A stretch of 64,000 bases of DNA from Styela clava (lineage: Eukaryota), in NCBI RefSeq assembly GCF_964204865.1, contig NC_135260.1, positions 5,518,001-5,582,000 of the forward strand. Direction: 5' to 3'. The first letter of the stretch is position 1, and every line of letters starts with the position of its first letter. The notes under the pieces were generated by a model, which had not been told where the DNA came from, did no database searches, and saw only the letters and a list, made by a program, of their open reading frames with translations. The translations under genes were made by a program, and so were the position numbers. Below are positions 1 through 64,000 of this stretch, one piece after another.

Positions 1-289
1 CACAATCTTCTTCCTTCTGACTAGGTACTCCAGAATTACCATATGTGCACCAGGTTTGGATTAGGCCATAATTTCACTCAGATTTCCCTTATTTTAGTTC
101 TATTACAAGTTCCAAGACTGTATGTGTTAGTCAAGTAAATATCCCCCTGCCCATAGGTTTCAGTCTTTTAACACCACTCGATGTGAAATAGGCGAACAAA
201 ATTAGTTACCATTAATATGCCATATGTCAATTTTTACAGAATAGGAATTACTAATTAGAAACTAATATAGAAATTACGAGAATTACAAT

Positions 290-3200
290 ATGGCACATGA
301 AGGAGTAGTTAACGATGAAATCCAATGTACAAATATGTTCAATGTCTTGCCTGGTGGAACAATGAATGTGACTTTAAAGCAGGGAGATAATGTTGTTAAT
401 CTTTTCAAAAAGATGGGATTGCAGGACATTAATAATGGTAAGGAAATTTCTTGCTAGATGTTTTTTTTTACTTTTATTTGTGATTTTGCTCCGAACACGG
501 CCTTCAAGCAGCAACGGCTATTGATGTTTTATGTAAAGAACTGCTATCATTGCTGTCTACCCAGTTTATTACATCCTGGGTGAGGTGGTAGACACAGGAA
601 TTGAACCTGTGATGTCGAGGTTTTACTGTAACCAAAAATTTGTGAAAATAAACAATTTGTAGACAGCCGACTAGATTGAGTGTTTACTATATCATCATAA
701 GCTAAAGCAGTAAACAAAACCATGTTATGTCCAATACCTTGAAAAGAGTAAAACTGAATAAACTAGCAAAAGAAATCTTTGTGTTTTTGAATCTAGTAGC
801 ATATTTCTAAGCTGAATGTCTAAAGTGCAGAGCAAAATGCAAATCAATTACCGCTAATAAAAATAAAAACAATACAAGAGTGTGAAATGATATATTTCAC
901 ATTGAATAAAAGTGTGGATGGGGGTGAGAAATGTGAGTGAATTTCACAAAACTTACTCTATTTAGGTTGTGTTGGAAATGTCCATACATTAAGCGAATCT
1001 GAACAATAACTCTTTTAAAAATAATGCTCTGAACCAGCAGTTCTCATACTTTTTCAGCTACGTCCCCTTTTTAGAATTTGTAAAGTCTCGTGCCCCTTTT
1101 CAATAATAACTAGCTAACAATAATCTACAAAGAACAGACAGAAAGGCAAAAGTATGCTTAATTAAAAAAAATGTGAATGGAATGAAATATCAAAACTGAA
1201 GAAGCGTAAATATCCAAAATAGGTGGCAAGATAAAATCTAACAAATTTTTTTTATTTATCTTCACGCCCCCTCAAAAAATTGTCTTCGACCTGCCCCCAA
1301 GCACCCCCCCCCTCGTACGCTCCGCCCCACCATTTGAGAACCACTGCTCTAAACCTTTACATAATTATCCATTCCTCACAGAACAAAATTCTGATGAAAG
1401 TCCTGTCAACAGTGATAGAGAAAGTGAAACACCAGATGATTTAAAGAAAACTGAATTGGATATCGATGAAGACAGATACAGTGACGATAGCGATAAAATG
1501 CAAGAGAAGCTGAAACAAGGTATGATGAAGGTTAAATAATAACAAATTAGCAACAATTTTTTAAATGATGCGTTTCCATTTAAACAAGCTCCTTGTACGA
1601 ACGAACAGTTCACCAATTTACTACAACTAGTGTGCATTGGTGGGATTTGCACCCAAGATAATTAATGACAAATTTATATTTAACGCTTCAAGCACTAGGC
1701 CTCAGGGCCCGCTAAACTGCAAATAATTCTGCTTTAATACTAATTTAGATTACCACTCGACCATATTCTAATTCAAAATTAAAAAGAACCAATTTTTATA
1801 ATATCTTGTAGCCATTGACACCATTCACACTTTCTTAAACCTAATTTGATGATAAACTTAAAAAAACAGGCAAATTAGTCGTGCAAAAGTATCCTAAAAT
1901 TATTTTATGAACTGCTAATAAGTGAAGCACTGGTTAATTAACTATTTCAATACTAGACATAAAATGGTAATAAAATGAGCGGTCGTGGTTCCGCATATGA
2001 CTAAGCCTTCCTATCGGCTTTTCACTCCACCTGGAATAAATATGAAAATCTTATCTATCTATCTATCTACCTTATTAATAATTTGGGGATCAATTTCATA
2101 TTTTCTTATACTCTTGCTTACAGATAGAATAAAGTTTTTTTGTTCCGTGCTCTGCCATCATATCTATATGAACATTTTTCTTTTTGAACACATACAATTA
2201 TATGTTTCCCAGGTCTAAAAGAAATCGCAGAAATACAGCTCACAGAAACAAGTCAACTGGAAACATTGATACTGATTCTCAAACAATATGTCAAGATGGG
2301 AGAAGAAGCAGAATACATCGAAACAAGAGAAAAAATTAATACTATAACCAGTACCACTACAGATATAAACAAAATCCTGACATTAGCAGCTAAATACATG
2401 AAAAATGGTCAAGAATTTGAGATGATTGTTACATGCACCCAGGTTAGTGGGATAGGATTTATTGGTTAGGATAGGATTTACATATTTATCCCGAGGGAGA
2501 GGAAAGCCGATAAGACGGGTTATCCATATGGCGAACCACGGCCTCTCGTCCGGTTACCATTCCAAGTCGGGTATGGGATTAGCTATATTGTTTGTTTCGG
2601 AAGCATGGACTTGGTGGTGGAGGAAGCCGTAACCGACCAGCGTTTACGTGAACCACCCAACGACGGCGAGGAGTCCAGCAATCCTCTCGCACATAACCAT
2701 CCCTGCATGGGATTCGAACCTGCGAACCCACGCAGAGTAATTAGAGGTGCGGTGGCGAGCGTATTCCTAACACTTAGCCCGTTGAGCCACACCGCCGCGC
2801 CAATGCTTATAAAATTAGCTACCTCCATATTGGTACACACACTTCTGGAGCGCCAACAAATCAAAGTCAATTTGCTTCAAATTAATGCAGTCTAACTATC
2901 AGAAGTGATACCTAATGAAGTCCTAGCTTGTGGCTCCCAAAAACCACTCCCCTGGGGCCCTGTTTGAGAATCCCTGAACTAGAGATTATTACCAAAAATG
3001 AGTAAACACTTCCAATTCTTTACCGATAAAAACTATTTTTTATTTTATTCATATAGGCAGTTTGTTGGTACAAGCACCGAGCAATGCTCGGAAAAGATCC
3101 ACAAACTTGTATCAGGCAGATGGTATCGGAGTGCATGTCTCTTTCATCTATCGCTGCTCAGCAAATGTTCAAAAACAAGAATGAAGAAAACGACCTTTAC

Positions 3201-3605
3201 AGCATATATATTATCTCTATGATGTACGAGATGCTGCTAGATGTAAAGGATATTACCGAGGTCAATCAAGCATGTAAAGTTGGCATGACAACGTCTGCGT
3301 CATATCACGTGGCTTGCGTGCATTTTTTCTTAGATCAATGGGGGGAAATGTATGAAATTTGCCAGGCTGCTATTTCAGAAATTAAGGACATATGTGGCAA
3401 TAATGCCAAGGAATGCCTTGCCTTCGGTGATGTTCTATTTATGGCCGGAATAGCTAAATATAGACTCGGACAAAATCGAGAAGCAGAAAAACTATGGCGG
3501 GAAGCGGTAGATACTTTTGATGCTGAAGGCAGCATAAATAGCAACCCAGAAAAAGAAAGAAATATTAGACTTGTGAACCATTGGCTTTCACTTGTATCTT
3601 TGTAG
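290..3605 (+). CDS. 4-exon gene, ~354 aa, acidic linker plus C-terminal TPR-like helical region; function unknown
   Basis: Exons 290-437, 1382-1519, 2213-2442, 3057-3605. All introns GT-AG, phases 1,1,0, total 1065 nt open to TAG. C-terminal AFGDVLFMAGIAKYRLGQNREAEKLWREAVD fits the TPR pattern. AATAAA at ~3835. Confidence 0.75.
1035..1346. mobile_element. Non-autonomous hAT-type MITE
   Basis: Ends CAGCAGTTCTCA / TGAGAACCACTG; 8-bp flanks CTCTGAAC / CTCTAAAC. Confidence 0.7.
2467..2796 (-). mobile_element. tRNA-derived SINE, near full length
   Basis: Minus strand begins GGCGGTGTGGCTCAACGGG (A box), has GGTTCGAATCC (B box) and ends in an (ATCCT)n tail. Further copies or fragments at ~1982-2070, ~8200-8290, ~11990-12200, ~23118-23250, ~37785-37880, 39047-39390, 42386-42737. 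Confidence 0.85.
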
Positions 3606-5359
3606 AAATGAGAAGAACAAACACTAAGTGAATATTTTCCTGTATTTCTACGCTATTTTTTATTTTATTTTCACAAAACTAGCACTACTAACTAACTTTT
3701 AACCAAGCAACTAACTAAACATACTAATATCCAACTACTGACTTATAGAGGGAAAATTTTCCCACATTATCGGATGTATGGTAACAGTTATTAATACAGG
3801 ATAACCCAACCCAAAGCTCCTCAGAAAAAAACTGAATAAAATACAGAACCTATCAATTCCTTGGTCACGTCGACAAAAATGAAGAAAATTTTGTTACAAC
3901 TTGAAATTCTTCCTGTGTATGACTGTACCCAGAAGTGTCAGTAATTTGGAACGCTTTATTATGTTCTCTCTATAATATATTCCAAACGACCTGGGTTCTA
4001 TTTTTATGGGTCACCGAGATAAGATTTCAAGTTTTGGGGCGTGATGAGGGTTGGGGCCATCGGCATGTTTCTTCAACAATGCTGGTATGGCAATTTGAAA
4101 TTCTGGGGCGCGATGGAGGTGTTGGTCTCGGGCTGAACAATAGACTCATCAGCGATGACAAACCTCTGATGACAAAATAGTCGACAGATAGCCATAAGCT
4201 ACTGTTCTTTCTTAAATTCCATGCGACAATTGGGAGCATTAATAATTATAAATAAGGCAAGAAACAGTGTAGTCTATGAACTGCACTGTGAACTTCTTAA
4301 CAGGGATTAGTAGTCATGGTTTGCAGACGAATTTACAAAAACTCACTTATCTCGAAATGTGAACCAAACTTGATAATCAAGCAAGATTGGGTGTCAAACA
4401 GTTACCATATATACATGATAGATGATCTCTAAATAAGACTTTAAATACCTTTAGCTTATATTAAAATTATGTTATTTTTTGTTAAAATATTGTTTTACCC
4501 ATTTGAACTGTGAACTAAAAAGTTACAAATCTATTTTATGCATTTCATTTAATTAATCATACAATCTATTTGAACATCAAATACAATCTAAAACAAAACA
4601 CTTTCAATCAAATTTTGAAACTAAAGCCATTAATACAGGATTATGATTCAAAAAGGATAAATTTCTAATTTTATCAAAAACTATTTACTTTGAAGTATTT
4701 GAATTTATTTATCCTCCTAAAACAGCTTTTGTAATATTACGTTGAAAGTATAGGATGTAGAAAACATGCATATAACCAAAGCTATTATCAATGGATATGA
4801 TTTTATAAATAAAAATGTTTAGATAGATTTTATCGTTAACAGTGTCTGTGCCTTTTTGGTAAATTTCAGTCAATGATTATTTCCTTTTCGAGGCAGTGTT
4901 GGAAGATAAATTAATCTATAAAATCAAAATTCTATGCTAAAGAGACAAAGTCATTTAAAAATTACGATAGTTATATTGTAAAATGCGACTGATTTTCTTA
5001 TTTTTTTTATATCAATGTTATATTTTATATTCTTTCATGCAAATATAGGAAGACAAAATCTGCCTTTTTATTTGTACTGATGTATTATTTTTTATTTCAA
5101 TGAAGGTTCCTAAAAATAGGGAGAAGTAGACTACTTATATATTAAAACCAAAAGTTGATTGAAGCAAAGTGCTCGTGGTAAATGGAATTTGATAACATAT
5201 TGCAAGTTAAGATAGATGTAAAACCTTAGGCAAATGTTCAAAGTAAACAAAGAAAGGTATATTTACAGCCTAGTTGGGTTGTGCCGGTATCGCAGGTTAC
5301 AGATCTTGACTTCAACTCCTACGCACAGCACTTCAACCGGCACAATAAATTGTGTAGGC

Positions 5360-7098
5360 CAGGGGTTCTCAACACCCGTCATGTGTGTATCAGGTTAGGG
5401 TTTGGCCATAATTTGTTCCAATTTTACTTGTTTTAGTTCTATTACGAGTTCGGGGACTGTCTGTTTTAGCCAAGTGAATATACCCCATGCCCATAGGTTT
5501 CAGTCCTTCTAGAATATTCTAGAATACTTAAATCGAATCCAGAATACCGAATCCTATTCTATTTTCATGGTTATTAAAATGTGGGAATTCTCCCACCATA
5601 TTGATGGGTTACAATCACAAATTTAAAAGAGCAAATTTGATTAGATTTCGGGATATAATGACAATGGAATATAAGAATTTTAACGCTTCAAAATTAATGT
5701 GATCTCTAATTGCTAATATGTTAAATTGAATAGCGCATTATACACTATAATACTAAATTGTGAAATACAAATAATAGGTATGAAAATACATTAAATAACT
5801 ATTAATGTGAGAGCGCCACAAAAGCCAAACCGAGGCCGCTGCAATTTTTGCTGCCGCAACTGCTGCCACACTTAGTAGGACGCGTTAATTATTATTGTAA
5901 AATAAATTTAACGACTATCAATTATAATCAACCATGTCAGCGTGTTTATTTTCTGCGAGTCCGACTCGTTAAATAACATCTATAGGCATATTCATTTCTA
6001 TTCCAAAATCTTAATTTTTAGTTTTTATCGTTATATATAAACCCCGTCTCGGCGATACGCATAATTGCATAATGTTCATCAATAGTTATGGCCGAGTAGG
6101 AGAACTGTCTTTACCATGTGTGGAAATTCTTTTAATTTATCGTCAACTAAAGTACCGCCTGACACTCGACCAAACGTTTGTCAAGCTTGGACAATATGTA
6201 CGAATCCATCAGCAACTTTAATTTCGAAAATATGTAATTGTAAGTGCAAAAGAATTGTAACAAACTCCTTGTTTTACGATATAATCTTGTATTTTCGGAA
6301 ACGGAGTATCATGGAAAATAAAATTTGATGTAAATTAATCGCAAATAATGTTTTGACATCGAAGGTCTGGTACACATCATTTTCAGTGAGAAATCGAAAA
6401 GTCATTTAATTTAAAATAAAGAGTTTTTCAAGTATTCCAAAAATTTGAGATTGTTGTAATCGGAAAAACGTCAGTATGTCGGCAGTCGGCACCAATAATA
6501 ATTATTACTATAAGCTAAGGGAACTAGATTGTAAAATTGTAAACGCAAAAAGAATGCAATAACGACGTCTTCGTGTTTGGCGTATACAAGCTGGGTTTAC
6601 GGTGTTTGATGTAAGCCGCTTTTGCAGGTTCTTGGCGAGAAAACACAAGCATAATTAAACGAGAGAGATTTCGTCGCGAGAGAAAACGCTCGTCAGAGAT
6701 TATTAATTAAAAAATCTCAAATACAAAAATTGACGCACGGCGGTGAAGAGGCGAAAACCGGATCCTTTTGGATTCGAATTTCTCCGGATTGGGTATTCTA
6801 TTTTGCCCATCCCTACTCCATATTGGTACACACACTTCTGAAGCACACATGCTGTTATGGATCCCAAGAAAAGATTGGCTATTATTTACGAAGCCCACAA
6901 TAAATTTATAAAACAGAAACAAAAAAAATATCTTGTTGTTTACAGATTGAGGTTCCTGAGTAAACTAAAATTAACTTATTCAAGGACTAGGGGTGTATTT
7001 GCTGCTTTGTATTTAAAAAATATTCAGTATTTTTATGAGTTGACAATAGCTCTCGCGAAGCCCTAGGACCCTGTTATGGAGCACTTTGAGAACCTGTG
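5360..7098. mobile_element. hAT-type element carrying nested insertions
   Basis: Ends CAGGGGTTCTCAA / TTGAGAACCTGTG; flanks GTGTAGGC / GTGTAGGT. Inside, a MITE (5373-5510, resuming ~6815-6845) is split by a ~1.3 kb insert ending ...TATTCTATTTTGCCCATCCCT. Confidence 0.55.
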
Positions 7099-7259
7099 GT
7101 GTAGGTAGGCAATACCGAAACGGAGTGATTCCATTTCATCCACGACTCTCAGCTCAGTGGCAGGTTAAAACGGGCCTTTTATGTAGAGAATAGCCTGAAT
7201 GAGCGTCATATAAAAATGGGTATCACCGAAACAATTAATCAAGTTTTAATATATTACTG

Positions 7260-7415
7260 CAGGGTGGTCCAAGGTTGCGAGAATGGAGAATTTTAGAAGG
7301 TCTTGCAGGTTGCAGACAGGAAAACCCAAAAGTAATCGAATTACTGCTTTAGTGTTCGCTAAAATTGTTCTGTTGGGCCACATGCGACCCACACAACCAG
7401 GTTTGAACCACCCTG
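7260..7415. mobile_element. hAT-type MITE
   Basis: Ends CAGGGTGGTCCAA / TTGAACCACCCTG; flanks TATTACTG / TATTACAG. Same family as 22518-22970. Confidence 0.72.
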
Positions 7416-7504
7416 TATTACAGTATCAATTTGAACAAATTCCAAGTTCTGCTTATAGTCTAATTTTTTTACACAAAATGTCACATATTTATTTACACTC
7501 TTAC

Positions 7505-9184
7505 CTTTACCAATCTCCCAGGTTGTAGGAAAGGCAGACAATACTTTGGCATGTGAATAAATTCTTCCATTTGACCAGCTAGTTTTCCCAACTGTTGTCG
7601 AATCTTGTAATAATTCATCGCCACGTCTTCATCTGATATCTTGATTTCATCATATTCCTTTTCCAGGTTCTTGACCTCTGTGAGATTTGAGGATGAAGAT
7701 TGTAAAAATTACTGTCTGAACAAAACTCTAAACTGAGTAAAGATAATACGAGATAGCGATCGGAGACCGCCGACTTATCGATCTAGCGGCGTGTATCCCG
7801 ACTCAATAGCGACACCATGTGTCCCATCACTAATTAATTGATAACTCGATAATTATACGACATAATTCATTCAAAATCAAAAGGCAATCAAAATTTTGGT
7901 CCTAGATATGATGAATACACATGCAAAATTTGGAGCAGATTCAACCTCGCTTTCGTGAGATATCGCGTAACATAGGTAAGTGTCTAACAGACAGACAAAC
8001 AAGCAAATACCTTACCGATCAAGATCGATAAGTAACAACTAAGCTATCATAACCGGGTCCCACATTTCAAATGACTTGGTACAAAGGATGTAAAATAAGC
8101 CACTTCTTGCCATTGTCATGATTGGTTACATAAGCAGTTGGTTAAGACTTCCTCCACTTCCTAAGTCAATGCATGTGGTAGTGTTAACTGGTTAACTATT
8201 CCCATACCCGACTTGAATCCTAATTAGAGACTGTGGTTTGCCATATGATTATCTTTATCAAACTTGTCTTCCCCCAGAGATAAATATCCTTGTTTGTTTT
8301 CTTCCAAGTCTATTACTTTTAACCACTTGTTTTTTATTTTATTTAAAGAAATGAAAAAAATGAAAAAAAAAATGAATTACTCATGAGAAGAATAAATTTA
8401 TTCAATTTATTGAAATTATTCACTTACTGTCCATTATTTCAGGGACTGCCTTGTAATGTTGAAATTGATAAAATGATTTTTCCAGCATGTATTCAGGGTT
8501 GATTTCTTCAACACGAAGAAGGTTCAGTACCATGTTGTATGTGAGACGGAATGCCGAATTCAATGGATCAGGAGAACCCTGAAACCAAACGGTTAAGTAT
8601 TAGTGAAATTCAAAGACATAAACTTATTAACAAAAGAGCTAACAAGTAGGGGGAGTAAGGTTTGATTGAGTCTTTTATAGAGTGGAATATTTTCAAAGTC
8701 CACCGAACATACATCCAACATTACATCCTGAGGAGATCCTCAACTGGTCCACGCTGGATTGAAATCAATATTATTAAGAACAGAAACAAAGTGAGGTAAT
8801 GTGAAAAATTCTCCAACCTTGTAAAACACTCAAAAAATGCAGTATTTTGAAAACAACTCATTTATCATAATATAGTACAAATCTCAGTTGCGGTAGCTAT
8901 TTTGTTAGTTTTCAATCAGTTTTACTTGTCAAGAATGAAAGGTAGCCATTATACATATTCATTAACCGAACCCGAAAAACTCAAAGTAGCTTTCAAATTC
9001 TAAAGTTCGGGAATCTACCCCTTTTATTTAAATTTTTTTAACAAGAATTGCTTCCAACCTTCAATAAATTCTTTCCGACGCTTGGAGACATTTTTTCATC
9101 GACCATAATAATGACAATTCCTCTGTCATCCATTCCTCTTCTACCAGCTCTCCCACTCATCTGAATGTATTCTCCACCAGTGAT
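7505..9184 (-). CDS. MTREX: Three consecutive internal exons of exosome RNA helicase MTR4 (MTREX/SKIV2L2)
   Basis: Minus-strand exons 9184-9059 ([42 protein letters not shown], helicase motif VI), 8578-8428 ([50 protein letters not shown]) and 7677-7505 ([57 protein letters not shown]). Canonical splice sites, in frame, no stops, recognisably MTR4. Not in the ORF track. Confidence 0.93.
7745..8033. mobile_element. DINE-1/HINE-like non-autonomous element in an MTREX intron
   Basis: Subterminal inverted repeat ACTTATCGATC / GATCGATAAGT and a short ACAG/ACAA microsatellite near the right end. The classification is inference. Confidence 0.45.
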
Positions 9185-9976
9185 CTGAATAAATGGAAGA
9201 ATAAATAAATATAAATCACAGTCACAAAAATGGCCGATTAATTTAAATTCAATTTAATAAATTTATCATGACAGCTTTTTATAACTCTACTTCAAACCAG
9301 GCTCTGAAGCAGTTGTTCTCCTCTAATGGAGTTATCTCCAAATATTATAGCGTGAATTGGTCATTAAATAGCAACAAGAAAACAATTAATTTTAATTACA
9401 CATTAAGCTCTCATCAACTAATTTAGCTGATAAGTGAAAAGCTGATAAACCAATTCTGGACGACATCTTACCCAATCATAAATTTCAACAAGAGACTAAT
9501 TGAGATCATTATGCAACAACTTTTAATCAAAATATAGCTGATAAAGAGATATTGAATTGATAAAACCAATATTTTATTGGCAGGTTATGAATAAGGTATC
9601 AGTTACGCAAATGTTTAGCCCAAAGTACGCCATAACAAACTTAAAGATTTCAATTTCCATTTGTAATTAATTAGCATTGAGAAATCATCTTAAGAAATTA
9701 TGATACAGAAGTCCATCCAAGCATGTGATGCCTTTGACAATAACAAAGAGTAATAAGGAAGCGTACTGGGATCTAAGGTGTAACTGGCACTCATTCATTT
9801 ATTTATGGGGTGAACAAAAACTTAAACCATTGAGATTTGACCAGTACAAGATTATGGTTAGTTGAGCTATTCAATAAGTTATCTGAATATAGAGTTTGGG
9901 TATTTATTTGTTAATTGTATTTTTTGTTTCAAGTTTCAAACAATTAGTGGGATAATACAAATTATAAATTAGAGCC

Positions 9977-12900
9977 ATGCTAAAATATATCATCAACGTC
10001 ATAATTCTGCTATTTATAGGTAAGTATGTTTAATGCTTCTTGAAAGAAACCATATTAAACTATTAATAGATAAATATATCCAATTAAATCTTAAATACTA
10101 TTCAATGCATAATAAATCATTTTTTTTTAATTGAATATGTGTTTTTATCAGTAGGCAACTAATAAATGTATTCAATTTCTTTTATAAATTTAAATTGTCT
10201 CAATGGAATATAATGTGAATTAAAATTTATGCCAGATGTATTTGTAGTACAAATGTTGAGTCTTTTATTCATATTTGAGTACCATATAAATTCATATTAT
10301 TATGAAAATAGAAAGAATAGCTGGCTGAATTTCAGATGATATGTGTTTATTGTAGTGATATTGGGTGTGATGTAATGATTCATTAGATATTGGGTACAAA
10401 ACTGCAAATTTTCTTTTAAAATAACTTCTGTAAATATTATTATTTATTTGATTTACGTATTATTTTATCGTCTTTTATGCTGATTATGTAGTCGAAATAA
10501 ACTTATATTTTTACTTATTTTCCTATAGCAGATATGATCAGTATGAATGAAGCAGCATTATGCACTGATTGCCCAAATCCAATACTTGGAACAGAGAGCG
10601 AAAATATCACGTATGGTTCAGGTAATGAATACAACTGCGAATGTGATTGGACAATACCAACAAGCTTTGAAAATGATGACAATTATGCACTTGTGCTTTT
10701 GCTACAGAATGAATCTCTGTCTTATACAAATGCGAACATTCAGGGTTGCTCTGGAGCTATAAGATTTCCAAGTACATGTGAGAAAAATAATTTATCAACT
10801 TTTTTACAATATTTATTAGTTTCTTGTGATACTTTTAAATGTTGCATAATTGAGGGGTTTATTATTGCGTTTACTCCATATTTGAGAAGACACAAACCTT
10901 CTCAAGGGAGGCAATCGGTTAAGTTTTAATACTCAGTAAATCAGTCAATGCTGGTCTTTTCAATGCAGAGCAGCAGTATTGATCATTGTAAATGATAATA
11001 GTCTGTCTAGTGTCTATGTGACAAATTTTTATAATAATAATTAATATTTATTTTCTCTGTGTGAAGATTTTCCTTAAAAAATTTTATAAATAATAATGTG
11101 TGTGAGCCGAAAATATCTCCTCAAACATTTTTACGTTTAGAAAACGCTAAATCCAAAATCCAAACAATTTCTAATCACACGTTTTCAACCAAGCACAAAG
11201 CATTTGTTTGGGAAATTGTAATGTCCTCACAGATCAGATAAGATCAGATCAGATCAGTTTGTTAATTGAAATATATTATAAATTATTACAGACTTGAATG
11301 GATATGTATGCGACTACCAGCAAAAGCACTGTACTGTGATAACAACTCATTCAACTAGTTGCGGCATCAACAAAATAAAATCACAAATACCAGATAAGAA
11401 CCATAAATGTGATTCCATCATTCATTGGAGAAATATATCCAGAAGTTCATACAAATTGCAATACAGATCAAATAACCTGTTTGGTTACACGAAATATTTC
11501 AGAATCCAATACCTTCCTATCAGCTGTGAGCAAACCACAACAGCAGTGGTGTCAGCACAAATTAGCAGTAAGAATATTTCTTGGTACTCTCATAGTATGT
11601 GTTAACAGGTTAGGATTGGGCCATAATTTTATTACGATTTCTTTATTTTAGTTCTATTACGAGTTCGAGGACTGTCCGTGTTAGCCAAGTGAATACATCT
11701 CTGCCCATAGGTTTCAGTCCCTTTGCAAAACTTGATGTAAAGTAGGCAAACAAAATTAGTTACCTCCATATTGGTACACATATACTTCTGGAGCACCTAT
11801 TTCTTTATGTTTTCAAATTTAGAAGAGTTAATGGCCTAGAAATTGTTGGCATCACAGATGACACATCTCTGGTTGAAATACCATGGCCAGCACCTCACCC
11901 AGGATAAAATGAATTGGGCAAGTAATGCCAAACCAGAAGAATTCCAGTCTTTCAAGAAATGGTCTCTTTACATGACACAATTTAAATTTTAGGATAGGAT
12001 TTACATATTTATCTCGGGGTATGGGTTTAGTTAGTCAGTTATTCAATTCAGATGATGGATTTGATGGAGGAAGCCAGCTGTTACGTGAACTACCCTACAA
12101 GAGTACAGCAAACCTCTTGCCAATATTATTCCCCATGGAAGATAATCAGAGGTGCGGTGGCGAGTGTATTCGCAATGCTTAGCATAATGTACCACACCGC
12201 TGAGTCGTTTCATTGCACTGCCTTGAATACTACCATAGAAATGGTGATTTACAAGCCATACATTATGTCTATTATTTTCACATTAAAATGGTTCGACTTC
12301 AACACTCCAAACAAGGCGAACACCAATATTTAAAAATATTGCTAAAGAGCTGGTATTTTTGGAAAGAGGTCTTGAATGCAATTAGTGCAAAATTTTTTTA
12401 ATTTTATCATTTTTTTACCGTAAGCATAAAATTTTACATTTTATCTCCAGCTACTCAAAACCCAACAACAAGACCAGGAGTTACAGATCCAATTTACGAA
12501 AGCAACACAGCAAGTAATTCATACTATTATTTTACACAATATTTAAAAATGATATTTAGAAATGATATTTAAAATTCCTGGTCAGCTGGGGCCGATACAA
12601 AAGCTGTTAATCCCATAAAATTTTAAAATGTCCGGCCAATAATAAAAGCAACAAAACGACCGAGAGAGAACAAAAGTATCTTAGAATATCATACAAATTT
12701 TCTGTTTGCACTTGGCATCAAAATATTATGTTTTTCGACTGTCCTAATATATTGAACTTCAAAAGTATACGAGTTATGTACAAAGTGGATATTACCATAT
12801 TATTAATGCTATGAAAGAAATATCCTGACTTTCCATTGATTCAGAACATTTATGTTCATTTATGTTTGAGTCAAAAAAACTACAAGGAAAACATGGCAAC

Positions 12901-14171
12901 ATATTCACAAAGCCAAGTATTACTATAATGAGCAATTGATATAATATAGTGACAATGCCTAATTTGTGCATTATATGGTGTCCACGAAGACTCAATTTTT
13001 TAAAATTGCAAAGGGATTTATCGATACCATATGTTGTTTTGGCCCTCACAGATATGAAGTGAAAATACTTGATAATACAATTACTGTTTTAAAAACAACA
13101 AACCTAGTTAAGATATATTGAGAACTGACTTCATAAAAAATTGAAATTATAAAGGGACTTCATGGACATCATGTATATTCAATTCTGCAATTCTATTCAT
13201 TTGTGAATAAAAAAACATCATATATTCATAATAATAAATTTCAGAATCAAATACCACTACAGTGAAATCACATGAATGTTCTCAAGAAAATGTGAATGCA
13301 GCCATTGCAGCAGTGATAGGAATAATTGGAGGCTTTGCTATTGGGATTGCATTTTCATACATTCTGAAGAGGTTAGGAAATTAAAAACTTATAGCTTGAA
13401 AATTAAGTTTCACTTGCAAAATAGGGGCTGTATATTGAACTGGAGGTCATTTCTTCTTGTCTATTTCCTACTTTGGATTAGTATGTGTCAGTTGCCATGA
13501 GCTGCAAAGTACCCAGGGCGAGTGGGGTTTGCGGTTTGGTCCGCCCTTTTGAAATGTAAAAAATTCTATATCATACAGAGCAATTTTTTGTGGCTTGAAA
13601 CACTTTTTAGAACCTCAATACTTGAAAACGAGCCACTAGCTGTTACGGTCTATTAGGCGAATAGAAATTACAGGAACCCACCCCTTTAAAATTCCCGACT
13701 ATGCATTTGGCCACTAAGATGCTTGAATGGGATTGAATATAAAGACAAATAGCATAATCTATTTCCACAAAATAGAAAAGTATATTTGTGATGTTTCGTT
13801 AGATCACAGTCTAACCTTTTTCAGACAAAACAAAATATAACTGTCTATAATATTACAATCATTGTCAATTAAGTTAATATAACAAACTCTGAAAAATCTT
13901 TTCACCTTTCTACTAAACTAGTCCAAAACAAAGACTTTGAAAGTAATATTTTTTTTGTCTATGAAGATACCAAACCAAAAAGAAGATTACAAAGAAAACA
14001 GGACAAAAAGGAACACCAGAAGCACGTGGAGCAGCTGTGGAACAGGAAATAACTTTTAACAACCGTGCACCAACAACTGATGACAGTGGATATGAAATTC
14101 CAAATCAAAATAATGGAAAGAATAGTCACCAATACGAGGATATATATGATAGAGAATATGAATATGAATAG
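9977..14171 (+). CDS. Receptor copy RA (divergent): CUB-like type I membrane protein with non-ITIM tyrosine-rich tail, ~318 aa
   Basis: Exons 9977-10019 (signal MLKYIINVIILLFI), 10529-10771, 11292-11567, 12451-12513, 13245-13371 (TM AAIAAVIGIIGGFAIGIAFSYILKR), 13967-14171 (tail ending DDSGYEIPNQNNGKNSHQYEDIYDREYEYE*). GT-AG, phases 1,1,1,1,2 as in the other copies; 957 nt open. Confidence 0.85.
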
Positions 14172-14668
14172 ATCAGGAGTTCACAGATGGTGGGGCCCGC
14201 CCAACGAGAGGAGCGTAGACAATTATTGTGAGGATGTGAAGCTAATAAAAATGAAAATATTTGTCAGATTTGATCTTCCCCGCCTTATTTTGGATATTTA
14301 CATTTTTTTATTGTTTACATTTTCTTATGATGTATACGTATAAACAACGTGTTTTTGTATAAAAAATACTTTCACCCTAATATCTGTAATTTGTAGCCTA
14401 TTGTTAGCTGAATATTTTAGAGGTGGGACACGTGATTTGACAAATTCTTGAAAGATGGAGCGGCTTAAAAAGTTGTTGCATAGATGTTGATATAAAAACA
14501 GACCTGATGAAAGTCGACTCCATTGCTATCTTCACAGCACAGTCACAGCTAACACATATTTATCCTTTTCTTATTTTCCTTGTACTAAAATAAACTTTTG
14601 CAAAATTTTTAACTCTGTCAATTTAGTATGGTGGTTATCTATCAATGGGTTTGATCAGGTATATAGTG

Positions 14669-15027
14669 CAGGGGTGTGCATAGCGAAGCTTGTGGGCCAA
14701 ATGCGGCCCACAGGGAAGTGCCAATTAAAAATGGTGTGTGGCCCGCGAAGCGAGTTTTCAATTTAATTTAATGTCATACGTGCGAGTAATTCAAATCTTT
14801 TCGAGTGACAAAGCCTATACCTGAGTCCAATTTAATATCTATGCATATGACGTCACAATGCTTTAACAACTTGCTTGTGCAAAGCAAATACCGGATATCA
14901 TAGGATCAATTATTGAACTTTTTGTGCTTGCAACGACTAGAAAGCCTATGTTGAATAAGTTGTGGCTCGCGGTTTTCACCCAGTCGTTTGTACCCGGTCT
15001 TCCCGTATAAAAGGTTGCACACCCCTG
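14669..15027. mobile_element. hAT-type MITE
   Basis: Perfect 12-bp TIR CAGGGGTGTGCA / TGCACACCCCTG; flanks ATATAGTG / ATATAATG. Confidence 0.8.
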
Positions 15028-17153
15028 ATATAATGTATTGCCAATTATCAAATCAAGTTTCGTTATTAATTTACATATTTTATCAAATTTTTTTTAAATT
15101 CTGCTACTGTAATAAAACAATTATTCAAGAAATTTTCAAAGTGGTTCAATCATCATTTTATGCGTTTTAGTCTACTATGGCCTGCAGGTTAAATCCAGCC
15201 TGTGGGGTAATTCAATCTGGCCCATCTTGATGCTGCCACAACCAAACTAATTACAAATTTTGATGTTTTAGTTAAAGTAGGAATTTGTTGCACAAATTTG
15301 GACACTCAAATAGCAAGGTTAGATACACATGAGAGAAAAAGTCGAAAAATTGGTCAAACGCCGAACAGTGTTCCTATGAATTGAAAAAAATAAAATAAAA
15401 TTTGAGGTTAAAGCAGAAAGAAGTATATAGTAAAAACATCCCATGAAGACATACTCCTGTTGTATATGTACCAGGTTAGGATTAGACCATAATTCATTAT
15501 GATTTGCCTTATTTTAGTACTATTACGAGTTCTGGGACTGTCTGTGATAGCCAAGTGAATATACACCCTGACCACAGGTTTCAGTCCCTTCACACAACTT
15601 GAAATAGGTGTACAAAATTAATTACCTCCATATTGGTACACATATTTCTGGAGCGCATATTAAGACAACTTTAAAACAACAACAATAAGCATCTAGTGAA
15701 TGACCCATATGTGTACACCAGTGTCAATAATTGGTCTGAAAACCTGATAATTTCTTTATTATATCAATATATTTACTTATCTCAAATAGATTGGAGCCAG
15801 ATTGGCGACTTCTATTATATGAACCATTGACATATTAAGAAGTTATTAGCAATCCCATATTTAATTTCCTGTTTCGACTGCTTCCAAATAAACAAAGAAT
15901 GAAAACTCTTATACCATAAGTGTTTAAAAGACTATCAAGAAAACATTGAGATCGTATACATCTTGTACAAGGAATGCTTCAAGTGAGGCCGGTAGGTATA
16001 TATAGATTATTACCAGGCTTGAACAGGGGGAATCAAGTCTATAATATTGCTATAATTCATACACTATAATTATTACAGGAAGTAATACTGGGAAAATCAA
16101 GTCTCCATCTATATTATCTTACTAAGCTATGCGTTGTGCAAAGAATATTTGTATATTACGCAAAGGCTAACCAAACTAGGGACATGCAACCACGAAAGAG
16201 TTGCGCAATGAATTTTAGGGGTCGCAAAGATTACGCCAATTTCACATAAAGTACTGTAACTATTGTATTTTTTAGACTTTTCACTCGAAACACAATTTTT
16301 AAAACTAGTGCAAAAAATAAATATCACGATTTCGAGCAAATACATAGGATCAGAGAAGCTGCTCGCTTACATAACAATGCCTGGTTCGATCGTTACACTC
16401 AAGCAGCGGTGCACTACTCGGAAAAGGGGGTCGAGGAAATATATTGGACAGGTTCACGAGCCTAAAACTTCAGGAAGCTCTACATTACACCACTCTGTTA
16501 AAACATTTCGCAGCAATGTTGAATGTCTCAATATCAATGTATATTTCAATTGATGTGTTGATTGAACGTGTGGCAAACTGACGATTTTTCATTTTACTTT
16601 GCTTGTACTGCCTGATTCTTAGTGACCTCTATCACAAGGATGTTCAAATAAGACTTAAGCCGAAGTATTTAAACCAGAAGAGCGGAATATCATTCAACAT
16701 AATAAAAGATTTGACAAGCTTACTCTACCCGATAAAGCTAGACCATTCTCTAGTGAAAGCTTGGTAAAACTTGTACTCTCCGTTTATTCATTGTTATACA
16801 GGGTGTCCGTAATATCCTTTTACAATTCCAATTTCGTTATGAGGTCAGTTCTCAATATATCTCAACCAATTTTGTTGTTTTTTAATCAGTAATTGTTCAA
16901 GTATTTTTACTTCATTTACATCTGTGAGGGCCAAATGAATATATGGTATCGATAAACTCCAAAATTCCCTTTCCAGTTTTTAAAAATTTTAAGCCTTTGG
17001 GAGTCACCCTTTTGTTTGCTGTCCGAGAATTACATGTCATGGTATATGTAACTAATGTAAAAATAAATTATCTCGGTGTACGCAGTTGGTTTGATAGGCC
17101 AAGAAAAAAATTCACTGGTCCTCGAATCCAGAATGTCTAAAAAATAAATAAAG

Positions 17154-18600
17154 TGAAAAAGGGGCACATGGTAACTTCAATCAGTACAAAGAGGAAAAAA
17201 TCTTTACACATGAGATGTATGACCTTGGTGTGACATATGTACCGTTCAAGAAATATCCTGGGCTTTCCATATCTTGGAAGCAATATATTCAATCTGCAAC
17301 AATCATGATTTAACAATCATGAGTATAAATAAGATCAATGATAATGCATAAGAATATTTCATTGCCCTCTGTTAAGCCACAAGGAAATAGCACGTCACAT
17401 GTTATGTAAATTTTGCAATACACCACGTTAGGTGTCGTGAAATAATAATTAATAACCTTTATTGCCATTACAAATCTTGACTCAGAAATTTTTCTCTTCT
17501 TCCGTTAATGTCTGGCCTTTGAGCACAAGATATAATAATTAGTCAAGTAATTTTGTGACCTTTCCAACAGTAACAATGTTACTGTCACCAAACCCATTTC
17601 TGCTACTTGTTGGAAATTACAGACCAAACTTAGAGACAGAGACTAAATAAACTTAAAATAGCATAAAAATTTAATGTTATTTTTTTAATATTTCAACTAA
17701 TTTTAAAATGTTAGATCTAAAAATAAACTTCGCTGTTCAAATGATGTAAAATCTACACAAAAATTCAAACTATATCAGTGCAAACTAACAATACACAAAA
17801 CAGAGAACTATACCCAGATAGCCAGAATGTGTCAAAAATAAATTAACAAAAGTATCACAAGTACAAGCACAAAAAAACAAAAAGGGGGCACTGGGTAACT
17901 TTAATCAGTACAAATCAGGGCGCTCCAGAAATGTATGTACGTTCGCCTACTTTAAATCAATTTGTTTCAAGGGAATGAAACCTATGGGCAGGGGGTATAT
18001 TCACTTGGCTAACACAGACAGTCCCCGAACTTGTAATAGAATTAAAATCAGGACAATCAGAATAAAATTATGGCCTAACCCTAACCTGGTACATATACTA
18101 CGGGAGTACCCAAATCAGTGCAGCAAGGAACAAAATCTGATTATCAGAACATAAAATTATGAATTATTGACCAATCACCATTGCACGGTTTACATTTGGC
18201 AATTCTCAAGAATTCAATTTGTGGATTCAGCAACAATTATGATTTGATACTATAATAAGCAGAAGATCAATGGCATTGCATAAGACTCCATAATTGGTCT
18301 CTGTTAAGAGATAAGGAAATAGCACGTCACATGTTATATGAATTTTGCAATACACCATGTTGGCAATGGTAGGATAATAATGACCTTTATTGCCATGACA
18401 AGACATGACTAAATAAATGTCAGATCTTCGAGCACAGGTAACAACAATTAGTCAAATTATTTTGTGACCTTTTCAACAGAAATGATGTTGCAACCACAAA
18501 TCCATTTCTGCTACTTGTTAACAATGAAGTTTAAACTAAATTGCAAAAAAAGCATAAAATTCAATAACATTATACTATTTTTACTATTTCAAATACTATG
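17154..18600. repeat. Diverged tandem duplication of non-coding sequence
   Basis: ~17154-17700 matches ~17877-18600, e.g. AAGGAAATAGCACGTCACATGTTAT at 17381 and 18313. The second unit is interrupted by the MITE at 17918-18111. Confidence 0.7.
17918..18111 (-). mobile_element. ~200 bp MITE-like family with internal GGTTAGGGTTAGG; representative copy
   Basis: Imperfect ~24 bp terminal inverted repeats (GGGTACTCCCGTAGTATATGTACC vs GGGCGCTCCAGAAGTGTGTGTACC consensus). Copies at ~24-222, ~5373-5510, ~11583-11797, ~15452-15656, ~20260-20478, ~39645-39785, ~50851-51015, ~59975-60184, ~62272-62459. Confidence 0.75.
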
Positions 18601-19473
18601 AATAAATTGTCTATAAAAATATGTGCCAAAGGATTCTAATATGCTCTAATAAGATAAAGCTCATATAACAATTCTAATTTATAAACTCTCTTGGCCCTAT
18701 TAAGATTTGGTCAACCTAAAATGAGAATTCTTTGGACAACCCTGACTTGTTTATCATTTCAGTTACACCTATATGGTAGACCAACTATAACCGCTATCAA
18801 ACGAAATATAGTGTTTAAAATATTGTGGAAATTATAGAACTTCCCAACTTGTGAAAAGCTAACAAAACACTGATTGTTGATTGATATCAGAAATAGAGCA
18901 GTTCCAACATGCTTTTTAAAATGACACACATAAAGACAAAAGACGAAAGGTTATAGTATTGGTGAAATTGGCCTACTTTGCCAAGAAAATCACATACAAA
19001 TATTTGAATATTTTCAGTTTTAATAAGGTTGGAATTTTTTTAGAAAGTCATGTAAACAACACACTAACTACAGGGTTTTTAAACTGGGGACATGCCTTAG
19101 GCTAGTGAACTGCTGGTATTGTATGAACATGGTAACACTTCTTGATTTGGCCCAAAAAGTTTCAGAACCCTAGCCATAACCCATCTTGCAACATGTGTGA
19201 TTATGACACCACCCTGTGGTTTAGCCATTAACTGATGTAAAAAAGCATTATATTAGACAACATTCGAACTAATAAATCCCGTGATGCATACAAAAATAAT
19301 ACTTAGCAATCAGGGCAAAGGCATATACAAGGAAATAGGCATCATCTACCCACAAATGTACGTCAGAAAAAACACAAACGCAATCAGAAACTAGTAGGAT
19401 GATTATGACAACATTACGTAAATCCCGACCTTTATTAGGATGAATTATAAAAACAGACAACCTACGATGACAT

Positions 19474-19890
19474 CACTCAAAACACTGCTTTGTAATGATT
19501 TTCTAACCCCCACGAACAAGAGAAAAAGGCAAATGTAAAACATGAAGGAGTAACAAAATAACAAATGCTCAAACATGGTTCTAGTACAAAACAGTATAGC
19601 ATCATATTATCATAATTGATATTGCTAACTGTCAACAACAGGGCATAGGATAGAGATGGGCCACAATTTAAGGAATGAACTATGAGTCCTCACACCTGGT
19701 ATGCCACTCAAAACACTGTTTTGTAATGATTTTTTAACCCTCAAGAAAAAGAGAAAAAGGGCAATTGCAAAATATGGAGCAGTATCAAGATATCAAATGA
19801 CCGAACATAGTCTGAATATGAAAAATGGAAACTTGGTTGATATTGATCGGCCATTTACAGGAAGGAATATGATTGAGATGGGCCACATTC
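19474..19890. repeat. Diverged ~230 bp tandem duplication
   Basis: CACTCAAAACACTG.TTTGTAATGATTTT at 19474 and 19705; GAGATGGGCCACA in both units. Confidence 0.65.
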
Positions 19891-21468
19891 CTCAGATATA
19901 ATAATGAGCGATCACACTTGATAGTTCTAACTTTAGCTAGCAGGTTAATCAAGGTATATACAAAACATATCACATGACTCAATGATCTGTCTCGATTAGA
20001 TAATACCACACCAGTGGAAAATGAACAATGCCTTGAAAAATAAAATACAATACAAGTCATACATGTGGACTGTTATGACCATTTGAGCCCTCATTAGGAA
20101 ATACATAGCAAGAAAATCAAGAATACCGACAATCTTTACCCATGGGATGTATGACATTAATGTGACATATGTATAAGAATGTCCAAAGTAAAAATTAATC
20201 TTTTATTAGCAGAACTTGGAAATATGCTTTTGAATGTCATGAAAAATATGTTAAAAATAGGGCGCTTCAGAAGTGTGTGTACCAATATGGACGTAACTAA
20301 TTTTGTTTGCATATTTTTTGCATATTTAAGTTGTGTAAAGAGACTGAAGCCTGTGGGCAGGAGGTATATTCACTTGGATAACACAGACTGTCACCAACAC
20401 GTAATAAAACTAAAACAAGGAAAAACGCAATAAAATTATGACCTAACTCTCAACCTGGTACACACACGATGAGAGTACCAAAAATAGAATAGAAGACATA
20501 TCAAGGTTATTAAATTTGCTTGAGAATGCGATGACTATATTCAACTATCACTCCTGAGAGACACCGACGGAGACATGTTCCGAGATCTAGAAAACACTCC
20601 AATATTAAAACAAGACAAACAGATTTCTTGTTATACTGCTTAAGAAAACAATTAACCAATAATCAAGATTAAGGCAGAAATATGAAAATGGCTCCATTGA
20701 GGCATTTGCATAAAAGAGTGGAACAAAATAAATGAAAGCGTGAAATTTTATCATATTTTTTTCATTACAAGTCATAATATAGCGAGCAGTAGTTGTCTGG
20801 TTTAATAATCTAGTTCAATGGTCTTCAGATAAAAACCAATGCTTAAACCAACAAATATCAATGAACAAAAAAGAATCCCTTATAACATCTTGGTATAAGA
20901 TAAATATCAAACAATTATCAATGAAAAGGAAAAAAAATTGTATGAGGTGAATACATTGAGTAAAAAAAACATGTTTATACATTTTCTGACTAAAATTTTC
21001 TCTCCAATTTTACATTTCACAATTTCGATGAATTTTAGGACAGAACTCTGGATATATCTCTGCGACACCTCAGAGGTAAAAATTTTGGGCTTGTATGTGA
21101 TAGATTTTCACATACATTTTGCCATTCAAAACTCTAATTGTTTTATATAAATACAACCAAGCAATAACCAATGGCTTCCAGAAGATATTTGCATTTTGTC
21201 TTTGCTTTGGATGCTAAATACATACACAAAAAAAAATCACATATTTTATAAAAAATGTCAGTACAAAACAAAATGAGTTATTGAGATAAAAATATGTGCA
21301 TCTATTTTCAAACTGAATCCCCAATAGGAGTATGGTCAAATAGGAGCAATACAAAGGAACAGTACAGCACTCAGAGCCCTGATGAATAATTCAGTGAAGA
21401 CATTGATAGAATAACACTTGGAACTGCTAAGGTAAACTGTACACAGGTTCTAGCCAGGATGCTAAGAT

Positions 21469-21553
21469 TGTGATTATTTCGCGCCCACGTTCTATGTTAT
21501 AGAGAATTCTCATATAGCAACGCAACACGCTTTATCGAAAGACAATGACGTAG
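21469..21553 (+). promoter_or_regulatory. Conserved upstream module of R1-R8 (CGCCCAC core, then TGACGTA); R1 instance given
   Basis: CGCCCAC at 21482, 26553, 31460, 36338, 41293, 45827, 51377, 55465, i.e. 176-267 bp before each ATG. TGACGTA at 21546, 26617, 31484, 36403, 41351, 45885. The core is kept in R6-R8, where flanking sequence has diverged. Confidence 0.6.
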
Positions 21554-21731
21554 ATGCTCAGCATGCTTTGAACGCATACAAAAGCATTGGGAGAGATGAG
21601 AATCTTCAGTTTGTCTGCGGCAGAGCAATGAGTTGCAGCTGATATTTTTGAAAAAAATCTGAGTACCAGTCTATCAGAACTGGTTAGACTTAAAAGATTT
21701 AAAAAAGTAATTGTTGTGTTTAACACTAGGA

Positions 21732-24700
21732 ATGAAAGAATTACCTGTGATCAATGAGGCGGTATTTTGGATTCTATTATTTTGTAAGTATTTTTAATTC
21801 AATTTTCTGTTTTCTTCATTCAAAATTTTACTCAGGGATTAAGTGAGAAGTATTGTCAACAGTGATGGTTAATTACGACTTCATCTTGAAATATTTGTAT
21901 AAAAAAACTTGGGGTTACTGGCAACACAATTTTTAACCTATAGTTTAGTACTACAAAAAAATTAATTTAGAATTCAACTGTGAATAATTTTATTTTTTAA
22001 TAGAGTCAGTAGTCCTTGGCACTATGGCAGCTGTCCATAGTTTCGCTCAGGGATTATTCTCTTTAATTTCTGAGTGAATTTTCATGATCTTGCTCAAAAA
22101 AATGATTATACATTATAAGTAAATTAAAAATAAACATTGATGATAGTTGAGTGTTATCAGGCAAACATATTTATTTACAGGTTGTGGAAGTAAATATAGT
22201 GAAGCAGCTGGAAAATGTGATTGTGAAAATACACAACTTGGAACAAAGAGCATAAATATCACATATGGACCAACTAATGAACACAACTGCAACTGTGATT
22301 GGATAGTACCAACAAGCATGGAGACAGATCAAGGAACTGCAGTTGTTCTGTTGTTACAAAATGTTTCATTTCCAATGACAACACCTAGCAGAGGACAGAG
22401 AGACTGCAGTGGAGAAATCAGATTTCCAAGTAAGTGTCAGGCTTATAAAAATCTGAATCCCGGTCATGAAAACAGAAAAAATACTATGCTAGGGGAGCCA
22501 TAAACCATAGCTTAGTTCAGGGTGGTCCAAGGTTGTCGGCCTCGCGGGTCACACTATTATTTTTGTATTGTTCGCGGGCCACAATAATGCCAAGAATAGG
22601 TAAGCAGTGCAATACAAAACAAACACTTTTATTGTTCAAACACATTGATCATTATTTGTCATTTATCAAGCAAAAAAACGCAAAAACCACCAAAAAACTA
22701 ACTGAAACATGCAAAAATCTTACTATATACTGTATATATATTCAGTGTAAAACTTCAAACTTTTCATAACGGAGAAAGTGTCATAAGGAGAAAATGCCGT
22801 TTTATATTGCCACCAACACAACTTGCAGACATATTAAACAAGCATTGTGATATTTTCGCTCCCATATCCAGTAACGCAGGTCACAGATAATGAATGAAAT
22901 GCGACGCAGGTCACAGATAATGAAGCGGAGGGCCACATGTGGCCCGCGGGCCTGGGTTTGGACCCCCCTGGCTTAGTTCAACCAACATCTTGACCTGTTT
23001 TAGAAAGTTTGCAAAGTCAGTTGTCAAAATGAGTGAACATTGAAGAAATTCTGTTTTCTATAAAATAAGACTAGACACAATATTGAAGTATTACCATTTA
23101 TTATGAGAACTCCAATATAGGATTTGATTTTCATATTTATCCAGGGAATAAGAAAAGCTGATAAAAAGGCCTAATCATGAGAGTTTCAAACCTGCGAACC
23201 CAAGCAGGATAATGCTAACGCTTAGCATGATGCGCAATACCGCCGCCGCCACTAAATCAATTCATAGCCCTAATGAGTAACTAAAACAGAATCGGTTATT
23301 GAGTGAACAGAGCATCTCTCAGATTTTGACATATACAATGTGTTCAGCAATATCAAAATATTTTATACAGGTACTTATTCACACAAATGTGAATTTCCAA
23401 GCAACTACTGTCTTGTATTTGCAACTACATCAACCATTTGCAACATCAACAAAATGAAAGAGGTAATTCCAGTTGCAAATCACACCTGTGATTCAATCAT
23501 TCCATGGAATAGAGCTGGAGGAAGCCCATACAGGATACAATACAATGCAAAAAACTTTGACGGTTACACAAAATACTTCACAATACGATATCTTGTAATA
23601 GATTGCAGATCAACAACCACACCAGAAGCGAGTGAGCCATATACACTTCAGATGGCTACTAAATTAATGTTAATTCCTTCAATTGACACAAATAAAAAAT
23701 GTTTAATAAAATAGGACTAACCGGAATTTAATAGGTGATAATATTAATAGGGTTGACCTGGCTTTGTTATGGAATTGGTAGATTTTATGGAATATGTGAG
23801 TAAACAAATTTTGAGATGTTATAACGGATATAACGGGCCTATATTTGTATTGCATTTAGAATATTAAAAATATTTCGTATAAATATTCTGTTGAATAGTT
23901 CATAAAAAACTGTAGCAGGAAAGGCACTTTAGCTTATCCAGCTTTCATATGTTGTGGTGAGGTGCAGGAGCTTTGGATACATCATGTTATCTTGGGACTG
24001 GATTGATATTGACTCCAATTTTTTTATCCACAGAAATAATTTTAATTTTTCGAGACTTTTAAAAGAAACAAACACATAATGTTTCCCAATATGTACTTAT
24101 CATAATTTCCTTTTGACACTGGAATTCAATTTGTGAGGAAGTACGGCCATTGTATGTTCTTTAAAAACATAGAATATTATTTAATAAATTAAAAGAACAA
24201 ATCCAGCATACTGCGATCTCCAAAAATATTTTAAAACGCATAATTCTTAGAGACAACAACATATATTGAGGAGACAGCTAGAGGTAATTCAACAAGAATA
24301 AATCTGTCACTATCTACAGATATATATATTGAGACAACCATGAGAGGAGATGAAATCAGCAACAAAAGCAACACCAATAGTAAGCTATAGTGAAGACTTG
24401 AAATAATTAACCTAGTCAGGGCGCATGGTTGAATTAAGACTTGAAAAAGTAGAACAAATTATCTTTAGTTTTAATGTTTTAAGAATTCTATAATGGACTG
24501 CTCATGATGTATTGTATCACACAACTCCAGGGTGGTCGTTAGAAAAACAGAATTTGTCAAACAGCTGTTTGTTTTTACAAAGATTAACTATTACAAAGTT
24601 TATATGTTATGGCATATGTTATATTACATTCATAGATGCTCAAAATGTCGCCCAGGCACTTTGGAGAAGTGTCTTAATTCAAAGTCTAGGCTCGTGTAGC

Positions 24701-25832
24701 GTTTTGAAGGTTAATTTGTGGGATATTGTTTCAATTCTACCTATACCTTCATCTGAATTCCAAATTTTGGAACTTATGAAAATTTTTTTAGCATCCACCC
24801 TGTTTTAATTTTAAAAGGAAATTCCACCAGTCAGATTTCATCAACAAGTGCTAAGAACCAAGAGCAAATTTTCACTCCAACAACAATCATCATCATTGCT
24901 GCTTCTGTATCAGGACTGCTCATTATACTCATATCCGGAATACTGATTAAAAGGTAAAGTGAGATTTTTTGATTAAACCATGATTTGAAATGAATCTCAT
25001 ATTACAGAATAAACTTTAGTATAGGGTAGTTACATTGAAAACATTATAATCAATATGTTAAGAATATGTATAATGAGTAGCATTATGAGAAAAATAACCT
25101 GATCTTTTATATGTTGCATAGTGCTTGAAGCTTGAAATGAAAATTTAAAAATGCTGTTATACTACATTCTGGAAACAAAAGGATATCACTAATATGGGGT
25201 ATATTTTTTAAGTTTTTGGAAGGCTACCAGCACTCGACTTAAGAGTTACAAAATTATTATTATGCAACATTTTCCCATCTTTGTTGCAGAAGTAATTTTA
25301 TACAGCGTTTTTGTGACTGTTGCTCTAAGCAAGGCTCTATAAAATCAGTCAATGATTTGTGAGTAAATACTATATTTTGAAAACACTGGAATCTTTCGAT
25401 TCGCCATCGGCCATCGCCTTTCTGAATTCTCACATCCTGGATGTTTGTACATTTTTTTGAAAGATTTAGCCACAGAGATTGCTTTTTTACAACAGATACT
25501 GCAGAAGTGACGACAAAAAGGTTTCCAAAACCATGGAGCAAGAAAATGGACTTGAAGAAAGATCTGAGAAAGAAATCGTTGAGAACGCCATCTACGGAAC
25601 ATCACTCAATGATCAACAAGGACCAGAAACAATCATCAATCAAATATACGACACAACTCCAGATACTAATGACGAAACAACAAAGACAGATGATCCATGT
25701 TTATATGCAGTCGTTCAGAAGAAAGAAAAAACAGAAGACAAGAATGTGGTGACTGAGGGTAACGATGACATTGTCACCATTGAAGATGAATCATCAAGCA
25801 TATATGCAGTGGTGAACAAAGATAAGAAATAA
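21732..25832 (+). CDS. Receptor copy R1: CUB-like ectodomain, S/T stalk, TM, ITIM-bearing tail, ~387 aa
   Basis: Exons 21732-21783, 22181-22429, 23371-23631, 24251-24379, 24818-24953, 25496-25832. GT-AG, 1164 nt open. Tail motifs NAIY, NQIY, CLYAVV, SIYAVV. Confidence 0.88.
22518..22970. mobile_element. hAT-type MITE in R1 intron 2
   Basis: Ends CAGGGTGGTCCAA / TTGGACCCCCCTG; perfect 8-bp TSD GCTTAGTT at 22510-22517 and 22971-22978. Confidence 0.88.
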
Positions 25833-26802
25833 TATACTATACTTTAAGTAAAGGCAAATTTGACTTTATTAACTTATTTATCTCACTTTTGTGATAATAT
25901 TCATTGGCATTTCATGAGCATGACAGCCTAGTGACTGGTCTCCAGGCTTATAAAGTTGAATATCTGTGTATAAGAGATGAACATCAACCAACTAATCAAT
26001 TCAAGTATTAGTCGCTTTGAAGAATGCCGTATAAAGTGATTTTCGTATAAAAAATCTCTAAAATGGGCAATCACAAAAATAAAAAAATGTTTTATGAAAC
26101 GATGATGCTATATGAAAAAATCTTATGCTTAGTCTCATGTGAAAGAGCTATACAAAGCGAAGGTTACATTAATAATATTCACAAATTTATGTTTGATTGT
26201 TCCATTTAGACTTTTTCATTATATTTTTATTTTCCCTTTATATATTACCATTTCTAATTTTTTGATTACTTTGCAGTGGATACTAATAAACAATTGAACT
26301 AAATCAGGCCATGTATTTAATTCGAAAAACAAAATCAATTTGAAGGTCATGAGTGATCTAGAAACAGACACTTGGCAACCTATTTTCAATCTAAGTCCCT
26401 GAGGAAGATTTGGTCAGTAAAAGGCACAATATTGTAATTAGAACTCTGGCAAACAATAATTCACAGAACTCATGAAAACAGTGTTGAAATAACACTGCTA
26501 AGGTAAATTGTACATAGGTTCTAGCCAGGATGCACAGGTTGTGATTATTTCGCGCCCACGTTCTATGCTATAGAGAATTCTCATATAGGAACGCAACATC
26601 TTTTATCAAATGACAATGACGTAAATGCTCACCATTCTGTGAAGGCATACAAAAGCACTGGGAGAGATTGGTATCTTCAGTTTGTCTGTGGCAGAGTACT
26701 GAGATGCAGCAGATTTTTTCAAAGCATCAAGGTATCAGACTATCAGAACTGGTTAGATTTTGAACGGATTTTGATAAGTCCTTATTGTGTTTAACACTGG
26801 AA

Positions 26803-29800
26803 ATGAAAGCATTACCTGTGATCAATAAGGCATTATTCTGGATTCTATTATTTTGTAAGTATTTTTTATTAAATATTTTGAATCTTTTTCCAATATTTTA
26901 CTCTGGGATCAACTGAGAAGTATCGTCAACAATGATGATGATTCATTACGACTTCTGCTTGAAATTATTGTATAAAAAAACTTGGGGTTAACGACAACAC
27001 AACTTTCATTCTATAGTTCAGTACTAGTTACAGTACTTCGATCAGGAATCATTCTTTTTAATTTCTGAAAATGTTTTTTATGATCTTGCTTTGAGCAAAT
27101 GTACCACTTCAAAAAATTATAAAAGAAAACTTTGAAATAAATATAAACACCAATCATATTAAAGTGTTTTCAGGCAAATTTATTTATTTAAAGGTTATGG
27201 CACAAATTACAGTGTTTCAGCACCATGCACTAGTTGCCCAAAAGTGATACTTGCAACAGAGAGCGAGAGTTTGGCATATTATGGACCAAATAATGAGTAC
27301 AGCTGCAACTGTGATTGGACAATACCAACAAGTATGCAGACGGATCATGATACTGCAGTTGTTCTGTTGTTACAAAATGTTACATTGCCGATGACAACTG
27401 ATACTGAAAGTACAGAAGATTGTTCCGGAAAAATCAGATTCCCAAGTAAGTGTTGAGCTGATGAAAATATGAATGCATAAATAAAAACAAAAGTATTATC
27501 GTATGGTTGGGAACTCATGAACTAGAACCATGTGCAAACAAAGTTTTGATATTTTCTGGAAGGTTGTCGAAAGTCAGACACCAAAATAATAGCTTTTACC
27601 AAGAAACAGGTGCAATCTTATAAACCTATCATGAGAGAATTACAAAAATTAATTGTTTTCGCATATACGGTAATTGAAGTTTTAATCATTTAATTTGAAG
27701 TTTCAATCATTAAGAAATCAACCCAATTTGTCCATTAAATTTAGTCGCAGAGTAAGTCAGACTTATGACTCAACTATCAATTATTGACAGAACAGAGCAT
27801 CTCTCCTGTATTCAGCATTAACTATATACTATGTTCAGGCACAACGACACACAAATGTGAATTTCCAAGCAACTACTGTCTTGCATTAGCAACTGCATCA
27901 ACCATTTGCAACATCAACAAAATCAGAGAGAAAATTCCAGTTGCAAATCACACGTGTGAATCAATCATTCCATGGAATAAAGAAGGGGAAGGCCCATACA
28001 AGATACAATATTACGCAAAAAACGTTGCTGGTTACACAAAACAATTCACACTACAATATCTTGTAATAGATTGCAGATTTTCAACAACTACACCAGAAGC
28101 AAGTTAGTCATATACATTTCAGATAACTACTAAATAAATGTTCAGTCCTTAAATCGAAAAAATAAAATGTTCATTAAAAAAAGACATAACTCAAAAGTAG
28201 ATAATATTAATACGCTTGACCTGACGTTGTTCTGGAAATGGTAGATTTTGTGAAATGGGTACTAAAACTAGTAATTGTGAGATATTGTAATGCAATGGTT
28301 CCCGAACTTCTATATCTCGTGTACCCATTCCGGAGGCTTCAGCATTCATGGCCATCATGATTATCATTCCAGTGGTATTCATAGTGTTAGTTGATTGGTA
28401 GATCTGAATCCCATTATGTTCAAACAATTCATGCTCAATAATGAGAAAGAAAACACAGTGTGAAATAACCTTATCAAGCAATGAAACTAGGAAGAACAAG
28501 AGTTTTCAAGCAAAAATAAAATCAGTTTTGCTCCTGGCATAGTGGCCCCCCTGCAACTGCTCTGTGGCCACTTTGGTGGGCCACGGGACCCCAGTCGGGA
28601 CTACTGTAATAATGGATATGATGGATATATTTGTATTCAGTTTGGAATATTAAAAATATTTCATGTAAATAAATAGATCCCAACAAAATGTAGAGGAAAA
28701 AGCACTTCACATTTAGCTTATCCCACTTTCATATGTTGTGGTGTTAGGCCTTTGAATAAATTATGCTATCTTGAGTTGAATGATATTGACTCTATATTTT
28801 AAATCCACAGAAATAATTTATAGTTGCTGGACTCTAATATTACAAAAATCATTAAGGATTCATTGTATTGACTTTTATAAGTAACAAACAAATAATGTCC
28901 CCAAAATGTACTTATAAAATATATTTTGACATTGAAATTTAATTTGTAAAGAGATAAAGTATAGCTATTGTATGTTCTTTATAGACATGAAAAATCAATA
29001 AAAAAATAAAAAAAACAAACTCGGCATGCTGTGATACCAAAAAATATTTTAAAACCTACAATTCCTAGAGACAACAACATATGATGAGGAGACAGCTAGA
29101 GGTAATTCAACATCAATGAATCTGTCACTATCTACAGATATATATAATGAGACAACCATGAGAGGAAGTGATATCAACAACAACAACAAAAGCAACACTG
29201 ATGGTAAGCTATAGTAAAGACTTAAATATGCTTTAAAAGTCAGCAATCATGATTGGCCAAATAGAATAGACTCTCTAGTTTAAATGTTTTAGCAATTCTA
29301 TAAGAAATGAATATATTAATATTTGATTTTAAAAAGAATTTCTACCAGTCAGATTTCATCAAAAAGTGATAACCCAGAGCAAATTCTTTCCTCAACAGCA
29401 ATTATCATCATCGCAGTTTCTGCATCAGGATTTCTCATTATACTCATGTCTGTGATAATGATTAAAAGGTAAAGTGAAGTTTTTTGATTGTCTCATGAAT
29501 CAAAATTTTTATAAATCTTATACCAGAATAGGTCTTGTAGCTACATTGAGAAGTATTGTAATGAATCTGTTGGGAATATACCGGTACTAATATTTGGAAA
29601 TTTACTTGGCAGTAAATGTGGATATAAAAAATAATTACTGGTACTATTAGCATGCGGGTTTGCAAAATTTAGGCCCAAAACAATATTACAGTCAAGATAG
29701 CATAATTTCCTGTATGGCGCATATGCTTGAAACTTTGAGAAGGCTACTATAAAATTAAAACTATCAGTAGAGGTTGCGCGAGACTAACTTCCAATTCTTT

Positions 29801-30734
29801 CTCGATACCTTTGCGCTAGTGGATCCGTGTGCGTATAATTCAAGGATGCTGTAGCTGGAATAAAAATACCATACTATCACACAAAAGTATTTCTGTAAGG
29901 TTTCATCTGACCAAAATCAGACTTTCTCAGACACCAGTTAACAACAATAATATTGTTGTAAACTGCTTGTCTGAGGAAGTCTGATACATTTGTGTTAGTG
30001 TGCAGCAGGATTTTGAATTGCATAGTATAAAATTAAAACCACCGTTATATTTCAATCTTCAATCTGGGACAGGAATTTTGACACTAAAATTTTAATTGGC
30101 CATTTTTTTTCATGTATTTAGAAGGTCACCTGCAGTCACTTGAAAGTAATAAACTTACCTAAAAATGAATCAGTAGCTTTATACGTTAGGTTACAAAATT
30201 ATGTTTATATGCCGTTTTTCACTCTACTTCCCCTTCCACTCCAAACAAGGTTCTGTGTAGGCAGCCACTGGTATGCAAGGAGCTTCTATATTTTGAAATA
30301 ACCAAAATCTTTGGGATCAGGCATTGCTTGTGCAATTTCTTACATCCTTTATGTTTGTTTTGAAAATTTTAGCCACAGAGGTGCTTTTTTACAACAGATA
30401 CTGCATAAGTAGCGACAAAAAGGTTTCCAAAATCATGGAGCAAGATAATGGACTTGAAGAAAGATCGGAGAAAGAAATTGTTGAGAATGCCATCTATGGA
30501 ACATCACTCAATAATCAACAAGGACCAGAAACAATCATCAATGAAATATACGACACAACTCCAGATATGAATGACGAAACAACAAAGACAGATGAGCCAT
30601 GTTTATATGCAGTCGTTCAGAAGAAAGAAAAAACAGAAGACAAGAATGTGGTGACTGAGGGTAACGATGACATTGTCACAGTTGAAGATGAATCATCGAG
30701 CATATATGCAGTGGTGAACAAAGATAAAAAATAA
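26803..30734 (+). CDS. Receptor copy R2 with mutated acceptor of the TM exon
   Basis: Exons 26803-26854, 27194-27445, 27839-28102, 29069-29203, (29336)-29468, 30398-30734. The acceptor homologous to R4 GAAAG|GAATTT reads AAAAA|GAATTT (AG>AA at 29334-29335). Otherwise intact. Confidence 0.78.
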
Positions 30735-31663
30735 TTTACTATTCTTCAAGTAAAGACAAATTTGACATTATTAACTTATATATCTAACTTTTGTGACTAT
30801 ATTCATTGGCTCTTTCATGAGCATGACAGCCTAGTGACTGGTGTTCAGGCTTATAAAGTTGAATATTTAAGTATAAGAGATGAACATCAACCAACTAATC
30901 AATTCCAGTATTAGTCGATTTTAAGAGTGCCTTATAAGGTGATTTTTGTATGAATAACCTCTGAAAAAAGCACAAAAAAATGTTTCATGAAACAATGATG
31001 CTATACGATAAATTTTATGTTTAGCTTCATATGAAAGAGCTATACAAAGCAAAGGTTACATTATTAATATTCACAAATTTATGTTTGATTGTTCAATTCA
31101 GATTGGCTTTTTCATTCTATTTTTTATTTTACCTTTTATGTATTATCATTTCTTATTTATTGATTACTTTCCAGTGGATACTAATAAATGATTGCAATAA
31201 ATCAGACCAAGTAATTAATTCAAAAAACCAAATCAATTTGAAGGCCATAAGTGATTTAGAAACAGACACTTGACAACCTATTTTCAATCTAAATCCCTGA
31301 GGAAGATTTGGTCAGTAAAAAGGCCCCATAATCGTAATTAGAACCCTCGCAAACAATAATTCACTTAACTAATGAAAACAGTGTTGAAATAACACTGCTA
31401 AGGTAAATTGTACGTCTATTTGAGCCAGGATGTACAGACTACAGACTGTGATTATTTTGCGCCCACGTTTTATCCAAAGACAATGACGTAAATGCTCACG
31501 ATGCTGTGAACGGATACAAAAGCACTGGAAGAGATTGGAATCTCCAGTTTGTCAGTGGCAGAGCACTGAGATGCAGCAGATTTTTTTCAAAGAATCAAAT
31601 TATTCGAACTAGTTGGAACTTCAAAAGGATTTTGATAAGTAATTGTTGTGTTTAACACTGAAA

Positions 31664-34600
31664 ATGGAAATAAAAAAATTACCTGTGCTCGATAAAGTTT
31701 TATTTTGGATATTATTATTCTGTAAGTATTTTTAACTCAATATTTCAAATTTTTTATACAAAATTTACTCTGGGATTAAGTAAGAAGTATTGTCAATAAT
31801 GATGGTTCATTACTACTGCTTGAAATTATTGTATAAAAGAACTTGTGATTACTGACAACACAACTTAAACCTATAGTTTAGTACTATAAATAATTTTAAT
31901 TAGAATTCAATTATGCAATAATCAATTTTATTTCTTAATAGAGCTCCTAGCTTTGCTCAGGGATAATTTTTTTTAATTTTCGAGTGAGTTTTTCGTGATC
32001 TTGCTTTGAGCAAATATTCTTAAAAAAATTAAACAAGAAATGTAAATTAACATCAATGATACTGAAGTGTTTTCAGGCAAACATACATGTATTCACGGGT
32101 TGTGGAACAAATGATAGTGAAGCAGTAAAATGCACTGCTTGATGCACTTTGAGCAAATATTCTTAAAAAAATTAAACAAGAAATGTAAATTAACATTAAT
32201 GATACTGAAGTGTTTTCAGGCAAACATACATGTATTCACGGGTTGTGGAACAAATGATAGTGAAGCAGTAAAATGCACTGCTCGCCTAAATGCAATACAA
32301 AATCCTGTAATAAAATAGAGAGAATGAAAATATCTTACTTATAAGGGCATGTTTGGCAATATATGCCTGTAAGAAAATTTGAGGATTTTTAAATGGTATT
32401 GTAAATGTTTTTATAGCACTCAGCTTCAATCTGAATAAAGCAGGACGATGCACTGATTGTCCAACTACAAAACTTAGAACAGAGAGCAAGAATATCACAT
32501 ATGAACTAAGTATTGGATATAACTGTCAGTGTGATTGGACAATACCAAAAAGTATGGACGCAGTTCATGAAACTGCAGTTGTTCTGTTGTTACAGAACGT
32601 TTCACTGCCAATAGAGACCACAAGTAGCAGTTCAGAAGAATGTTCTGGAGAAATCAGATTCCCCAGTAAGTTTTACTTGAGTTTGTCTTCATCAAGGTTC
32701 TTGAATACTTGGAATAGTTTCAACATTCTAGATAAAGCATCTATCGGCACAATAGAATAAAAGATAAGTAGGTGACCCTAAAGAAACCAGATTGATATCA
32801 CGTGTTATCCTAAGGAAAGACACACAAGACCAAAGCAAAGCATTGATAAAGTATCTTTCATACCACTTCTGAAGTAATTGGCACCAAAAGCATTCAATAG
32901 AAACATTAGCTTCTGCTTCGGCAAGAGTAGAATAAATAAAATTATTTGTTCTCAAAAAATAATACTCGTCAAATTGTTCAAGTTTCAACAATCACTTTGC
33001 AACTAAATCCCGTTACAACCTCGTACCCAGATAAGTTAGTGACTTAATTACCATTTACTCACTATTGTAAGGCAATTGTAAAGTTGTCAAACCCATACAT
33101 ATTTACGTATTTTAAAATATTTATATATACTCATTGCAGGCACTAGCGAATACAAATGTGAATTTCCAAGCAACTTCTGTCTTGCATTTGCAACTGCACC
33201 AAGCATTTGCAACATCAACAAAATCAGAGAAAAAATTCCAGTTGCAAATCACACCTGTGATTCAATCATTCCATGGAATAAAGCTGGAGAAAGCCCATAC
33301 AAGATACAATACAATGCAAGAAATGTTGCTGGTTACACAAAATATTTCACAGTACAATACCTTGTGATAGATTGCAGATCTCCAACAACTACACCAGCAG
33401 CAAGTGAGCCATATACACTTCAGATGGCTACTAAATTAATGTTAATTCCTTAAATTGACACAAATAAAAAATGTTTAATAAAATAGGACTAACCGGAATT
33501 TAATAGGTGATAATATTAATAGGGTTGACCTGGCTTTGTTATGGAATTGGTAGATTTTATGGAATATGTGAGTAAACAAATTTTGAGATGTTATAACGGA
33601 TATAACAGGCCTATATTTGTATTGCATTTAGAATATTAAAAATATTTCATATAAATATTCTGTTGAATAGTTCATAAAAAACTGTAGGAGTAAAGGCACT
33701 TTAGCTTATCCAGCATTCATATGTTGTGGTGAGGTGCAGGAGCTTTGGATACATCATGTTATCTTGGGACTGGATTGATATTGACTCCAATTTTTTTATC
33801 CACAGGAATAATTTTAATTTTTCAAGACTTTTAAAAGAAACAAACACATAATGTTTCCCAATATGTACTTATCATAATTTCCTTTTGACACTGGAATTCA
33901 ATTTGTGAGGAAGTACGGCTATTGTATGTTCTTTAAAAACATGGAATATTATTCAATAAATTAAAAGAACAAATCCAGCATACTGCGATCTCGAAAAATA
34001 TTTTAAAACGCATAATTCTTAGAGACAACAACATATATTGAGGAGACAGCTAGAGGTAATTCAACAAGAATAAATCTGTCACTATCTACAGATATATATA
34101 TTGAGACAACCATGAGAGGAGATTACATCAGCAACAAAAGCAACACCGATAGTAAGCTATAGTGAAGACTTAAAATAATTAACCTAGTCAGGGCGCATGG
34201 TTGAATTAAGACTTGAAAAAGTAGAACAAAGTATCTTTAGTTTTAATGTTTTAAGAATTCTTTAATGGAACGCTCATGATGTATTGTATCACACAACTCC
34301 AGGGTGGTCGTTAGAAAAACAGAATTTGTCAAACAGCTGTTTGTTTTTACAAAGATTAACTATTACAAAGTTTATATGTTATGGCATATGTTATATTACA
34401 TTAATAGATGCTCAAAATGTCGCCCAGGCACTTTGGATAAGTGTCTTAATTCAAAGTCTAGGCTCGTGTAGCGTTTTGAAGGTTTATTTGTGGGATATCG
34501 TTTCAATTCTACCTATATCTTCATCTGAATTCCAAATTTTGGAATTTATGAAATTTTTTTCAGCATCCACCCTATTTTAATTTTAAAAGGAAATTCCACC

Positions 34601-35619
34601 AGTCAGATTTCATCAACAAGTGCTAAGAACCAAGAGCAAATTTTCACTCCAACAACGATCATCATCATTGCTGCTTCTGCATTGGGATTGCTCATTATAT
34701 TGATATCTTGGCTATTGATTAAAAGGTACTGTGGATTTTTTTTGATTATACCATGATTTGAAATTTTCATAAATCTTATAAAGGAATAATCTTTAGTATA
34801 GGGTAGTTACATTTGAAACATATTATAATTAATGTGTTAGGAATATGCGTAATGAGTGAAATGCTATTATCAAGTGTCAAGGATAAAAACTAAAAAAAAA
34901 GGCTAATAAAATTCACAAATATCGATATCTTACATTCTGGAAACGAAAGGGTATCGCAAATATGGGCTATATTTTTATATAAGTTTTTAGAAGGCTACCA
35001 GCACTCGACCAAGAGTGAGGAAACTTATTTAAAGATGAATATGTTAAAAAAGTATTATTATACAACATTTTCACATCTTTGTTGCAGAAGTAATTTTATA
35101 CAGCGTTTTTGTGACTGTTGTTCTAAGCAAGGCTCTATAAAATCAGTCACTGATTTGTGAGGAAATGCTACATTTAAAAAAAAACTAGAATCTTCCGATT
35201 CGTCATCGCCTATCCAAATTCTTACATCCTGCATGTACATTTTTTTGAAAGATTTAGCCACAGAGAAGCTTTTTTACAACAGATACTGCCAGAGTGACGA
35301 CAAGAAGATTTCCAATACCATAGAGCAAGAAAATAGACTTGAAGAAAGATCCGAGAAAGAAATTGTTGAGAACGCCATCTATGGAACATCACTCAATGAT
35401 CAACAAGGACCAGAAACAATCATCAATGAAATATACGACACAACTCCAGATACTAATGACGAAACGACGAAGACAGATGATCCATGTTTATATGCAGTCG
35501 TTCAGAAGAAAGAAAAAACAGAAGACAAGAATGTGGTGACTGAGGGTAACGATGACATTGTCACCCTTGAAGATGAATCATCAAGCATATATGCAGTGGT
35601 GAACAAAGATAAGAAATAA
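31664..35619 (+). CDS. Receptor copy R3 (chimeric exon 2), ITIM-bearing, ~390 aa
   Basis: Exons 31664-31721, 32417-32665, 33140-33403, 34023-34151, 34590-34725, 35283-35619. GT-AG, 1173 nt open. Confidence 0.85.
32004..32282 (+). repeat. Tandem duplication (period 143 bp) of a dead exon-2 5' fragment in R3 intron 1
   Basis: 32004-32139 and 32147-32282 are near-identical. Both contain CACGG|GTTGTGGAACAAAT..., the R1/R4/R5-type exon-2 start with its AG acceptor changed to GG, truncated after the first ectodomain Cys codon. Confidence 0.85.
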
Positions 35620-36587
35620 TATACTATGATTTGAATAGAGACAAATTTGACTTTAACAACTAACTTTTTTGACTATATTCATTGGTTCTTTCTTGAGCAT
35701 GAGAGCCTAGTGATTAGTGTTTAGGCTTAGCTTATAAAGTTGAATATCTCAGTATAAGAGATGAACATCAACCCACTAATTAATTCAAGTATTAGGTTGA
35801 AGAATGCAGATAAAGAGTGATTTCTGTATGAATAACCTCTAAAAAGAGCAATCACAAAAAAAATGTTTTATGAAATAATGATGCTATTCGAAAAATTTAT
35901 GCTCAGCCTCATTAAAAGAGCTATACAAAGCAACGGTTACATTATCAATATTCACAAATTTATGTTTGATTGTTCAATTCCGAATGGCTTTTTCATTCTA
36001 TTTTCTATTTTCCCTTTTACATATTATCATTTCTAATTTTTTGACTACTTTGCAGTGGATACTAATAAATGATTGCACTAAATCAGACAAGGTAGTTAAT
36101 TTAAAAAAACAAGTCAATTAGAAGGTCATGAGTGATCTAGAAACAGACCCTTGGCAACCTATTTTCAATCTAAATCCCTGAGGAAGATTGGTCAGTAAAA
36201 AGACACAATATTGTAATTAGGATCATGGCAAACAATAATTCACAGAACTCATGAAAGCAGTGTTGAAATAACACTGCTAAGGTAAATTGTACATACCGGT
36301 AGGTTCTAGCCAGGATGTACAGGTTGTGATTATTTCGCGCCCACGTTTTATGTTATAGAGAAATCTCATATAGAAACGTAACACGCTTTAATCGAAAGAC
36401 AATGACGTAAATGCTCACCATGCTGTGAACATATAAAAAGCACTGGAAGAGATTGGAATCTTCAGTTTGCCCTTGGGAGAGCACTGAGATGCAGCAGGTT
36501 TTTTTCAAAGAATCAAAGTATTCGAACTATTAAAGACTTTGATTTGAAAAAGATTTTGATAAGTCATTGTTGTGTTCAACACTGGAA

Positions 36588-39500
36588 ATGAAAGAATTAC
36601 CTGTAATCAATAAAATTTTATTCTGGATTCTATTATTTTGTAAGTATTTTCAATTCAATATTCTGAATTTTCTGTACAAAATTTTACTCTGGGATCAAGT
36701 GAGAATTATTGTCAACAGTGATGGTTCATTACGACTTATCCTTGAAATGTTTGTAAAAATAACTTGGGGTTACTGACAACACAACATTAACCTATAGTTT
36801 TATACTACTATATCTAATTAAAATTAAAATTCAACTGTGAAATAATTGATTCTATTTTTTAGAGTCAATAGTTCTTGGTATTTTGATGGCTGTATGTGAG
36901 TTTTTCTGATCTTGCTTTGAGCAAATATATTTCAATAAAATTATAATCAATGATACTGACGTGTTTTCAGGCAAGCATATTTATTTACAGGTTGTGGCAC
37001 AAATTATAGCGAAGCAGCACAATGCACTGATTGCCAAAATACAATACTTGGAACAGTGAGCAAGAAAATCACATATGGACCAAGTGATCAATACAATTGC
37101 TGGTGTGAATGGATAATACCAACAAGTGTTGACACAGACCATGAAACTGCAGTTGTTCTGTTGTTACAAAACTATTTATTGCCAATGTCGACTGCTAGTG
37201 GAAGTAGAGACTGCTCTGGAGAAATCAAATTTCCAAGTGAGTGCTGTTAAGCTGATAAAAATATGAATCGTGTTCACCAGAGGTGTGCAAACTGTGGCCC
37301 GTGGGCCAAATACGGCCCACGAGGAAAAATTTTGCGGCCTTCGGAGAAGTGCCTGTTTTATATGGTGTGCCCGCTAAACAACTTTTAGTTAAGTTAATCT
37401 GGTACGTGCTAGCAATTCCGATCTCTTTGCGTTGCAAAGCCTATATCAGATTACTAGTACCTGGGTGCCACTGTCATATTAGTGAAACTAGCGAGCAAAA
37501 TCCTGTTACAAAATACACAATGATATAAAAACGTGTTCCTCATTGAATTCATTTAAAGTCGGTGTGACGATAAATTTGAATAGCAGTTTTTTTTTTTAAA
37601 TTTATGCGTTTTAACTCACCATTTCTGTAGGGCCAATAACAGTGCCGTAAGATCAAGAATGAAAAGGACTTTTTTCGTGCTGGCAACTACTAGAAAGGCT
37701 ATCCTAAATAAAGGTGCGATCCGCAGCTTTACCCAATTACTTGTATTTTGCCCTCCTGTAGTAAAGGCTGTACACCCCTGGTGGAACAGAAAAGCCAATA
37801 AGACAGCTTAAACATAAGGCATACCAATTACCTGTCCATGTCGGGTATTGGATTAGTTAGCCAGTTATTTGTTTTGGTGCCATACCACGGAATTAGGCCA
37901 CCGAATAAATTCAAAACCCAACTGAGTAACTAGAATAAAACCAGTGATTGAGTGAACAAAGCCTCTCTCAAGTTGTGAAGTATCCTACGTGTTCAGCAAT
38001 AACAAGATATTTTATACAGGCACTGATGGATACAAATGTGACTTTCCAAGCAACTACTGCCTTGCATTCGCAACTGCATCAACCATCTGCAACATCAGCA
38101 AAATCAGAGCGGATATTCCAGTTGCAAATCACACCTGTAATTCAATCATTCCATGGAATAGAGCTGGAGGAATCCCATACAAGATAAGATATAATGCAAA
38201 AAATTCTGCTGGTGACACAAAATACTTCACAATACAATATTTTGTAGTAGATTGCAGACCTTCAACAAGTACAACAGAAGCAAGTGAGCAATACACATTT
38301 AGATATATACAAAATAAACATTCAGTCAGTGAATCTAGGAAAATAAAAAATGTTCATTAAAATAGGACTTGATTACGCTTGGCATGACGTTGTTTTAGAA
38401 TTTGTGAAGTTGGTGGAACAGGTAGCCAAAACAAATTGTGGGATGTCATAATGGATATAATAGACCTATATTTTGTATTGTGTTTAGTATATCAAAAATG
38501 TTCCGTGTAAATATTCAGGTAAATAGATCATAACAAACTGAAGCAAGGAGAGCTTCACTTTTAGCTTATCCAGCTTTTATTTGCTGAGATGTTGGACCTT
38601 TCAATAAATCATAATATCTAGAGTTTATTGAATTTGACTCTAAATTTTAAATCCACAGAAATAATATTATAGTTGCTGAACTCTGATATTACAAAATTAT
38701 TAAAAGACTTTTATAAGAAACAAACACATTTTTTGTTTCCCAAAATGTACTTATCATAATTATATTTTGACACTGAAATTCAATTTGTAAGAAGAGAAAG
38801 CATGACTAATATATTATGTTCTTTAGACATGAAAAATTAATAAATAAATAAAAGTAGAAATCCGGCATATTGTGATCTCCAAACATATTTTAAAACGCAT
38901 AATTTCCAGAGACGACAACATATAATGAAGAGACAGCTACACATAATTCATCAACAATAAATCTGTCACTATCTACAGATATATATAATGAGGCAACAGT
39001 GGGAAGTAGTGTTATCAACAACAAAAACAACACTGATGGTGAGCTATAGAATAGGATTTGCAAACTTATCCAGAGGGAGAGGAAAGCCGATACAACGGAT
39101 TATTCATATGGTGAACCACAGCTTCTCGTCTGGTTACCAGCCCAAGCCGGTATATGCGATTAGTCAGTCAGTTATTTTATTTTATTTTTTTCGGAAGCAT
39201 GGACTTAATAGTGGAGGAATCCGTGACCGACCAGCGGTAAGATGAACCCCCTTACGGCAGTGAGGAGTCCAGCAATCCTCTTGCACATATTTATTCCCGC
39301 ATGGAATTCGAATCTGCAAACCCAGGCAGGGTAATCAGAAGTGCGGTGGCGAGCGTATTCCTAATGCTCAGCATGATGCGCCACACCGCCGAACAATATT
39401 ACTTACAATATCTTTTAGAAGTCAGGGTACATGAACACTCATGAAATATTGTATTACATGACTATATTAATATTTGATTTTGAAAGGAATTTCCACCAGT

Positions 39501-40565
39501 CGGATTTCATCAACAAGTGCTAACCAAGAGCAAATTTTGACTCCAACAACAATCATCATCATTGCTTCTTCTGCCTCAGGAGTTCTCATTATGTTGATAT
39601 CTGCTCTATTAATTAAAAGGTTAAATGAATTTTTTGATTGTGCGGGGACTGTCTGTGTTAGCCAAGTGATTATACCCCCTGTCCATATCCATAGGTTTCA
39701 GTCCCTTTACACAACTTGGTGTAGAGTGGGCGAACAAAATTAGTTACAGGTATCTCCATATTGGTAAACACACTTCTAGAGTGCTGAAAGTTTTGTAGCT
39801 ACATTGAGAAGTATTAAAATCAATCTTGGGAATATACACATATTTTGACTTTTACATGATAGTGAATAGTAAATAAAAAATTTAAGGAAATACTATCATC
39901 ATGTGAGTTTGCAGTATTTAGGCCTAACAAGAACACAGTCAAGATAGCATAATTTTGTATATGGCGCATACGATTGAAACTTCAAAAAGCCCCGATATAT
40001 TTCAATCTTCAATCTGGGGAAAAATGGTGTCACTAAATTTTAATTGTCTATATTTTCAAGTTTTTAGAAGGTTACCAGCACTCAGCACTCACTCACAAGT
40101 AATGAAACATACTCCAAAATGTATGAATCAGTATTTTATATGTTAGACATTGCGTATCCAATTTCTTACATCCTGGATGTTTGTACATTTTTTTGAAAAT
40201 ATTTAAACACTGATGTTTTTTACAACAGATACTGCCACAGTGACAATACCAGAATTATGAAGGCAAAGGAGCAAGAAACTGGACTTGAAGAAAGATCTGA
40301 GAGAGAAATTGTGGAAAACGCCATCTATGAAACATCACCCAATGATCAACAGGGACCAGAAACAATCATCAATGAAATATACAACATAACTCCGGATACG
40401 AAAGACGAAACAACAAAGACAGATGAACTATGTTTATATGCAGTCGTTCAGAAGAAAGAAAAAACAGAAGACAAGATTGTGGTGACTGAGGGTAACGATG
40501 ACATTGTCACCATTGAAGATGAACCATCAAGCATATACGCAGTTGTGAACAAAGATAAGAAATAA
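36588..40565 (+). CDS. Receptor copy R4, ITIM-bearing, ~386 aa
   Basis: Exons 36588-36639, 36991-37236, 38020-38283, 38910-39038, 39487-39619, 40229-40565. GT-AG, 1161 nt open. Confidence 0.88.
37278..37780. mobile_element. hAT-type MITE in R4 intron 2, related to 14669-15027
   Basis: Ends CAGAGGTGTGCA / TGTACACCCCTG. Shares internal GGGCCAAAT.CGGCCCAC and 3' sequence with 14669-15027. TSD not clear. Confidence 0.65.
39047..39390 (-). mobile_element. tRNA-derived SINE in R4 intron 4
   Basis: Colinear with 2467-2796. Absent from the homologous intron of the other copies. Confidence 0.85.
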
Positions 40566-41535
40566 TTTACTATGCTAAGTAAAGACAAATTTGACTTTAT
40601 TAACTTATATATCTAATTTTTGTGACTTTATTCATTGGCTCGTTGGTGAGCATGACAGTCTAGTGATTGGTGTTCAGGCTTATAAAGTTGAATCTCTGAG
40701 ATAAGTTTGTTTAGTTGGTGAACATCAACCAACTAATAATTCAAGTTTTAGTCGTTTTGAAAAATGCCGTATAGAGTGATTTTCGTATAATAAACCTCTA
40801 AATAGAGCAATCACAAAAAAAAAGTTCTATAAAACGATGATGCTATATGAAAAATTTATGATTAGCCTCGTATGAAAGAGCTATACAAAGCAAAGGGTTA
40901 CATTATTAATATTCACAAATTTATGTTTGATTGTTCAATTCCGAATGGCTTTTTCATTCTATTTTCTATTTTCCCTTTTATATATTATCATTTCTAATAT
41001 TTTGATTAATTTGCAGTGGATACTAATAAACGATTGCACCAAATCAGACAGGGTGATTAATTTAAAAAACCAAGTCAATTAGAAAGTCATGAGTGATCTA
41101 GAAACAGACACTTGGCAACCTATTTTCAATCTAAATCCCTGAGGAAGATTGGTCAGAAAAAAGGCACAATATTGTAATTAAAACCCTGACAAACAATAAT
41201 TCACTGAACTGATAAAAACAGTGTTGAAATAACACTGCTAAGGTAAATTGTATATAGGTTCTAGCCAGGATGTACCGGTTGTGATCTTTTCGCGCCCACG
41301 TTCTATGTTACAAGAGATATATAAATGCAACACGCTTTATCGAAAGACGATGACGTAAATGCTCACCATGCTGTGAACGCATAAAAAAGCACTCGGAGAG
41401 ATTGGAATCTTCAGTTTGTCTATGGAAGAGCACTGAGATGCAGCAGGTTTTTAAAAACCAAAAAACATCAGACTATCGGAACTGGTTGGATTTTGGAAAG
41501 ATTTAAAAAAGTCATTGTTGTGTGTAACACTAGAA

Positions 41536-44500
41536 ATGAAAGAATTACCTGTGATCAAAGAAGTTCTATTCTGGATCTTATTATCCTGTTAGTATTTTTT
41601 ATTCAATATTTTACTCTAAGATCAAGTTTCAACAGAAATGGTTAATTGTGAATATTCCTTGCAATTATTGTACAAAAAAACTTGGGGTTAAGGACAACAC
41701 AGCGTTTAACCTTTAGTTTAGTACCATAAATAATTCAAATTAGAATTCAACTGTGATTTAATTGATTTTATTTCTTAATAGAGTCAGTAGTCACTGGCAT
41801 TATAGTGGCTGGCTGTAGCTTCGCTCTTCTTTTTAATTTCTGAGTGAGTTTTTCGTAATCTTGCTCCGAGCAAATAGAATTATAAAAAATTATTAACAGA
41901 ATGTAAATTAAAAATAAACATCAATGATACTAAAGTGTTTTCAAGCAAACAATCATATTTGTTCACAGGTTGTGGCATTAAATATAGTGAAGCAACTGGA
42001 AAATGTGATTGTAAAAATACACAACTTGGAACAAAGAGCATAAATATCACATATGGACCAACTAATGAACACAACTGCAACTGTGATTGGATAGTACCAA
42101 CAAGTATGGAGACAAATCATGGAACTGCAGTTGTTCTGTTGTTACAAAATGTTTCACTGCCAATGCACTCTCATGGTAGCCCAGAATGCTCTGGAGAGAT
42201 CAGATTCCCAAGTAAGTTTTAACATAATTGCGCTAGCCTGCAACAAGACTCCTGAATTACGTGGAAAAAATTTTTCACTTTAGATACATCCTTACATTAA
42301 TTGTTCCCACAAAGTAATATTTGTTATAATATTTGTTAAAAAGTTTCAACTATCCATCAGCTAGTAAATCTTGTCGCAAGTTGACGGCGACAGGGTTCAT
42401 CTTGCTAAGTATTAGAAATACACCACCGAACAAGCCAGAATAAACTTACCACCGCACCTCTGATTTCCCTGCATAGGTTCGCAGGTTCCCATGCAGGGAT
42501 AGCTATGTGCGAAAGGATTGCTGGACTCCTTACCGCCGTAGGGTAGTTCACGTAATCGCTGGTCAGTTATGGCTTCCTCCATCATCAAGTCCATGCTCCC
42601 GAAAACAAATAACTAACTAATCCCATGCACGACATGGAAGGGTGATCGGACGAGAGGCCGTGGTTCGCCATATGGGTAAGCCGTCTTATTGGCTTTCCTC
42701 TCCCCCAGGATAAATATGTAAATCCTATTCTATCCTAACTCTAGATATGTTCGTGACTTTCTAACCATCTATTGACTATTACAGAGCAATTCTCGAGTTG
42801 AGAATCCCTCATACATTTGAATATACAGTATATACAAATGGTCATTATACACTCATTTCAGGCACTGATTCTCATAAATGTGATTTCACAACCAACTACT
42901 GTCTCACATTTACAACTGCATCAACCATTTGCAACATCAACAAAATCAGAGAGAAAATTCCAGTTGCAAATCACACCTGTGATTCAATCATTCCATGGAA
43001 TAATGCTGGAGGAAGCCCATATAAGATACAATACTATTCCAGAGGCTATGTTGGTTACAAAAAATACTTCACAATACAATATCTTGTATTAGATTGTAGA
43101 TCTTCAACAACTACACCTGAAACAAGTGAATCATATACATTTCAGATAATTACTAAATAAATGTTAATTCCTTATATTGACACACATAAAAAAATGTCTA
43201 TTAAAATAAGACTTAATTTAATAAGAGACAAGAGATAATATTAATGCGGTTGACCTGGCTTTGTTCTGGAATTGGTAAATTTTGTGGAATATGTGAGTAA
43301 GTTAAGGTAAGTTGAACAAATTTTGAGATGTTATTATGAATATAATAGATATTTGTATTCTGCTTGAAATTTTCAAAATGTTTCATGTAAATATTCTGGT
43401 AAAAAAAACATAACAAACTTACTTCTAGCTTATCCAGCTTTTATATTGTGTGGTGAGGTGTTAGAGCCTAAATAAATCATGCTATCCTACACTAAGTTGA
43501 TTGATATCATATCTAAATTTTAAATCCACAGAAATATCTTTGAAGTTGCTGGACTCTAATATAACAAAATTATTAATAATTTATTGACTTGATTTTTATA
43601 AGAAACAAATACATATTCTCTAAAATGTACTCATCATGATTATATTTTGACACTGAAATTTGTAATAAGAAAAAGTACAGATATTGTATGTTCTTCAAAA
43701 ACCTGAAAAAAAAATAAATAAAGGAAAAGTACAAATCCAGCATACTGTGATATCATAAAATAATATAAAACGCATAATTCCTAGAGACAACAACATATAA
43801 TGAGGAGACAGCCAGAGGTAATTCAACAAGAATAAATCCGTCACTATCTACAGATATATATAATGAGACAACCATTAGAGGAAGCGATATCAACAACAAC
43901 AACAAAAGCAACACTGATGGTAAGCTATAGTGAAGACTTTATAAAGTCAAGCATGGTCTCTTAAAATGCAAGAATTAGACTTGGAATAATAGAATTGAGA
44001 CTCTTCAGTTTTAATGTTTTAGAATTCTGTGCTATCTTTCAGCAATGAACAGTGGAACGGTCATGAGATATTGTATTACAAATCTATATTAGTATTTTAT
44101 TTGCAAAAGGAAATTCCATCAGTCAGATTTCTTCAACATCTGCTCCCCAAGAGCAAATTTTGACTCCAACAACGATCATCATCATTGTTGCTTCTGCATT
44201 GGGATTGCTCATTATACTCATATCTGGGATACTGATTAAAAGGTAAAGTGGAATTTTTTGATTGTTTCATGACTCGAAATTTTCATAAATCTTCTAACAG
44301 AATAAAGTCTTGAAGCTTTATTGAGAAGTCTAGTAATTAATGGGATTGAACACATATTTTGACTTTTACACGACAGTACTTAGTGAATGTAAAAAATAGG
44401 TAAAAAGCTATCTTCATGCGAAATTTAGGCCTAAAACAATATTACAGTCAAGATATCATAATTTTGTATATGGTGCTTATGCTTGAAACTTCGAGAAGGC

Positions 44501-45092
44501 TACTATAAAATGGAATTAAAGTCCTCATCTCCAATCTGGGAAAGAAATGCTGTCACTAAGATTTTAATTAGCTATATTTTAAAGTTTTCAGAAGGTTACC
44601 AGCACTTGCCTGAAAGCAATTAAAACCACTCAAAAATAGAAGTGACAGTATTTTTATATGTGAAGTTACAAAATTATTTTTATATGGCGTTTTTCACATC
44701 TTTCACTAAACACAAGGCATCAGCCACTGATATGTGTGAGGTTAATATTATTTGGAAGAACTTGGTTCAGCGTTGCTTGTGCAATTTCGTACATCTTGGA
44801 ATGTTTGTACATTTTTTAAAATTTTGAATACTGATGTGTTTTTTAAAACAGATTCTGCCGAAGTGACAATAATAAGATTTCCAAAACCATTGAGCAAGAA
44901 AATGACAAAGTACTTGAAGAAAGATCTGAGAGAGAAATTGTTGAAAATGCCATCTATGGAAGATCACTCAATGATCAACAAGGACCAGAAACAATCATCA
45001 ATGAAATATACGACACAACTCCAGATACTAATGACGAAACAACAAAGACAGATGATCCATGTTTATATGCAGTCGTTCAGAAGAAGGAATAA
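41536..45092 (+). CDS. Receptor copy R5 with premature stop removing the distal ITIM, ~355 aa
   Basis: Exons 41536-41587, 41969-42211, 42862-43125, 43785-43919, 44110-44242, 44852-45092. TAA at 45090-45092 where paralogues have AAA. Ancestral stop at 45192-45194. Confidence 0.85.
42386..42737 (+). mobile_element. tRNA-derived SINE in R5 intron 2
   Basis: Reverse complement of the 2467-2796 family, ending ...TAAATCCTATTCTATCC. Confidence 0.82.
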
Positions 45093-46049
45093 CCAGAAGT
45101 CAAAAATGTGGTGACTGAGGGTAACAATGACATTGTCACCATTGAAGATGAACCATCAAGCATATATGCAGTGGTGAATAAAGATAAGAAATAATATACT
45201 GTGCTTTATATAAAGAGGAATTTGACTTTTTTAACTTATTTATATAACTTTTGTGGCTATATTCATCGGCTCTTTCATGAGCATGACAGCCTAGTGACTG
45301 GTGTTCAGGCTTATAAAGTTGAATATCTGAGAATAAGTTTGGTTAGGTTGATGAATATCAACCAACTAATTTATTCAAGTACTAATCGCTTTGAAGAATG
45401 CCGATAAAGAGTGATTTTCGTATGAATAACCTTTAAAGAGAGCAATCATAAAAAAATGTTTTGTGAAACAATGATGCTATACGAGAAATTTTGCACTTAG
45501 TCTCATATGGAAGAGCTATACAAAGTAAAGGTTACATTATTAATATTCACAAATTGATGTTTGATTGTTCAATTTAGACTGACTTTTCTTTTTACATATT
45601 ATCATTTCTAATTTTTGATTACTTTGCAGTGGATACTAATAAATGTTGAACGGTGTCATTCACTTGAAATACAAATAAAGTTAAAAAAGTGCACTAGCAG
45701 CATACATGCTCGGTATAAGTTGATATAACAGATTTCCTATAAATGATATATCATTTAAAACTTTCCAATCATCTCCTGTGTGTTGCAATAACCTTTTCAG
45801 GATATACAGGTTGTGACTAAATTTTTCGCCCACATTTAAAGAAAAACTCATGCACAATCATTTGCATATTCTAATAGACTTTTATGACGTATGCAGCATT
45901 TGGCAGAATCATTAAAAGCACAGGTAAGGCTTCAACATTTCATTTTGGTAACCTACTTTGAGAGGTGAAGCTACTTAGATAACAAAGCAACCAATACAGC
46001 TTCGAAGTTGAAATACCACAAAGGAATTTTCAAGTTGTTTAAAACAAAA

Positions 46050-49000
46050 ATGAAATCGGAAATCGGAATCTTATGGTGGATTTTTATTATGTGTGAGTGT
46101 TTCTTTTTAATTTTTCAAAATAACTGAATTTTGTTCTGCGATTATTTTTTTCAATACTCTAACTCAGATTTTAGAGATATTTCAATATTCCATATCAAAT
46201 GATTTGTATAAAAGATAACATTGCACTTTTAAGTGCAGGTCATACAATTTATTTAACTCTGTGTAACTACCATGAATTGAAACTTCTGAAAATGGTATAA
46301 ACACCATAGTCATTTTAAATCAGAAGTAACAATTGGACCTAATTCAAAGATAGAATATGAAACTTAAACCTATGCCTATTAAAGTTGGGTATATATTTTG
46401 AGTATATGTCAAATCAAAGATATATATCCTAGAAATGAATGTCTTGCCCTCTATGTAACTTGGAGGCTTTTGTTAATATTTGTGATATTGAAAGATATAT
46501 TTATTCTAAATTTTCAAAATCTATAATGCATATTTCACAGCTTATAGCATCACTTTGACAAGAGCAACCATATGCACTGATTGTCCCAATGAAATACTTG
46601 GAACAGAAAGCAAGAATATCAAATATGGACCAAGTAATGAATACAACTGCAACTGTGATTGGACAATACCAACAAGTATGGACACAGATCATGAAGCTGC
46701 AGTTGTTCTGTTGTTACAAAATGTTTCACTGCCAATAGATACTAAAACTAGCAGTTCGGCAGAATGTTCGGGAGAAATCAGAGTTCCAAGTAAGTGTTCA
46801 GATGATAATATAAGACTCCGATACATGAAAACAAAGAATAGCTTATGCCAGGGAAGTCACAAACCTAAGACAAGTGCAAACAAAGTATCGATCTTTTCTG
46901 GAAAAAACAGTGGCCACAACCCCATAAATTTAAACCTAGCAAGAGAGCATTGGAGAAATTGAATTTTTTTTGCAGAAGTATATTTTGAACGATAATTGAA
47001 GTTTTACCCAAGGCTGGGGAGCTGGTTCGAAATCATGATGGCTTCGGTTTCAGCTCTGGAGTCGCACCATATTCAAACTTTGGCTTTGGTTTCGCAAATT
47101 GGAAAGCATTATTTTAAAATACTAAGATGAATCGGAAAACCCCATAAGTTTTGTTTCAGAATGCTCACAACAGATTAAAAACGCCTTTTCAGACATTGTA
47201 AATCTCCTAATTTTGTGTGGCTACAGAACATACTATTTACTGGTTGGCTTCAGAAATCATACCATCACTGAGATAAATCTATACGCAATCAATCGTGCTC
47301 GCGATGTACCTTTTCATTAATTCTAACAACAACGACGAAAGCAGATTAGACTTTTGCCCAGAACATGATATGAGATAATGTAAAGTAAATTCATTCCATT
47401 TTTTACCGGATATTCATCAATCTTTTTCTAACAGTGATATTCTGGAAATAATGTGATTAGCAGCATTACAATAGAGTGGAGTCAGTGTTGCAAGAACTCA
47501 GATTTGTAGAATTGCGAATACGAATATATAAAAAATACGAAAAAAGCACAAGATATAATCGAGCAATTTACCACGCATTTTTATACCTGCAGACTGCCAT
47601 GGTATTTTGGAGTAGTAAAGCTTTTCTTTTGTCATAAAAAGACGCAACCGCAAGATACGTGAAACAGAATTAATAGCCTTTTAAATGGATTGGATATTTT
47701 ACGCAACAGAAAAATCACAATATGTTGCATTGGAATTTCCAATTCCAAAACCCCTGTATATGCCCCTGGCCATTATGATTTTTGAGCTAGCCCACAATCA
47801 TGAAAAATTGCGGAAATTAGAACCAAAAATGTGATATAAGCATCTGATTCAAATGTTGATACTAAACTTTTAAACATATAATGATATAGAATAGCTTTTG
47901 AATTATTATTGAGAACTAAAGTTTATATAATGAATCATAAGCTGAAAAGGATAGATTTTATCATTTATAATGGGTAAATTAGGAATTGTGACTATCCTAA
48001 TGCTTATTGACTGAGAAGGGTAAATCCGATGTATTCAGCATTAACAATATACTATATTCAGGCACTGATGCATATAAATGTGATTTCACAAGCAACTACT
48101 GCCTTACATTTGCAACTGCATCAACTATTTGCAACATCACGAAAATCAGAGAGAAAATTCCAGTTGCAAATTACACCTGTGATTCAATCATTCCATGGAA
48201 TAATGCTGGGGGAAGCCCATACAAGATAGAATACTATGCAAAAAACAGTGCTGGTTACACAAAATACTTCACAATACAATATCTTGTGATAGATTGTAGA
48301 CTTCCAACTACAACTCAAGAAGCAGGTGAGAAAACCATGGGATAATTTAAATTTAATTGATCTACGAAAAGCTGGCAATTTTTTCTTATGAATCAAGGTC
48401 CAGGGTCCCCAACTAAAAATTAAAAGAGTACTGATAGAAGGGTGGGAACTGGGAAGCAACCAATGACACAATACCAGCAATAATATTTTATCCCGAAAAA
48501 CTGTTAACAGATACCACTTAATTCCATAAGCTCAGGATCATTTTGGAATAAAAGTTGAAAATTTTAATATACCAATCAAAATATATTTTATAAATTTGAC
48601 TATAAATACAGCTTGGTAGAGATAATAAATTAAATTCTATTTCTACACTTTCCTAAATTTGTAATTGACAAATGCATTCAACGATTCCAGTCATTTATTC
48701 ATTTCAAACTCTAAAATATTACACGAAAAAATTCCCAGAGACGACAACATATGAAAACACAACAGTGATAACCCAATCATTATCCACAGAAATAATCCGA
48801 AGTTCAGCGCATGATATCACAGAGAATCATGCCCACTCCGAAGACGACTTTACAGGTATGAGGACCAGCATTATAGTGATACAACTTGTACACATATACA
48901 AATATTCACAGCAATTAACCAAACTAAAATTATAAAGTGACATGGGGAGAAAGCACTTCAATAAGAATAGTACAAAGCTGCAGTATAGTGCAGTATATAA

Positions 49001-50499
49001 ACTTCTTTCCACTTCTCTCATTTATGAAAAACTTTTTTATATACTCGTGCACAGATTGCACTCGATTGAATAAAAAATTGTGCCAAATTCAAGAGTGCGC
49101 CCCATTGAATCCACATTGAAAGATTATTACTAGTTTGTATGATGAAATTGCCCCAAACAAAGGGACTTTTTTGTTCTCTGGCAAACCATAACCATAACCT
49201 AAATCCATGAATATCTGAAGCAGCGGTCCCAAACCGGCAGCCCAGGGAGCCACAATGCTAGACGCAAAACTGATTTTACCTTTCACTTCCCATTCTTTCT
49301 AGTTTCATTGCTTAATGGGGTTTTTTCATTGTGTGTTTTAACATTTGTTTGAACATGATAGAATTTGTAATCTAATAATCAAAATAACACTCCAAATACC
49401 ACTGGAATGATAATCAGGAAGGCCATGAGTCATGAAAAGTAGGAGGTCAGAGATCGAAACTTTTCATAGATTGGGACCTATGGTAAGGTATGACCTATGA
49501 GTGGCCAAAAAACTCACTATAATATAATTACATACTTGCAATGCGCATCCTATTCAAAATTACTTTTTAAGCCATTTGTAATTCATGACAATTTTAACAC
49601 AGGGGTTTCAACCAATCCTGCAGAAGCAACAAGTGTTCGTCAAGTTCAAGTCATGAATACAACAACAATCATAATCATAGCTGCCTCAGTCTTAGGATTA
49701 GCCATTGTAGTGGTATCTGCTCTAATACTGAGAAGGTAAAGTGATAGAACTTATATATATTTATAATAAGGTGGATTGAAATCAAACTTAAAATGATACA
49801 AATGATAGCACTGAAAAAATTTCAATTTTCGTATGGTTTGAAATATAAAAAAATTATAAAATTTCATTTGAGTGGAAATAAGATTTTTGCACACAAACAG
49901 GGGACAATTTCACTTGAGTCACTTTAGTAGGAACACTAAGATTTTACAACTTCAAAAATTTAGGCCCTTTGCCTTAAACAGGAAAAGTTTAAATAAACTG
50001 ACTATTCATTAGCAGATGAAATATGTTGAACAAATGCAAATTCTCAATCAAATATTACAATGTGACAAACCATTGAAATTATATTCAAATATTTGATGGC
50101 TATATTTTCCCTCAAGAAATGTATTTAAATATACCATTCAATTTGTATCATCTCAGACGCTGCCGAAGGGACAATAATGATATTTCTAGCACTAACGAGG
50201 AAGGAGGTCAGGATAAAGCTGATGGTAGCTCTGAGAGAGAAATTGTTGACAACGCCATCTATGGAACATCACTTAATAATCAACAAGGATCAGAAACAAT
50301 CATCAACGAAATATACGACCCAACTCTGGATGCGGATGGCGAAAAAACAAATACAGATGAGATATGTTTATATGCAGTCGTTCAAAAGAAAGAAAAAACA
50401 GAAGACAAGAATGTGGTGACTGAGGGTAACGATGACATTGCCACCGTTGAAGATGAACCATCCAGCATATATGCAGTGGTGAACAAAGATAAGAAATAA
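46050..50499 (+). CDS. Receptor copy R6, ITIM-bearing, ~382 aa
   Basis: Exons 46050-46092 (MKSEIGILWWIFIM), 46541-46789, 48062-48325, 48739-48855, 49603-49735, 50157-50499. GT-AG, 1149 nt open. Confidence 0.87.
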
Positions 50500-51643
50500 T
50501 AAACTATATTTTATATAATGACTAATCAAACTTTATCAACTATACTTTCTAGTCAATATTCAAAACTTTTTACCGGTAGTTTGCTTTCTCAAGACCATGA
50601 CAGCCAGTTATTGGCGTTCAGGCTAGGATGGTTGTGAATCTTGAGTTTTAGTTTGGCTAGTATGAAAATGTCAATGCATGACCAAGTTGCTCTAGGCGTC
50701 TCAAGAATAGGAGTACTTAGCTGATAATCATTTTGACTAAAATATTAAAAGAATTGTTTTATGTAGACAAGCAAGTAGAAATGAGACGCAGTCAGTCATA
50801 CTAAGATAAACACTAATAGCTGGAAAAGAATGTACATACTATGTGAAAAAGGGTACTCCAGTGTGTATGGATCAACTAATTTTCTTCGTCAAGTTTTTTG
50901 AAGGGACTGAAACCTATGGACAGGGAATATACAGTCCTGAAATAATGATTAAACCAAAATAAGGAAAATCAAAATAAAATTATGGTCTAACCCTAACACA
51001 CACTACTGGAGTACCTGAAAAAGTATGCTCTGCCTCATATGAACTAGCAAAGTAAAATGTTCCGTTAGTTATATTGATGTTTAATTGCCATTTTTGTTAA
51101 ATAATTGTTAGTTCGTTTTATATATTATTACTTCTCATTTATTGATTATGTTACAGTGAATACTAATAAATAATTGCACCAAACTGATCCAGATAATTAT
51201 TAAAAAATAAATCAAGTTGAGAAGGTCATGAGTGACAAATATAGAAACAGACACACCTAATATAACTTTAGATTTTCTATAGATAATATATCAATTTAAA
51301 TTCTTGAGAAACTCCTAAGCATCTCATGTGTGTTGTATTAACATCTTCAGGATACACAAGTCGTGACTAAATTTTTCGCCCACGTTTATGGAATGTACGC
51401 TTTCACAATTTGTCGCATATTGATATTAAACGGTTACGACATAAACAGCTTCTGCCAAAAAGATTAAAAGCAAACAAGCCGGGCAGAAATAATTCATATG
51501 GTTTCTACATGGGAGTGAGAGCATACAGGTGGAGGTACTTAGGTGATATAGATACATACAGGTGGTGATAACAAAGCAAGTCAAAGTCTGAAAAAAGCCA
51601 GAACAATTAGGAAGAAGATTTACAAAAACTTTTTATACAAAGA

Positions 51644-54600
51644 ATGAAATTAAAAACATGTTCTATGGATAAAAATGGAATCCTGTGGTGGATTTCAATT
51701 ATATGTAAGTATTTTTTCAACTTCTAAAATATCTGAATATTTTTTGTGTGAGTTTTTTTTTTAGAATCCTTCATATCAAGTTTTTACAAGGCTCGATTGC
51801 ATAGCAATTTTGGTTCTGTTAACATCATTTGAGAAAAATGAAGAAGAAAAAAATGATTACTAGAAACACCATAGTTGAAAAATTTATTTAACTTAAGCAA
51901 TAACAATTGCAACGATTACCCTATTTAGTGAAAAAAAAAAATACCCAATTTATATGCATATTTAACGATGATAAAATACATAACAAGATTGAAAATTGTG
52001 CATTGAATGATTTCATCCATATGATAATGCAATTTTAACAGCACTCAGCATCAGCCTGAATGAAGCAGGACGATGCACTGATTGTACAAATACAATACTC
52101 GGAACAAAGAGCGAAAATATCACATTTTATGGACCAACTAATGACTTCAACTGTGAATGTGAATGGACAATACCAACAAGTATGAAGACAGATCATAAAA
52201 CTGCAATTGTTTTGATGTTACAAAATGTTTCATTGCCATTGACAACGAGTAGCAGTACAGACTGCTCTGCAAGTATCAGATTCCCAGGTATTACACTATC
52301 AACAGTTTTTACTCAATCTTCTACTATGAATAAAAAAAACTTTATAACACTTGAATCAGGGGCGGCCACTTTTCATAATTGGGGGGGGGGTTAATCCAGA
52401 ACCTAGGCCTCTTTGCTTGGACATGGAACTCATGTGTCACAAAACCGATCCCTTGAATTCCGCAAGAATTGGACCACCACCCTGCTAACAGACAGAAACA
52501 ATAAATTTGAGTCATATTTGAGTATTGTTTCAACTTTTAGTTTTGCATAAAGCGCACCACCACCAAAATTTTACCAAGGAAATATCATTTAACCAGTAGA
52601 ATTGCCATCATTGCCAATTTATTTAATCATAATAAAGCAACATGCAGGATTCTCGCAATGACAACTTTACAGGGTTTTTATTTATTATTTAATACGAAAA
52701 TATTCGGTGTCAGAAATAATATTGTTAATTTAAAATTGGGACCTTTAATTTATCAACGGTGACGATGAAGAACACAGACGGCCCCAAACGATAAAAATCG
52801 GAATAAAACCCTCAAGCTGTCTGTCTTTAACATATGTTGCCGATATGATTGCCTAGTTCTCCCGGGAATATAAAAACAAACCTTGCGTGAGAATTGAACC
52901 TTGTGAAAAAAAGACGAGCAGAAATGTAGCTCACGAACATTAAAATGTCTAGCGTTCGGGATGCCTGTTGTATATATATTAAAAATACCTGATATTCCAA
53001 AATTCGTTAAAAATATTAGAATTATTCGATTCTATAAAATTATTTCATTTTGACCACCCTTGCAATCTGTAATCACGCAACCTGGAGAAACACGTGGTAG
53101 TCCAAACACTGATGCAATGAAACTTAGTAAAACCTTCATTAAATTTAGTAATTTGCACTACTCCACGAAAGCGTGGTGGAACTGACAATTATTTCCTATC
53201 TCGAACACAAAACGGTTATCTTTTTAGGATAGTCTCAGGGGTTTGAAAAGTCGAATAAGTGTTTTAACATAGTAAATTGTATGATCTTTGCCATAAAATT
53301 ATGCTCGAGCCTTGCACGAAATTCATAATGTGAAAAGATATGATCAGCGGTGAAAATTGTTTATAACAACTTTAAACCTATTTAGGGCAAAACCGAAGCA
53401 CAATAATGTGAGGTGGTCCGAATGTGATATCGAGTACGTTATTCTAAGAATACAGTTATATTATTGCTAACTATTAACTATTTGTTCGCGCTCGACTGTC
53501 GCATTTTTCGGAAATGATAATTTTAATTTTGTAAGGCGGAAACAACATGTGTTTAAATATAGACGAACTTTTTATTTTGAATAAAAAACAGCATGCGAAA
53601 CATGGAAGATGTAAAAGCAAACAAAAACATCTTCTACAAATTTCCCATTTCCATGACTTTAATAATTATTTGTCAAAAAATTTCGCAGCAATAAAAACAA
53701 AAATATATTTTAAAACATTTTTGCAAAACTATGAGATTACTATTAACATATACCAGTACTCAAAACAAGAATATGCCAATTTCTGGTACTGCTGATTTTA
53801 CCTGTAATCACAACAAAATATTAAAGAGATCATCTTTTGTAGGCGCTGATGGGGCAGAATGTGAATTTCCAATAAACTACTGTCTTACATTTGCAACTGC
53901 ATCAACTATATGCAACATCAACAAAATCAGAGAAAAAATTTCAGTTGCAAATCACACCTGTGATTCAATCATGCCATGGAATAAAGCTGGAGGAAGCCCA
54001 TACAAGATACAATACTTTGCAGGAAACTATGCTGATCACACAAAATACTTCACAATACAATATCTTGTAATCGATTGTAGACCTCAAACAACTACACCAG
54101 AAGAAGGTGAGAAAAAGCAATTAAAGATTATATTAAAAAATTAAATGTTCTGAATGAAAATATATTTTTGTTAACCAATACTATTCGTACATCTGCCACA
54201 ATCAGTGGTAATGTTTAAAATTATATCCAAGTAATGATCACTATCCCAATCAAAACATATTTGTGGAATTGACAAAAAAGTATGGTACATATTTGGGGGG
54301 AGATAATCAATAAAATTGCCTCAATCAATAAAAGATCATGACCAATAATATTTTAATATAAGCATATTTTCTTTTAAATACCTTTGGTTTCCTAAAACTT
54401 CAAATAAGACATACCAGTATGAATATTCTGTACAAATATTTCCATATTTTGGTTCAACCTCTAAAATATTACAAAACGAAACTTCTTAGAGACGACAGCA
54501 TATACAGAAATCATATCTGACAATAACACAACAATGATAAAACAATCAATATCTACAGAGATAACCGGAAGTACAACCCAGATTGTCTCCAAGAATCCTG

Positions 54601-55243
54601 CCGCTACTGGAGAGAACATTACAGGTATATAGGTGTGATCAATTTGCTTTCTCACAAATTTCCATTGAATGCAGCAAACCATAACTTGAATAATTAACTA
54701 TTAGGAGTTATTTTCATGGGACGCATATGCATTCCTCCAAATAAGTCCTTTTATAAACACTCACTGATATCCATCATCCAATATTACGTAAGGATATACT
54801 ATTAATATGGAAGGAGCGAAATCTTTCCGATTCAGCATTACTAACCCGATTTATTACACCCTGGGTGAGATGGGGGGGGGGGGGGGGGGGGCAAGGATTT
54901 GAATCCTCGATGTAACATCTGCAATACCAACACAATTAAGTCTAACACTTTTACCTGTGGGCCATCATGCCACTATTTTTGAAACATCGGGGGGACTACA
55001 CATAGGTCAACTGAAACTACCCACGAAGAAAATTATATACTCGATATAACAGGTATAACATGTTACCCTTGTTAAGCCTTCTGTAATTTATCTAATATTT
55101 ACACAGTAGTTGCAACCAGACCTATAGAAGCAACAAGTGTTCCTCAAGTCCAAGCCATAAATTCCACAGCAGTCATCATAATAGCTGCCTCCGTGGCAGG
55201 ATTGATCACTATAGTGATATCTGTTCTACTTATAAGAAGGTAA
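51644..55243 (+). CDS. Receptor copy R7 lacking the cytoplasmic-tail exon (~280 aa if read through to the intronic stop)
   Basis: Exons 51644-51704, 52042-52287, 53843-54106, 54490-54624, 55107-55239. No exon 6: the R8 promoter motif starts at ~55465. Read-through gives AGA AGG TAA (55241-55243). Confidence 0.78.
54872..54891 (+). repeat. Poly-G run (20 nt) inside a degenerate interspersed repeat
   Basis: Seen directly. Flanks resemble 545-615 (TTTATTACA.CCTGGGTGAG...). Confidence 0.7.
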
Positions 55244-55640
55244 AGGGATAAACTTATATACTGGTATATAATAAGACAAGTTAAAATTTAGTCTAATAAT
55301 AATGAGATCTATGTTACTATAAAAATTCCAATTTTTGTGGTCTATCCATAATATACAAAAGTTATGAATTTTCAATAGAGTGGAAAAATATGTTTGTACA
55401 CAAATTAGAGATATTGCCATATGTATTAGGTTAGATGAATTTAAAGTTGTGTATGACTATATTTCGCCCACTATTTCAAATAACATGATATCGACTACAA
55501 AAACAAATGTGTCGGAAAGTAGCATTTCAGTCTTTGATTCTGCAAGAGATTGATAGCACAAGAACAAACCTACAGTAGTTCACCTGGCAAATTAGAATTA
55601 GAATTCATTGCTATATGGAAGAAATTTTTTATGAGGGACA

Positions 55641-58600
55641 ATGAGAAAGAAAAAAGATTTCCTAAATAAATATCAAATTATTCTCGGGATACTGATATTA
55701 TGTGAGTATTTTATTATCTGGGCATATTCTGGATATGTTTGTATATTTATGTTTCTATATTTAATTTGATGAATGACTGAAACCCAATATTTCATTTTAA
55801 ATTTTTATAGCAATCAGCCTTAGTCTGAATGGAGCCCAAATATGCACCAAATGTCCCAGTGTAATACTTGGAACAGAGAATGAGAATATAACATACGGAC
55901 CAAGTAATGAACTCAACTGCCAATGTGATTGGACAATACCAACAAGTATGGACACAGATCATGAAACTGCAGTTGTTCTGCTGTTGCAAAATGTTTCACT
56001 GCCAATGACAACGGATGGAATTACAGACTGCTCTGGAGAAATCAGATTTCCAAGTGAGCCGATTTGGTCCAATTCATAAATACTGTTTAAGCTACCAGCA
56101 GTGATCGGTAGAATTGTAAAAATCTAAACTATTTGTTTTCAAACTGGAGTCCGCGGTCGCTTAGGGGTCCGCGAAGCGATTTTAGAGGGACCACAAGACA
56201 ACTTGAACCGTGGCACAAAAGCACTTTAATCTGAAGTAGGCTACATCAACTATTGATTTCATTCTTGGTGAACATATTTGAATCAGTGAATTTTGTTAAT
56301 TTGGCCCTGCAAGGAAACGATATCACCGTACTCCAATGTCATGAAAAATTAACTGCCTTCAAAATGAAGCTAACATAATGGCGATCTGAGTTAGAAATCA
56401 GTAACTTTGGCCAATTTCCAGATCGAAATTCATTTATCGATTAAAATGAACTTGACATAAGAGAAGAAAGTTATCGTTGCTTACCTACCGTACCTTACCA
56501 GATTTTGAAAAATATTATCGATTCTTCAATAACCTGTTTGGAATCACTGTTAGCGATCTACCTTCGGAAGACAGTTTAATTCAAGAACAGTTTATCGATC
56601 TTGTGAGCAGGGATGGCCATTTCCGAATACTAAACTATTCCGAATACATTCTTAAATAATGTTTTCGAATCTGGAATTCCGAATACATTCTAAAATCGAA
56701 AATAACACATTTTTGTTTTAGTTTATTAAAAACCAGTAAATTAGGAAATAAGCTTTAATAGAAATATCAGAATAAAGCCACAAACCAACAATATATGTAC
56801 ACAAAGTAATTGATAGTTTATAGCTATCAATAAAAAATAATAGCAGCTTGTGACACAGTCAGTTTATTAAAATTACTTACTTTGTACAAATGACCATATG
56901 AAAAGATAGCCATTGAGGAGTTGTTTGACGCTTTCTATCATTGGTACCATGATATTACGATAATAGTCAAGTCTATTGACAAAAATACTACTTGTATTCA
57001 GATAATTGTGTATATTTTCTGAAAGTAATAAAATTTATTGGCAATACAGGCAACTGAAACAAGCAACAACAATCGAAAATCCATTATTCCTTTAAAAAAT
57101 TCTAATATTAAAGCCTAGAGTATTCTACTACCTACCAGTATATTTTTATATTAATTTATTAGAACCATATTGTAATTATGTGTAACATATTGTTGTGTTT
57201 GAAATTAGAAATGAATTAGTAGAGGATAGATGACCACCACTGCCAGCCGCGCAGCCAGGATTTTCGAAATCGGAAATTCCCATTGCCGCCTGTAACAACC
57301 ACCACGATTACGCGCTCGTTAAAAGAGTCGTCTTTTCAGCGTATAATGATCATCCTGTTACGTAAAATATTCAATCCATGACAACTACGAGATTTTAAAA
57401 TATCTTTACATATTAATTTAATGCGTCCAACGTAACTCGCGGTTGCTTCTTCTTACGTCAAAAAAACATTACTATTCGGTCCACGGCGATCTGTGACCTA
57501 AAAGTATGAGATAAACTGCCTGATGTATTTAATTTTAATACGTATTTTTGCAATCTTGCCAATTCGTTATCGCCGTTAGAATAATCTCAAATAATGATAT
57601 AAAATCCTGTTAAGTGTAGAGTATAATTCATTTCATACAAGGAATATACATATAAAGTTTAGCAGTAAATAAAAAATACATATTCATCGCCGCGATTATG
57701 CCACCTGTTAGAAGCGTCGACTTTTACAACAAATAATATAACAACGAATATATATTTTTCTGTTGTGCAAAGTGATGAATTCGTGACCAATTGTCTTCAA
57801 TTTAACCTGCGGTTGCGTCGACAAAATAAAATCCTCACCACTCTTATATACCATTGCAATTCGTGGTCATAAAAATAAAAACGTGTGGTAAACCAGCCGA
57901 TTAAATAATGTTTTGATCCGTATTTTGCGAATTCGGCAAATAATTAGATGTACTTGTTAGAAAAAACTGTTCAAAAAATCCATGAATCTGCTGTAACATC
58001 TCAGAGTAAAATTTATTTCATAACAATAAAATTGATTGAATATACTTTAGATTAATTATATTATATACATCCTCACAACCCGGGCGTTTCGAACCATGTA
58101 TCATGTTAACACGAAAATATTCGACGGCAATTTAAAGTAATGGATAACCAGGCAAATCCCGCTCTCAATTTGTGACGATAGGTTTCTAAACGTCGACCAA
58201 ACCAAATTTTGCGATTTTCACTGCCTAGAAAAGTGTTATTTAAACTTTCGTGGGCCTCAATAAAACTTATATTGTTTACGGTTTTATTTTTAGTATTTTA
58301 AATTGCCACTTCTCAATCAAAAAGTTGCGTTGTCTTTAGAAACTCACCGCCGATGAACGTATTTTACCAGATTCACAATTCCGTGCGCGTACAAAAATAA
58401 AATAATTGTCATCATTATCGTGTAACAAATTTGTGGGAAATTTTCGTTTTAGAGAAATTAACACAAACGTAAAGGCGTTTACGGCCTAAATAACACGTTA
58501 CGCTGATGAGTGATGAAAACAATCACGCGCAAGTTTTTATCAAGAATGTTTTCATTCAACGGAAACGTCTTGAAAGCGACTTCGAAAATGTGTGACGTCA

Positions 58601-61600
58601 CACAAATATCGATATTCTTATGAAAGCTAATTCTGATATTCGAATAACGAGATATTCGAATACATTTGAATACTTTATTCGAATTGACCATCCCTGCTTG
58701 TGAGTGATGGTGGTACAAAACCAAATTTACAAGACATGCCCGCAGTGAATTTGGATTGAAATGGCCTATCCCGATGTCGCTAAGATGGCACTAAAACTTG
58801 CGAATGGGAGGCAGCTTTTTCTACGTTACTTGCTATTAAAACAAAATGCCGAAACAGTATGGCTGTGAGACACGATATGAGAGTTGCATTATCCAAAACA
58901 GAACCTGAGGTAGTAAAACTAGTGGAAGCCAAGAAGGCGCACCCATCTCATTGAATAGTGGAAAGAGGGTCATCAGAAAAATTGTAAGGGGACTGTTATG
59001 CGTAATTTTTCAAAAAGTTTGAGAACCACTGGTCTAATCCTTATAATAGTCAAGTTTGGGCTTGTTAGAAATTTTGAAGATTCCCAGAAGGTGATTTATT
59101 CCCAGAATGTTGGTGTTAAATGATAAAAAATGGTCTTTTGTTAGAACTAATTTTTGCTATATTTAGGTTGAAATCTAGCGAATGAGATTTGCAAATTGAA
59201 AGAGAGTAAACAGTATCTTGCGAAAATACAGAATATTCATTACATAGAGGTCATAAATTTTTTTAGAGGAAACTGTGACCAAACAAAATGATTAAACTTA
59301 GGTAACGAGTAATGCTTTGTGAGTCTAGTGTAAACGCGTACCAATCATCTTCTTTTCTTATCCAATTAATAAAAATAATCATAAATCCCATTCAGGTTGA
59401 ATGGTCAATACCTGGGCAAGCATTTATCCTATGAAATCCACACAAATTTCAACAAAAAATCATTTTTCTCAGAAAATATTTCACTCATCAATACTTTGGT
59501 TTTTGTTCAGGCACTAATCAGGCAAAATGTGAGTTTCCAACCAACTACTGTCTTGTATTTGCAACTGGATCAACCATTTGCAACATCAACAAAACCAGAG
59601 AGAAAATTCCAGTTGCAAATCACACCTGTGATTCAATCATTCCATGGAATAGAGTTGGAGGAAGCCCATACAAGATAGAATACTATGCAGGAAACCATGC
59701 TGGTTACTCAAAATACTTCACAATACAATATCTTGTGATAGATTGCAGACCAGCAACAACCAAAATACCACTCAGTAAGTGTCATAAACCAATCTTATGT
59801 TACTTTTTTCAGTCCTTAACACTCCTTTAAAACAACCAAGAGAATATTCAATCAATTGATGCTAAGGCTAAGGGCATAGCTGACAAAGTGACATGAGCAA
59901 AAGGTTAATTTATCAATTTAAGGGTTGTGATAACGTTGACAAAGACAATACACATGGGTTCAAGTAACACGCTTGGTACTTGCATAGTATGTATACCAGG
60001 GTAGGGTTAGGCCATAATTGTAATCCGATTTTCCTTATTTTAGTTTTATTCCAAGTTCAGGGACTGTCTGTGTTAGCCAAGCGATTATACCTGCCCATAG
60101 GTTTGAGTCACTTTACACAACTTGATGTAAAGTGTGCAAACAAAATTAGTTACCTCCATATTGGCACCATACTTTTGGGGCGCCACATGCTCAGTGGAAC
60201 AGCTGAGATCAGAAGAAATTTTGAAAAGGTACAGTAAAAATTATACATTGATTTGTGTGATTTTGTGCTCAACCATACAGCAGCTTTCATTGAAGATAAA
60301 ATATTAAAACAATTAATACTGTTTTATTTCAAGGCACCACTGAAGCAGCAGGATTTTCAACAACGCCTATATCAACTATAGGAGAAAAATTACACAATTC
60401 AAGTACCGGTAAGTAAAAAATTCAAATCAATCCATTCATACACTATGCTACAAGCAAAGCTTAACAGCTCAAATATCTTGAACTTTTAAATACCGTAATT
60501 TACGGACAATAAGGCTCACTTTGAATCTTTTTTCTCTGAAAATCGATCATGCGCCTCTTAAGCCGGTACGCTGAATGTATCACGTAATGCTTTATGGCCT
60601 ATTTACAAAACCAGTATCTATACTATTGTTTTATAAACAAACTGTCGTTTTATGTTTTTTTTAGATAAAATTCAATACCCATTAAAATATTTTTGTTTAA
60701 TGAATATTGTATGGTTAACCCGATACTCCTTAAAAACCGTCTTATGGTCCGCTGTGCCTATGTATGGACAGAACCTCAATCTAAGCAATTTATTGACAGT
60801 GCGTAAATACGGTGTATATTATTTATATAACATATAATATTTATATAATAATCTTTATCACCCAATAAATATAAAATGAATATCACACTACAACATTGAC
60901 CAATGTCTTAAACAATTTGACAGGCAATGCTGAATTAGAAGCAACTACAGAGCAGACAGAATCTTTCAATCATCCCACAACAATCCAATCCAGCACTCCC
61001 AACACAGAATTGATGAGCAATACAAAACTTATCATCATAATTGCAGCCTCAGGTTTAGGATCACTTATCATTGTGACTGTTATCTTGCTGATAGGAAGGT
61101 AGGGATATATTTCTTGACATAAATTTAATTAAATTTATGAATTCAATTTTTTCCTGATCTTGGTTCAAGTATGAAAAATAATGATATATTTAAAGAAAAA
61201 AAAGATTGAATTGGGATGCTGGGGTGTCACTGTACGTTCTGCCTCTTTTTTTATATGATATATTTATATGCCTTTTGTGCTAAACACGTCCTACGTCCTT
61301 GTTTCAGCACGTAGGCTAATGGAAAAATACTACAGCACACTACAGCAATTAATTAATTAAAGAAAAAATGAGTTATTATTATTATAATTTATATAATATA
61401 TACGAGTTTTCAAACATTACCATATCACTCACTACAGATATCACTGCCCAAAAAAGAGTTCAACGACCATTGGAGACAGCAATGACAACACTGCAGATGC
61501 TGGCACTGAAAGGGAAATTGTTGATAATCCACTCTACGGCACAACTCCGAATGGCCATCAATCAGAAATAATCATCAATGGGATTTATGACACAACTACA

Positions 61601-61765
61601 GGATCTCAAGATATAGAAGAAAATGCAGCAATTGACGAACCATGCGTGTATGCAGTAATTCAGAAAAAAGATTCCCCACAGAATGAAATGAAAGCTGGCA
61701 CTGTAATCATCGAAGATGATGAACCTTCAAGCCTTTATGCAGTCGTGCATAAAGACAAAAAGTAA
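55641..61765 (+). CDS. Receptor copy R8, ITIM- and NPxY-bearing, ~381 aa
   Basis: Exons 55641-55701, 55811-56053, 59511-59774, 60334-60408, 60924-61098, 61438-61765. GT-AG, 1146 nt open. Tail motifs DNPLY, NGIY, CVYAVI, SLYAVV. Confidence 0.87.
56130..59031 (+). mobile_element. Decayed Buster/Charlie-type hAT transposon with transposase C-terminal remnant, split by a younger insertion
   Basis: Right end AAGTTTGAGAACCACTG, degenerate left end, flanks ATCTAAAC / GTCTAATC with central TA. 58750-58954 encodes, with frameshifts, WIEMAYPDVAKMALK...CEWEAAFSTLLAIKTKCRNSMAVRHDMRVALSKTEPEVVKLVEAKKAHPSH*, the Buster-family C-terminal dimerisation signature. Confidence 0.78.
56608..58696. mobile_element. 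2.1 kb non-autonomous hAT element nested in the Buster remnant
   Basis: TIR CAGGGATGGCCA / TGACCATCCCTG, subterminal CGAATA repeats at both ends, perfect 8-bp TSD CTTGTGAG at 56600-56607 and 58697-58704. No long ORF. Confidence 0.9.
60491..60814. mobile_element. Pogo/Tigger-like MITE in R8 intron 4
   Basis: Imperfect inverted ends TACCGTAATTTACGG / GCGTAAATACGGTG. Confidence 0.5.
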
Positions 61766-64000
61766 AACTAACAGAGACACAATATGAGACTCAAAAAAAA
61801 ACTTCCGAAATAAGATAAATTCGCCTCAAAACAAGCCATTTATAAACACATTTCCATTTTTGAGACATGTTTCGTAATCTATGATAAAAATGACAGAAAT
61901 GTTGCGCATGAAGACATAAAGTAATCGAACTTCCAAAGATTTATTACAAGACTTAAAAAAACATCAGAATTATAACCGATATATTTACATGAGATAAAAC
62001 AAATTTCATGAAAACCTAAAATTTTGAGTCACTTCCGACATTTTTCAAAAGAAATAACAGACGAGCAAGATTTACTATGGTTAAAATTTTAGAATGTTTT
62101 TTCATATCTTAGAATAGTATTTTTTATTTCTGTTTATCATATATATTATATTGTTCAATATACAATTATCCCATAATTGACTGGTGAGTCATATTCTGTG
62201 TGAACATGTCCTCAGACAAGAAGGCCGGTTTGACACAATAAATTGCAATAAGAGTAGTTAAGTACTTTTATGGGTACTCTTGTAGTGTGTGTACCAGGTT
62301 AGGGTTAGACCATAATTTTATTCCAATTTTCCTTATTTTAGTTCTATTACGAGTTCGGGAACTGTCTTGTGCATATAGGTTTCAGTCCCTTTATACAATT
62401 TGATGCAAAGCGGGCGAATAAAATTAGTTACCTCCATATTGACACACCTCTGGAGCGCCATAAACTTACTGTAAATCATTTTCATACTTGCTAGTATTCT
62501 GTATGGAACATTGCACACCACTAAATAAAACAAAACCCATTTAACAGACCATGAAACTTAGCGGCCAAGTTAATTATAAGTTAATGGGATTCAGCAAAAT
62601 AACAAATATAGGTAACTACACATCAATAATTTTAAAACTGTATAAGATCTTTTCACAGGCAGAAACGAGCAATCATATTCACTCAGTAACTTAATGATGG
62701 TGTTGTGCAAAGTTGATATATTGTCTACAACTGTTTAACAATCAACAGATTGGTAAGGTGGATAAATAATAGATCTCAATTTGAACATAAAATACCTTGT
62801 TTGTAATTCTGAATCGGAAAGGTCCTCCAAAAATTGAAGCTCCTCACTGTTGTACACTACACTACTCATTATTTTTTTTTATATGCTATACATATAGCAG
62901 AAATTGTATGCTCAACTTCGCACCCAAGTATTTATGCCCGAATGAGCCTTGATGTATTTTTTTTAAATTCACTCCAATGTCTAGTTTGCTATTTTGGATT
63001 AAATGGGCCCTTGCACCAGCACATCTTGAATCTTTTTAGATTTCTCCTACTTTCCTGATTTCCGTATAAATTTGTTCGATTTTGCCCTGTATTGCTTTTT
63101 TGTAATGGAAAATCGAATAAACTTACTTACTTAAAAGTGGCTGCCTGTTATGAAGTTTTTTTCAGTGTACAAGACTATGCCGGTAGTATTATTCAACTCA
63201 AGAAACAACTGGACAACAATATCTGCGTCTATTTTCATTATTAATTCATTTTTGTCACTTGAGCTTTTTATGAGTTACAGGCTATTCTGAAAATTGCAGT
63301 AAAAATAGTGTAATTAAAGCCACTAGCGGGAAAATATTCTGGAAAATTTCTAAATCTATGACGTCAGATTAATTGATTGACATAAAAAGGCTTTTGAAAA
63401 CTGATCCCAACAAAAACCTCAGGCATATTAATGTTCTAGCAAAACATGCAAAATTTTTTATGATAAACACATGCATTACTACTTTGAATACTTGCGATTA
63501 TTTATTATTTTCAGATTGGCACACTCAAACAAAGCTAACAGATGATACACCCACACACAGGAAAACATTATACATCTGAGGAGGCTGATTATGACGTCAT
63601 TTTGTATGCAAAATTAAATTTGCCTGTTTGAGAAGATATCCTTATTAAAGTTGAAGACTAATTTTAAAGGTACAACTTGTACAAGGATAGATAATGATTT
63701 TGATCCTCATCAATTCAACATCTTTATAAATAGAAAATTTTTTTTTTTTAAATTGTATGTTCACAAGACCCGAAACTGCTGATTCTTCCCCAGTATTGTG
63801 GAAAAATGAATTGAAAATTATCTAAGACTAAAGTGGTTTAGTGAGACATGTTTTGACACCCTGCTGTTTTACATAAAGGCCAGCTAAAATTAGATCCCAG
63901 CATGATATCATAGGTTTCTTTTTGTCCTGAACATTTATTCAATAAAATTCTATCTGTGGAATGGAATACTTTAAGATTATTTTGTATTTTCAGATGGAAA

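What the first reader, a model, noticed from the sequence alone, without database searches (positions are those of the whole stretch)
9977..61765. Tandem cluster of nine CUB-like receptors with ITIM tails: candidate undescribed invertebrate paired immune/allorecognition receptor family
Seen: nine + strand paralogues share one exon plan (phases 1,1,1,1,2; R7 lacks the last exon): signal peptide, 10-Cys ectodomain over two exons, S/T-rich stalk with N-glycosylation sequons, single TM, tyrosine-motif tail. Tails of R1-R4, R6 and R8 have two NxxY motifs, then C-x-YAV(V/I) and S-x-YAVV, and a juxtamembrane Cys. Known: (S/I/V/L)xYxx(I/V/L) is the ITIM consensus, and tandem ITIMs recruit SHP-1/SHP-2. 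Tandem, fast-diversifying clusters mixing inhibitory, activating and truncated members typify LILR/KIR/Ly49/SIRP. Inference: the same logic is built here on a CUB-like rather than Ig or C-type lectin ectodomain. I do not recognise the family.
Basis: partly seen in the sequence, partly recalled or inferred. Interest (0 to 1): 0.93.

Follow-up and report, generated by a model that had tools for sequence, protein, structure and literature searches.

The report
Sea-squirt CUB-like receptor gene array
Nine neighbouring genes in the sea squirt Styela clava are the start of a roughly 40-gene, unstudied family of cell-surface receptors that join one CUB-like outer domain to alternative tyrosine-signalling tails, a layout like vertebrate natural-killer-cell receptor clusters, though nothing is yet known of where they are expressed or what they do.

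Summary
Nine + strand genes lie between 9977 and 61765. Each has six GT-AG exons with phases 1,1,1,1,2, encoding a signal peptide, a 10-Cys ectodomain on two exons, an N-glycosylated S/T stalk, one TM and a tyrosine-motif tail.

- **Organism and models:** it is Styela clava, a solitary ascidian. Six of my models equal RefSeq "uncharacterized" proteins exactly.
- **Ectodomain:** no Pfam hit, but the AlphaFold model's best 21 PDB matches are all CUB domains (Z 6.5-8.5).
- **Family size:** the window holds only the 5' edge of about 34 tandem copies over 258 kb, about 40 genome-wide. The family was found only in S. clava.
- **Tails:** R1-R6 and R8 hold nearly all copies of one tail: two PhixNxxY, then C[LV]YAV[VI] and S[IL]YAVV with tyrosines 32 residues apart. 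Most other members carry YENY, (DESGYEVP)n and QQYE[IV][IV]. A few carry an ITAM-like YEVI-x10-YEEI.
- **Evolution:** ectodomains are intermixed between tail classes and the genes are mosaic.

The paired-receptor architecture is supported. "Inhibitory" and "immune" stay inference: only the distal motif fits the ITIM consensus, and the similar dual motif in Botryllus FcoR1 partners an activating receptor. No RNA evidence could be obtained. The scan's first-stage notes list similar CUB and tyrosine-tail clusters elsewhere in this genome.

The parts
9977..14171 (+). RA (LOC120347103). Exons 9977-10019, 10532-10777, 11292-11567, 12451-12513, 13245-13371, 13967-14171. Divergent copy with a glycine-rich TM and a class-B-like tail (SGYEIP, HQYEDI, EYEYE).
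   Evidence: The spliced translation equals RefSeq protein P0045 except for a NAGNAG acceptor choice, resolved.
21732..25832 (+). R1 (LOC144429959). Exons 21732-21783, 22181-22429, 23371-23631, 24251-24379, 24818-24953, 25496-25832. Full class-A tail.
   Evidence: 100% identical to P0022 over 387 aa.
25584..25814 (+). Tail motifs of R1, as the example: NAIY 25584-25595, NQIY 25638-25649, CLYAVV 25698-25715, SIYAVV 25797-25814. There are 32 residues between the two YAVV tyrosines.
   Evidence: Alignment A4. N30, Y33, N48, Y51, C68, Y70, A71 and V72 are invariant among the seven tail exons.
26803..30734 (+). R2 (LOC144429853). Exons 26803-26854, 27194-27445, 27839-28102, 29069-29203, 29399-29468, 30398-30734. 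The ancestral exon-5 acceptor is mutated AG to AA; the downstream acceptor keeps the frame, the TM and the tail.
   Evidence: The translation equals P0023 (369 aa) exactly.
31664..35619 (+). R3 (LOC144429852). Exons 31664-31721, 32417-32665, 33140-33403, 34023-34151, 34590-34725, 35283-35619. A decayed second copy of exon 2 lies in intron 1, at about 32056-32315.
   Evidence: 100% identical to P0021. Mosaic identity to R1: 74-78% in the 5' part and 90% in the 3' part.
36588..40565 (+). R4 (LOC144429506). Exons 36588-36639, 36991-37236, 38020-38283, 38910-39038, 39487-39619, 40229-40565.
   Evidence: RefSeq isoform X2 (P0024) differs only by 23 residues missing from exon 4.
41536..45092 (+). 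R5 (LOC144429512). Exons 41536-41587, 41969-42211, 42862-43125, 43785-43919, 44110-44242, 44852-45092. The tail ends at a TAA after the first YAVV. The lost part is still recognisable downstream.
   Evidence: 100% identical to P0025. The tail match runs through one TAA at 87% identity.
46050..50499 (+). R6 (LOC144429754, XP_077974076.1). Exons 46050-46092, 46541-46789, 48062-48325, 48739-48855, 49603-49735, 50157-50499. This protein was the one folded.
   Evidence: 100% identical to P0001. Structure.
51644..55239 (+). R7. Exons 51644-51704, 52042-52287, 53843-54106, 54490-54624, 55107-55239. No tail exon. Read-through of the last donor meets TAA at once, giving a tailless receptor.
   Evidence: RefSeq fuses it to R8 as LOC120347104 (P0020, 624 aa).
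55641..61765 (+). R8. Exons 55641-55701, 55811-56053, 59511-59774, 60334-60408, 60924-61098, 61438-61765. The exon-5 acceptor at 60924 is the least certain boundary. Most divergent class-A tail: NPLY, NGIY, CVYAVI, SLYAVV.
   Evidence: Residues 37-381 are identical to the second half of P0020.

Best explanation
The window holds the 5' block of a large Styela clava-specific array of type I membrane receptor genes. There are about 34 tandem copies over 258 kb on this chromosome and about 40 in the genome.

Shown:
- Each gene encodes a signal peptide, one divergent CUB-like beta-sandwich of about 155 residues with 10 Cys, a glycosylated S/T stalk, a TM helix with a juxtamembrane Cys, and a cytoplasmic tail built of conserved short tyrosine motifs.
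- The family has at least three tail types on interchangeable ectodomains.
- The window's R1-R6 and R8 carry the class-A tail, which is nearly confined to this block.
- Variation is concentrated in ectodomain loops, while the tail motifs are under purifying selection.
- Paralogues exchange segments.

Inferred mechanism:
- The variable loops of the CUB-like domain bind a ligand on another cell or a microbe.
- Clustering lets Src-type kinases phosphorylate the tail.
- In class A, the two PhixNxxY sites dock PTB adaptors. The C-terminal pair of PhiYAVV sites, 32 residues apart, engages a tandem-SH2 protein, most plausibly an SHP-type phosphatase.
- Class B and B' tails (YxN, YxxP, YE[IV]I, and YEVI-x10-YEEI) dock Grb2-, Crk-, Src- or Syk-type SH2 proteins.
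- Cells expressing several members would then integrate opposing signals, as with paired NK-cell receptors or Botryllus FcoRs.

My odds: a real functional receptor family about 0.85, tyrosine-based signalling about 0.6, class A inhibitory about 0.35-0.4, immune or allorecognition use about 0.35.
For: - **Gene models:** intact six-exon genes with canonical splice sites and conserved phases, identical to independent RefSeq models.
- **Family size and location:** 41 exon-3 matches, 34 of them tandem and + strand at C14 5.529-5.787 Mb.
- **Taxonomic range:** only S. clava proteins among 1.84 billion representatives, and likewise in two searches of 5.8 billion clusters.
- **Fold:** ectodomain pLDDT is about 80-90. 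Foldseek's top hits are C1r and MASP CUB domains at probability 0.97. All 21 best rows of an independent whole-PDB alignment are CUB domains, Z 6.5-8.5, rmsd about 3 A over 98-123 residues. Language-model neighbours include CUB clusters.
- **Tail classes and distribution:**
- **Tail constraint:** dN/dS is 0.18-0.32 for R1 against R2, R3 and R8, and the motif residues are invariant.
- **Ectodomain evolution:** dN/dS is 0.6-0.9, with some pairs at or above 1. Variability lies in loops. Identity is mosaic. Tail class is not clustered on the ectodomain tree. R6's ectodomain is closer to class-B members (69-74%) than to R1 (58%).
- **Signalling partners:** Botryllus expresses SHP-1, SHIP, Syk, Src, Grb2 and Crk homologues (PMC12582321).
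- **From my own knowledge, not tested:** pY-A-x-V fits SHP-2 SH2 preferences. A spacing of about 32 residues matches known bisphosphotyrosine SHP-2 ligands such as Gab1 Y627/Y659.
Against: - No expression, splicing or phosphorylation evidence could be obtained.
- No sequence-level CUB signal exists in any of 32 members.
- Z of about 8 is only at the level where a common beta-sandwich arrangement can score (note).
- The proximal motif has Cys at -2 and is not a canonical ITIM.
- The closest described layout, the Botryllus dual core-2, belongs to the partner of an activating receptor.
- Short tyrosine motifs are weak predictors of binding partners.
- Family restriction to one species may only reflect the poor sampling of other styelids.
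- dN/dS values do not demonstrate positive selection.
Confidence: 0.6

Rival explanations
1. Same receptors, but the class-A tail is not inhibitory. The C-terminal pair of PhiYxVV motifs is the styelid "dual core-2" module and transmits an activating or otherwise non-ITIM signal. The window's block would then not be the inhibitory arm of a paired system.
For: - In Botryllus schlosseri (Styelidae, like Styela), core-2 motifs [A/D]VYxxV occur only in pairs, 29-33 residues apart, at the C-terminal end.
- They sit on monomorphic FcoR1, which pairs with uncle fester, shown functionally to be activating. ITIM-bearing FcoR7 pairs with inhibitory fester (PMC12582321).
- Here the proximal motif (C-L/V-Y-A-V-V) and both motifs of the diverged class-A copies (ALYSVV, CVYAVV) fail the ITIM consensus.
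Against: - The distal S-[IL]-YAVV fits the S-inclusive ITIM consensus in every complete window gene.
- The function of core-2 itself is unknown according to the same paper.
- Homology of the Styela and Botryllus tails could not be tested, because no FcoR sequences were available.
Confidence: 0.25
2. The family is not immune. It serves gamete self/non-self recognition, cell adhesion, or growth-factor or guidance co-reception, like the single-pass CUB proteins CDCP1, DCBLD1/2, neuropilins, Kremen or NETO, whose tails are also tyrosine-phosphorylated docking sites.
For: - CUB, TM and tyrosine-motif tail is the CDCP1/DCBLD architecture.
- The repeated YxxP in class-B tails resembles the CRK/CRKL-binding YxxP repeats of DCBLD2 (my own knowledge).
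- Neuropilin, Kremen and spermadhesin CUB domains are among the best structural matches.
- S. clava is a hermaphrodite broadcast spawner, and rapidly evolving tandem receptor families are also typical of fertilisation proteins.
Against: - About 40 species-restricted, recombining tandem paralogues with alternative tails and truncated members are not what conserved developmental co-receptors look like.
- No sequence similarity to CDCP1, DCBLD or neuropilin was found.
- A gamete role remains open.
Confidence: 0.25
3. The array is mostly evolutionary debris: recently amplified, weakly or not expressed gene copies whose motifs persist only because the duplications are young.
For: - R5 has a premature stop, R7 has lost its tail exon, R2 has lost an acceptor, and R3 carries a dead exon copy.
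- Some copies elsewhere in the array are fragments.
- Transposon-like repeats fill the introns.
- There is no RNA evidence.
Against: - Eight of nine window genes keep complete ORFs and all splice sites.
- Synonymous divergence between copies is substantial (dS 0.2-2), while tail dN/dS is 0.18-0.5 and the motif residues are invariant.
- That pattern is not expected without selection.
Confidence: 0.07

Closest known systems
Botryllus schlosseri fester co-receptors (FcoR), PMC12582321
   Same: - Same ascidian family (Styelidae).
- A clustered multigene family of type I receptors whose members carry alternative tyrosine motifs.
- A C-terminal pair of PhiYxxV-type motifs about 30 residues apart.
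- Diversification by recombination between genes, and truncated variants.
   Different: - FcoR ectodomains are Ig-like plus sushi; here there is a single CUB-like domain.
- FcoRs are encoded as cognate pairs with Fester-family genes. No such partner gene is interleaved in this window.
- Botryllus is colonial with a defined fusion/rejection assay. S. clava is solitary and no function is known.
- Tail homology is untested.
Vertebrate paired NK/myeloid receptor clusters (KIR, LILR, Ly49, SIRP)
   Same: - Tandem arrays of rapidly diversifying paralogues.
- Near-interchangeable ectodomains joined to contrasting signalling tails, with truncated or tailless members and mosaic or gene-conversion evolution.
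   Different: - The ectodomain fold is CUB-like, not Ig or C-type lectin.
- Non-class-A members have no charged TM residue for DAP12/FcRgamma-type adaptors and instead carry their own tyrosine motifs.
- Only one of the two distal motifs is a consensus ITIM.
Single-pass CUB receptors with phosphotyrosine tails (CDCP1/Trask, DCBLD1/2)
   Same: Extracellular CUB-type domain, one TM, and a cytoplasmic tail that works as a Src-family substrate and SH2 docking site. The YxxP repeats are as in DCBLD2.
   Different: - No detectable sequence similarity.
- Those are conserved single-copy vertebrate genes with extra domains, not a 40-member species-restricted array.
Canonical CUB domain (Pfam PF00431; C1r/C1s, MASP, neuropilin, TSG-6)
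   Same: The predicted beta-sandwich superposes on CUB domains over about 100-110 residues (Z up to 8.5). The hallmark Cys-x-Trp in an early strand and a Cys after the central hydrophobic strand are present.
   Different: - About 155 rather than about 110 residues.
- 10 rather than 4 cysteines, with an inserted helix and loops.
- No Pfam match.
- The Ca2+-site acidic residues are not evident by eye.

Membership tests
CUB domain (PF00431) | Significant match to the family profile | tested here: not met
   No CUB hit at E up to 10 in any of 32 members. The family profile against PDB sequences gives no CUB chain.
CUB domain (PF00431) | CUB-type beta-sandwich (jelly-roll) fold | tested here: met
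   On a predicted model only. Foldseek's top hits are CUB at probability 0.97 and E about 0.01. All 21 best VIA rows are CUB, Z 6.5-8.5. ESM neighbours include CUB clusters at 0.82-0.86.
CUB domain (PF00431) | Four conserved Cys forming two disulfides, and in many CUBs a Ca2+ site (Tyr, Glu, Asp, Asp) | tested here: inconclusive
   There are ten invariant Cys.
ITIM-bearing inhibitory receptors | (S/I/V/L)-x-Y-x-x-(I/V/L) in the cytoplasmic tail | tested here: met
   The distal S-[IL]-Y-A-V-V is present in R1-R4, R6 and R8. It is not met under the narrower I/V/L consensus.
ITIM-bearing inhibitory receptors | A second consensus ITIM or ITSM, making a tandem pair | tested here: not met
   The proximal motif is C-[LV]-Y-A-V-[VI], with Cys at -2. 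The diverged copies have A-L-Y-S-V-V and C-V-Y-A-V-V.
ITIM-bearing inhibitory receptors | Tyrosine phosphorylation, SHP-1/SHP-2/SHIP recruitment and inhibition of an activating signal | not testable with these tools
   Needs biochemistry and cell assays.
Paired receptor clusters (KIR/LILR/Ly49/SIRP type) | Closely related ectodomains joined to opposing tail types within one genomic cluster | tested here: met
   Met at the motif level only. Tail classes A, B and B' sit on intermixed ectodomains. The array lies at C14 5.529-5.787 Mb.
Paired receptor clusters (KIR/LILR/Ly49/SIRP type) | Activating members have a short tail and a charged TM residue that recruits an ITAM adaptor | tested here: not met
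   The TM segments of class B, B' and RA have no Lys, Arg, Asp or Glu. Their tails are 75-146 residues long and carry their own tyrosine motifs.
Botryllus FcoR family | Ig-like plus sushi ectodomain | tested here: not met
   The ectodomain model matches CUB domains, and no Ig or sushi domain is among the best matches.
Botryllus FcoR family | Dual core-2 motif [A/D]VYxxV, 29-33 residues apart, at the C-terminus | tested here: inconclusive
   The layout matches: two PhiY[AS]VV motifs with 32 residues between the tyrosines, at the C-terminus. Residues -2 and -1 differ (C/S/A and L/I/V). No FcoR sequence was available to align.

The most novel reading that the evidence does not exclude
The S. clava CUB-like array is the recognition-receptor system behind the allogeneic reactivity of solitary styelid ascidians, or behind their gamete self-incompatibility. 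It would have been built convergently on a CUB scaffold. Its dual PhiYxVV tail would be an ancestral styelid signalling module shared with Botryllus FcoRs. That would give a second, independent ectodomain solution wired to the same signalling logic within one animal family.
Probability: 0.15. Interest if true: 0.85.

Novelty: new variant of a known kind. Interest (0 to 1): 0.6.

Why it matters
Clustered receptor families that set activating against inhibitory tyrosine signals have arisen repeatedly: in vertebrate NK and myeloid receptors, Hydractinia Alr and Botryllus FF/FcoR. They have always been built on Ig-like or lectin folds.

A roughly 40-gene array built on a CUB-like domain, in a solitary relative of Botryllus, would do three things:
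- add a new scaffold to that list;
- offer a tractable comparison inside one ascidian family, colonial against solitary;
- make the meaning of the enigmatic dual core-2 tail testable.

The genes are already in RefSeq but unnamed and unstudied. The practical gain is a defined family, its tail classes, and a map of where the ITIM-like members sit.

Tried and rejected
- **RNA evidence:** Expression and splice junctions are therefore untested.
- **Rest of the array:** Tail classes downstream are sampled, not complete.
- **Exon-by-exon Pfam scans:** these gave nothing meaningful. Full-length RefSeq members gave only weak TM-type hits.
- **PDB profile search:** no CUB chain found.
- **Tail-only searches:** both the protein search and the own-genome tail search found no other family sharing this tail exon.
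- **Literature:** searches for Styela with ITIM or CUB, and for six LOC identifiers, found nothing on the family. FcoR supplementary sequences are not held.
- **Ectodomain tree:** unresolved (3 of 29 branches supported), so it gives no order of events.
- **Repeat ORFs:** Pfam on repeat-like ORFs in introns and spacers found nothing.
- **Joined spliced models:** these were not sent to any search, fold or family tool. Exons were searched by reference, and full-length work used RefSeq proteins returned by those searches. Joined translations were made only inside local scripts, to check frame continuity, to align, blastp and tree them locally with those returned proteins, and to confirm identity with them.
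- **Rejected readings:** a canonical ITAM in RA (YEIP has no L/I at +3), and a charged-TM adaptor mechanism for class B.


Full report
**What is in the window.** An all-against-all comparison of + strand open frames found nine copies each of two Cys-rich exons, seven copies of a tail exon, and matching stalk and TM exons. I fixed the boundaries from the DNA and refined RA and R2 against returned proteins.

R7 stops after exon 5. Eight genes give uninterrupted ORFs of 319-390 codons.

The encoded plan is:
- a hydrophobic signal peptide on exon 1;
- a 10-Cys ectodomain on exons 2 and 3, five invariant Cys each (A1 and A2);
- an S/T stalk with NxS/T sequons on exon 4 and the start of exon 5;
- one TM;
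- Arg/Lys, then Tyr/Phe/Arg, then Cys at the membrane, followed by the tail.

Four copies show damage:
- R5 has a TAA after the first YAVV, and the remainder of the tail is still 87% conserved.
- R7 has no tail exon, and its last donor reads straight into TAA.
- R2's ancestral exon-5 acceptor is AA. The acceptor at 29399 restores the frame and reproduces the RefSeq protein.
- R3 keeps a dead copy of exon 2 in intron 1.

**Organism and annotation.** A profile of exon 3 against 1.84 billion representative proteins gave true hits only to a handful of proteins. Their names show them to be Styela clava "uncharacterized protein LOC..." entries. S. clava is a solitary stolidobranch ascidian in the same family as Botryllus.

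My models of R1, R3, R5 and R6 are 100% identical over their full length to XP proteins. R2 and RA match after choosing RefSeq's acceptors. R7 and R8 are fused in LOC120347104. No paper mentions any of the six loci searched.

Joined spliced models were not sent to any search tool. I searched exon by exon by reference and used the returned RefSeq proteins for full-length work. Joined translations were computed only in local scripts.

**The array is much larger than nine genes.** The exon-3 profile finds 41 matches in the 377-Mb assembly:
- 34 in tandem on the + strand at C14 5,529,297-5,787,412 (the window is 5,518,001-5,582,000);
- three on the - strand at 6.16-6.19 Mb;
- two at 19.05 Mb;
- one on C13.

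**Ectodomain fold.** Pfam sees nothing in exon pieces or in 32 full-length members. A family profile finds no PDB sequence.

An AlphaFold2 model of R6 (P0001) with the 32-sequence family alignment gives pLDDT of about 80-90 for most of residues 25-180. Foldseek's best PDB hits are C1r CUB2 and MASP-1/2 CUB domains, at probability 0.95-0.97 but E of about 0.01.

An independent alignment to 48,161 PDB representatives puts CUB domains in all 21 top rows. These are Gpr126, TSG-6, C1s, MASP-1, neuropilins, Kremen, spermadhesin, cubilin, PCPE-1, enteropeptidase and TMPRSS6. Scores are Z 6.5-8.5 at an rmsd mostly near 3 A over 98-123 residues, spanning 25-177. ESM-feature neighbours include CUB clusters.

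Z of about 8 is borderline by the tool's own note, but the uniformity of the list makes a divergent, enlarged CUB-type sandwich the best reading. I put that at about 0.8. It is not a sequence-level member of PF00431.

**Tails.**

*Class A* (R1-R4, R6, R8; R5 truncated) has four islands:
- EIV-[ED]-N-[AP]-[IL]-Y-G-T;
- I-I-N-x-I-Y-D. Both of these first two fit the PhixNxxY PTB-type pattern, and R8 has a true NPxY;
- C-[LV]-Y-A-V-[VI]-Q-K-K;
- S-[IL]-Y-A-V-V-x-K-D-K-K at the C-terminus, with 32 residues between the last two tyrosines (A4).

This tail exon occurs only here, plus two diverged copies at 5.593 and 6.175 Mb. It is shared with no other protein.

*Class B* is carried by most other members. 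It has TTYENY, one to six copies of (D-E-S-)G-Y-E-V-P, Q-Q-Y-E-[IV]-[IV] and E-Y-Q-Y-D-N. Some have DESGYEYL, which is hemITAM-like.

*Class B'* is carried by at least four loci. It has G-Y-E-V-I, ten residues, then Y-E-E-I, which fits the ITAM spacing rule.

No TM has a charged residue.

**Evolution.**
- Tail dN/dS is 0.18-0.32 between R1 and R2, R3 and R8. Ectodomain exons average 0.64-0.71, with single pairs at or above 1, and the stalk averages 0.88.
- R1 and R3 are 90% identical from exon 3 to the 3' end but 74-78% identical upstream.
- The ectodomain tree is an unresolved star, and tail class is not clustered on it.
- R6's ectodomain is nearer to class-B members than to R1.
- Variable positions lie in predicted loops: 24-33, 80-89, 100-108, 145 and 158-160.

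Together this is the pattern of a recombining recognition-receptor family with conserved signalling modules.

**Interpretation and caveats.** "ITIM" and "inhibitory" are weaker. Only the distal motif meets the S-inclusive consensus.

In Botryllus, a C-terminal pair of [A/D]VYxxV motifs 29-33 residues apart ("dual core-2") is kept apart from ITIMs. It sits on FcoR1, the partner of the activating uncle fester (PMC12582321). From my own knowledge, pY-A-x-V and a spacing of about 32 residues also suit SHP-2's tandem SH2 domains. I therefore keep inhibition as the leading reading at about 0.35-0.4.

Nothing is known of expression. Immune, allorecognition, gamete or other use is open.

**Novelty.** The genes are public but unnamed. 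No relative was detected outside S. clava, with the caveat that other styelids are poorly sampled. The kind of system is known; the scaffold, the tail set and the absence of charged-TM partners make it a new variant.

First-stage notes of this scan list other CUB and tyrosine-tail clusters elsewhere in this genome. They are unverified, and I used them only as leads.

Noticed in passing
window 51644-61765: RefSeq LOC120347104 (P0020, 624 aa) joins R7 exons 1-5 to a cryptic acceptor inside R8 exon 2, near 55858. The product would have a TM followed by a second ectodomain, TM and tail. It is probably an annotation rescue of tailless R7, but read-through splicing is not excluded.
   Followed up: partly
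window 29330-29468: R2's ancestral exon-5 acceptor is AA. An acceptor at 29399 with a strong pyrimidine tract keeps the frame, the TM and the tail, and gives the RefSeq protein exactly. A secreted decoy is therefore not the only outcome.
   Followed up: yes
window 32056-32315: A decayed R1-type copy of exon 2 lies upstream of R3's working exon 2, which is R6-type (85.5% identical to R6's). This is a trace of exon replacement or unequal exchange.
   Followed up: partly
G000:C14:5610664, 5690051, 5726426 (+) and 6183767 (-); proteins P0029 and P0003: A third tail type with G-Y-E-V-I, ten residues, then Y-E-E-I, which fits the ITAM spacing rule. It is joined to the same ectodomain family.
   Followed up: partly
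window 72-188, 5399-5509, 11614-11742, 15486-15599, 39471-39740, 59968-60234, 62242-62400: A short repeated element is scattered through introns and spacers, with open frames that match one another. It has no Pfam match and is probably a non-autonomous transposon.
   Followed up: partly
window 14200-21700: A 7.5-kb spacer separates RA from R1, against about 1 kb between the other genes. It holds two related open frames (17822-18151 and 20161-20430) with no Pfam match, probably inserted repeats.
   Followed up: partly
window 3084-3605 (+): A 173-codon ATG-started open frame lies upstream of the cluster. It was not examined further.
   Followed up: no

What the first reader, a model, noticed from the sequence alone, without database searches (positions are those of the whole stretch)
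13245..14171. Divergent copy RA has a glycine-zipper TM and a different tyrosine tail: putative activating partner
Seen: RA keeps all 10 ectodomain Cys and the intron phases. Its TM is AAIAAVIGIIGGFAIGIAF (GxxxGxxxG). Its tail has no YAVV and instead carries five Tyr in the last 26 residues: DDSGYEIP-x10-YEDIYDREYEYE. Known: GxxxG promotes TM dimerisation, DEDGYxxL is the Dectin-1/CLEC-2 hemITAM, pYEEI is the Src SH2 optimum, and YxxP binds Nck/Crk/Abl SH2 domains. Inference: an activating or adaptor-recruiting member beside the inhibitory ones. The ITAM match is imperfect because the first Tyr has P at +3.
Basis: partly seen in the sequence, partly recalled or inferred. Interest (0 to 1): 0.8.

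Follow-up and report, generated by a model that had tools for sequence, protein, structure and literature searches.

The report
Divergent sea-squirt CUB-like receptor with tyrosine tail
RA is a real, spliced, apparently unannotated gene of the sea squirt Styela clava, but its glycine-rich membrane anchor and tyrosine-rich tail are a divergent copy of the commonest tail type in a roughly 40-gene receptor family, so it is not a unique activating partner and its signalling direction is untested.

Summary
RA (window 9977-14171, + strand, six GT-AG exons, 320 codons) encodes the TM AAIAAVIGIIGGFAIGIAF and a tail ending DDSGYEIP-x10-YEDIYDREYEYE. RNA-derived contigs show four of its five splice joints, including both joints of the TM exon on one contig.

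The genome is Styela clava. RA is the first gene of a roughly 260-kb array of about 40 receptors with a CUB-like ectodomain. The family uses two tail modules. Type a is a dual YxVV tail with an Ile-rich TM: 9 exons, 7 in this window. Type b is a Gly-rich TM with a YENY / n x SGYEVP / QQYEVI / EYQYDN tail, at about 25 loci.

RA's tail exon is a collinear, divergent type-b tail (best E 3e-7) that keeps three Tyr motifs. RA has the most divergent ectodomain of the array, so other type-b genes are better counterparts of the YAVV genes. RA has no canonical ITAM, hemITAM or ITIM. The best reading is a dimer-prone phosphotyrosine docking receptor of unknown polarity. The last four Tyr were not seen in RNA. 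This scan had already found the family on neighbouring DNA.

The parts
9977..10019 (+). RA exon 1: ATG and the hydrophobic signal peptide (MLKYIINVIILLFI...). The intron after it is phase 1.
   Evidence: Sequence. The joint to exon 2 is seen in RNA contigs of runs X2 and X3.
10529..10777 (+). RA exon 2: first half of the CUB-like ectodomain, with 5 Cys. A tandem NAGNAG acceptor lets the exon start at 10529 or 10532.
   Evidence: Identity to paralogues is 54-67%.
11292..11567 (+). RA exon 3: second half of the CUB-like ectodomain, with 5 Cys.
   Evidence: The joint 10777 to 11292 lies on a 511-nt contig of run X1. Alignment A1. Long branch in the tree.
12451..12513 (+). RA exon 4: short Thr/Pro-rich stalk.
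   Evidence: The donor at 12513 is joined to 13245 in run X3. The acceptor at 12451 is inferred from the frame and the pyrimidine tract.
13245..13371 (+). RA exon 5: juxtamembrane segment, the transmembrane helix, and the KR stop-transfer residues.
   Evidence: Both flanking joints lie on one contig of run X3. Translation.
13277..13279 (+). The 11th, unpaired extracellular Cys, 7 residues before the TM. It is a candidate for an interchain disulfide.
   Evidence: Type-b paralogues also have membrane-proximal Cys, and the type-a proteins inspected have none.
13298..13354 (+). TM core AAIAAVIGIIGGFAIGIAF, with the pattern A-x3-G-x3-G-x3-G.
   Evidence: The allelic differences seen in RNA (N228K, I250F and two silent changes) leave every Gly unchanged.
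13967..14171 (+). RA exon 6: cytoplasmic tail of 67 codons plus the stop. It is a divergent type-b tail.
   Evidence: In the own genome it has 29 further matches at E <= 10. Nine full-length ones lie between 3.3e-7 and 1.5e-4 at 36-41% identity. The alignment is collinear.
14079..14102 (+). DDSGYEIP, a YxxP motif after an acidic-Ser-Gly lead. It is equivalent to the SDESGYEVP unit of type-b tails.
   Evidence: The motif is present in RNA contigs of runs X11 and X2 up to 14109.
14133..14144 (+). YEDI, a YxxI motif close to the Src-type pYEEI optimum. It is equivalent to QQYEV(I/V) in type-b tails and to PYEEI in P0003 and P0042.
   Evidence: It was not covered by any laid RNA contig.
14145..14171 (+). 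YDREYEYE and the stop. The C-terminal E-Y-x-Y-(D/E) is equivalent to KEYQY(D/E)N in type-b tails.
   Evidence: It was not covered by any laid RNA contig.
14244..14249 (+). AATAAA polyadenylation-type signal, 73 nt after the stop.
   Evidence: Sequence only.

Best explanation
RA is an intact, transcribed and apparently unannotated gene. It is the first and most divergent member of a Styela clava-restricted tandem family of about 40 type I receptors. Family members have a signal peptide, one CUB-like domain with 10 Cys, a Thr-rich stalk, one TM and a Tyr-motif tail.

RA's last two exons are not a new invention. The tail exon is a divergent copy of the family's majority 'type-b' module. That module combines a Gly-rich TM, membrane-proximal Cys, and a tail built as D(D/E)SGYE(I/V)P, then 10 residues, then QYExI, then 3-4 residues, then EYxY(D/E).

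Inferred mechanism. The A/G-x3-G-x3-G face of the TM and the unpaired juxtamembrane Cys favour a (possibly disulfide-linked) dimer. After ligand-driven clustering, a Src-family kinase phosphorylates the conserved tail Tyr. The phosphotyrosines then dock SH2 proteins: the Src family on YE(D/V/E)I, and Crk/Nck/Abl/Vav-type domains on YE(I/V)P. On this reading the receptor acts as its own scaffold and is neither a Syk-ITAM receptor nor an SHP-recruiting ITIM receptor. Unlike most type-b tails, RA has lost the Grb2-type YENY site, where it reads TFNN.

What is shown: the gene structure, the splicing, family membership, the conserved motifs, and the absence of an ITIM. What is inferred: dimerisation, phosphorylation, the SH2 partners, and a net positive output.
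For: - Gene and splicing.
- Organism and family: every strong hit among 1.84 billion representatives and in two word-index searches is a Styela clava 'uncharacterized protein'.
- Family size: 41 exon-3 matches in the own genome, most of them at C14:5.529-5.787 Mb, where RA is the first.
- Tail homology: 29 further tail matches at E <= 10, 17 of them below 0.01. The alignment has no internal gaps and conserves PT(S/T)D(D/E)SGYE(I/V)PNQ, KNxxQYExI and (K/R)EYxY(D/E).
- The two modules stay separate. Type-b TMs have 2-4 Gly in GxxGxxxG or GxxxGxxxG patterns, while type-a TMs are Ile-rich with 1-2 Gly.
- Ectodomains are shared between the classes: a-versus-b median identity is 73%, the same as within each class.
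- Fold: the AF2 ectodomain has pLDDT 75-94, and 20 of the top 24 structural neighbours are CUB domains, with Z 6.4-8.5 over 97-114 aligned residues.
- Constraint on RA: the ORF is intact over 6 exons, all 10 fold Cys and most invariant residues are kept, and no allelic change touches a TM Gly.
- Ascidians express Src, Syk, SHP-1, Vav, Grb2 and Crk homologues (PMC12582321).
- A CUB-containing type I receptor that signals through repeated YxxP sites bound by CRKL after Fyn/Abl phosphorylation already exists: DCBLD1/2 (PMC6029619).
Against: - No phosphorylation, binding or signalling data exist.
- RA's TM exon has no significant match elsewhere in the genome. Its kinship with type-b TM exons rests on position, Gly spacing and the juxtamembrane Cys only.
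- GxxxGxxxG is a weak predictor. Its chance rate is 4.4% given the composition, and small-xxx-small patterns also occur in type-a TMs.
- Two RNA contigs from other individuals diverge from the reference exactly at 14109. The four distal Tyr may therefore be variable or absent in some alleles.
- RA expression is low, with contig depths of 3-7.
- RA sits on a very long branch and shows about 11 codon-changing against 8 silent allelic differences. This also fits relaxed constraint.
- YExI also fits the YxxPhi endocytic signal.
- No orthologue from another species was found, so conservation is shown among paralogues only.
Confidence: 0.55

Rival explanations
1. RA is the ITAM or hemITAM-type activating partner of the neighbouring YAVV (inhibitory) genes. 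It sees the same ligand and signals through Syk.
For: RA lies directly upstream of eight dual-YxVV genes. YEIP-x10-YEDI has ITAM-like spacing. DDSGY resembles the acidic lead of DEDGYxxL. Ascidians have Syk (PMC12582321). The distant family member P0010 carries YENL-x6-YENL, which fits the ITAM pattern.
Against: The first Tyr has P at +3 in RA and in nearly all type-b tails, so neither the ITAM nor the hemITAM consensus is met. RA's ectodomain is the least similar to the YAVV genes, whereas about 25 other type-b genes share up to 82% identity with type-a ectodomains. The inhibitory status of the YAVV tails is unproven, because the Botryllus dual core-2 tail goes with an activating receptor.
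Confidence: 0.12
2. The tail is mainly a trafficking device. YEDI or YEVI (YxxPhi) and the acidic C-terminus would drive AP-2-dependent endocytosis of a CUB-type scavenger or uptake receptor, with no phosphotyrosine signalling.
For: YE(D/V)I fits YxxPhi. This is established knowledge of AP-2 mu2 signals and was not tested here. Some CUB receptors, such as cubilin, are endocytic, and cubilin is among the fold matches. The tails are short.
Against: Repeating the SGYEVP unit 1-6 times and keeping YxN and YxxP sites is typical of SH2 docking and is not needed for sorting. The existence of a second tail class with ITIM-like motifs on the same ectodomain points to signalling.
Confidence: 0.15
3. RA is a copy drifting under relaxed constraint at the edge of a birth-and-death array. 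It is still transcribed, but it has no specific role and its odd tail is simply decay of a type-b tail.
For: RA has a long branch of 2.17 against a median of 0.14 and many codon-changing allelic differences. Contig depth is low. It is absent from the protein collections searched, so it is probably not in the RefSeq models. It has lost the YENY site. There may be a structural variant at 14109. Broken relatives exist in the array.
Against: All 320 codons are open across six exons with canonical splice sites. All 10 fold Cys and three Tyr motifs are retained despite about 60% tail divergence. Correct splicing is seen in at least 3 samples from 2 studies.
Confidence: 0.12

Closest known systems
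Botryllus schlosseri fester co-receptors (FcoR), PMC12582321
   Same: Both come from a styelid ascidian. Both are large, polymorphic, tandem families of type I receptors whose tails carry ITIM, hemITAM or other 'core' Tyr motifs. The paired C-terminal xVYxxV motifs of FcoR, 29-33 residues apart, match the layout of the type-a tails next to RA, where the two Tyr are 33 residues apart.
   Different: The FcoR ectodomain is Ig-Sushi-Ig-Ig, not CUB-like. RA's motif set (YxxP, YExI, EYxY) is not described there.
Vertebrate paired immune receptors (KIR, LILR/PIR, SIRP, and CEACAM1 with CEACAM3)
   Same: They form tandem clusters in which near-identical ectodomains are joined to alternative signalling ends. 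The family-level a-versus-b ectodomain identity here is 73%. As in CEACAM3, the non-ITIM member carries its own Tyr motifs and has no charged TM residue for DAP12 or FcRgamma. This comparison is from general knowledge.
   Different: Those ectodomains are IgSF, not CUB-like, and they use canonical ITAM or ITAM-like motifs. RA itself is not a close ectodomain twin of any ITIM-like member.
DCBLD1 and DCBLD2 (ESDN), PMC6029619
   Same: They are type I 'scaffolding receptors' with a CUB domain outside the cell and several YxxP motifs inside. The YxxP sites bind the CRKL SH2 domain after Fyn/Abl phosphorylation.
   Different: DCBLD proteins also have LCCL and discoidin domains and long tails, and they are single-copy genes. 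No sequence homology was detected (Pfam gave nothing).
hemITAM receptors (CLEC-2, Dectin-1)
   Same: An acidic-x-Gly lead sits before a single signalling Tyr: DDSGY here against DEDGY there.
   Different: They are type II C-type lectins, and the motif requires L at +3. RA and the type-b tails have P at +3.
CUB domain (Pfam PF00431; C1r/C1s, MASP, neuropilin, TSG-6)
   Same: The jelly-roll fold is the same. The predicted ectodomain of paralogue P0038 aligns to these domains at Z 7.4-8.5, rmsd about 3 A, over about 105 residues.
   Different: There is no Pfam match at sequence level. The domain has 10 Cys instead of 4 and about 40 extra residues.

Membership tests
ITAM | Two YxxL/I half-sites separated by 6-12 residues | tested here: not met
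   RA reads YEIP-x10-YEDI. The first half-site has P at +3, in RA and in the type-b consensus YEVP.
hemITAM | [E/D][E/D][E/D]xYxxL, as defined in PMC12582321 citing Bauer and Steinle | tested here: not met
   RA reads D-D-S-G-Y-E-I-P. It has two acidic residues plus Ser, and P instead of L at +3.
ITIM | (S/I/V/L)xYxx(I/V/L) | tested here: not met
   None of RA's six tail Tyr fits: KRYQTK, SGYEIP, HQYEDI, DIYDRE, REYEYE and YEYE-stop.
Glycine-zipper / GxxxG TM dimerisation motif | (G/A/S)xxxGxxxG on one helix face | tested here: met
   RA has A-x3-G-x3-G-x3-G within AAIAAVIGIIGGFAIGIAF. The chance rate given the composition is 4.4%, or 1.2% with the leading small residue.
Glycine-zipper / GxxxG TM dimerisation motif | The helix actually self-associates | not testable with these tools
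   This needs TOXCAT, BiFC or cross-linking.
Styela clava CUB-like receptor family, type-b tail class | A tail exon homologous to the YENY / SGYEVP / QQYEVI / EYQYDN tails | tested here: met
   Nine full-length matches in the own genome have E from 3.3e-7 to 1.5e-4. The alignment is gap-free and collinear. RA lacks the YENY site.
Styela clava CUB-like receptor family, type-b tail class | An ectodomain with the family's 10 invariant Cys and core residues | tested here: met
   Alignments A1 and A2. The profile matches RA's exon 3 at 3.4e-42 (at C14:5529297).
CUB domain | Sequence match to Pfam CUB | tested here: not met
   There was no Pfam hit, either for RA's exons or for full-length paralogues.
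CUB domain | CUB jelly-roll fold | tested here: met
   This was tested on paralogue P0038, not on RA itself. Twenty of the top 24 structural neighbours are CUB domains at Z 6.4-8.5, and Foldseek gives probabilities of 0.85-0.97 with weak E-values.
Paired (activating/inhibitory) receptor pair, RA versus R1-R8 | Partners share a near-identical ectodomain | tested here: not met
   RA is 54-67% (exon 2) and 40-51% (exon 3) identical to the others. Other a/b pairs have a median of 73% and reach 82%.
Paired (activating/inhibitory) receptor pair, RA versus R1-R8 | The two tails give opposite signalling outputs | not testable with these tools
   This needs reporter or phosphatase/kinase recruitment assays.

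The most novel reading that the evidence does not exclude
The type-b tails, RA's included, are receptor-built-in scaffolds. They would do the job of LAT and SLP-76, which ascidians lack (PMC12582321). YxN would recruit Grb2 or Gads, repeated YE(V/I)P would recruit Vav, Nck or Crk, and YExI would recruit Src kinases. Together with the dual-YxVV type-a genes they would form a CUB-based, non-Ig paired recognition system for microbes or for self/non-self in a solitary ascidian. RA would be an old, separately specialised lineage of that system.
Probability: 0.15. Interest if true: 0.75.

Novelty: new variant of a known kind. Interest (0 to 1): 0.45.

Why it matters
Multigene receptor families with alternative tyrosine-motif tails underlie innate self/non-self and pathogen recognition in vertebrates. 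They have only just been shown in the colonial ascidian Botryllus, where they are built on Ig domains. A second ascidian system built on a CUB-like fold would show the same design arising on an unrelated scaffold. Its tails are not classical ITAMs but look like adaptor scaffolds. RA is useful as a natural divergent variant: it keeps three Tyr motifs and the Gly-rich TM, and it has lost the Grb2-type site. On its own it is one more member of the family and not a key regulator.

Tried and rejected
It fell. I repeated the local tblastn by translating window coordinates inside the script instead of typing letters.
- The exons were searched separately. Inside scripts the exons were concatenated only to check frame and length and to place allelic differences in codons. 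The fold was therefore obtained from database paralogue P0038, not from RA.
- Pfam on single RA exons and on full-length paralogues gave nothing above threshold.
- The RA tail exon against the 5.8-billion protein index found no candidate. Against PDB sequences it gave nothing.
- The RA TM exon against the own genome matched only itself.
- The type-b tail region against the protein index found only the S. clava family.
- No further family exon lies between RA and R1 apart from a weak fragment at 17551-17607. This rules out an alternative type-a tail exon for RA.
- Splicing at 14109 was rejected as the cause of the contig break, because there is no GT or AT-AC donor there. A close paralogue as the source was also rejected, because the next-best tail is only 41% identical.
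- The MTREX-like exons at 7505-9184 were not sent to any search.

Full report
**Observation**

Exon 13245-13371 translates to SNTTTVKSHECSQENVNAAIAAVIGIIGGFAIGIAFSYILK. Exon 13967-14171 translates to YQTKKK...APTTDDSGYEIPNQNNGKNSHQYEDIYDREYEYE followed by a stop.

The TM core carries A-x3-G-x3-G-x3-G. Shuffling its own 19 residues produces GxxxGxxxG in 4.4% of trials, and 1.2% when the leading small residue is also required. The pattern is real but statistically modest.

Five of the last 26 residues are Tyr, against 6% Tyr in family ectodomains. There is no YAVV.

**Gene model and transcription**

RA has six exons on the + strand:
- exon 1, 9977-10019
- exon 2, 10529 or 10532 to 10777
- exon 3, 11292-11567
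- exon 4, 12451-12513
- exon 5, 13245-13371
- exon 6, 13967-14171

All introns are GT-AG. They interrupt the codon after its 1st, 1st, 1st, 1st and 2nd base. The gene has 320 codons plus a stop, and an AATAAA lies 73 nt downstream of the stop.

Contigs from four public runs of the same species (two studies) were laid on 9700-14700. They remove introns at the predicted GT..AG borders, so they derive from RNA. The joints seen were:
- 10019 to 10529 and 10019 to 10532 (a NAGNAG acceptor; runs X3 and X2)
- 10777 to 11292 (run X1, with 244 nt on each side)
- 12513 to 13245 and 13371 to 13967, both on one 193-nt contig of run X3

Only the joint 11567 to 12451 was not displayed, and it is inferred from the frame.

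One open problem remains. Contigs from runs X11 and X2 match 13965 or 14050 up to 14109 and then continue for 106-137 nt with unlike sequence. Nothing was laid on 14110-14171. There is no splice donor at that point and no close paralogue that could explain it. The likeliest cause is a structural allele right after YEIPNQ. The four distal Tyr are thus unconfirmed in RNA.

**Organism and family**

I built a profile of the nine exon-3 peptides of the window and searched it against 1.84 billion representatives. The strong hits were 10 proteins. The six I looked up by accession are Styela clava 'uncharacterized protein LOC...'. The others carry that same name in the word-index search with P0007, which returned 35 proteins, all from S. 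clava.

RA itself is not among these hits, although it would have scored at about 1e-40. It is therefore apparently not in the current protein models.

In the own genome the profile finds 41 exon-3 copies. About 35 of them lie at C14:5.529-5.787 Mb. The others lie at 6.16-6.19 Mb, at 19.05 Mb, and on C13. RA, at 5.529 Mb, is the first gene of the array.

An AlphaFold model of paralogue P0038 has a confident ectodomain (pLDDT 75-94). Twenty of its top 24 structural neighbours are CUB domains, at Z 6.4-8.5, rmsd about 3 A and about 105 aligned residues. Foldseek agrees, with weak E-values. Pfam sees nothing. The ectodomain is therefore a very divergent CUB-like domain with 10 Cys.

**Two tail modules**

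The family proteins fall into two classes.

Type a:
- The TM is Ile-rich with 1-2 Gly, for example TTIIIIAASALGLLIILIS.
- The tail ends in two YxVV motifs whose Tyr are 33 residues apart: CLYAVV ... SIYAVV, or ALYSVV ... CVYAVV.
- Nine such tail exons exist, seven of them in this window.

Type b:
- The TM is SLIIAIPVSGIVGLIIGALL (GxxGxxxG), or a longer G-x3-G-x3-G-x3-G pattern in P0003 and P0042.
- Membrane-proximal Cys are present.
- The tail reads ...TYENYTPTSDESGYEVPNQVDNKNEQ (the last 15-residue unit repeated 1-6 times) QYEV(I/V)xxGKEYQY(D/E)N.

RA's tail exon finds 29 further places in the genome at E <= 10, and 17 of them score below 0.01. Nine full-length matches score between 3.3e-7 and 1.5e-4 at 36-41% identity. 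All lie next to family ectodomain exons. The alignment is collinear with no internal gaps. It conserves PT(S/T)D(D/E)SGYE(I/V)PNQ, KNxxQYExI and (K/R)EYxY(D/E).

RA is therefore a divergent type-b gene. It differs from the consensus in four ways:
- It lacks the YENY site, reading TFNN instead.
- It has an extra Tyr, in IYDRE.
- It lacks the juxtamembrane RYC Cys.
- Its stalk is short and sits on a separate exon.

RA's TM exon has no significant match elsewhere in the genome. Its relation to type-b TM exons rests on position, Gly spacing and the Cys 7 residues before the helix.

**Is RA the partner of the YAVV genes?**

Ectodomain identity between type-a and type-b proteins has a median of 73% and a maximum of 82%. 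This is as high as within each class, at 71% and 75%. The classes also interleave in the exon-3 tree. That is the hallmark of paired receptor families.

RA, however, is only 54-67% (exon 2) and 40-51% (exon 3) identical to any other member. It sits on a branch of 2.17 substitutions per site against a median of 0.14. The roughly 25 conventional type-b genes are much better counterparts of R1-R8. RA is more likely a separately specialised, or relaxed, lineage.

Allelic differences in the RNA contigs are frequent: about 11 codon-changing and 8 silent. They leave all Cys and all TM Gly intact.

**Function**

None of RA's Tyr fits the ITIM, ITAM or hemITAM patterns (see the membership tests). The conserved sites match known SH2 preferences: pYxxP for Crk, Nck and Abl, and pYE(E/D)I for the Src family. 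This comes from established peptide-library knowledge and was not tested here.

A precedent exists for a CUB-bearing type I 'scaffolding receptor' that uses repeated YxxP sites bound by CRKL after Fyn/Abl phosphorylation: DCBLD1/2 (PMC6029619).

In the related ascidian Botryllus, the FcoR family carries ITIM, hemITAM and 'core' Tyr motifs, and ascidians express Src, Syk, SHP-1, Vav, Grb2 and Crk but lack LAT and SLP-76 (PMC12582321). That paper also describes paired xVYxxV motifs 29-33 residues apart at the C-terminus (core-2). The FcoR carrying them is coupled to the activating receptor uncle fester. The type-a tails here have the same layout, so calling them inhibitory is not safe.

My best reading (0.55) is that RA is a functional, dimer-prone receptor that docks SH2 proteins on phosphotyrosines. 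I put a net activating output at about one in three. The rivals are a Syk-ITAM partner, an endocytic signal, and a drifting copy.

**Relation to earlier notes of this scan**

Other windows of the same contig were already described as a roughly 260-kb array of about 35-40 CUB-like tyrosine-tail receptor genes seen only in S. clava (s1-825756, s1-809842). The 19.05-Mb copies, which are my P0009 and P0010, were described as lying in an ASCC3 intron (s1-809843). I reached the same picture independently before reading them (then). Further CUB-like two-tail clusters are noted on other chromosomes (s1-819791, s1-819782). I did not test those.

**Verdict**

RA is a new, divergent member of a recently noticed, unnamed family, which is itself a new variant (a CUB-like fold with scaffold-type tails) of the paired-receptor design. 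Interest is moderate.

Noticed in passing
window 14109-14110: RNA-derived contigs from two samples (runs X11 and X2) match RA's tail exon up to 14109, just after YEIPNQ, and then run on for 106-137 nt of unlike sequence. This may be a structural allele, either a change in repeat-unit number or an insertion, in the Tyr-rich end.
   Followed up: partly
window 10524-10532: A NAGNAG tandem acceptor (tatag|cag|) is used both ways in RNA contigs. It adds or removes one codon (Ala) at the end of the signal peptide.
   Followed up: yes
window 52050-61765: The RefSeq model LOC120347104 (P0026, 624 aa) runs from R7's TM exon straight into R8's exon 2 and ends with R8's tail. A read-through or fused R7-R8 product is therefore already modelled. 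This bears on note s1-816041.
   Followed up: partly
window 44838-45191: The type-a tail exon of the fifth YAVV-type copy has in-frame stops. The RefSeq protein P0044 ends at ...LYAVVQKKE, so it keeps the first YAVV and loses the second.
   Followed up: partly
window 10368-10534, 11537-12204, 12873-13206, 14209-14375: Intronic and 3' segments of RA reach word depths of hundreds to 40,000 in the RNA runs. They are high-copy, transcribed repeats, probably transposable elements. One of them sits inside the extra intron that splits RA's stalk from its TM exon.
   Followed up: no
window 7505-9184 (minus strand): There are exons of an MTR4/MTREX-like RNA helicase just upstream of RA. I read them by eye only and deliberately sent them to no search tool (see note s1-816042).
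   Followed up: no
L010 (G000:C14:5656873-5660028), and proteins P0025, P0027, P0007: The 15-residue unit (S/N)GYEVPxxVDNKNEQ is present in 1 to 6 tandem copies in different type-b tails. This is copy-number evolution of a YxxP docking site.
   Followed up: partly
type-a tails in the window, e.g. 25470-25832: The two YxVV Tyr are exactly 33 residues apart at the C-terminus in both type-a subtypes. This is the same layout as the 'dual core-2' motif of Botryllus FcoR (PMC12582321).
   Followed up: partly
P0010 (G000:C14, about 19.05 Mb): A distant family member ends in YENL-x6-YENL, which fits the canonical ITAM pattern. It also has further YEN sites.
   Followed up: no
window 17551-17607: A short open frame resembles the stalk of R7 (E 0.001). 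It may be a relic exon between RA and R1.
   Followed up: no

What the first reader, a model, noticed from the sequence alone, without database searches (positions are those of the whole stretch)
22181..59774. Hypervariable loops on a fixed 10-cysteine CUB-like scaffold
Seen: the framework is nearly invariant (CxCxWxxP, AVVLLLQN, CSGEIRFP, NYCL, ICNI, IPVANHTCDSIIPWN, PYKIQY, KYFTIQYLVIDC). Two patches differ in almost every copy, the first with indels. After LQNVSLP: MTTPSRGQRD, MTTDTESTED, IETTSSSSEE, MSTASGSRD, MHSHGSPE, IDTKTSSSAE, LTTSSSTD, MTTDGITD. After YxIQY: NAKNFDGY, YAKNVAGY, NARNVAGY, NAKNSAGD, YSRGYVGY, YAKNSAGY, FAGNYADH, YAGNHAGY. Known: CUB domains have Y..N..C.W.I near the start and G-F...Y at the end, and their ligand/Ca2+ face is formed by the loop near the third Cys and the loop before the last strand. 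Inference: the variable patches map to those loops, suggesting diversifying selection on a ligand-binding face. The canonical acidic Ca2+ residues are not conserved, and extra Cys suggest an inserted disulfide-bonded segment.
Basis: partly seen in the sequence, partly recalled or inferred. Interest (0 to 1): 0.78.

Follow-up and report, generated by a model that had tools for sequence, protein, structure and literature searches.

The report
Sea squirt CUB-fold receptor gene family
This sea squirt carries a large cluster of uncharacterised cell-surface receptor genes whose outer part is predicted to fold like a known binding module (CUB), varies most in a few loops, and is joined to different kinds of inner signalling tail, much as in immune receptor families.

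Summary
All sixteen variable strings, the ten cysteines and the coordinates are exact in eight tandem genes (R1-R8, plus a divergent R0) of Styela clava. The family has at least 41 copies in this genome. Database relatives were found in this species alone, all named 'uncharacterized'.

The CUB reading is supported at fold level only. An AlphaFold model of NCBI's own R6 protein matched CUB domains in the top 22 and top 45 rows of two structural comparisons (best Z 9.3, 108 of 117 residues). Pfam and profile comparison found nothing.

Diversifying selection is weakly supported. dN/dS is about 0.6-0.7 in patch 1 and 1.3 (not significant) in patch 2. One patch-2 residue passes correction (q 0.02). 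Patch 1 also has raised synonymous divergence, indels and a recombination breakpoint. Four segments are variable, not two.

Whether the patches share a face could not be measured, because no coordinates were available.

The same ectodomain carries two tail types: an ITIM with paired YxxV motifs, or YxN plus repeated YxxP. I read this as a germline-diversified paired-receptor family. The scan noted a different paired-receptor system elsewhere in this genome (s1-809841).

The parts
10529..10771 (+). R0 (divergent copy) exon A; patch 1 = 10723-10746 (YTNANIQG)
11292..11567 (+). R0 exon B (3' end approximate, donor chosen by phase); patch 2 = 11465-11488 (RSNNLFGY)
22181..22429 (+). R1 exon A (phase 1-1); patch 1 = 22375-22404 (MTTPSRGQRD)
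   Evidence: NCBI model P0047
23371..23631 (+). R1 exon B (phase 1-1); patch 2 = 23544-23567 (NAKNFDGY)
27194..27445 (+). R2 exon A; patch 1 = 27391-27420 (MTTDTESTED)
   Evidence: P0038
27839..28102 (+). R2 exon B; patch 2 = 28012-28035 (YAKNVAGY)
32417..32665 (+). R3 exon A; patch 1 = 32611-32640 (IETTSSSSEE)
   Evidence: P0032
33140..33403 (+). R3 exon B; patch 2 = 33313-33336 (NARNVAGY)
36991..37236 (+). R4 exon A; patch 1 = 37185-37211 (MSTASGSRD)
   Evidence: P0045
38020..38283 (+). R4 exon B; patch 2 = 38193-38216 (NAKNSAGD)
41969..42211 (+). R5 exon A; patch 1 = 42163-42186 (MHSHGSPE). The 5' part is 95-100% identical to R1, and the likeness ends at the patch.
42862..43125 (+). R5 exon B; patch 2 = 43035-43058 (YSRGYVGY). 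Nearest exon B belongs to a class II gene about 170 kb away.
   Evidence: P0033
46541..46789 (+). R6 exon A; patch 1 = 46735-46764 (IDTKTSSSAE)
   Evidence: joint 46789->48062 in RNA-like runs X5 and X6; NCBI model P0001
48062..48325 (+). R6 exon B; patch 2 = 48235-48258 (YAKNSAGY)
52042..52287 (+). R7 exon A; patch 1 = 52239-52262 (LTTSSSTD)
53843..54106 (+). R7 exon B; patch 2 = 54016-54039 (FAGNYADH)
55811..56053 (+). R8 exon A; patch 1 = 56005-56028 (MTTDGITD)
59511..59774 (+). R8 exon B; patch 2 = 59684-59707 (YAGNHAGY)
49587..49733 (+). R6 transmembrane exon
   Evidence: joint 49733->50155 in run X6; model helix 244-273
50155..50499 (+). R6 cytoplasmic tail exon with LYAVV and the ITIM-type SIYAVV, 33 residues apart
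25482..25832 (+). R1 tail exon (LYAVV at 25701, SIYAVV at 25800)
40227..40565 (+). R4 tail exon
44850..45092 (+). R5 tail exon, cut short by an in-frame stop at 45090-45092, before the last ITIM
   Evidence: P0033 ends there
61436..61765 (+). R8 tail exon (VYAVI and SLYAVV, 29 residues apart)

Best explanation
These are tandem genes of a multigene family of type I membrane receptors, found so far only in Styela clava.

Architecture. Each protein has a signal peptide, one ectodomain of about 150 residues, a Thr-rich stalk, one membrane helix and a tyrosine-motif tail. The ectodomain is predicted to fold as a CUB-type beta sandwich, with ten cysteines and an insert of about 40 residues. It is split over two phase-1 exons.

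Where the copies differ. They differ most in four short segments. By position these correspond to the two loops that form the Ca2+ and ligand site in canonical CUB domains: the loop after the fourth strand and the loop before the last strand.

Proposed diversity mechanism (inferred).
- Tandem duplication.
- Recombination or gene conversion that re-pairs exon A with exon B.
- Indels in the Ser/Thr-rich patch 1.
- Positive selection on a few apex residues set between conserved loop residues.

Proposed signalling (inferred from motifs alone). The window's genes (class I) end in paired YxxV motifs, the last of which is an ITIM, and would recruit SH2 phosphatases and inhibit. Most other family members (class II) carry YxN, repeated YxxP and YxxI/V motifs, and would recruit adaptors or kinases and activate. 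The family would then work as paired receptors that read a variable ligand. The ligand and the tissue are unknown.
For: Family size and range.
- A profile of exon B matched 41 places in the window's genome: about 35 on the same contig at 5.53-5.79 Mb, 3 at 6.16-6.19 Mb, 2 weak ones at 19.05 Mb and 1 on another contig.
- Of 19 hits among 1.84 billion representative proteins, 10 are family members. All 10 are Styela clava 'uncharacterized protein' entries.
- Five of the nine weaker hits were scanned and are unrelated repeat proteins. The other four were not scanned.
- A second search found 34 proteins, all from S. clava.

Gene model.
- The splice phases and sites I inferred agree with NCBI's models.
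- The joints 46789->48062 and 49733->50155 appear in RNA-like runs.

Fold. See: every one of the top 22 and top 45 rows is a CUB domain.

Ectodomain-focused divergence among R1-R5.
- Mean pairwise DNA identity is 0.56-0.69 in exon A, 0.77-0.88 in the intron upstream of it, and 0.92-0.96 in the tail exon.
- The exon A framework has dN/dS 0.84.

Selection.
- Core omega is 0.35-0.47. Patch 1 is 0.71 and patch 2 is 1.33.
- The patch 2 apex site has p 0.002 and q 0.023. Patch 1 has sites with beta>alpha (columns 70, 74, 80) next to TT and GS positions under purifying selection.
- A mixture model with an omega>1 class fits better (LRT 29.8 and 66.2).

Mosaicism.
- R1 and R5 are 95-100% alike over the 5' part of exon A. 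They then diverge at patch 1, and the next intron is unalignable.
- R5's exon B groups with a class II gene (support 96/95). Exon A rejects that grouping (AU p 0.003).

Tails.
- Of 40 family proteins scanned, 6 carry SIYAVV or SLYAVV, and 9 have paired YxxV motifs 33 residues apart.
- Most of the others carry YEN plus one to six YEVP motifs.

Possible allelic divergence. For 3 of 6 loci present in both NCBI annotation series, the two models differ at 16-29% of ectodomain residues but only 6-8% of the rest.
Against: - No function, ligand, tissue or phosphorylation was tested.
- The fold rests on one model built from a shallow alignment of paralogues from one species. Z about 9 is only modestly above the best Z of 7-8 that the tool reports as typical for models without a clear match. 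A second model could not be made.
- There is no sequence-level link to CUB.
- An extended hhalign run, not significant, gave a different register for the C-terminal half.
- At patch level, omega is not above 1.
- Patch 1 has pS 0.59-0.65. Its divergence is therefore not specifically amino-acid changing, and it may reflect misaligned indels or older ancestry.
- My site tests used fixed trees with weak deep support and no control for recombination. The mixture test also ignores synonymous rate variation, and several sites it flags have high synonymous rates.
- Two further variable segments may lie away from the proposed face.
- Class II membrane helices have no charged residue.
- A word-based search with the class I tail found only the window's own six genes.
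- The clade tested was chosen after I had seen the tree.
- The 'allelic' pairs may be mis-paired paralogues.
Confidence: 0.6

Rival explanations
1. Unconstrained loops. The patches are surface loops under little constraint in a rapidly duplicating family. Their variety comes from drift, indel slippage in Ser/Thr codons and patchy gene conversion, not from selection by a ligand.
For: - Patch omega is near 1: 0.62-0.71 for patch 1 and 1.25-1.33 (not significant) for patch 2.
- Sister pairs show no excess of amino-acid changes.
- Synonymous divergence is raised in patch 1, with pS 0.59-0.65.
- The patches differ in length by multiples of three bases.
- A recombination breakpoint lies at patch 1.
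- pLDDT dips at patch 1.
Against: - Inside the patches, conserved and variable positions alternate. TT, GS and the D/E before the Cys in patch 1, and A, N, G and Y in patch 2, are under purifying selection or nearly fixed. Neighbouring positions change often with few synonymous changes.
- One site survives correction at q 0.023.
- The whole of exon A has diverged more than its flanking intron, while the tail exon is kept.
Confidence: 0.3
2. Not a CUB. The ectodomain is some other cysteine-rich beta sandwich, and the CUB matches reflect a common jelly-roll arrangement or a model biased by a shallow alignment.
For: - No Pfam, PDB-sequence or hhalign signal.
- No Foldseek match at E <= 0.001.
- The tool notes that a best Z of 7-8 is common for unmatched models.
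- SID1, GOLD and collagen-binding sandwiches follow at Z 5-6.8.
Against: - Every one of the top 22 rows and top 45 rows is a CUB domain, from many different proteins.
- Up to 108 of 117 target residues are aligned at 2.9 A.
- Non-CUB folds begin about 2.4 Z units lower.
- The Y..N..C.W.I stretch aligns in register.
Confidence: 0.1
3. A recognition family outside immunity. The same molecules serve gamete self-sterility, larval settlement or cell adhesion rather than immune-type or allorecognition signalling.
For: - No tissue data were obtained. The RNA-like runs are coded and unlabelled.
- CUB domains occur in ascidian and sea urchin gamete proteins (passages of PMC9265791).
- Fast-evolving, species-restricted families are typical of reproductive proteins (from general knowledge).
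Against: An ITIM and paired YxxV tails on one set of genes, with YxN/YxxP tails on the other, are the hallmark of paired regulatory receptors. The CUB proteins named in that review are secreted proteases or a very large egg receptor, not single-domain membrane receptors.
Confidence: 0.15

Closest known systems
Canonical CUB domains (Pfam PF00431), e.g. C1r/C1s/MASP CUB2, TSG-6 CUB_C, neuropilin a-domains, spermadhesins
   Same: The predicted fold superposes over almost a whole CUB domain: Z 9.2-9.3, rmsd 2.9 A, 108-110 residues. There is a Y..N..C.W.I-like stretch in register. The two patches sit where the Ca2+ and ligand loops of CUBs lie. That surface is used by several CUB domains to bind protein ligands (passages of PMC12684940).
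   Different: No sequence-level match, although the same genome has at least 70 ordinary CUB matches elsewhere. Ten cysteines instead of four. About 40 extra residues with a helix. The Glu at the end of the fourth strand is absent. The other acidic ligands could not be placed.
Botryllus schlosseri fester co-receptors (FcoR), the allorecognition receptor family of a related ascidian
   Same: Both are large clusters of type I receptors with tails that carry ITIMs or other tyrosine motifs. Both diversify by intergenic recombination. FcoR 'core-2' motifs ([A/D]VYxxV) occur only in pairs, 29-33 residues apart, at the C-terminal end (PMC12582321, abstract, outline and section 13 read). The class I tails here end in paired [LVI]Y[AS]V[VI] motifs 33 residues apart in 9 proteins and 29 apart in 1.
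   Different: The FcoR ectodomain is Ig plus sushi, not CUB-like. No sequence homology of the tails was shown: a word-based search with the tail found only the window's genes, and I held no Botryllus sequence. No canonical hemITAM is present here. DESGYEVP has Pro where hemITAM has Leu.
Vertebrate paired receptor clusters (KIR, LILR, Ly49, CD300, PILR)
   Same: Tandem clusters of closely related ectodomains are joined to inhibitory (ITIM) or activating tails, with exchange between the two kinds. This comparison is from general knowledge and from listings and abstracts seen.
   Different: The scaffold is neither Ig nor C-type lectin. The putative activating members have no charged membrane residue for an ITAM adaptor and carry their own tyrosine motifs.
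DCBLD1/DCBLD2 (discoidin, CUB and LCCL domain receptors)
   Same: Both are type I receptors with a CUB domain outside and repeated YxxP motifs inside. In DCBLD these bind CRKL after phosphorylation by Fyn and Abl (title and start of abstract of PMC6029619). Class II tails here have one to six YEVP motifs.
   Different: No LCCL or discoidin domain. No sequence similarity was tested or found. DCBLD is a pair of genes, not a large variable family.

Membership tests
CUB domain (Pfam PF00431) | Match to the Pfam CUB profile above its gathering score | tested here: not met
   No CUB hit at E <= 10 for six exon translations or six full-length family proteins. hhalign against eight CUB domains of the same genome gave probability 0.2%.
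CUB domain (Pfam PF00431) | Beta-sandwich fold superposable on solved CUB domains | tested here: met
   Predicted model only. C1r CUB2: Z 9.3, rmsd 2.9, 108 of 117 residues. C1s CUB2: Z 9.2. The top 22 and top 45 rows are all CUB.
CUB domain (Pfam PF00431) | Four conserved cysteines forming two disulfides | tested here: inconclusive
   Ten conserved Cys. One lies in the C.W position. Pairing could not be read without coordinates.
Ca2+-binding CUB subset | Acidic Glu/Asp/Asp ligands and a Tyr in the loop after strand 4 and the loop before the last strand | tested here: inconclusive
   No reliable residue-level alignment. There is no Glu after LQNVSLP. A D/E before the fifth Cys and an Asn in patch 2 are mostly conserved.
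ITIM-bearing inhibitory receptors | S/I/V/L-x-Y-x-x-I/V/L in the cytoplasmic tail | tested here: met
   SIYAVV is present in the NCBI models of R1, R2, R3, R4 and R6, and SLYAVV in R8. R5 loses it to a stop.
ITIM-bearing inhibitory receptors | Tyrosine phosphorylation and recruitment of SH2 phosphatases | not testable with these tools
   Needs biochemistry.
Paired activating/inhibitory receptors | Closely related ectodomains joined to opposite tail types within one cluster | tested here: met
   Ectodomains are 66-80% identical to R6 across both tail classes. The two tail classes are shown. That the tails signal in opposite directions is inferred.
Paired activating/inhibitory receptors | Activating member has a charged membrane residue and pairs with an ITAM adaptor | tested here: not met
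   The class II membrane helices listed contain no charged residue.
Botryllus FcoR family | Ig and sushi ectodomain | tested here: not met
   No Ig or sushi Pfam hit. The fold is CUB-like.
Botryllus FcoR family | Paired C-terminal YxxV motifs 29-33 residues apart | tested here: met
   Spacing is 33 in 9 proteins and 29 in 1, of 12 class I proteins examined. Two have a single motif. The definition comes from PMC12582321 section 13.
DCBLD receptors | CUB plus LCCL plus discoidin domains | tested here: not met
   No such Pfam hits.

The most novel reading that the evidence does not exclude
Styela clava uses a CUB-fold domain, rather than an Ig, lectin or LRR domain, as the variable scaffold of a germline-encoded self/non-self or immune receptor repertoire. 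Inhibitory and activating versions would exchange ectodomain exons. The inhibitory tail would be the same paired-YxxV module seen in the Botryllus FcoR allorecognition co-receptors. Ectodomain alleles would differ by 16-29% between individuals.
Probability: 0.25. Interest if true: 0.8.

Novelty: new variant of a known kind. Interest (0 to 1): 0.62.

Why it matters
Variable receptor families for self/non-self recognition have arisen repeatedly in animals, nearly always on Ig, C-type lectin or LRR scaffolds. A family of 40 or more genes on a CUB-type fold in a chordate would add a new scaffold to that list, if it is indeed a recognition repertoire. Three features point that way: inhibitory-type and activating-type tails, an ectodomain that has diverged more than its own introns, and a tail layout like that of the Botryllus allorecognition co-receptors.

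It would also give a tractable case in a solitary ascidian for asking how such systems are built, for example by exon re-pairing across a fast-changing intron. If instead the loops are merely unconstrained, this is an ordinary lineage-specific expansion of an uncharacterised membrane protein.

Tried and rejected
Searches and tests that led nowhere or had to be replaced:
- Pfam on single exons and on full proteins gave nothing. A PDB sequence search with the family profile gave only membrane-helix noise.
- hhalign against eight CUB domains of the same genome was not significant. A forced longer alignment gave a different, unreliable register for the C-terminal half. I did not use it.
- The lower hits of the big profile search matched only a 20-35 residue stretch. 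I scanned five of those nine (P0013, P0014, P0017, P0018, P0019). They are bacterial Ig-like, Kre9, BACON and similar repeat proteins, and I dropped them as unrelated. I did not scan P0008, P0012, P0015 or P0016.
I replaced it with a 16 x 16 grid of synonymous and non-synonymous rates.
- I hoped the laid reads would show allelic variation. The DNA-like run X1 matched the window with no other letters over single-copy stretches, and the raw Hi-C run was thin. The differences listed lie where paralogue contigs pile up. The reads therefore say nothing about polymorphism.
- A search with the class I tail found only the window's own six genes, so a shared tail module with other receptors is not shown.
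- Literature searches for a described CUB plus ITIM receptor family in tunicates found none. The S. clava genome paper's passages on expanded families do not mention it.
- The 'CUB' hits in the Botryllus review were DOI strings, not the domain.
- I considered and rejected a link to ascidian gamete CUB proteins.

Every full-length analysis used NCBI protein models as the tools returned them. Exon A and exon B were aligned, tree-built and tested separately.

Full report
WHAT IS THERE

The window is eukaryotic DNA of about 33% G+C with no N. Earlier notes of this scan call the genome a sea squirt. Database look-ups name it Styela clava.

On the + strand there are nine copies of one gene type: R0 at about 10.5-14 kb and R1-R8 from 21.7 to 61.8 kb. 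Each has:
- a short signal-peptide exon;
- exon A of 243-252 bases;
- exon B of 261-264 bases (about 276 in R0);
- one or more stalk exons;
- a membrane exon;
- a tail exon.

Exons A and B both begin and end in phase 1, with AG and GT at their borders.

Full-length analyses used NCBI's own protein models, which the database tools returned:
- P0047, P0038, P0032, P0045, P0033 and P0001 are R1 to R6.
- P0025 is a model that runs R7 into R8.

Those models use exactly the exon borders I had inferred. Contigs of two RNA-like runs carry the joints 46789->48062 (exon A to exon B of R6, GT..AG). Run X6 also carries 49733->50155. That these runs are RNA is the tool's guess.

THE OBSERVATION

The finding's limits are the first base of R1 exon A and the last base of R8 exon B. 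All sixteen patch strings are exact. Ten cysteines are conserved, five per exon. R1, R4 and R5 have a sixth at the signal-peptide end.

The framework motifs are close to constant, not invariant. Among R1-R8 the exact strings occur in 3 to 8 of 8 copies, and the rest differ by one or two residues. Exon A is 56-71% identical to R6 and exon B 75-79%.

I collected 30 exon A and 33 exon B copies from the whole genome. I held about half of the cluster as 10-kb blocks, plus 3.2 kb around each of 30 exon B matches.

In that set the patches stand out, but they are two of four peaks:
- Patch 1: mean pairwise difference 0.40-0.47.
- Patch 2: 0.39-0.44.
- The stretch around the first Cys pair (exon A alignment columns 10-18): 0.42-0.49.
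- The first ten residues of exon B: 0.33-0.49.
- The core: 0.07-0.17.

Outside the window, patch 1 mostly reads x-TT-G-S/T-GS-x-D/E. The window's copies are therefore the most varied ones.

THE FAMILY

A profile of exon B matched 41 places in this genome:
- about 35 in one + strand cluster at 5.53-5.79 Mb of the window's contig;
- 3 on the - strand at 6.16-6.19 Mb;
- 2 weak ones at 19.05 Mb;
- 1 on another contig.

Against 1.84 billion representative proteins the same profile found 19 hits. Ten are family members. All ten are S. clava 'uncharacterized protein' entries. Five of the other nine were scanned and are unrelated repeat proteins. Four were not scanned.

A word-based search with the R6 ectodomain found 34 proteins, all S. 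clava. Absence from other tunicates is limited by which proteomes those collections hold.

THE FOLD

P0001 was modelled with an alignment of 31 paralogues. The ectodomain came out confident: ten-residue pLDDT blocks of 72-92 over residues 21-180, with dips to 64 at patch 1 and 59 at residues 141-150. The stalk and tail were disordered.
- Foldseek found no match at E <= 0.001, but its best rows are CUB domains (C1r CUB2, E 0.011, probability 0.95).
- An aligner run against 48,161 representative chains put CUB domains in all of the top 22 rows, Z 9.2 to 6.8. C1s CUB2 gave Z 9.2, rmsd 2.9 A and 109 residues, over model residues 26-175. SID1-type and GOLD sandwiches followed at Z 6.8 and below.
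- A second look at Foldseek's best 1000 chains (988 could be aligned) put CUB domains in all of the top 45 rows. The best was C1r CUB2: Z 9.3, 108 of 117 residues.

The tool warns that a best Z of 7-8 is common for unmatched models. The weight therefore lies in the uniformity of the list and the near-complete coverage of the target domain.

By sequence there is no link:
- Pfam found nothing.
- A PDB profile search found nothing.
- hhalign against eight ordinary CUB domains of the same genome gave probability 0.2%.

The one stretch hhalign aligned puts YGPSNEYNCNCDWTIP...AVVLLLQNVSL on the CUB stretch Y..N..C.W.I plus the following strand.

In the model, patch 1 is the loop between strands 67-77 and 92-95. 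Patch 2 is the loop between strand 151-157 and the last strand, 165-175. In canonical CUBs the corresponding loops carry the Ca2+ ligands and form a protein-binding surface. The loop equivalence rests on my knowledge of CUB structures. Passages of PMC12684940 say that this surface is used by several CUB domains to bind ligands.

I had no coordinates. The claim that the two patches share a face is therefore inferred, and so is the position of the other two variable segments. About 40 residues (roughly 96-139, with four Cys and a helix) fall outside the CUB core.

SELECTION

Pairwise counts among R1-R8:

| Region | pS | pN | omega |
|---|---|---|---|
| Patch 1 | 0.585 | 0.455 | 0.62 |
| Exon A framework | 0.279 | 0.211 | 0.71 |
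| Patch 2 | 0.232 | 0.278 | 1.25 |
| Exon B framework | 0.203 | 0.126 | 0.58 |

Codon models on the 30 and 33 copies:
- Overall omega is 0.52 for exon A and 0.54 for exon B.
- By partition, patch 1 is 0.71, patch 2 is 1.33 (p 0.12 against 1), and the cores are 0.35 and 0.47 (p below 1e-13).

Site by site:
- The apex of patch 2 (the residue after N in YAKN-x-AGY) has no synonymous and many amino-acid changes: p 0.002, q 0.023.
- Next come an exon B site near its start (q 0.085) and the residue two before the fifth Cys in patch 1 (q 0.10).
- Inside patch 1, TT and GS are under purifying selection. Inside patch 2, A is under purifying selection and N, G and Y are nearly fixed.

A mixture model with a class of omega above 1 fits better than one without: LRT 29.8 for exon A and 66.2 for exon B, with about 11% of sites at omega 2-2.8. 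That model ignores synonymous rate variation and recombination, and several sites it flags have high synonymous rates.

Five independent sister pairs per exon show no significant excess of amino-acid changes in either patch (Fisher p 0.40 and 0.42).

Taken together, the patches evolve at about the neutral rate on average. A few positions are probably under positive selection, set between conserved ones.

MOSAIC STRUCTURE

Mean pairwise DNA identity among R1-R5:
- intron upstream of exon A: 0.77-0.88;
- exon A: 0.56-0.69;
- intron between exons A and B: about 0.36, that is, unalignable;
- exon B: 0.77-0.92, with a dip at patch 2;
- tail exon: 0.92-0.96.

So exon A has diverged more than the intron beside it, while the tail is kept. 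Within R1-R5 the exon A framework has dS 0.27 and dN 0.23, omega 0.84.

R1 and R5 are 95-100% identical over the 5' three-fifths of exon A. They then fall to 50-65% from patch 1 onward, and have unrelated introns after it.

Exon B of R5 groups with the exon B of a class II gene about 170 kb away, which shares its YSRGYVGY loop (support 96/95). Exon A data reject that pairing (log-likelihood 58 lower, AU p 0.003). Exon B data do not reject R1+R5 (p 0.37). I named that clade after seeing the tree.

Paralogue contigs and reads laid on R6 fit the framework and run off as loose ends at 46733-46736, the start of patch 1. One runs off in front of 48252, within patch 2.

I read this as exon-level recombination or conversion across a fast-changing intron, which re-pairs the loops of exon A with the loop of exon B. 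It also explains part of the high synonymous divergence at patch 1.

TAILS

Of 40 family proteins scanned (some are older versions of the same locus), two tail types stand out.

Class I is the window's type.
- It ends in two [LVI]Y[AS]V[VI] motifs, 33 residues apart in 9 proteins and 29 apart in the R8 tail. The last tyrosine is 5-8 residues from the end.
- In R1-R4 and R6 the last motif is SIYAVV and in R8 it is SLYAVV. Both fit the ITIM consensus.
- R5 loses it to a stop at 45090-45092.

Class II is the type of most other members. It carries YEN, one to six YEVP, and YE[IV][IV] or YEEI.

Four proteins have no membrane helix or no tyrosine tail.

The Botryllus FcoR paper describes 'core-2' motifs ([A/D]VYxxV) found only in pairs, 29-33 residues apart, at the C-terminal end (PMC12582321, section 13). 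The layout here is the same. Homology is not shown: a tail search found only R1-R6.

Repeated YxxP in a CUB-bearing receptor recalls DCBLD1/2 (PMC6029619, title and start of abstract).

A POSSIBLE SIGN OF ALLELIC DIVERSITY

Six loci have protein models in both NCBI accession series. I take these to come from different assemblies; I did not check this.
- In three loci, the two models differ at 44 of 150, 26 of 161 and 39 of 150 ectodomain residues, but at only 13 of 175, 9 of 145 and 13 of 155 residues after it.
- One of the three is the singleton on another contig.
- Two loci are nearly identical.
- One differs throughout.

Mis-paired paralogues could give the same picture.

VERDICT

The CUB-like fold is supported by a predicted structure but not by sequence. 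The loop mapping is plausible. Diversifying selection is shown for at most a few residues, and much of the patch variety comes with indels, recombination and near-neutral change.

The larger finding is the family itself: an uncharacterised cluster of 40 or more genes, found so far only in S. clava, encoding CUB-fold receptors with inhibitory-type and activating-type tails. I found no paper that describes it (searches; passages of the genome paper; its supplements were closed).

Noticed in passing
window 51644-61765: NCBI's model P0025 (624 aa, LOC120347104) runs from R7's signal exon through R7's membrane exon straight into part of R8's exon A and on to R8's tail. That gives two ectodomains and two membrane helices. 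R7 has no tail exon of its own. The model may be a read-through transcript or an annotation artefact.
   Followed up: partly
window 45090-45092: R5's tail exon has an in-frame stop after ...LYAVVQKKE, which removes the terminal SIYAVV motif. NCBI's model P0033 ends there.
   Followed up: partly
window 22430-23370 and the same intron in R2-R5: The intron between exons A and B is unalignable among R1-R5 (identity about 0.36), and its length ranges from 393 to 941 bases. The rest of the repeat unit is 75-95% alike.
   Followed up: partly
window 10529-14200 (R0): The divergent upstream copy shares the ten cysteines but is only 47% identical in exon B. It differs throughout both patches. I did not examine its membrane and tail exons.
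   Followed up: no
window 2583-2895 and 12052-12333: Open frames on both strands share a peptide stretch (…IRGAVASVF…) at two distant places, so this is probably a dispersed repeat element.
   Followed up: no
G000 contig 3 at 15.71-15.81 Mb and contig 19 at 9.35-9.39 Mb: These are dense tandem arrays of ordinary single-exon CUB domains: about ten on contig 3, and long multi-CUB open frames of 619-898 aa on contig 19. They are separate from the family studied here.
   Followed up: no
G000 C14:5668266-5668334 and 5750766-5750834; 5762742-5762981: Two short exon A fragments match profile positions 2-24 only, and one exon A is split by a frame break. These are probably broken copies within the cluster.
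   Followed up: no
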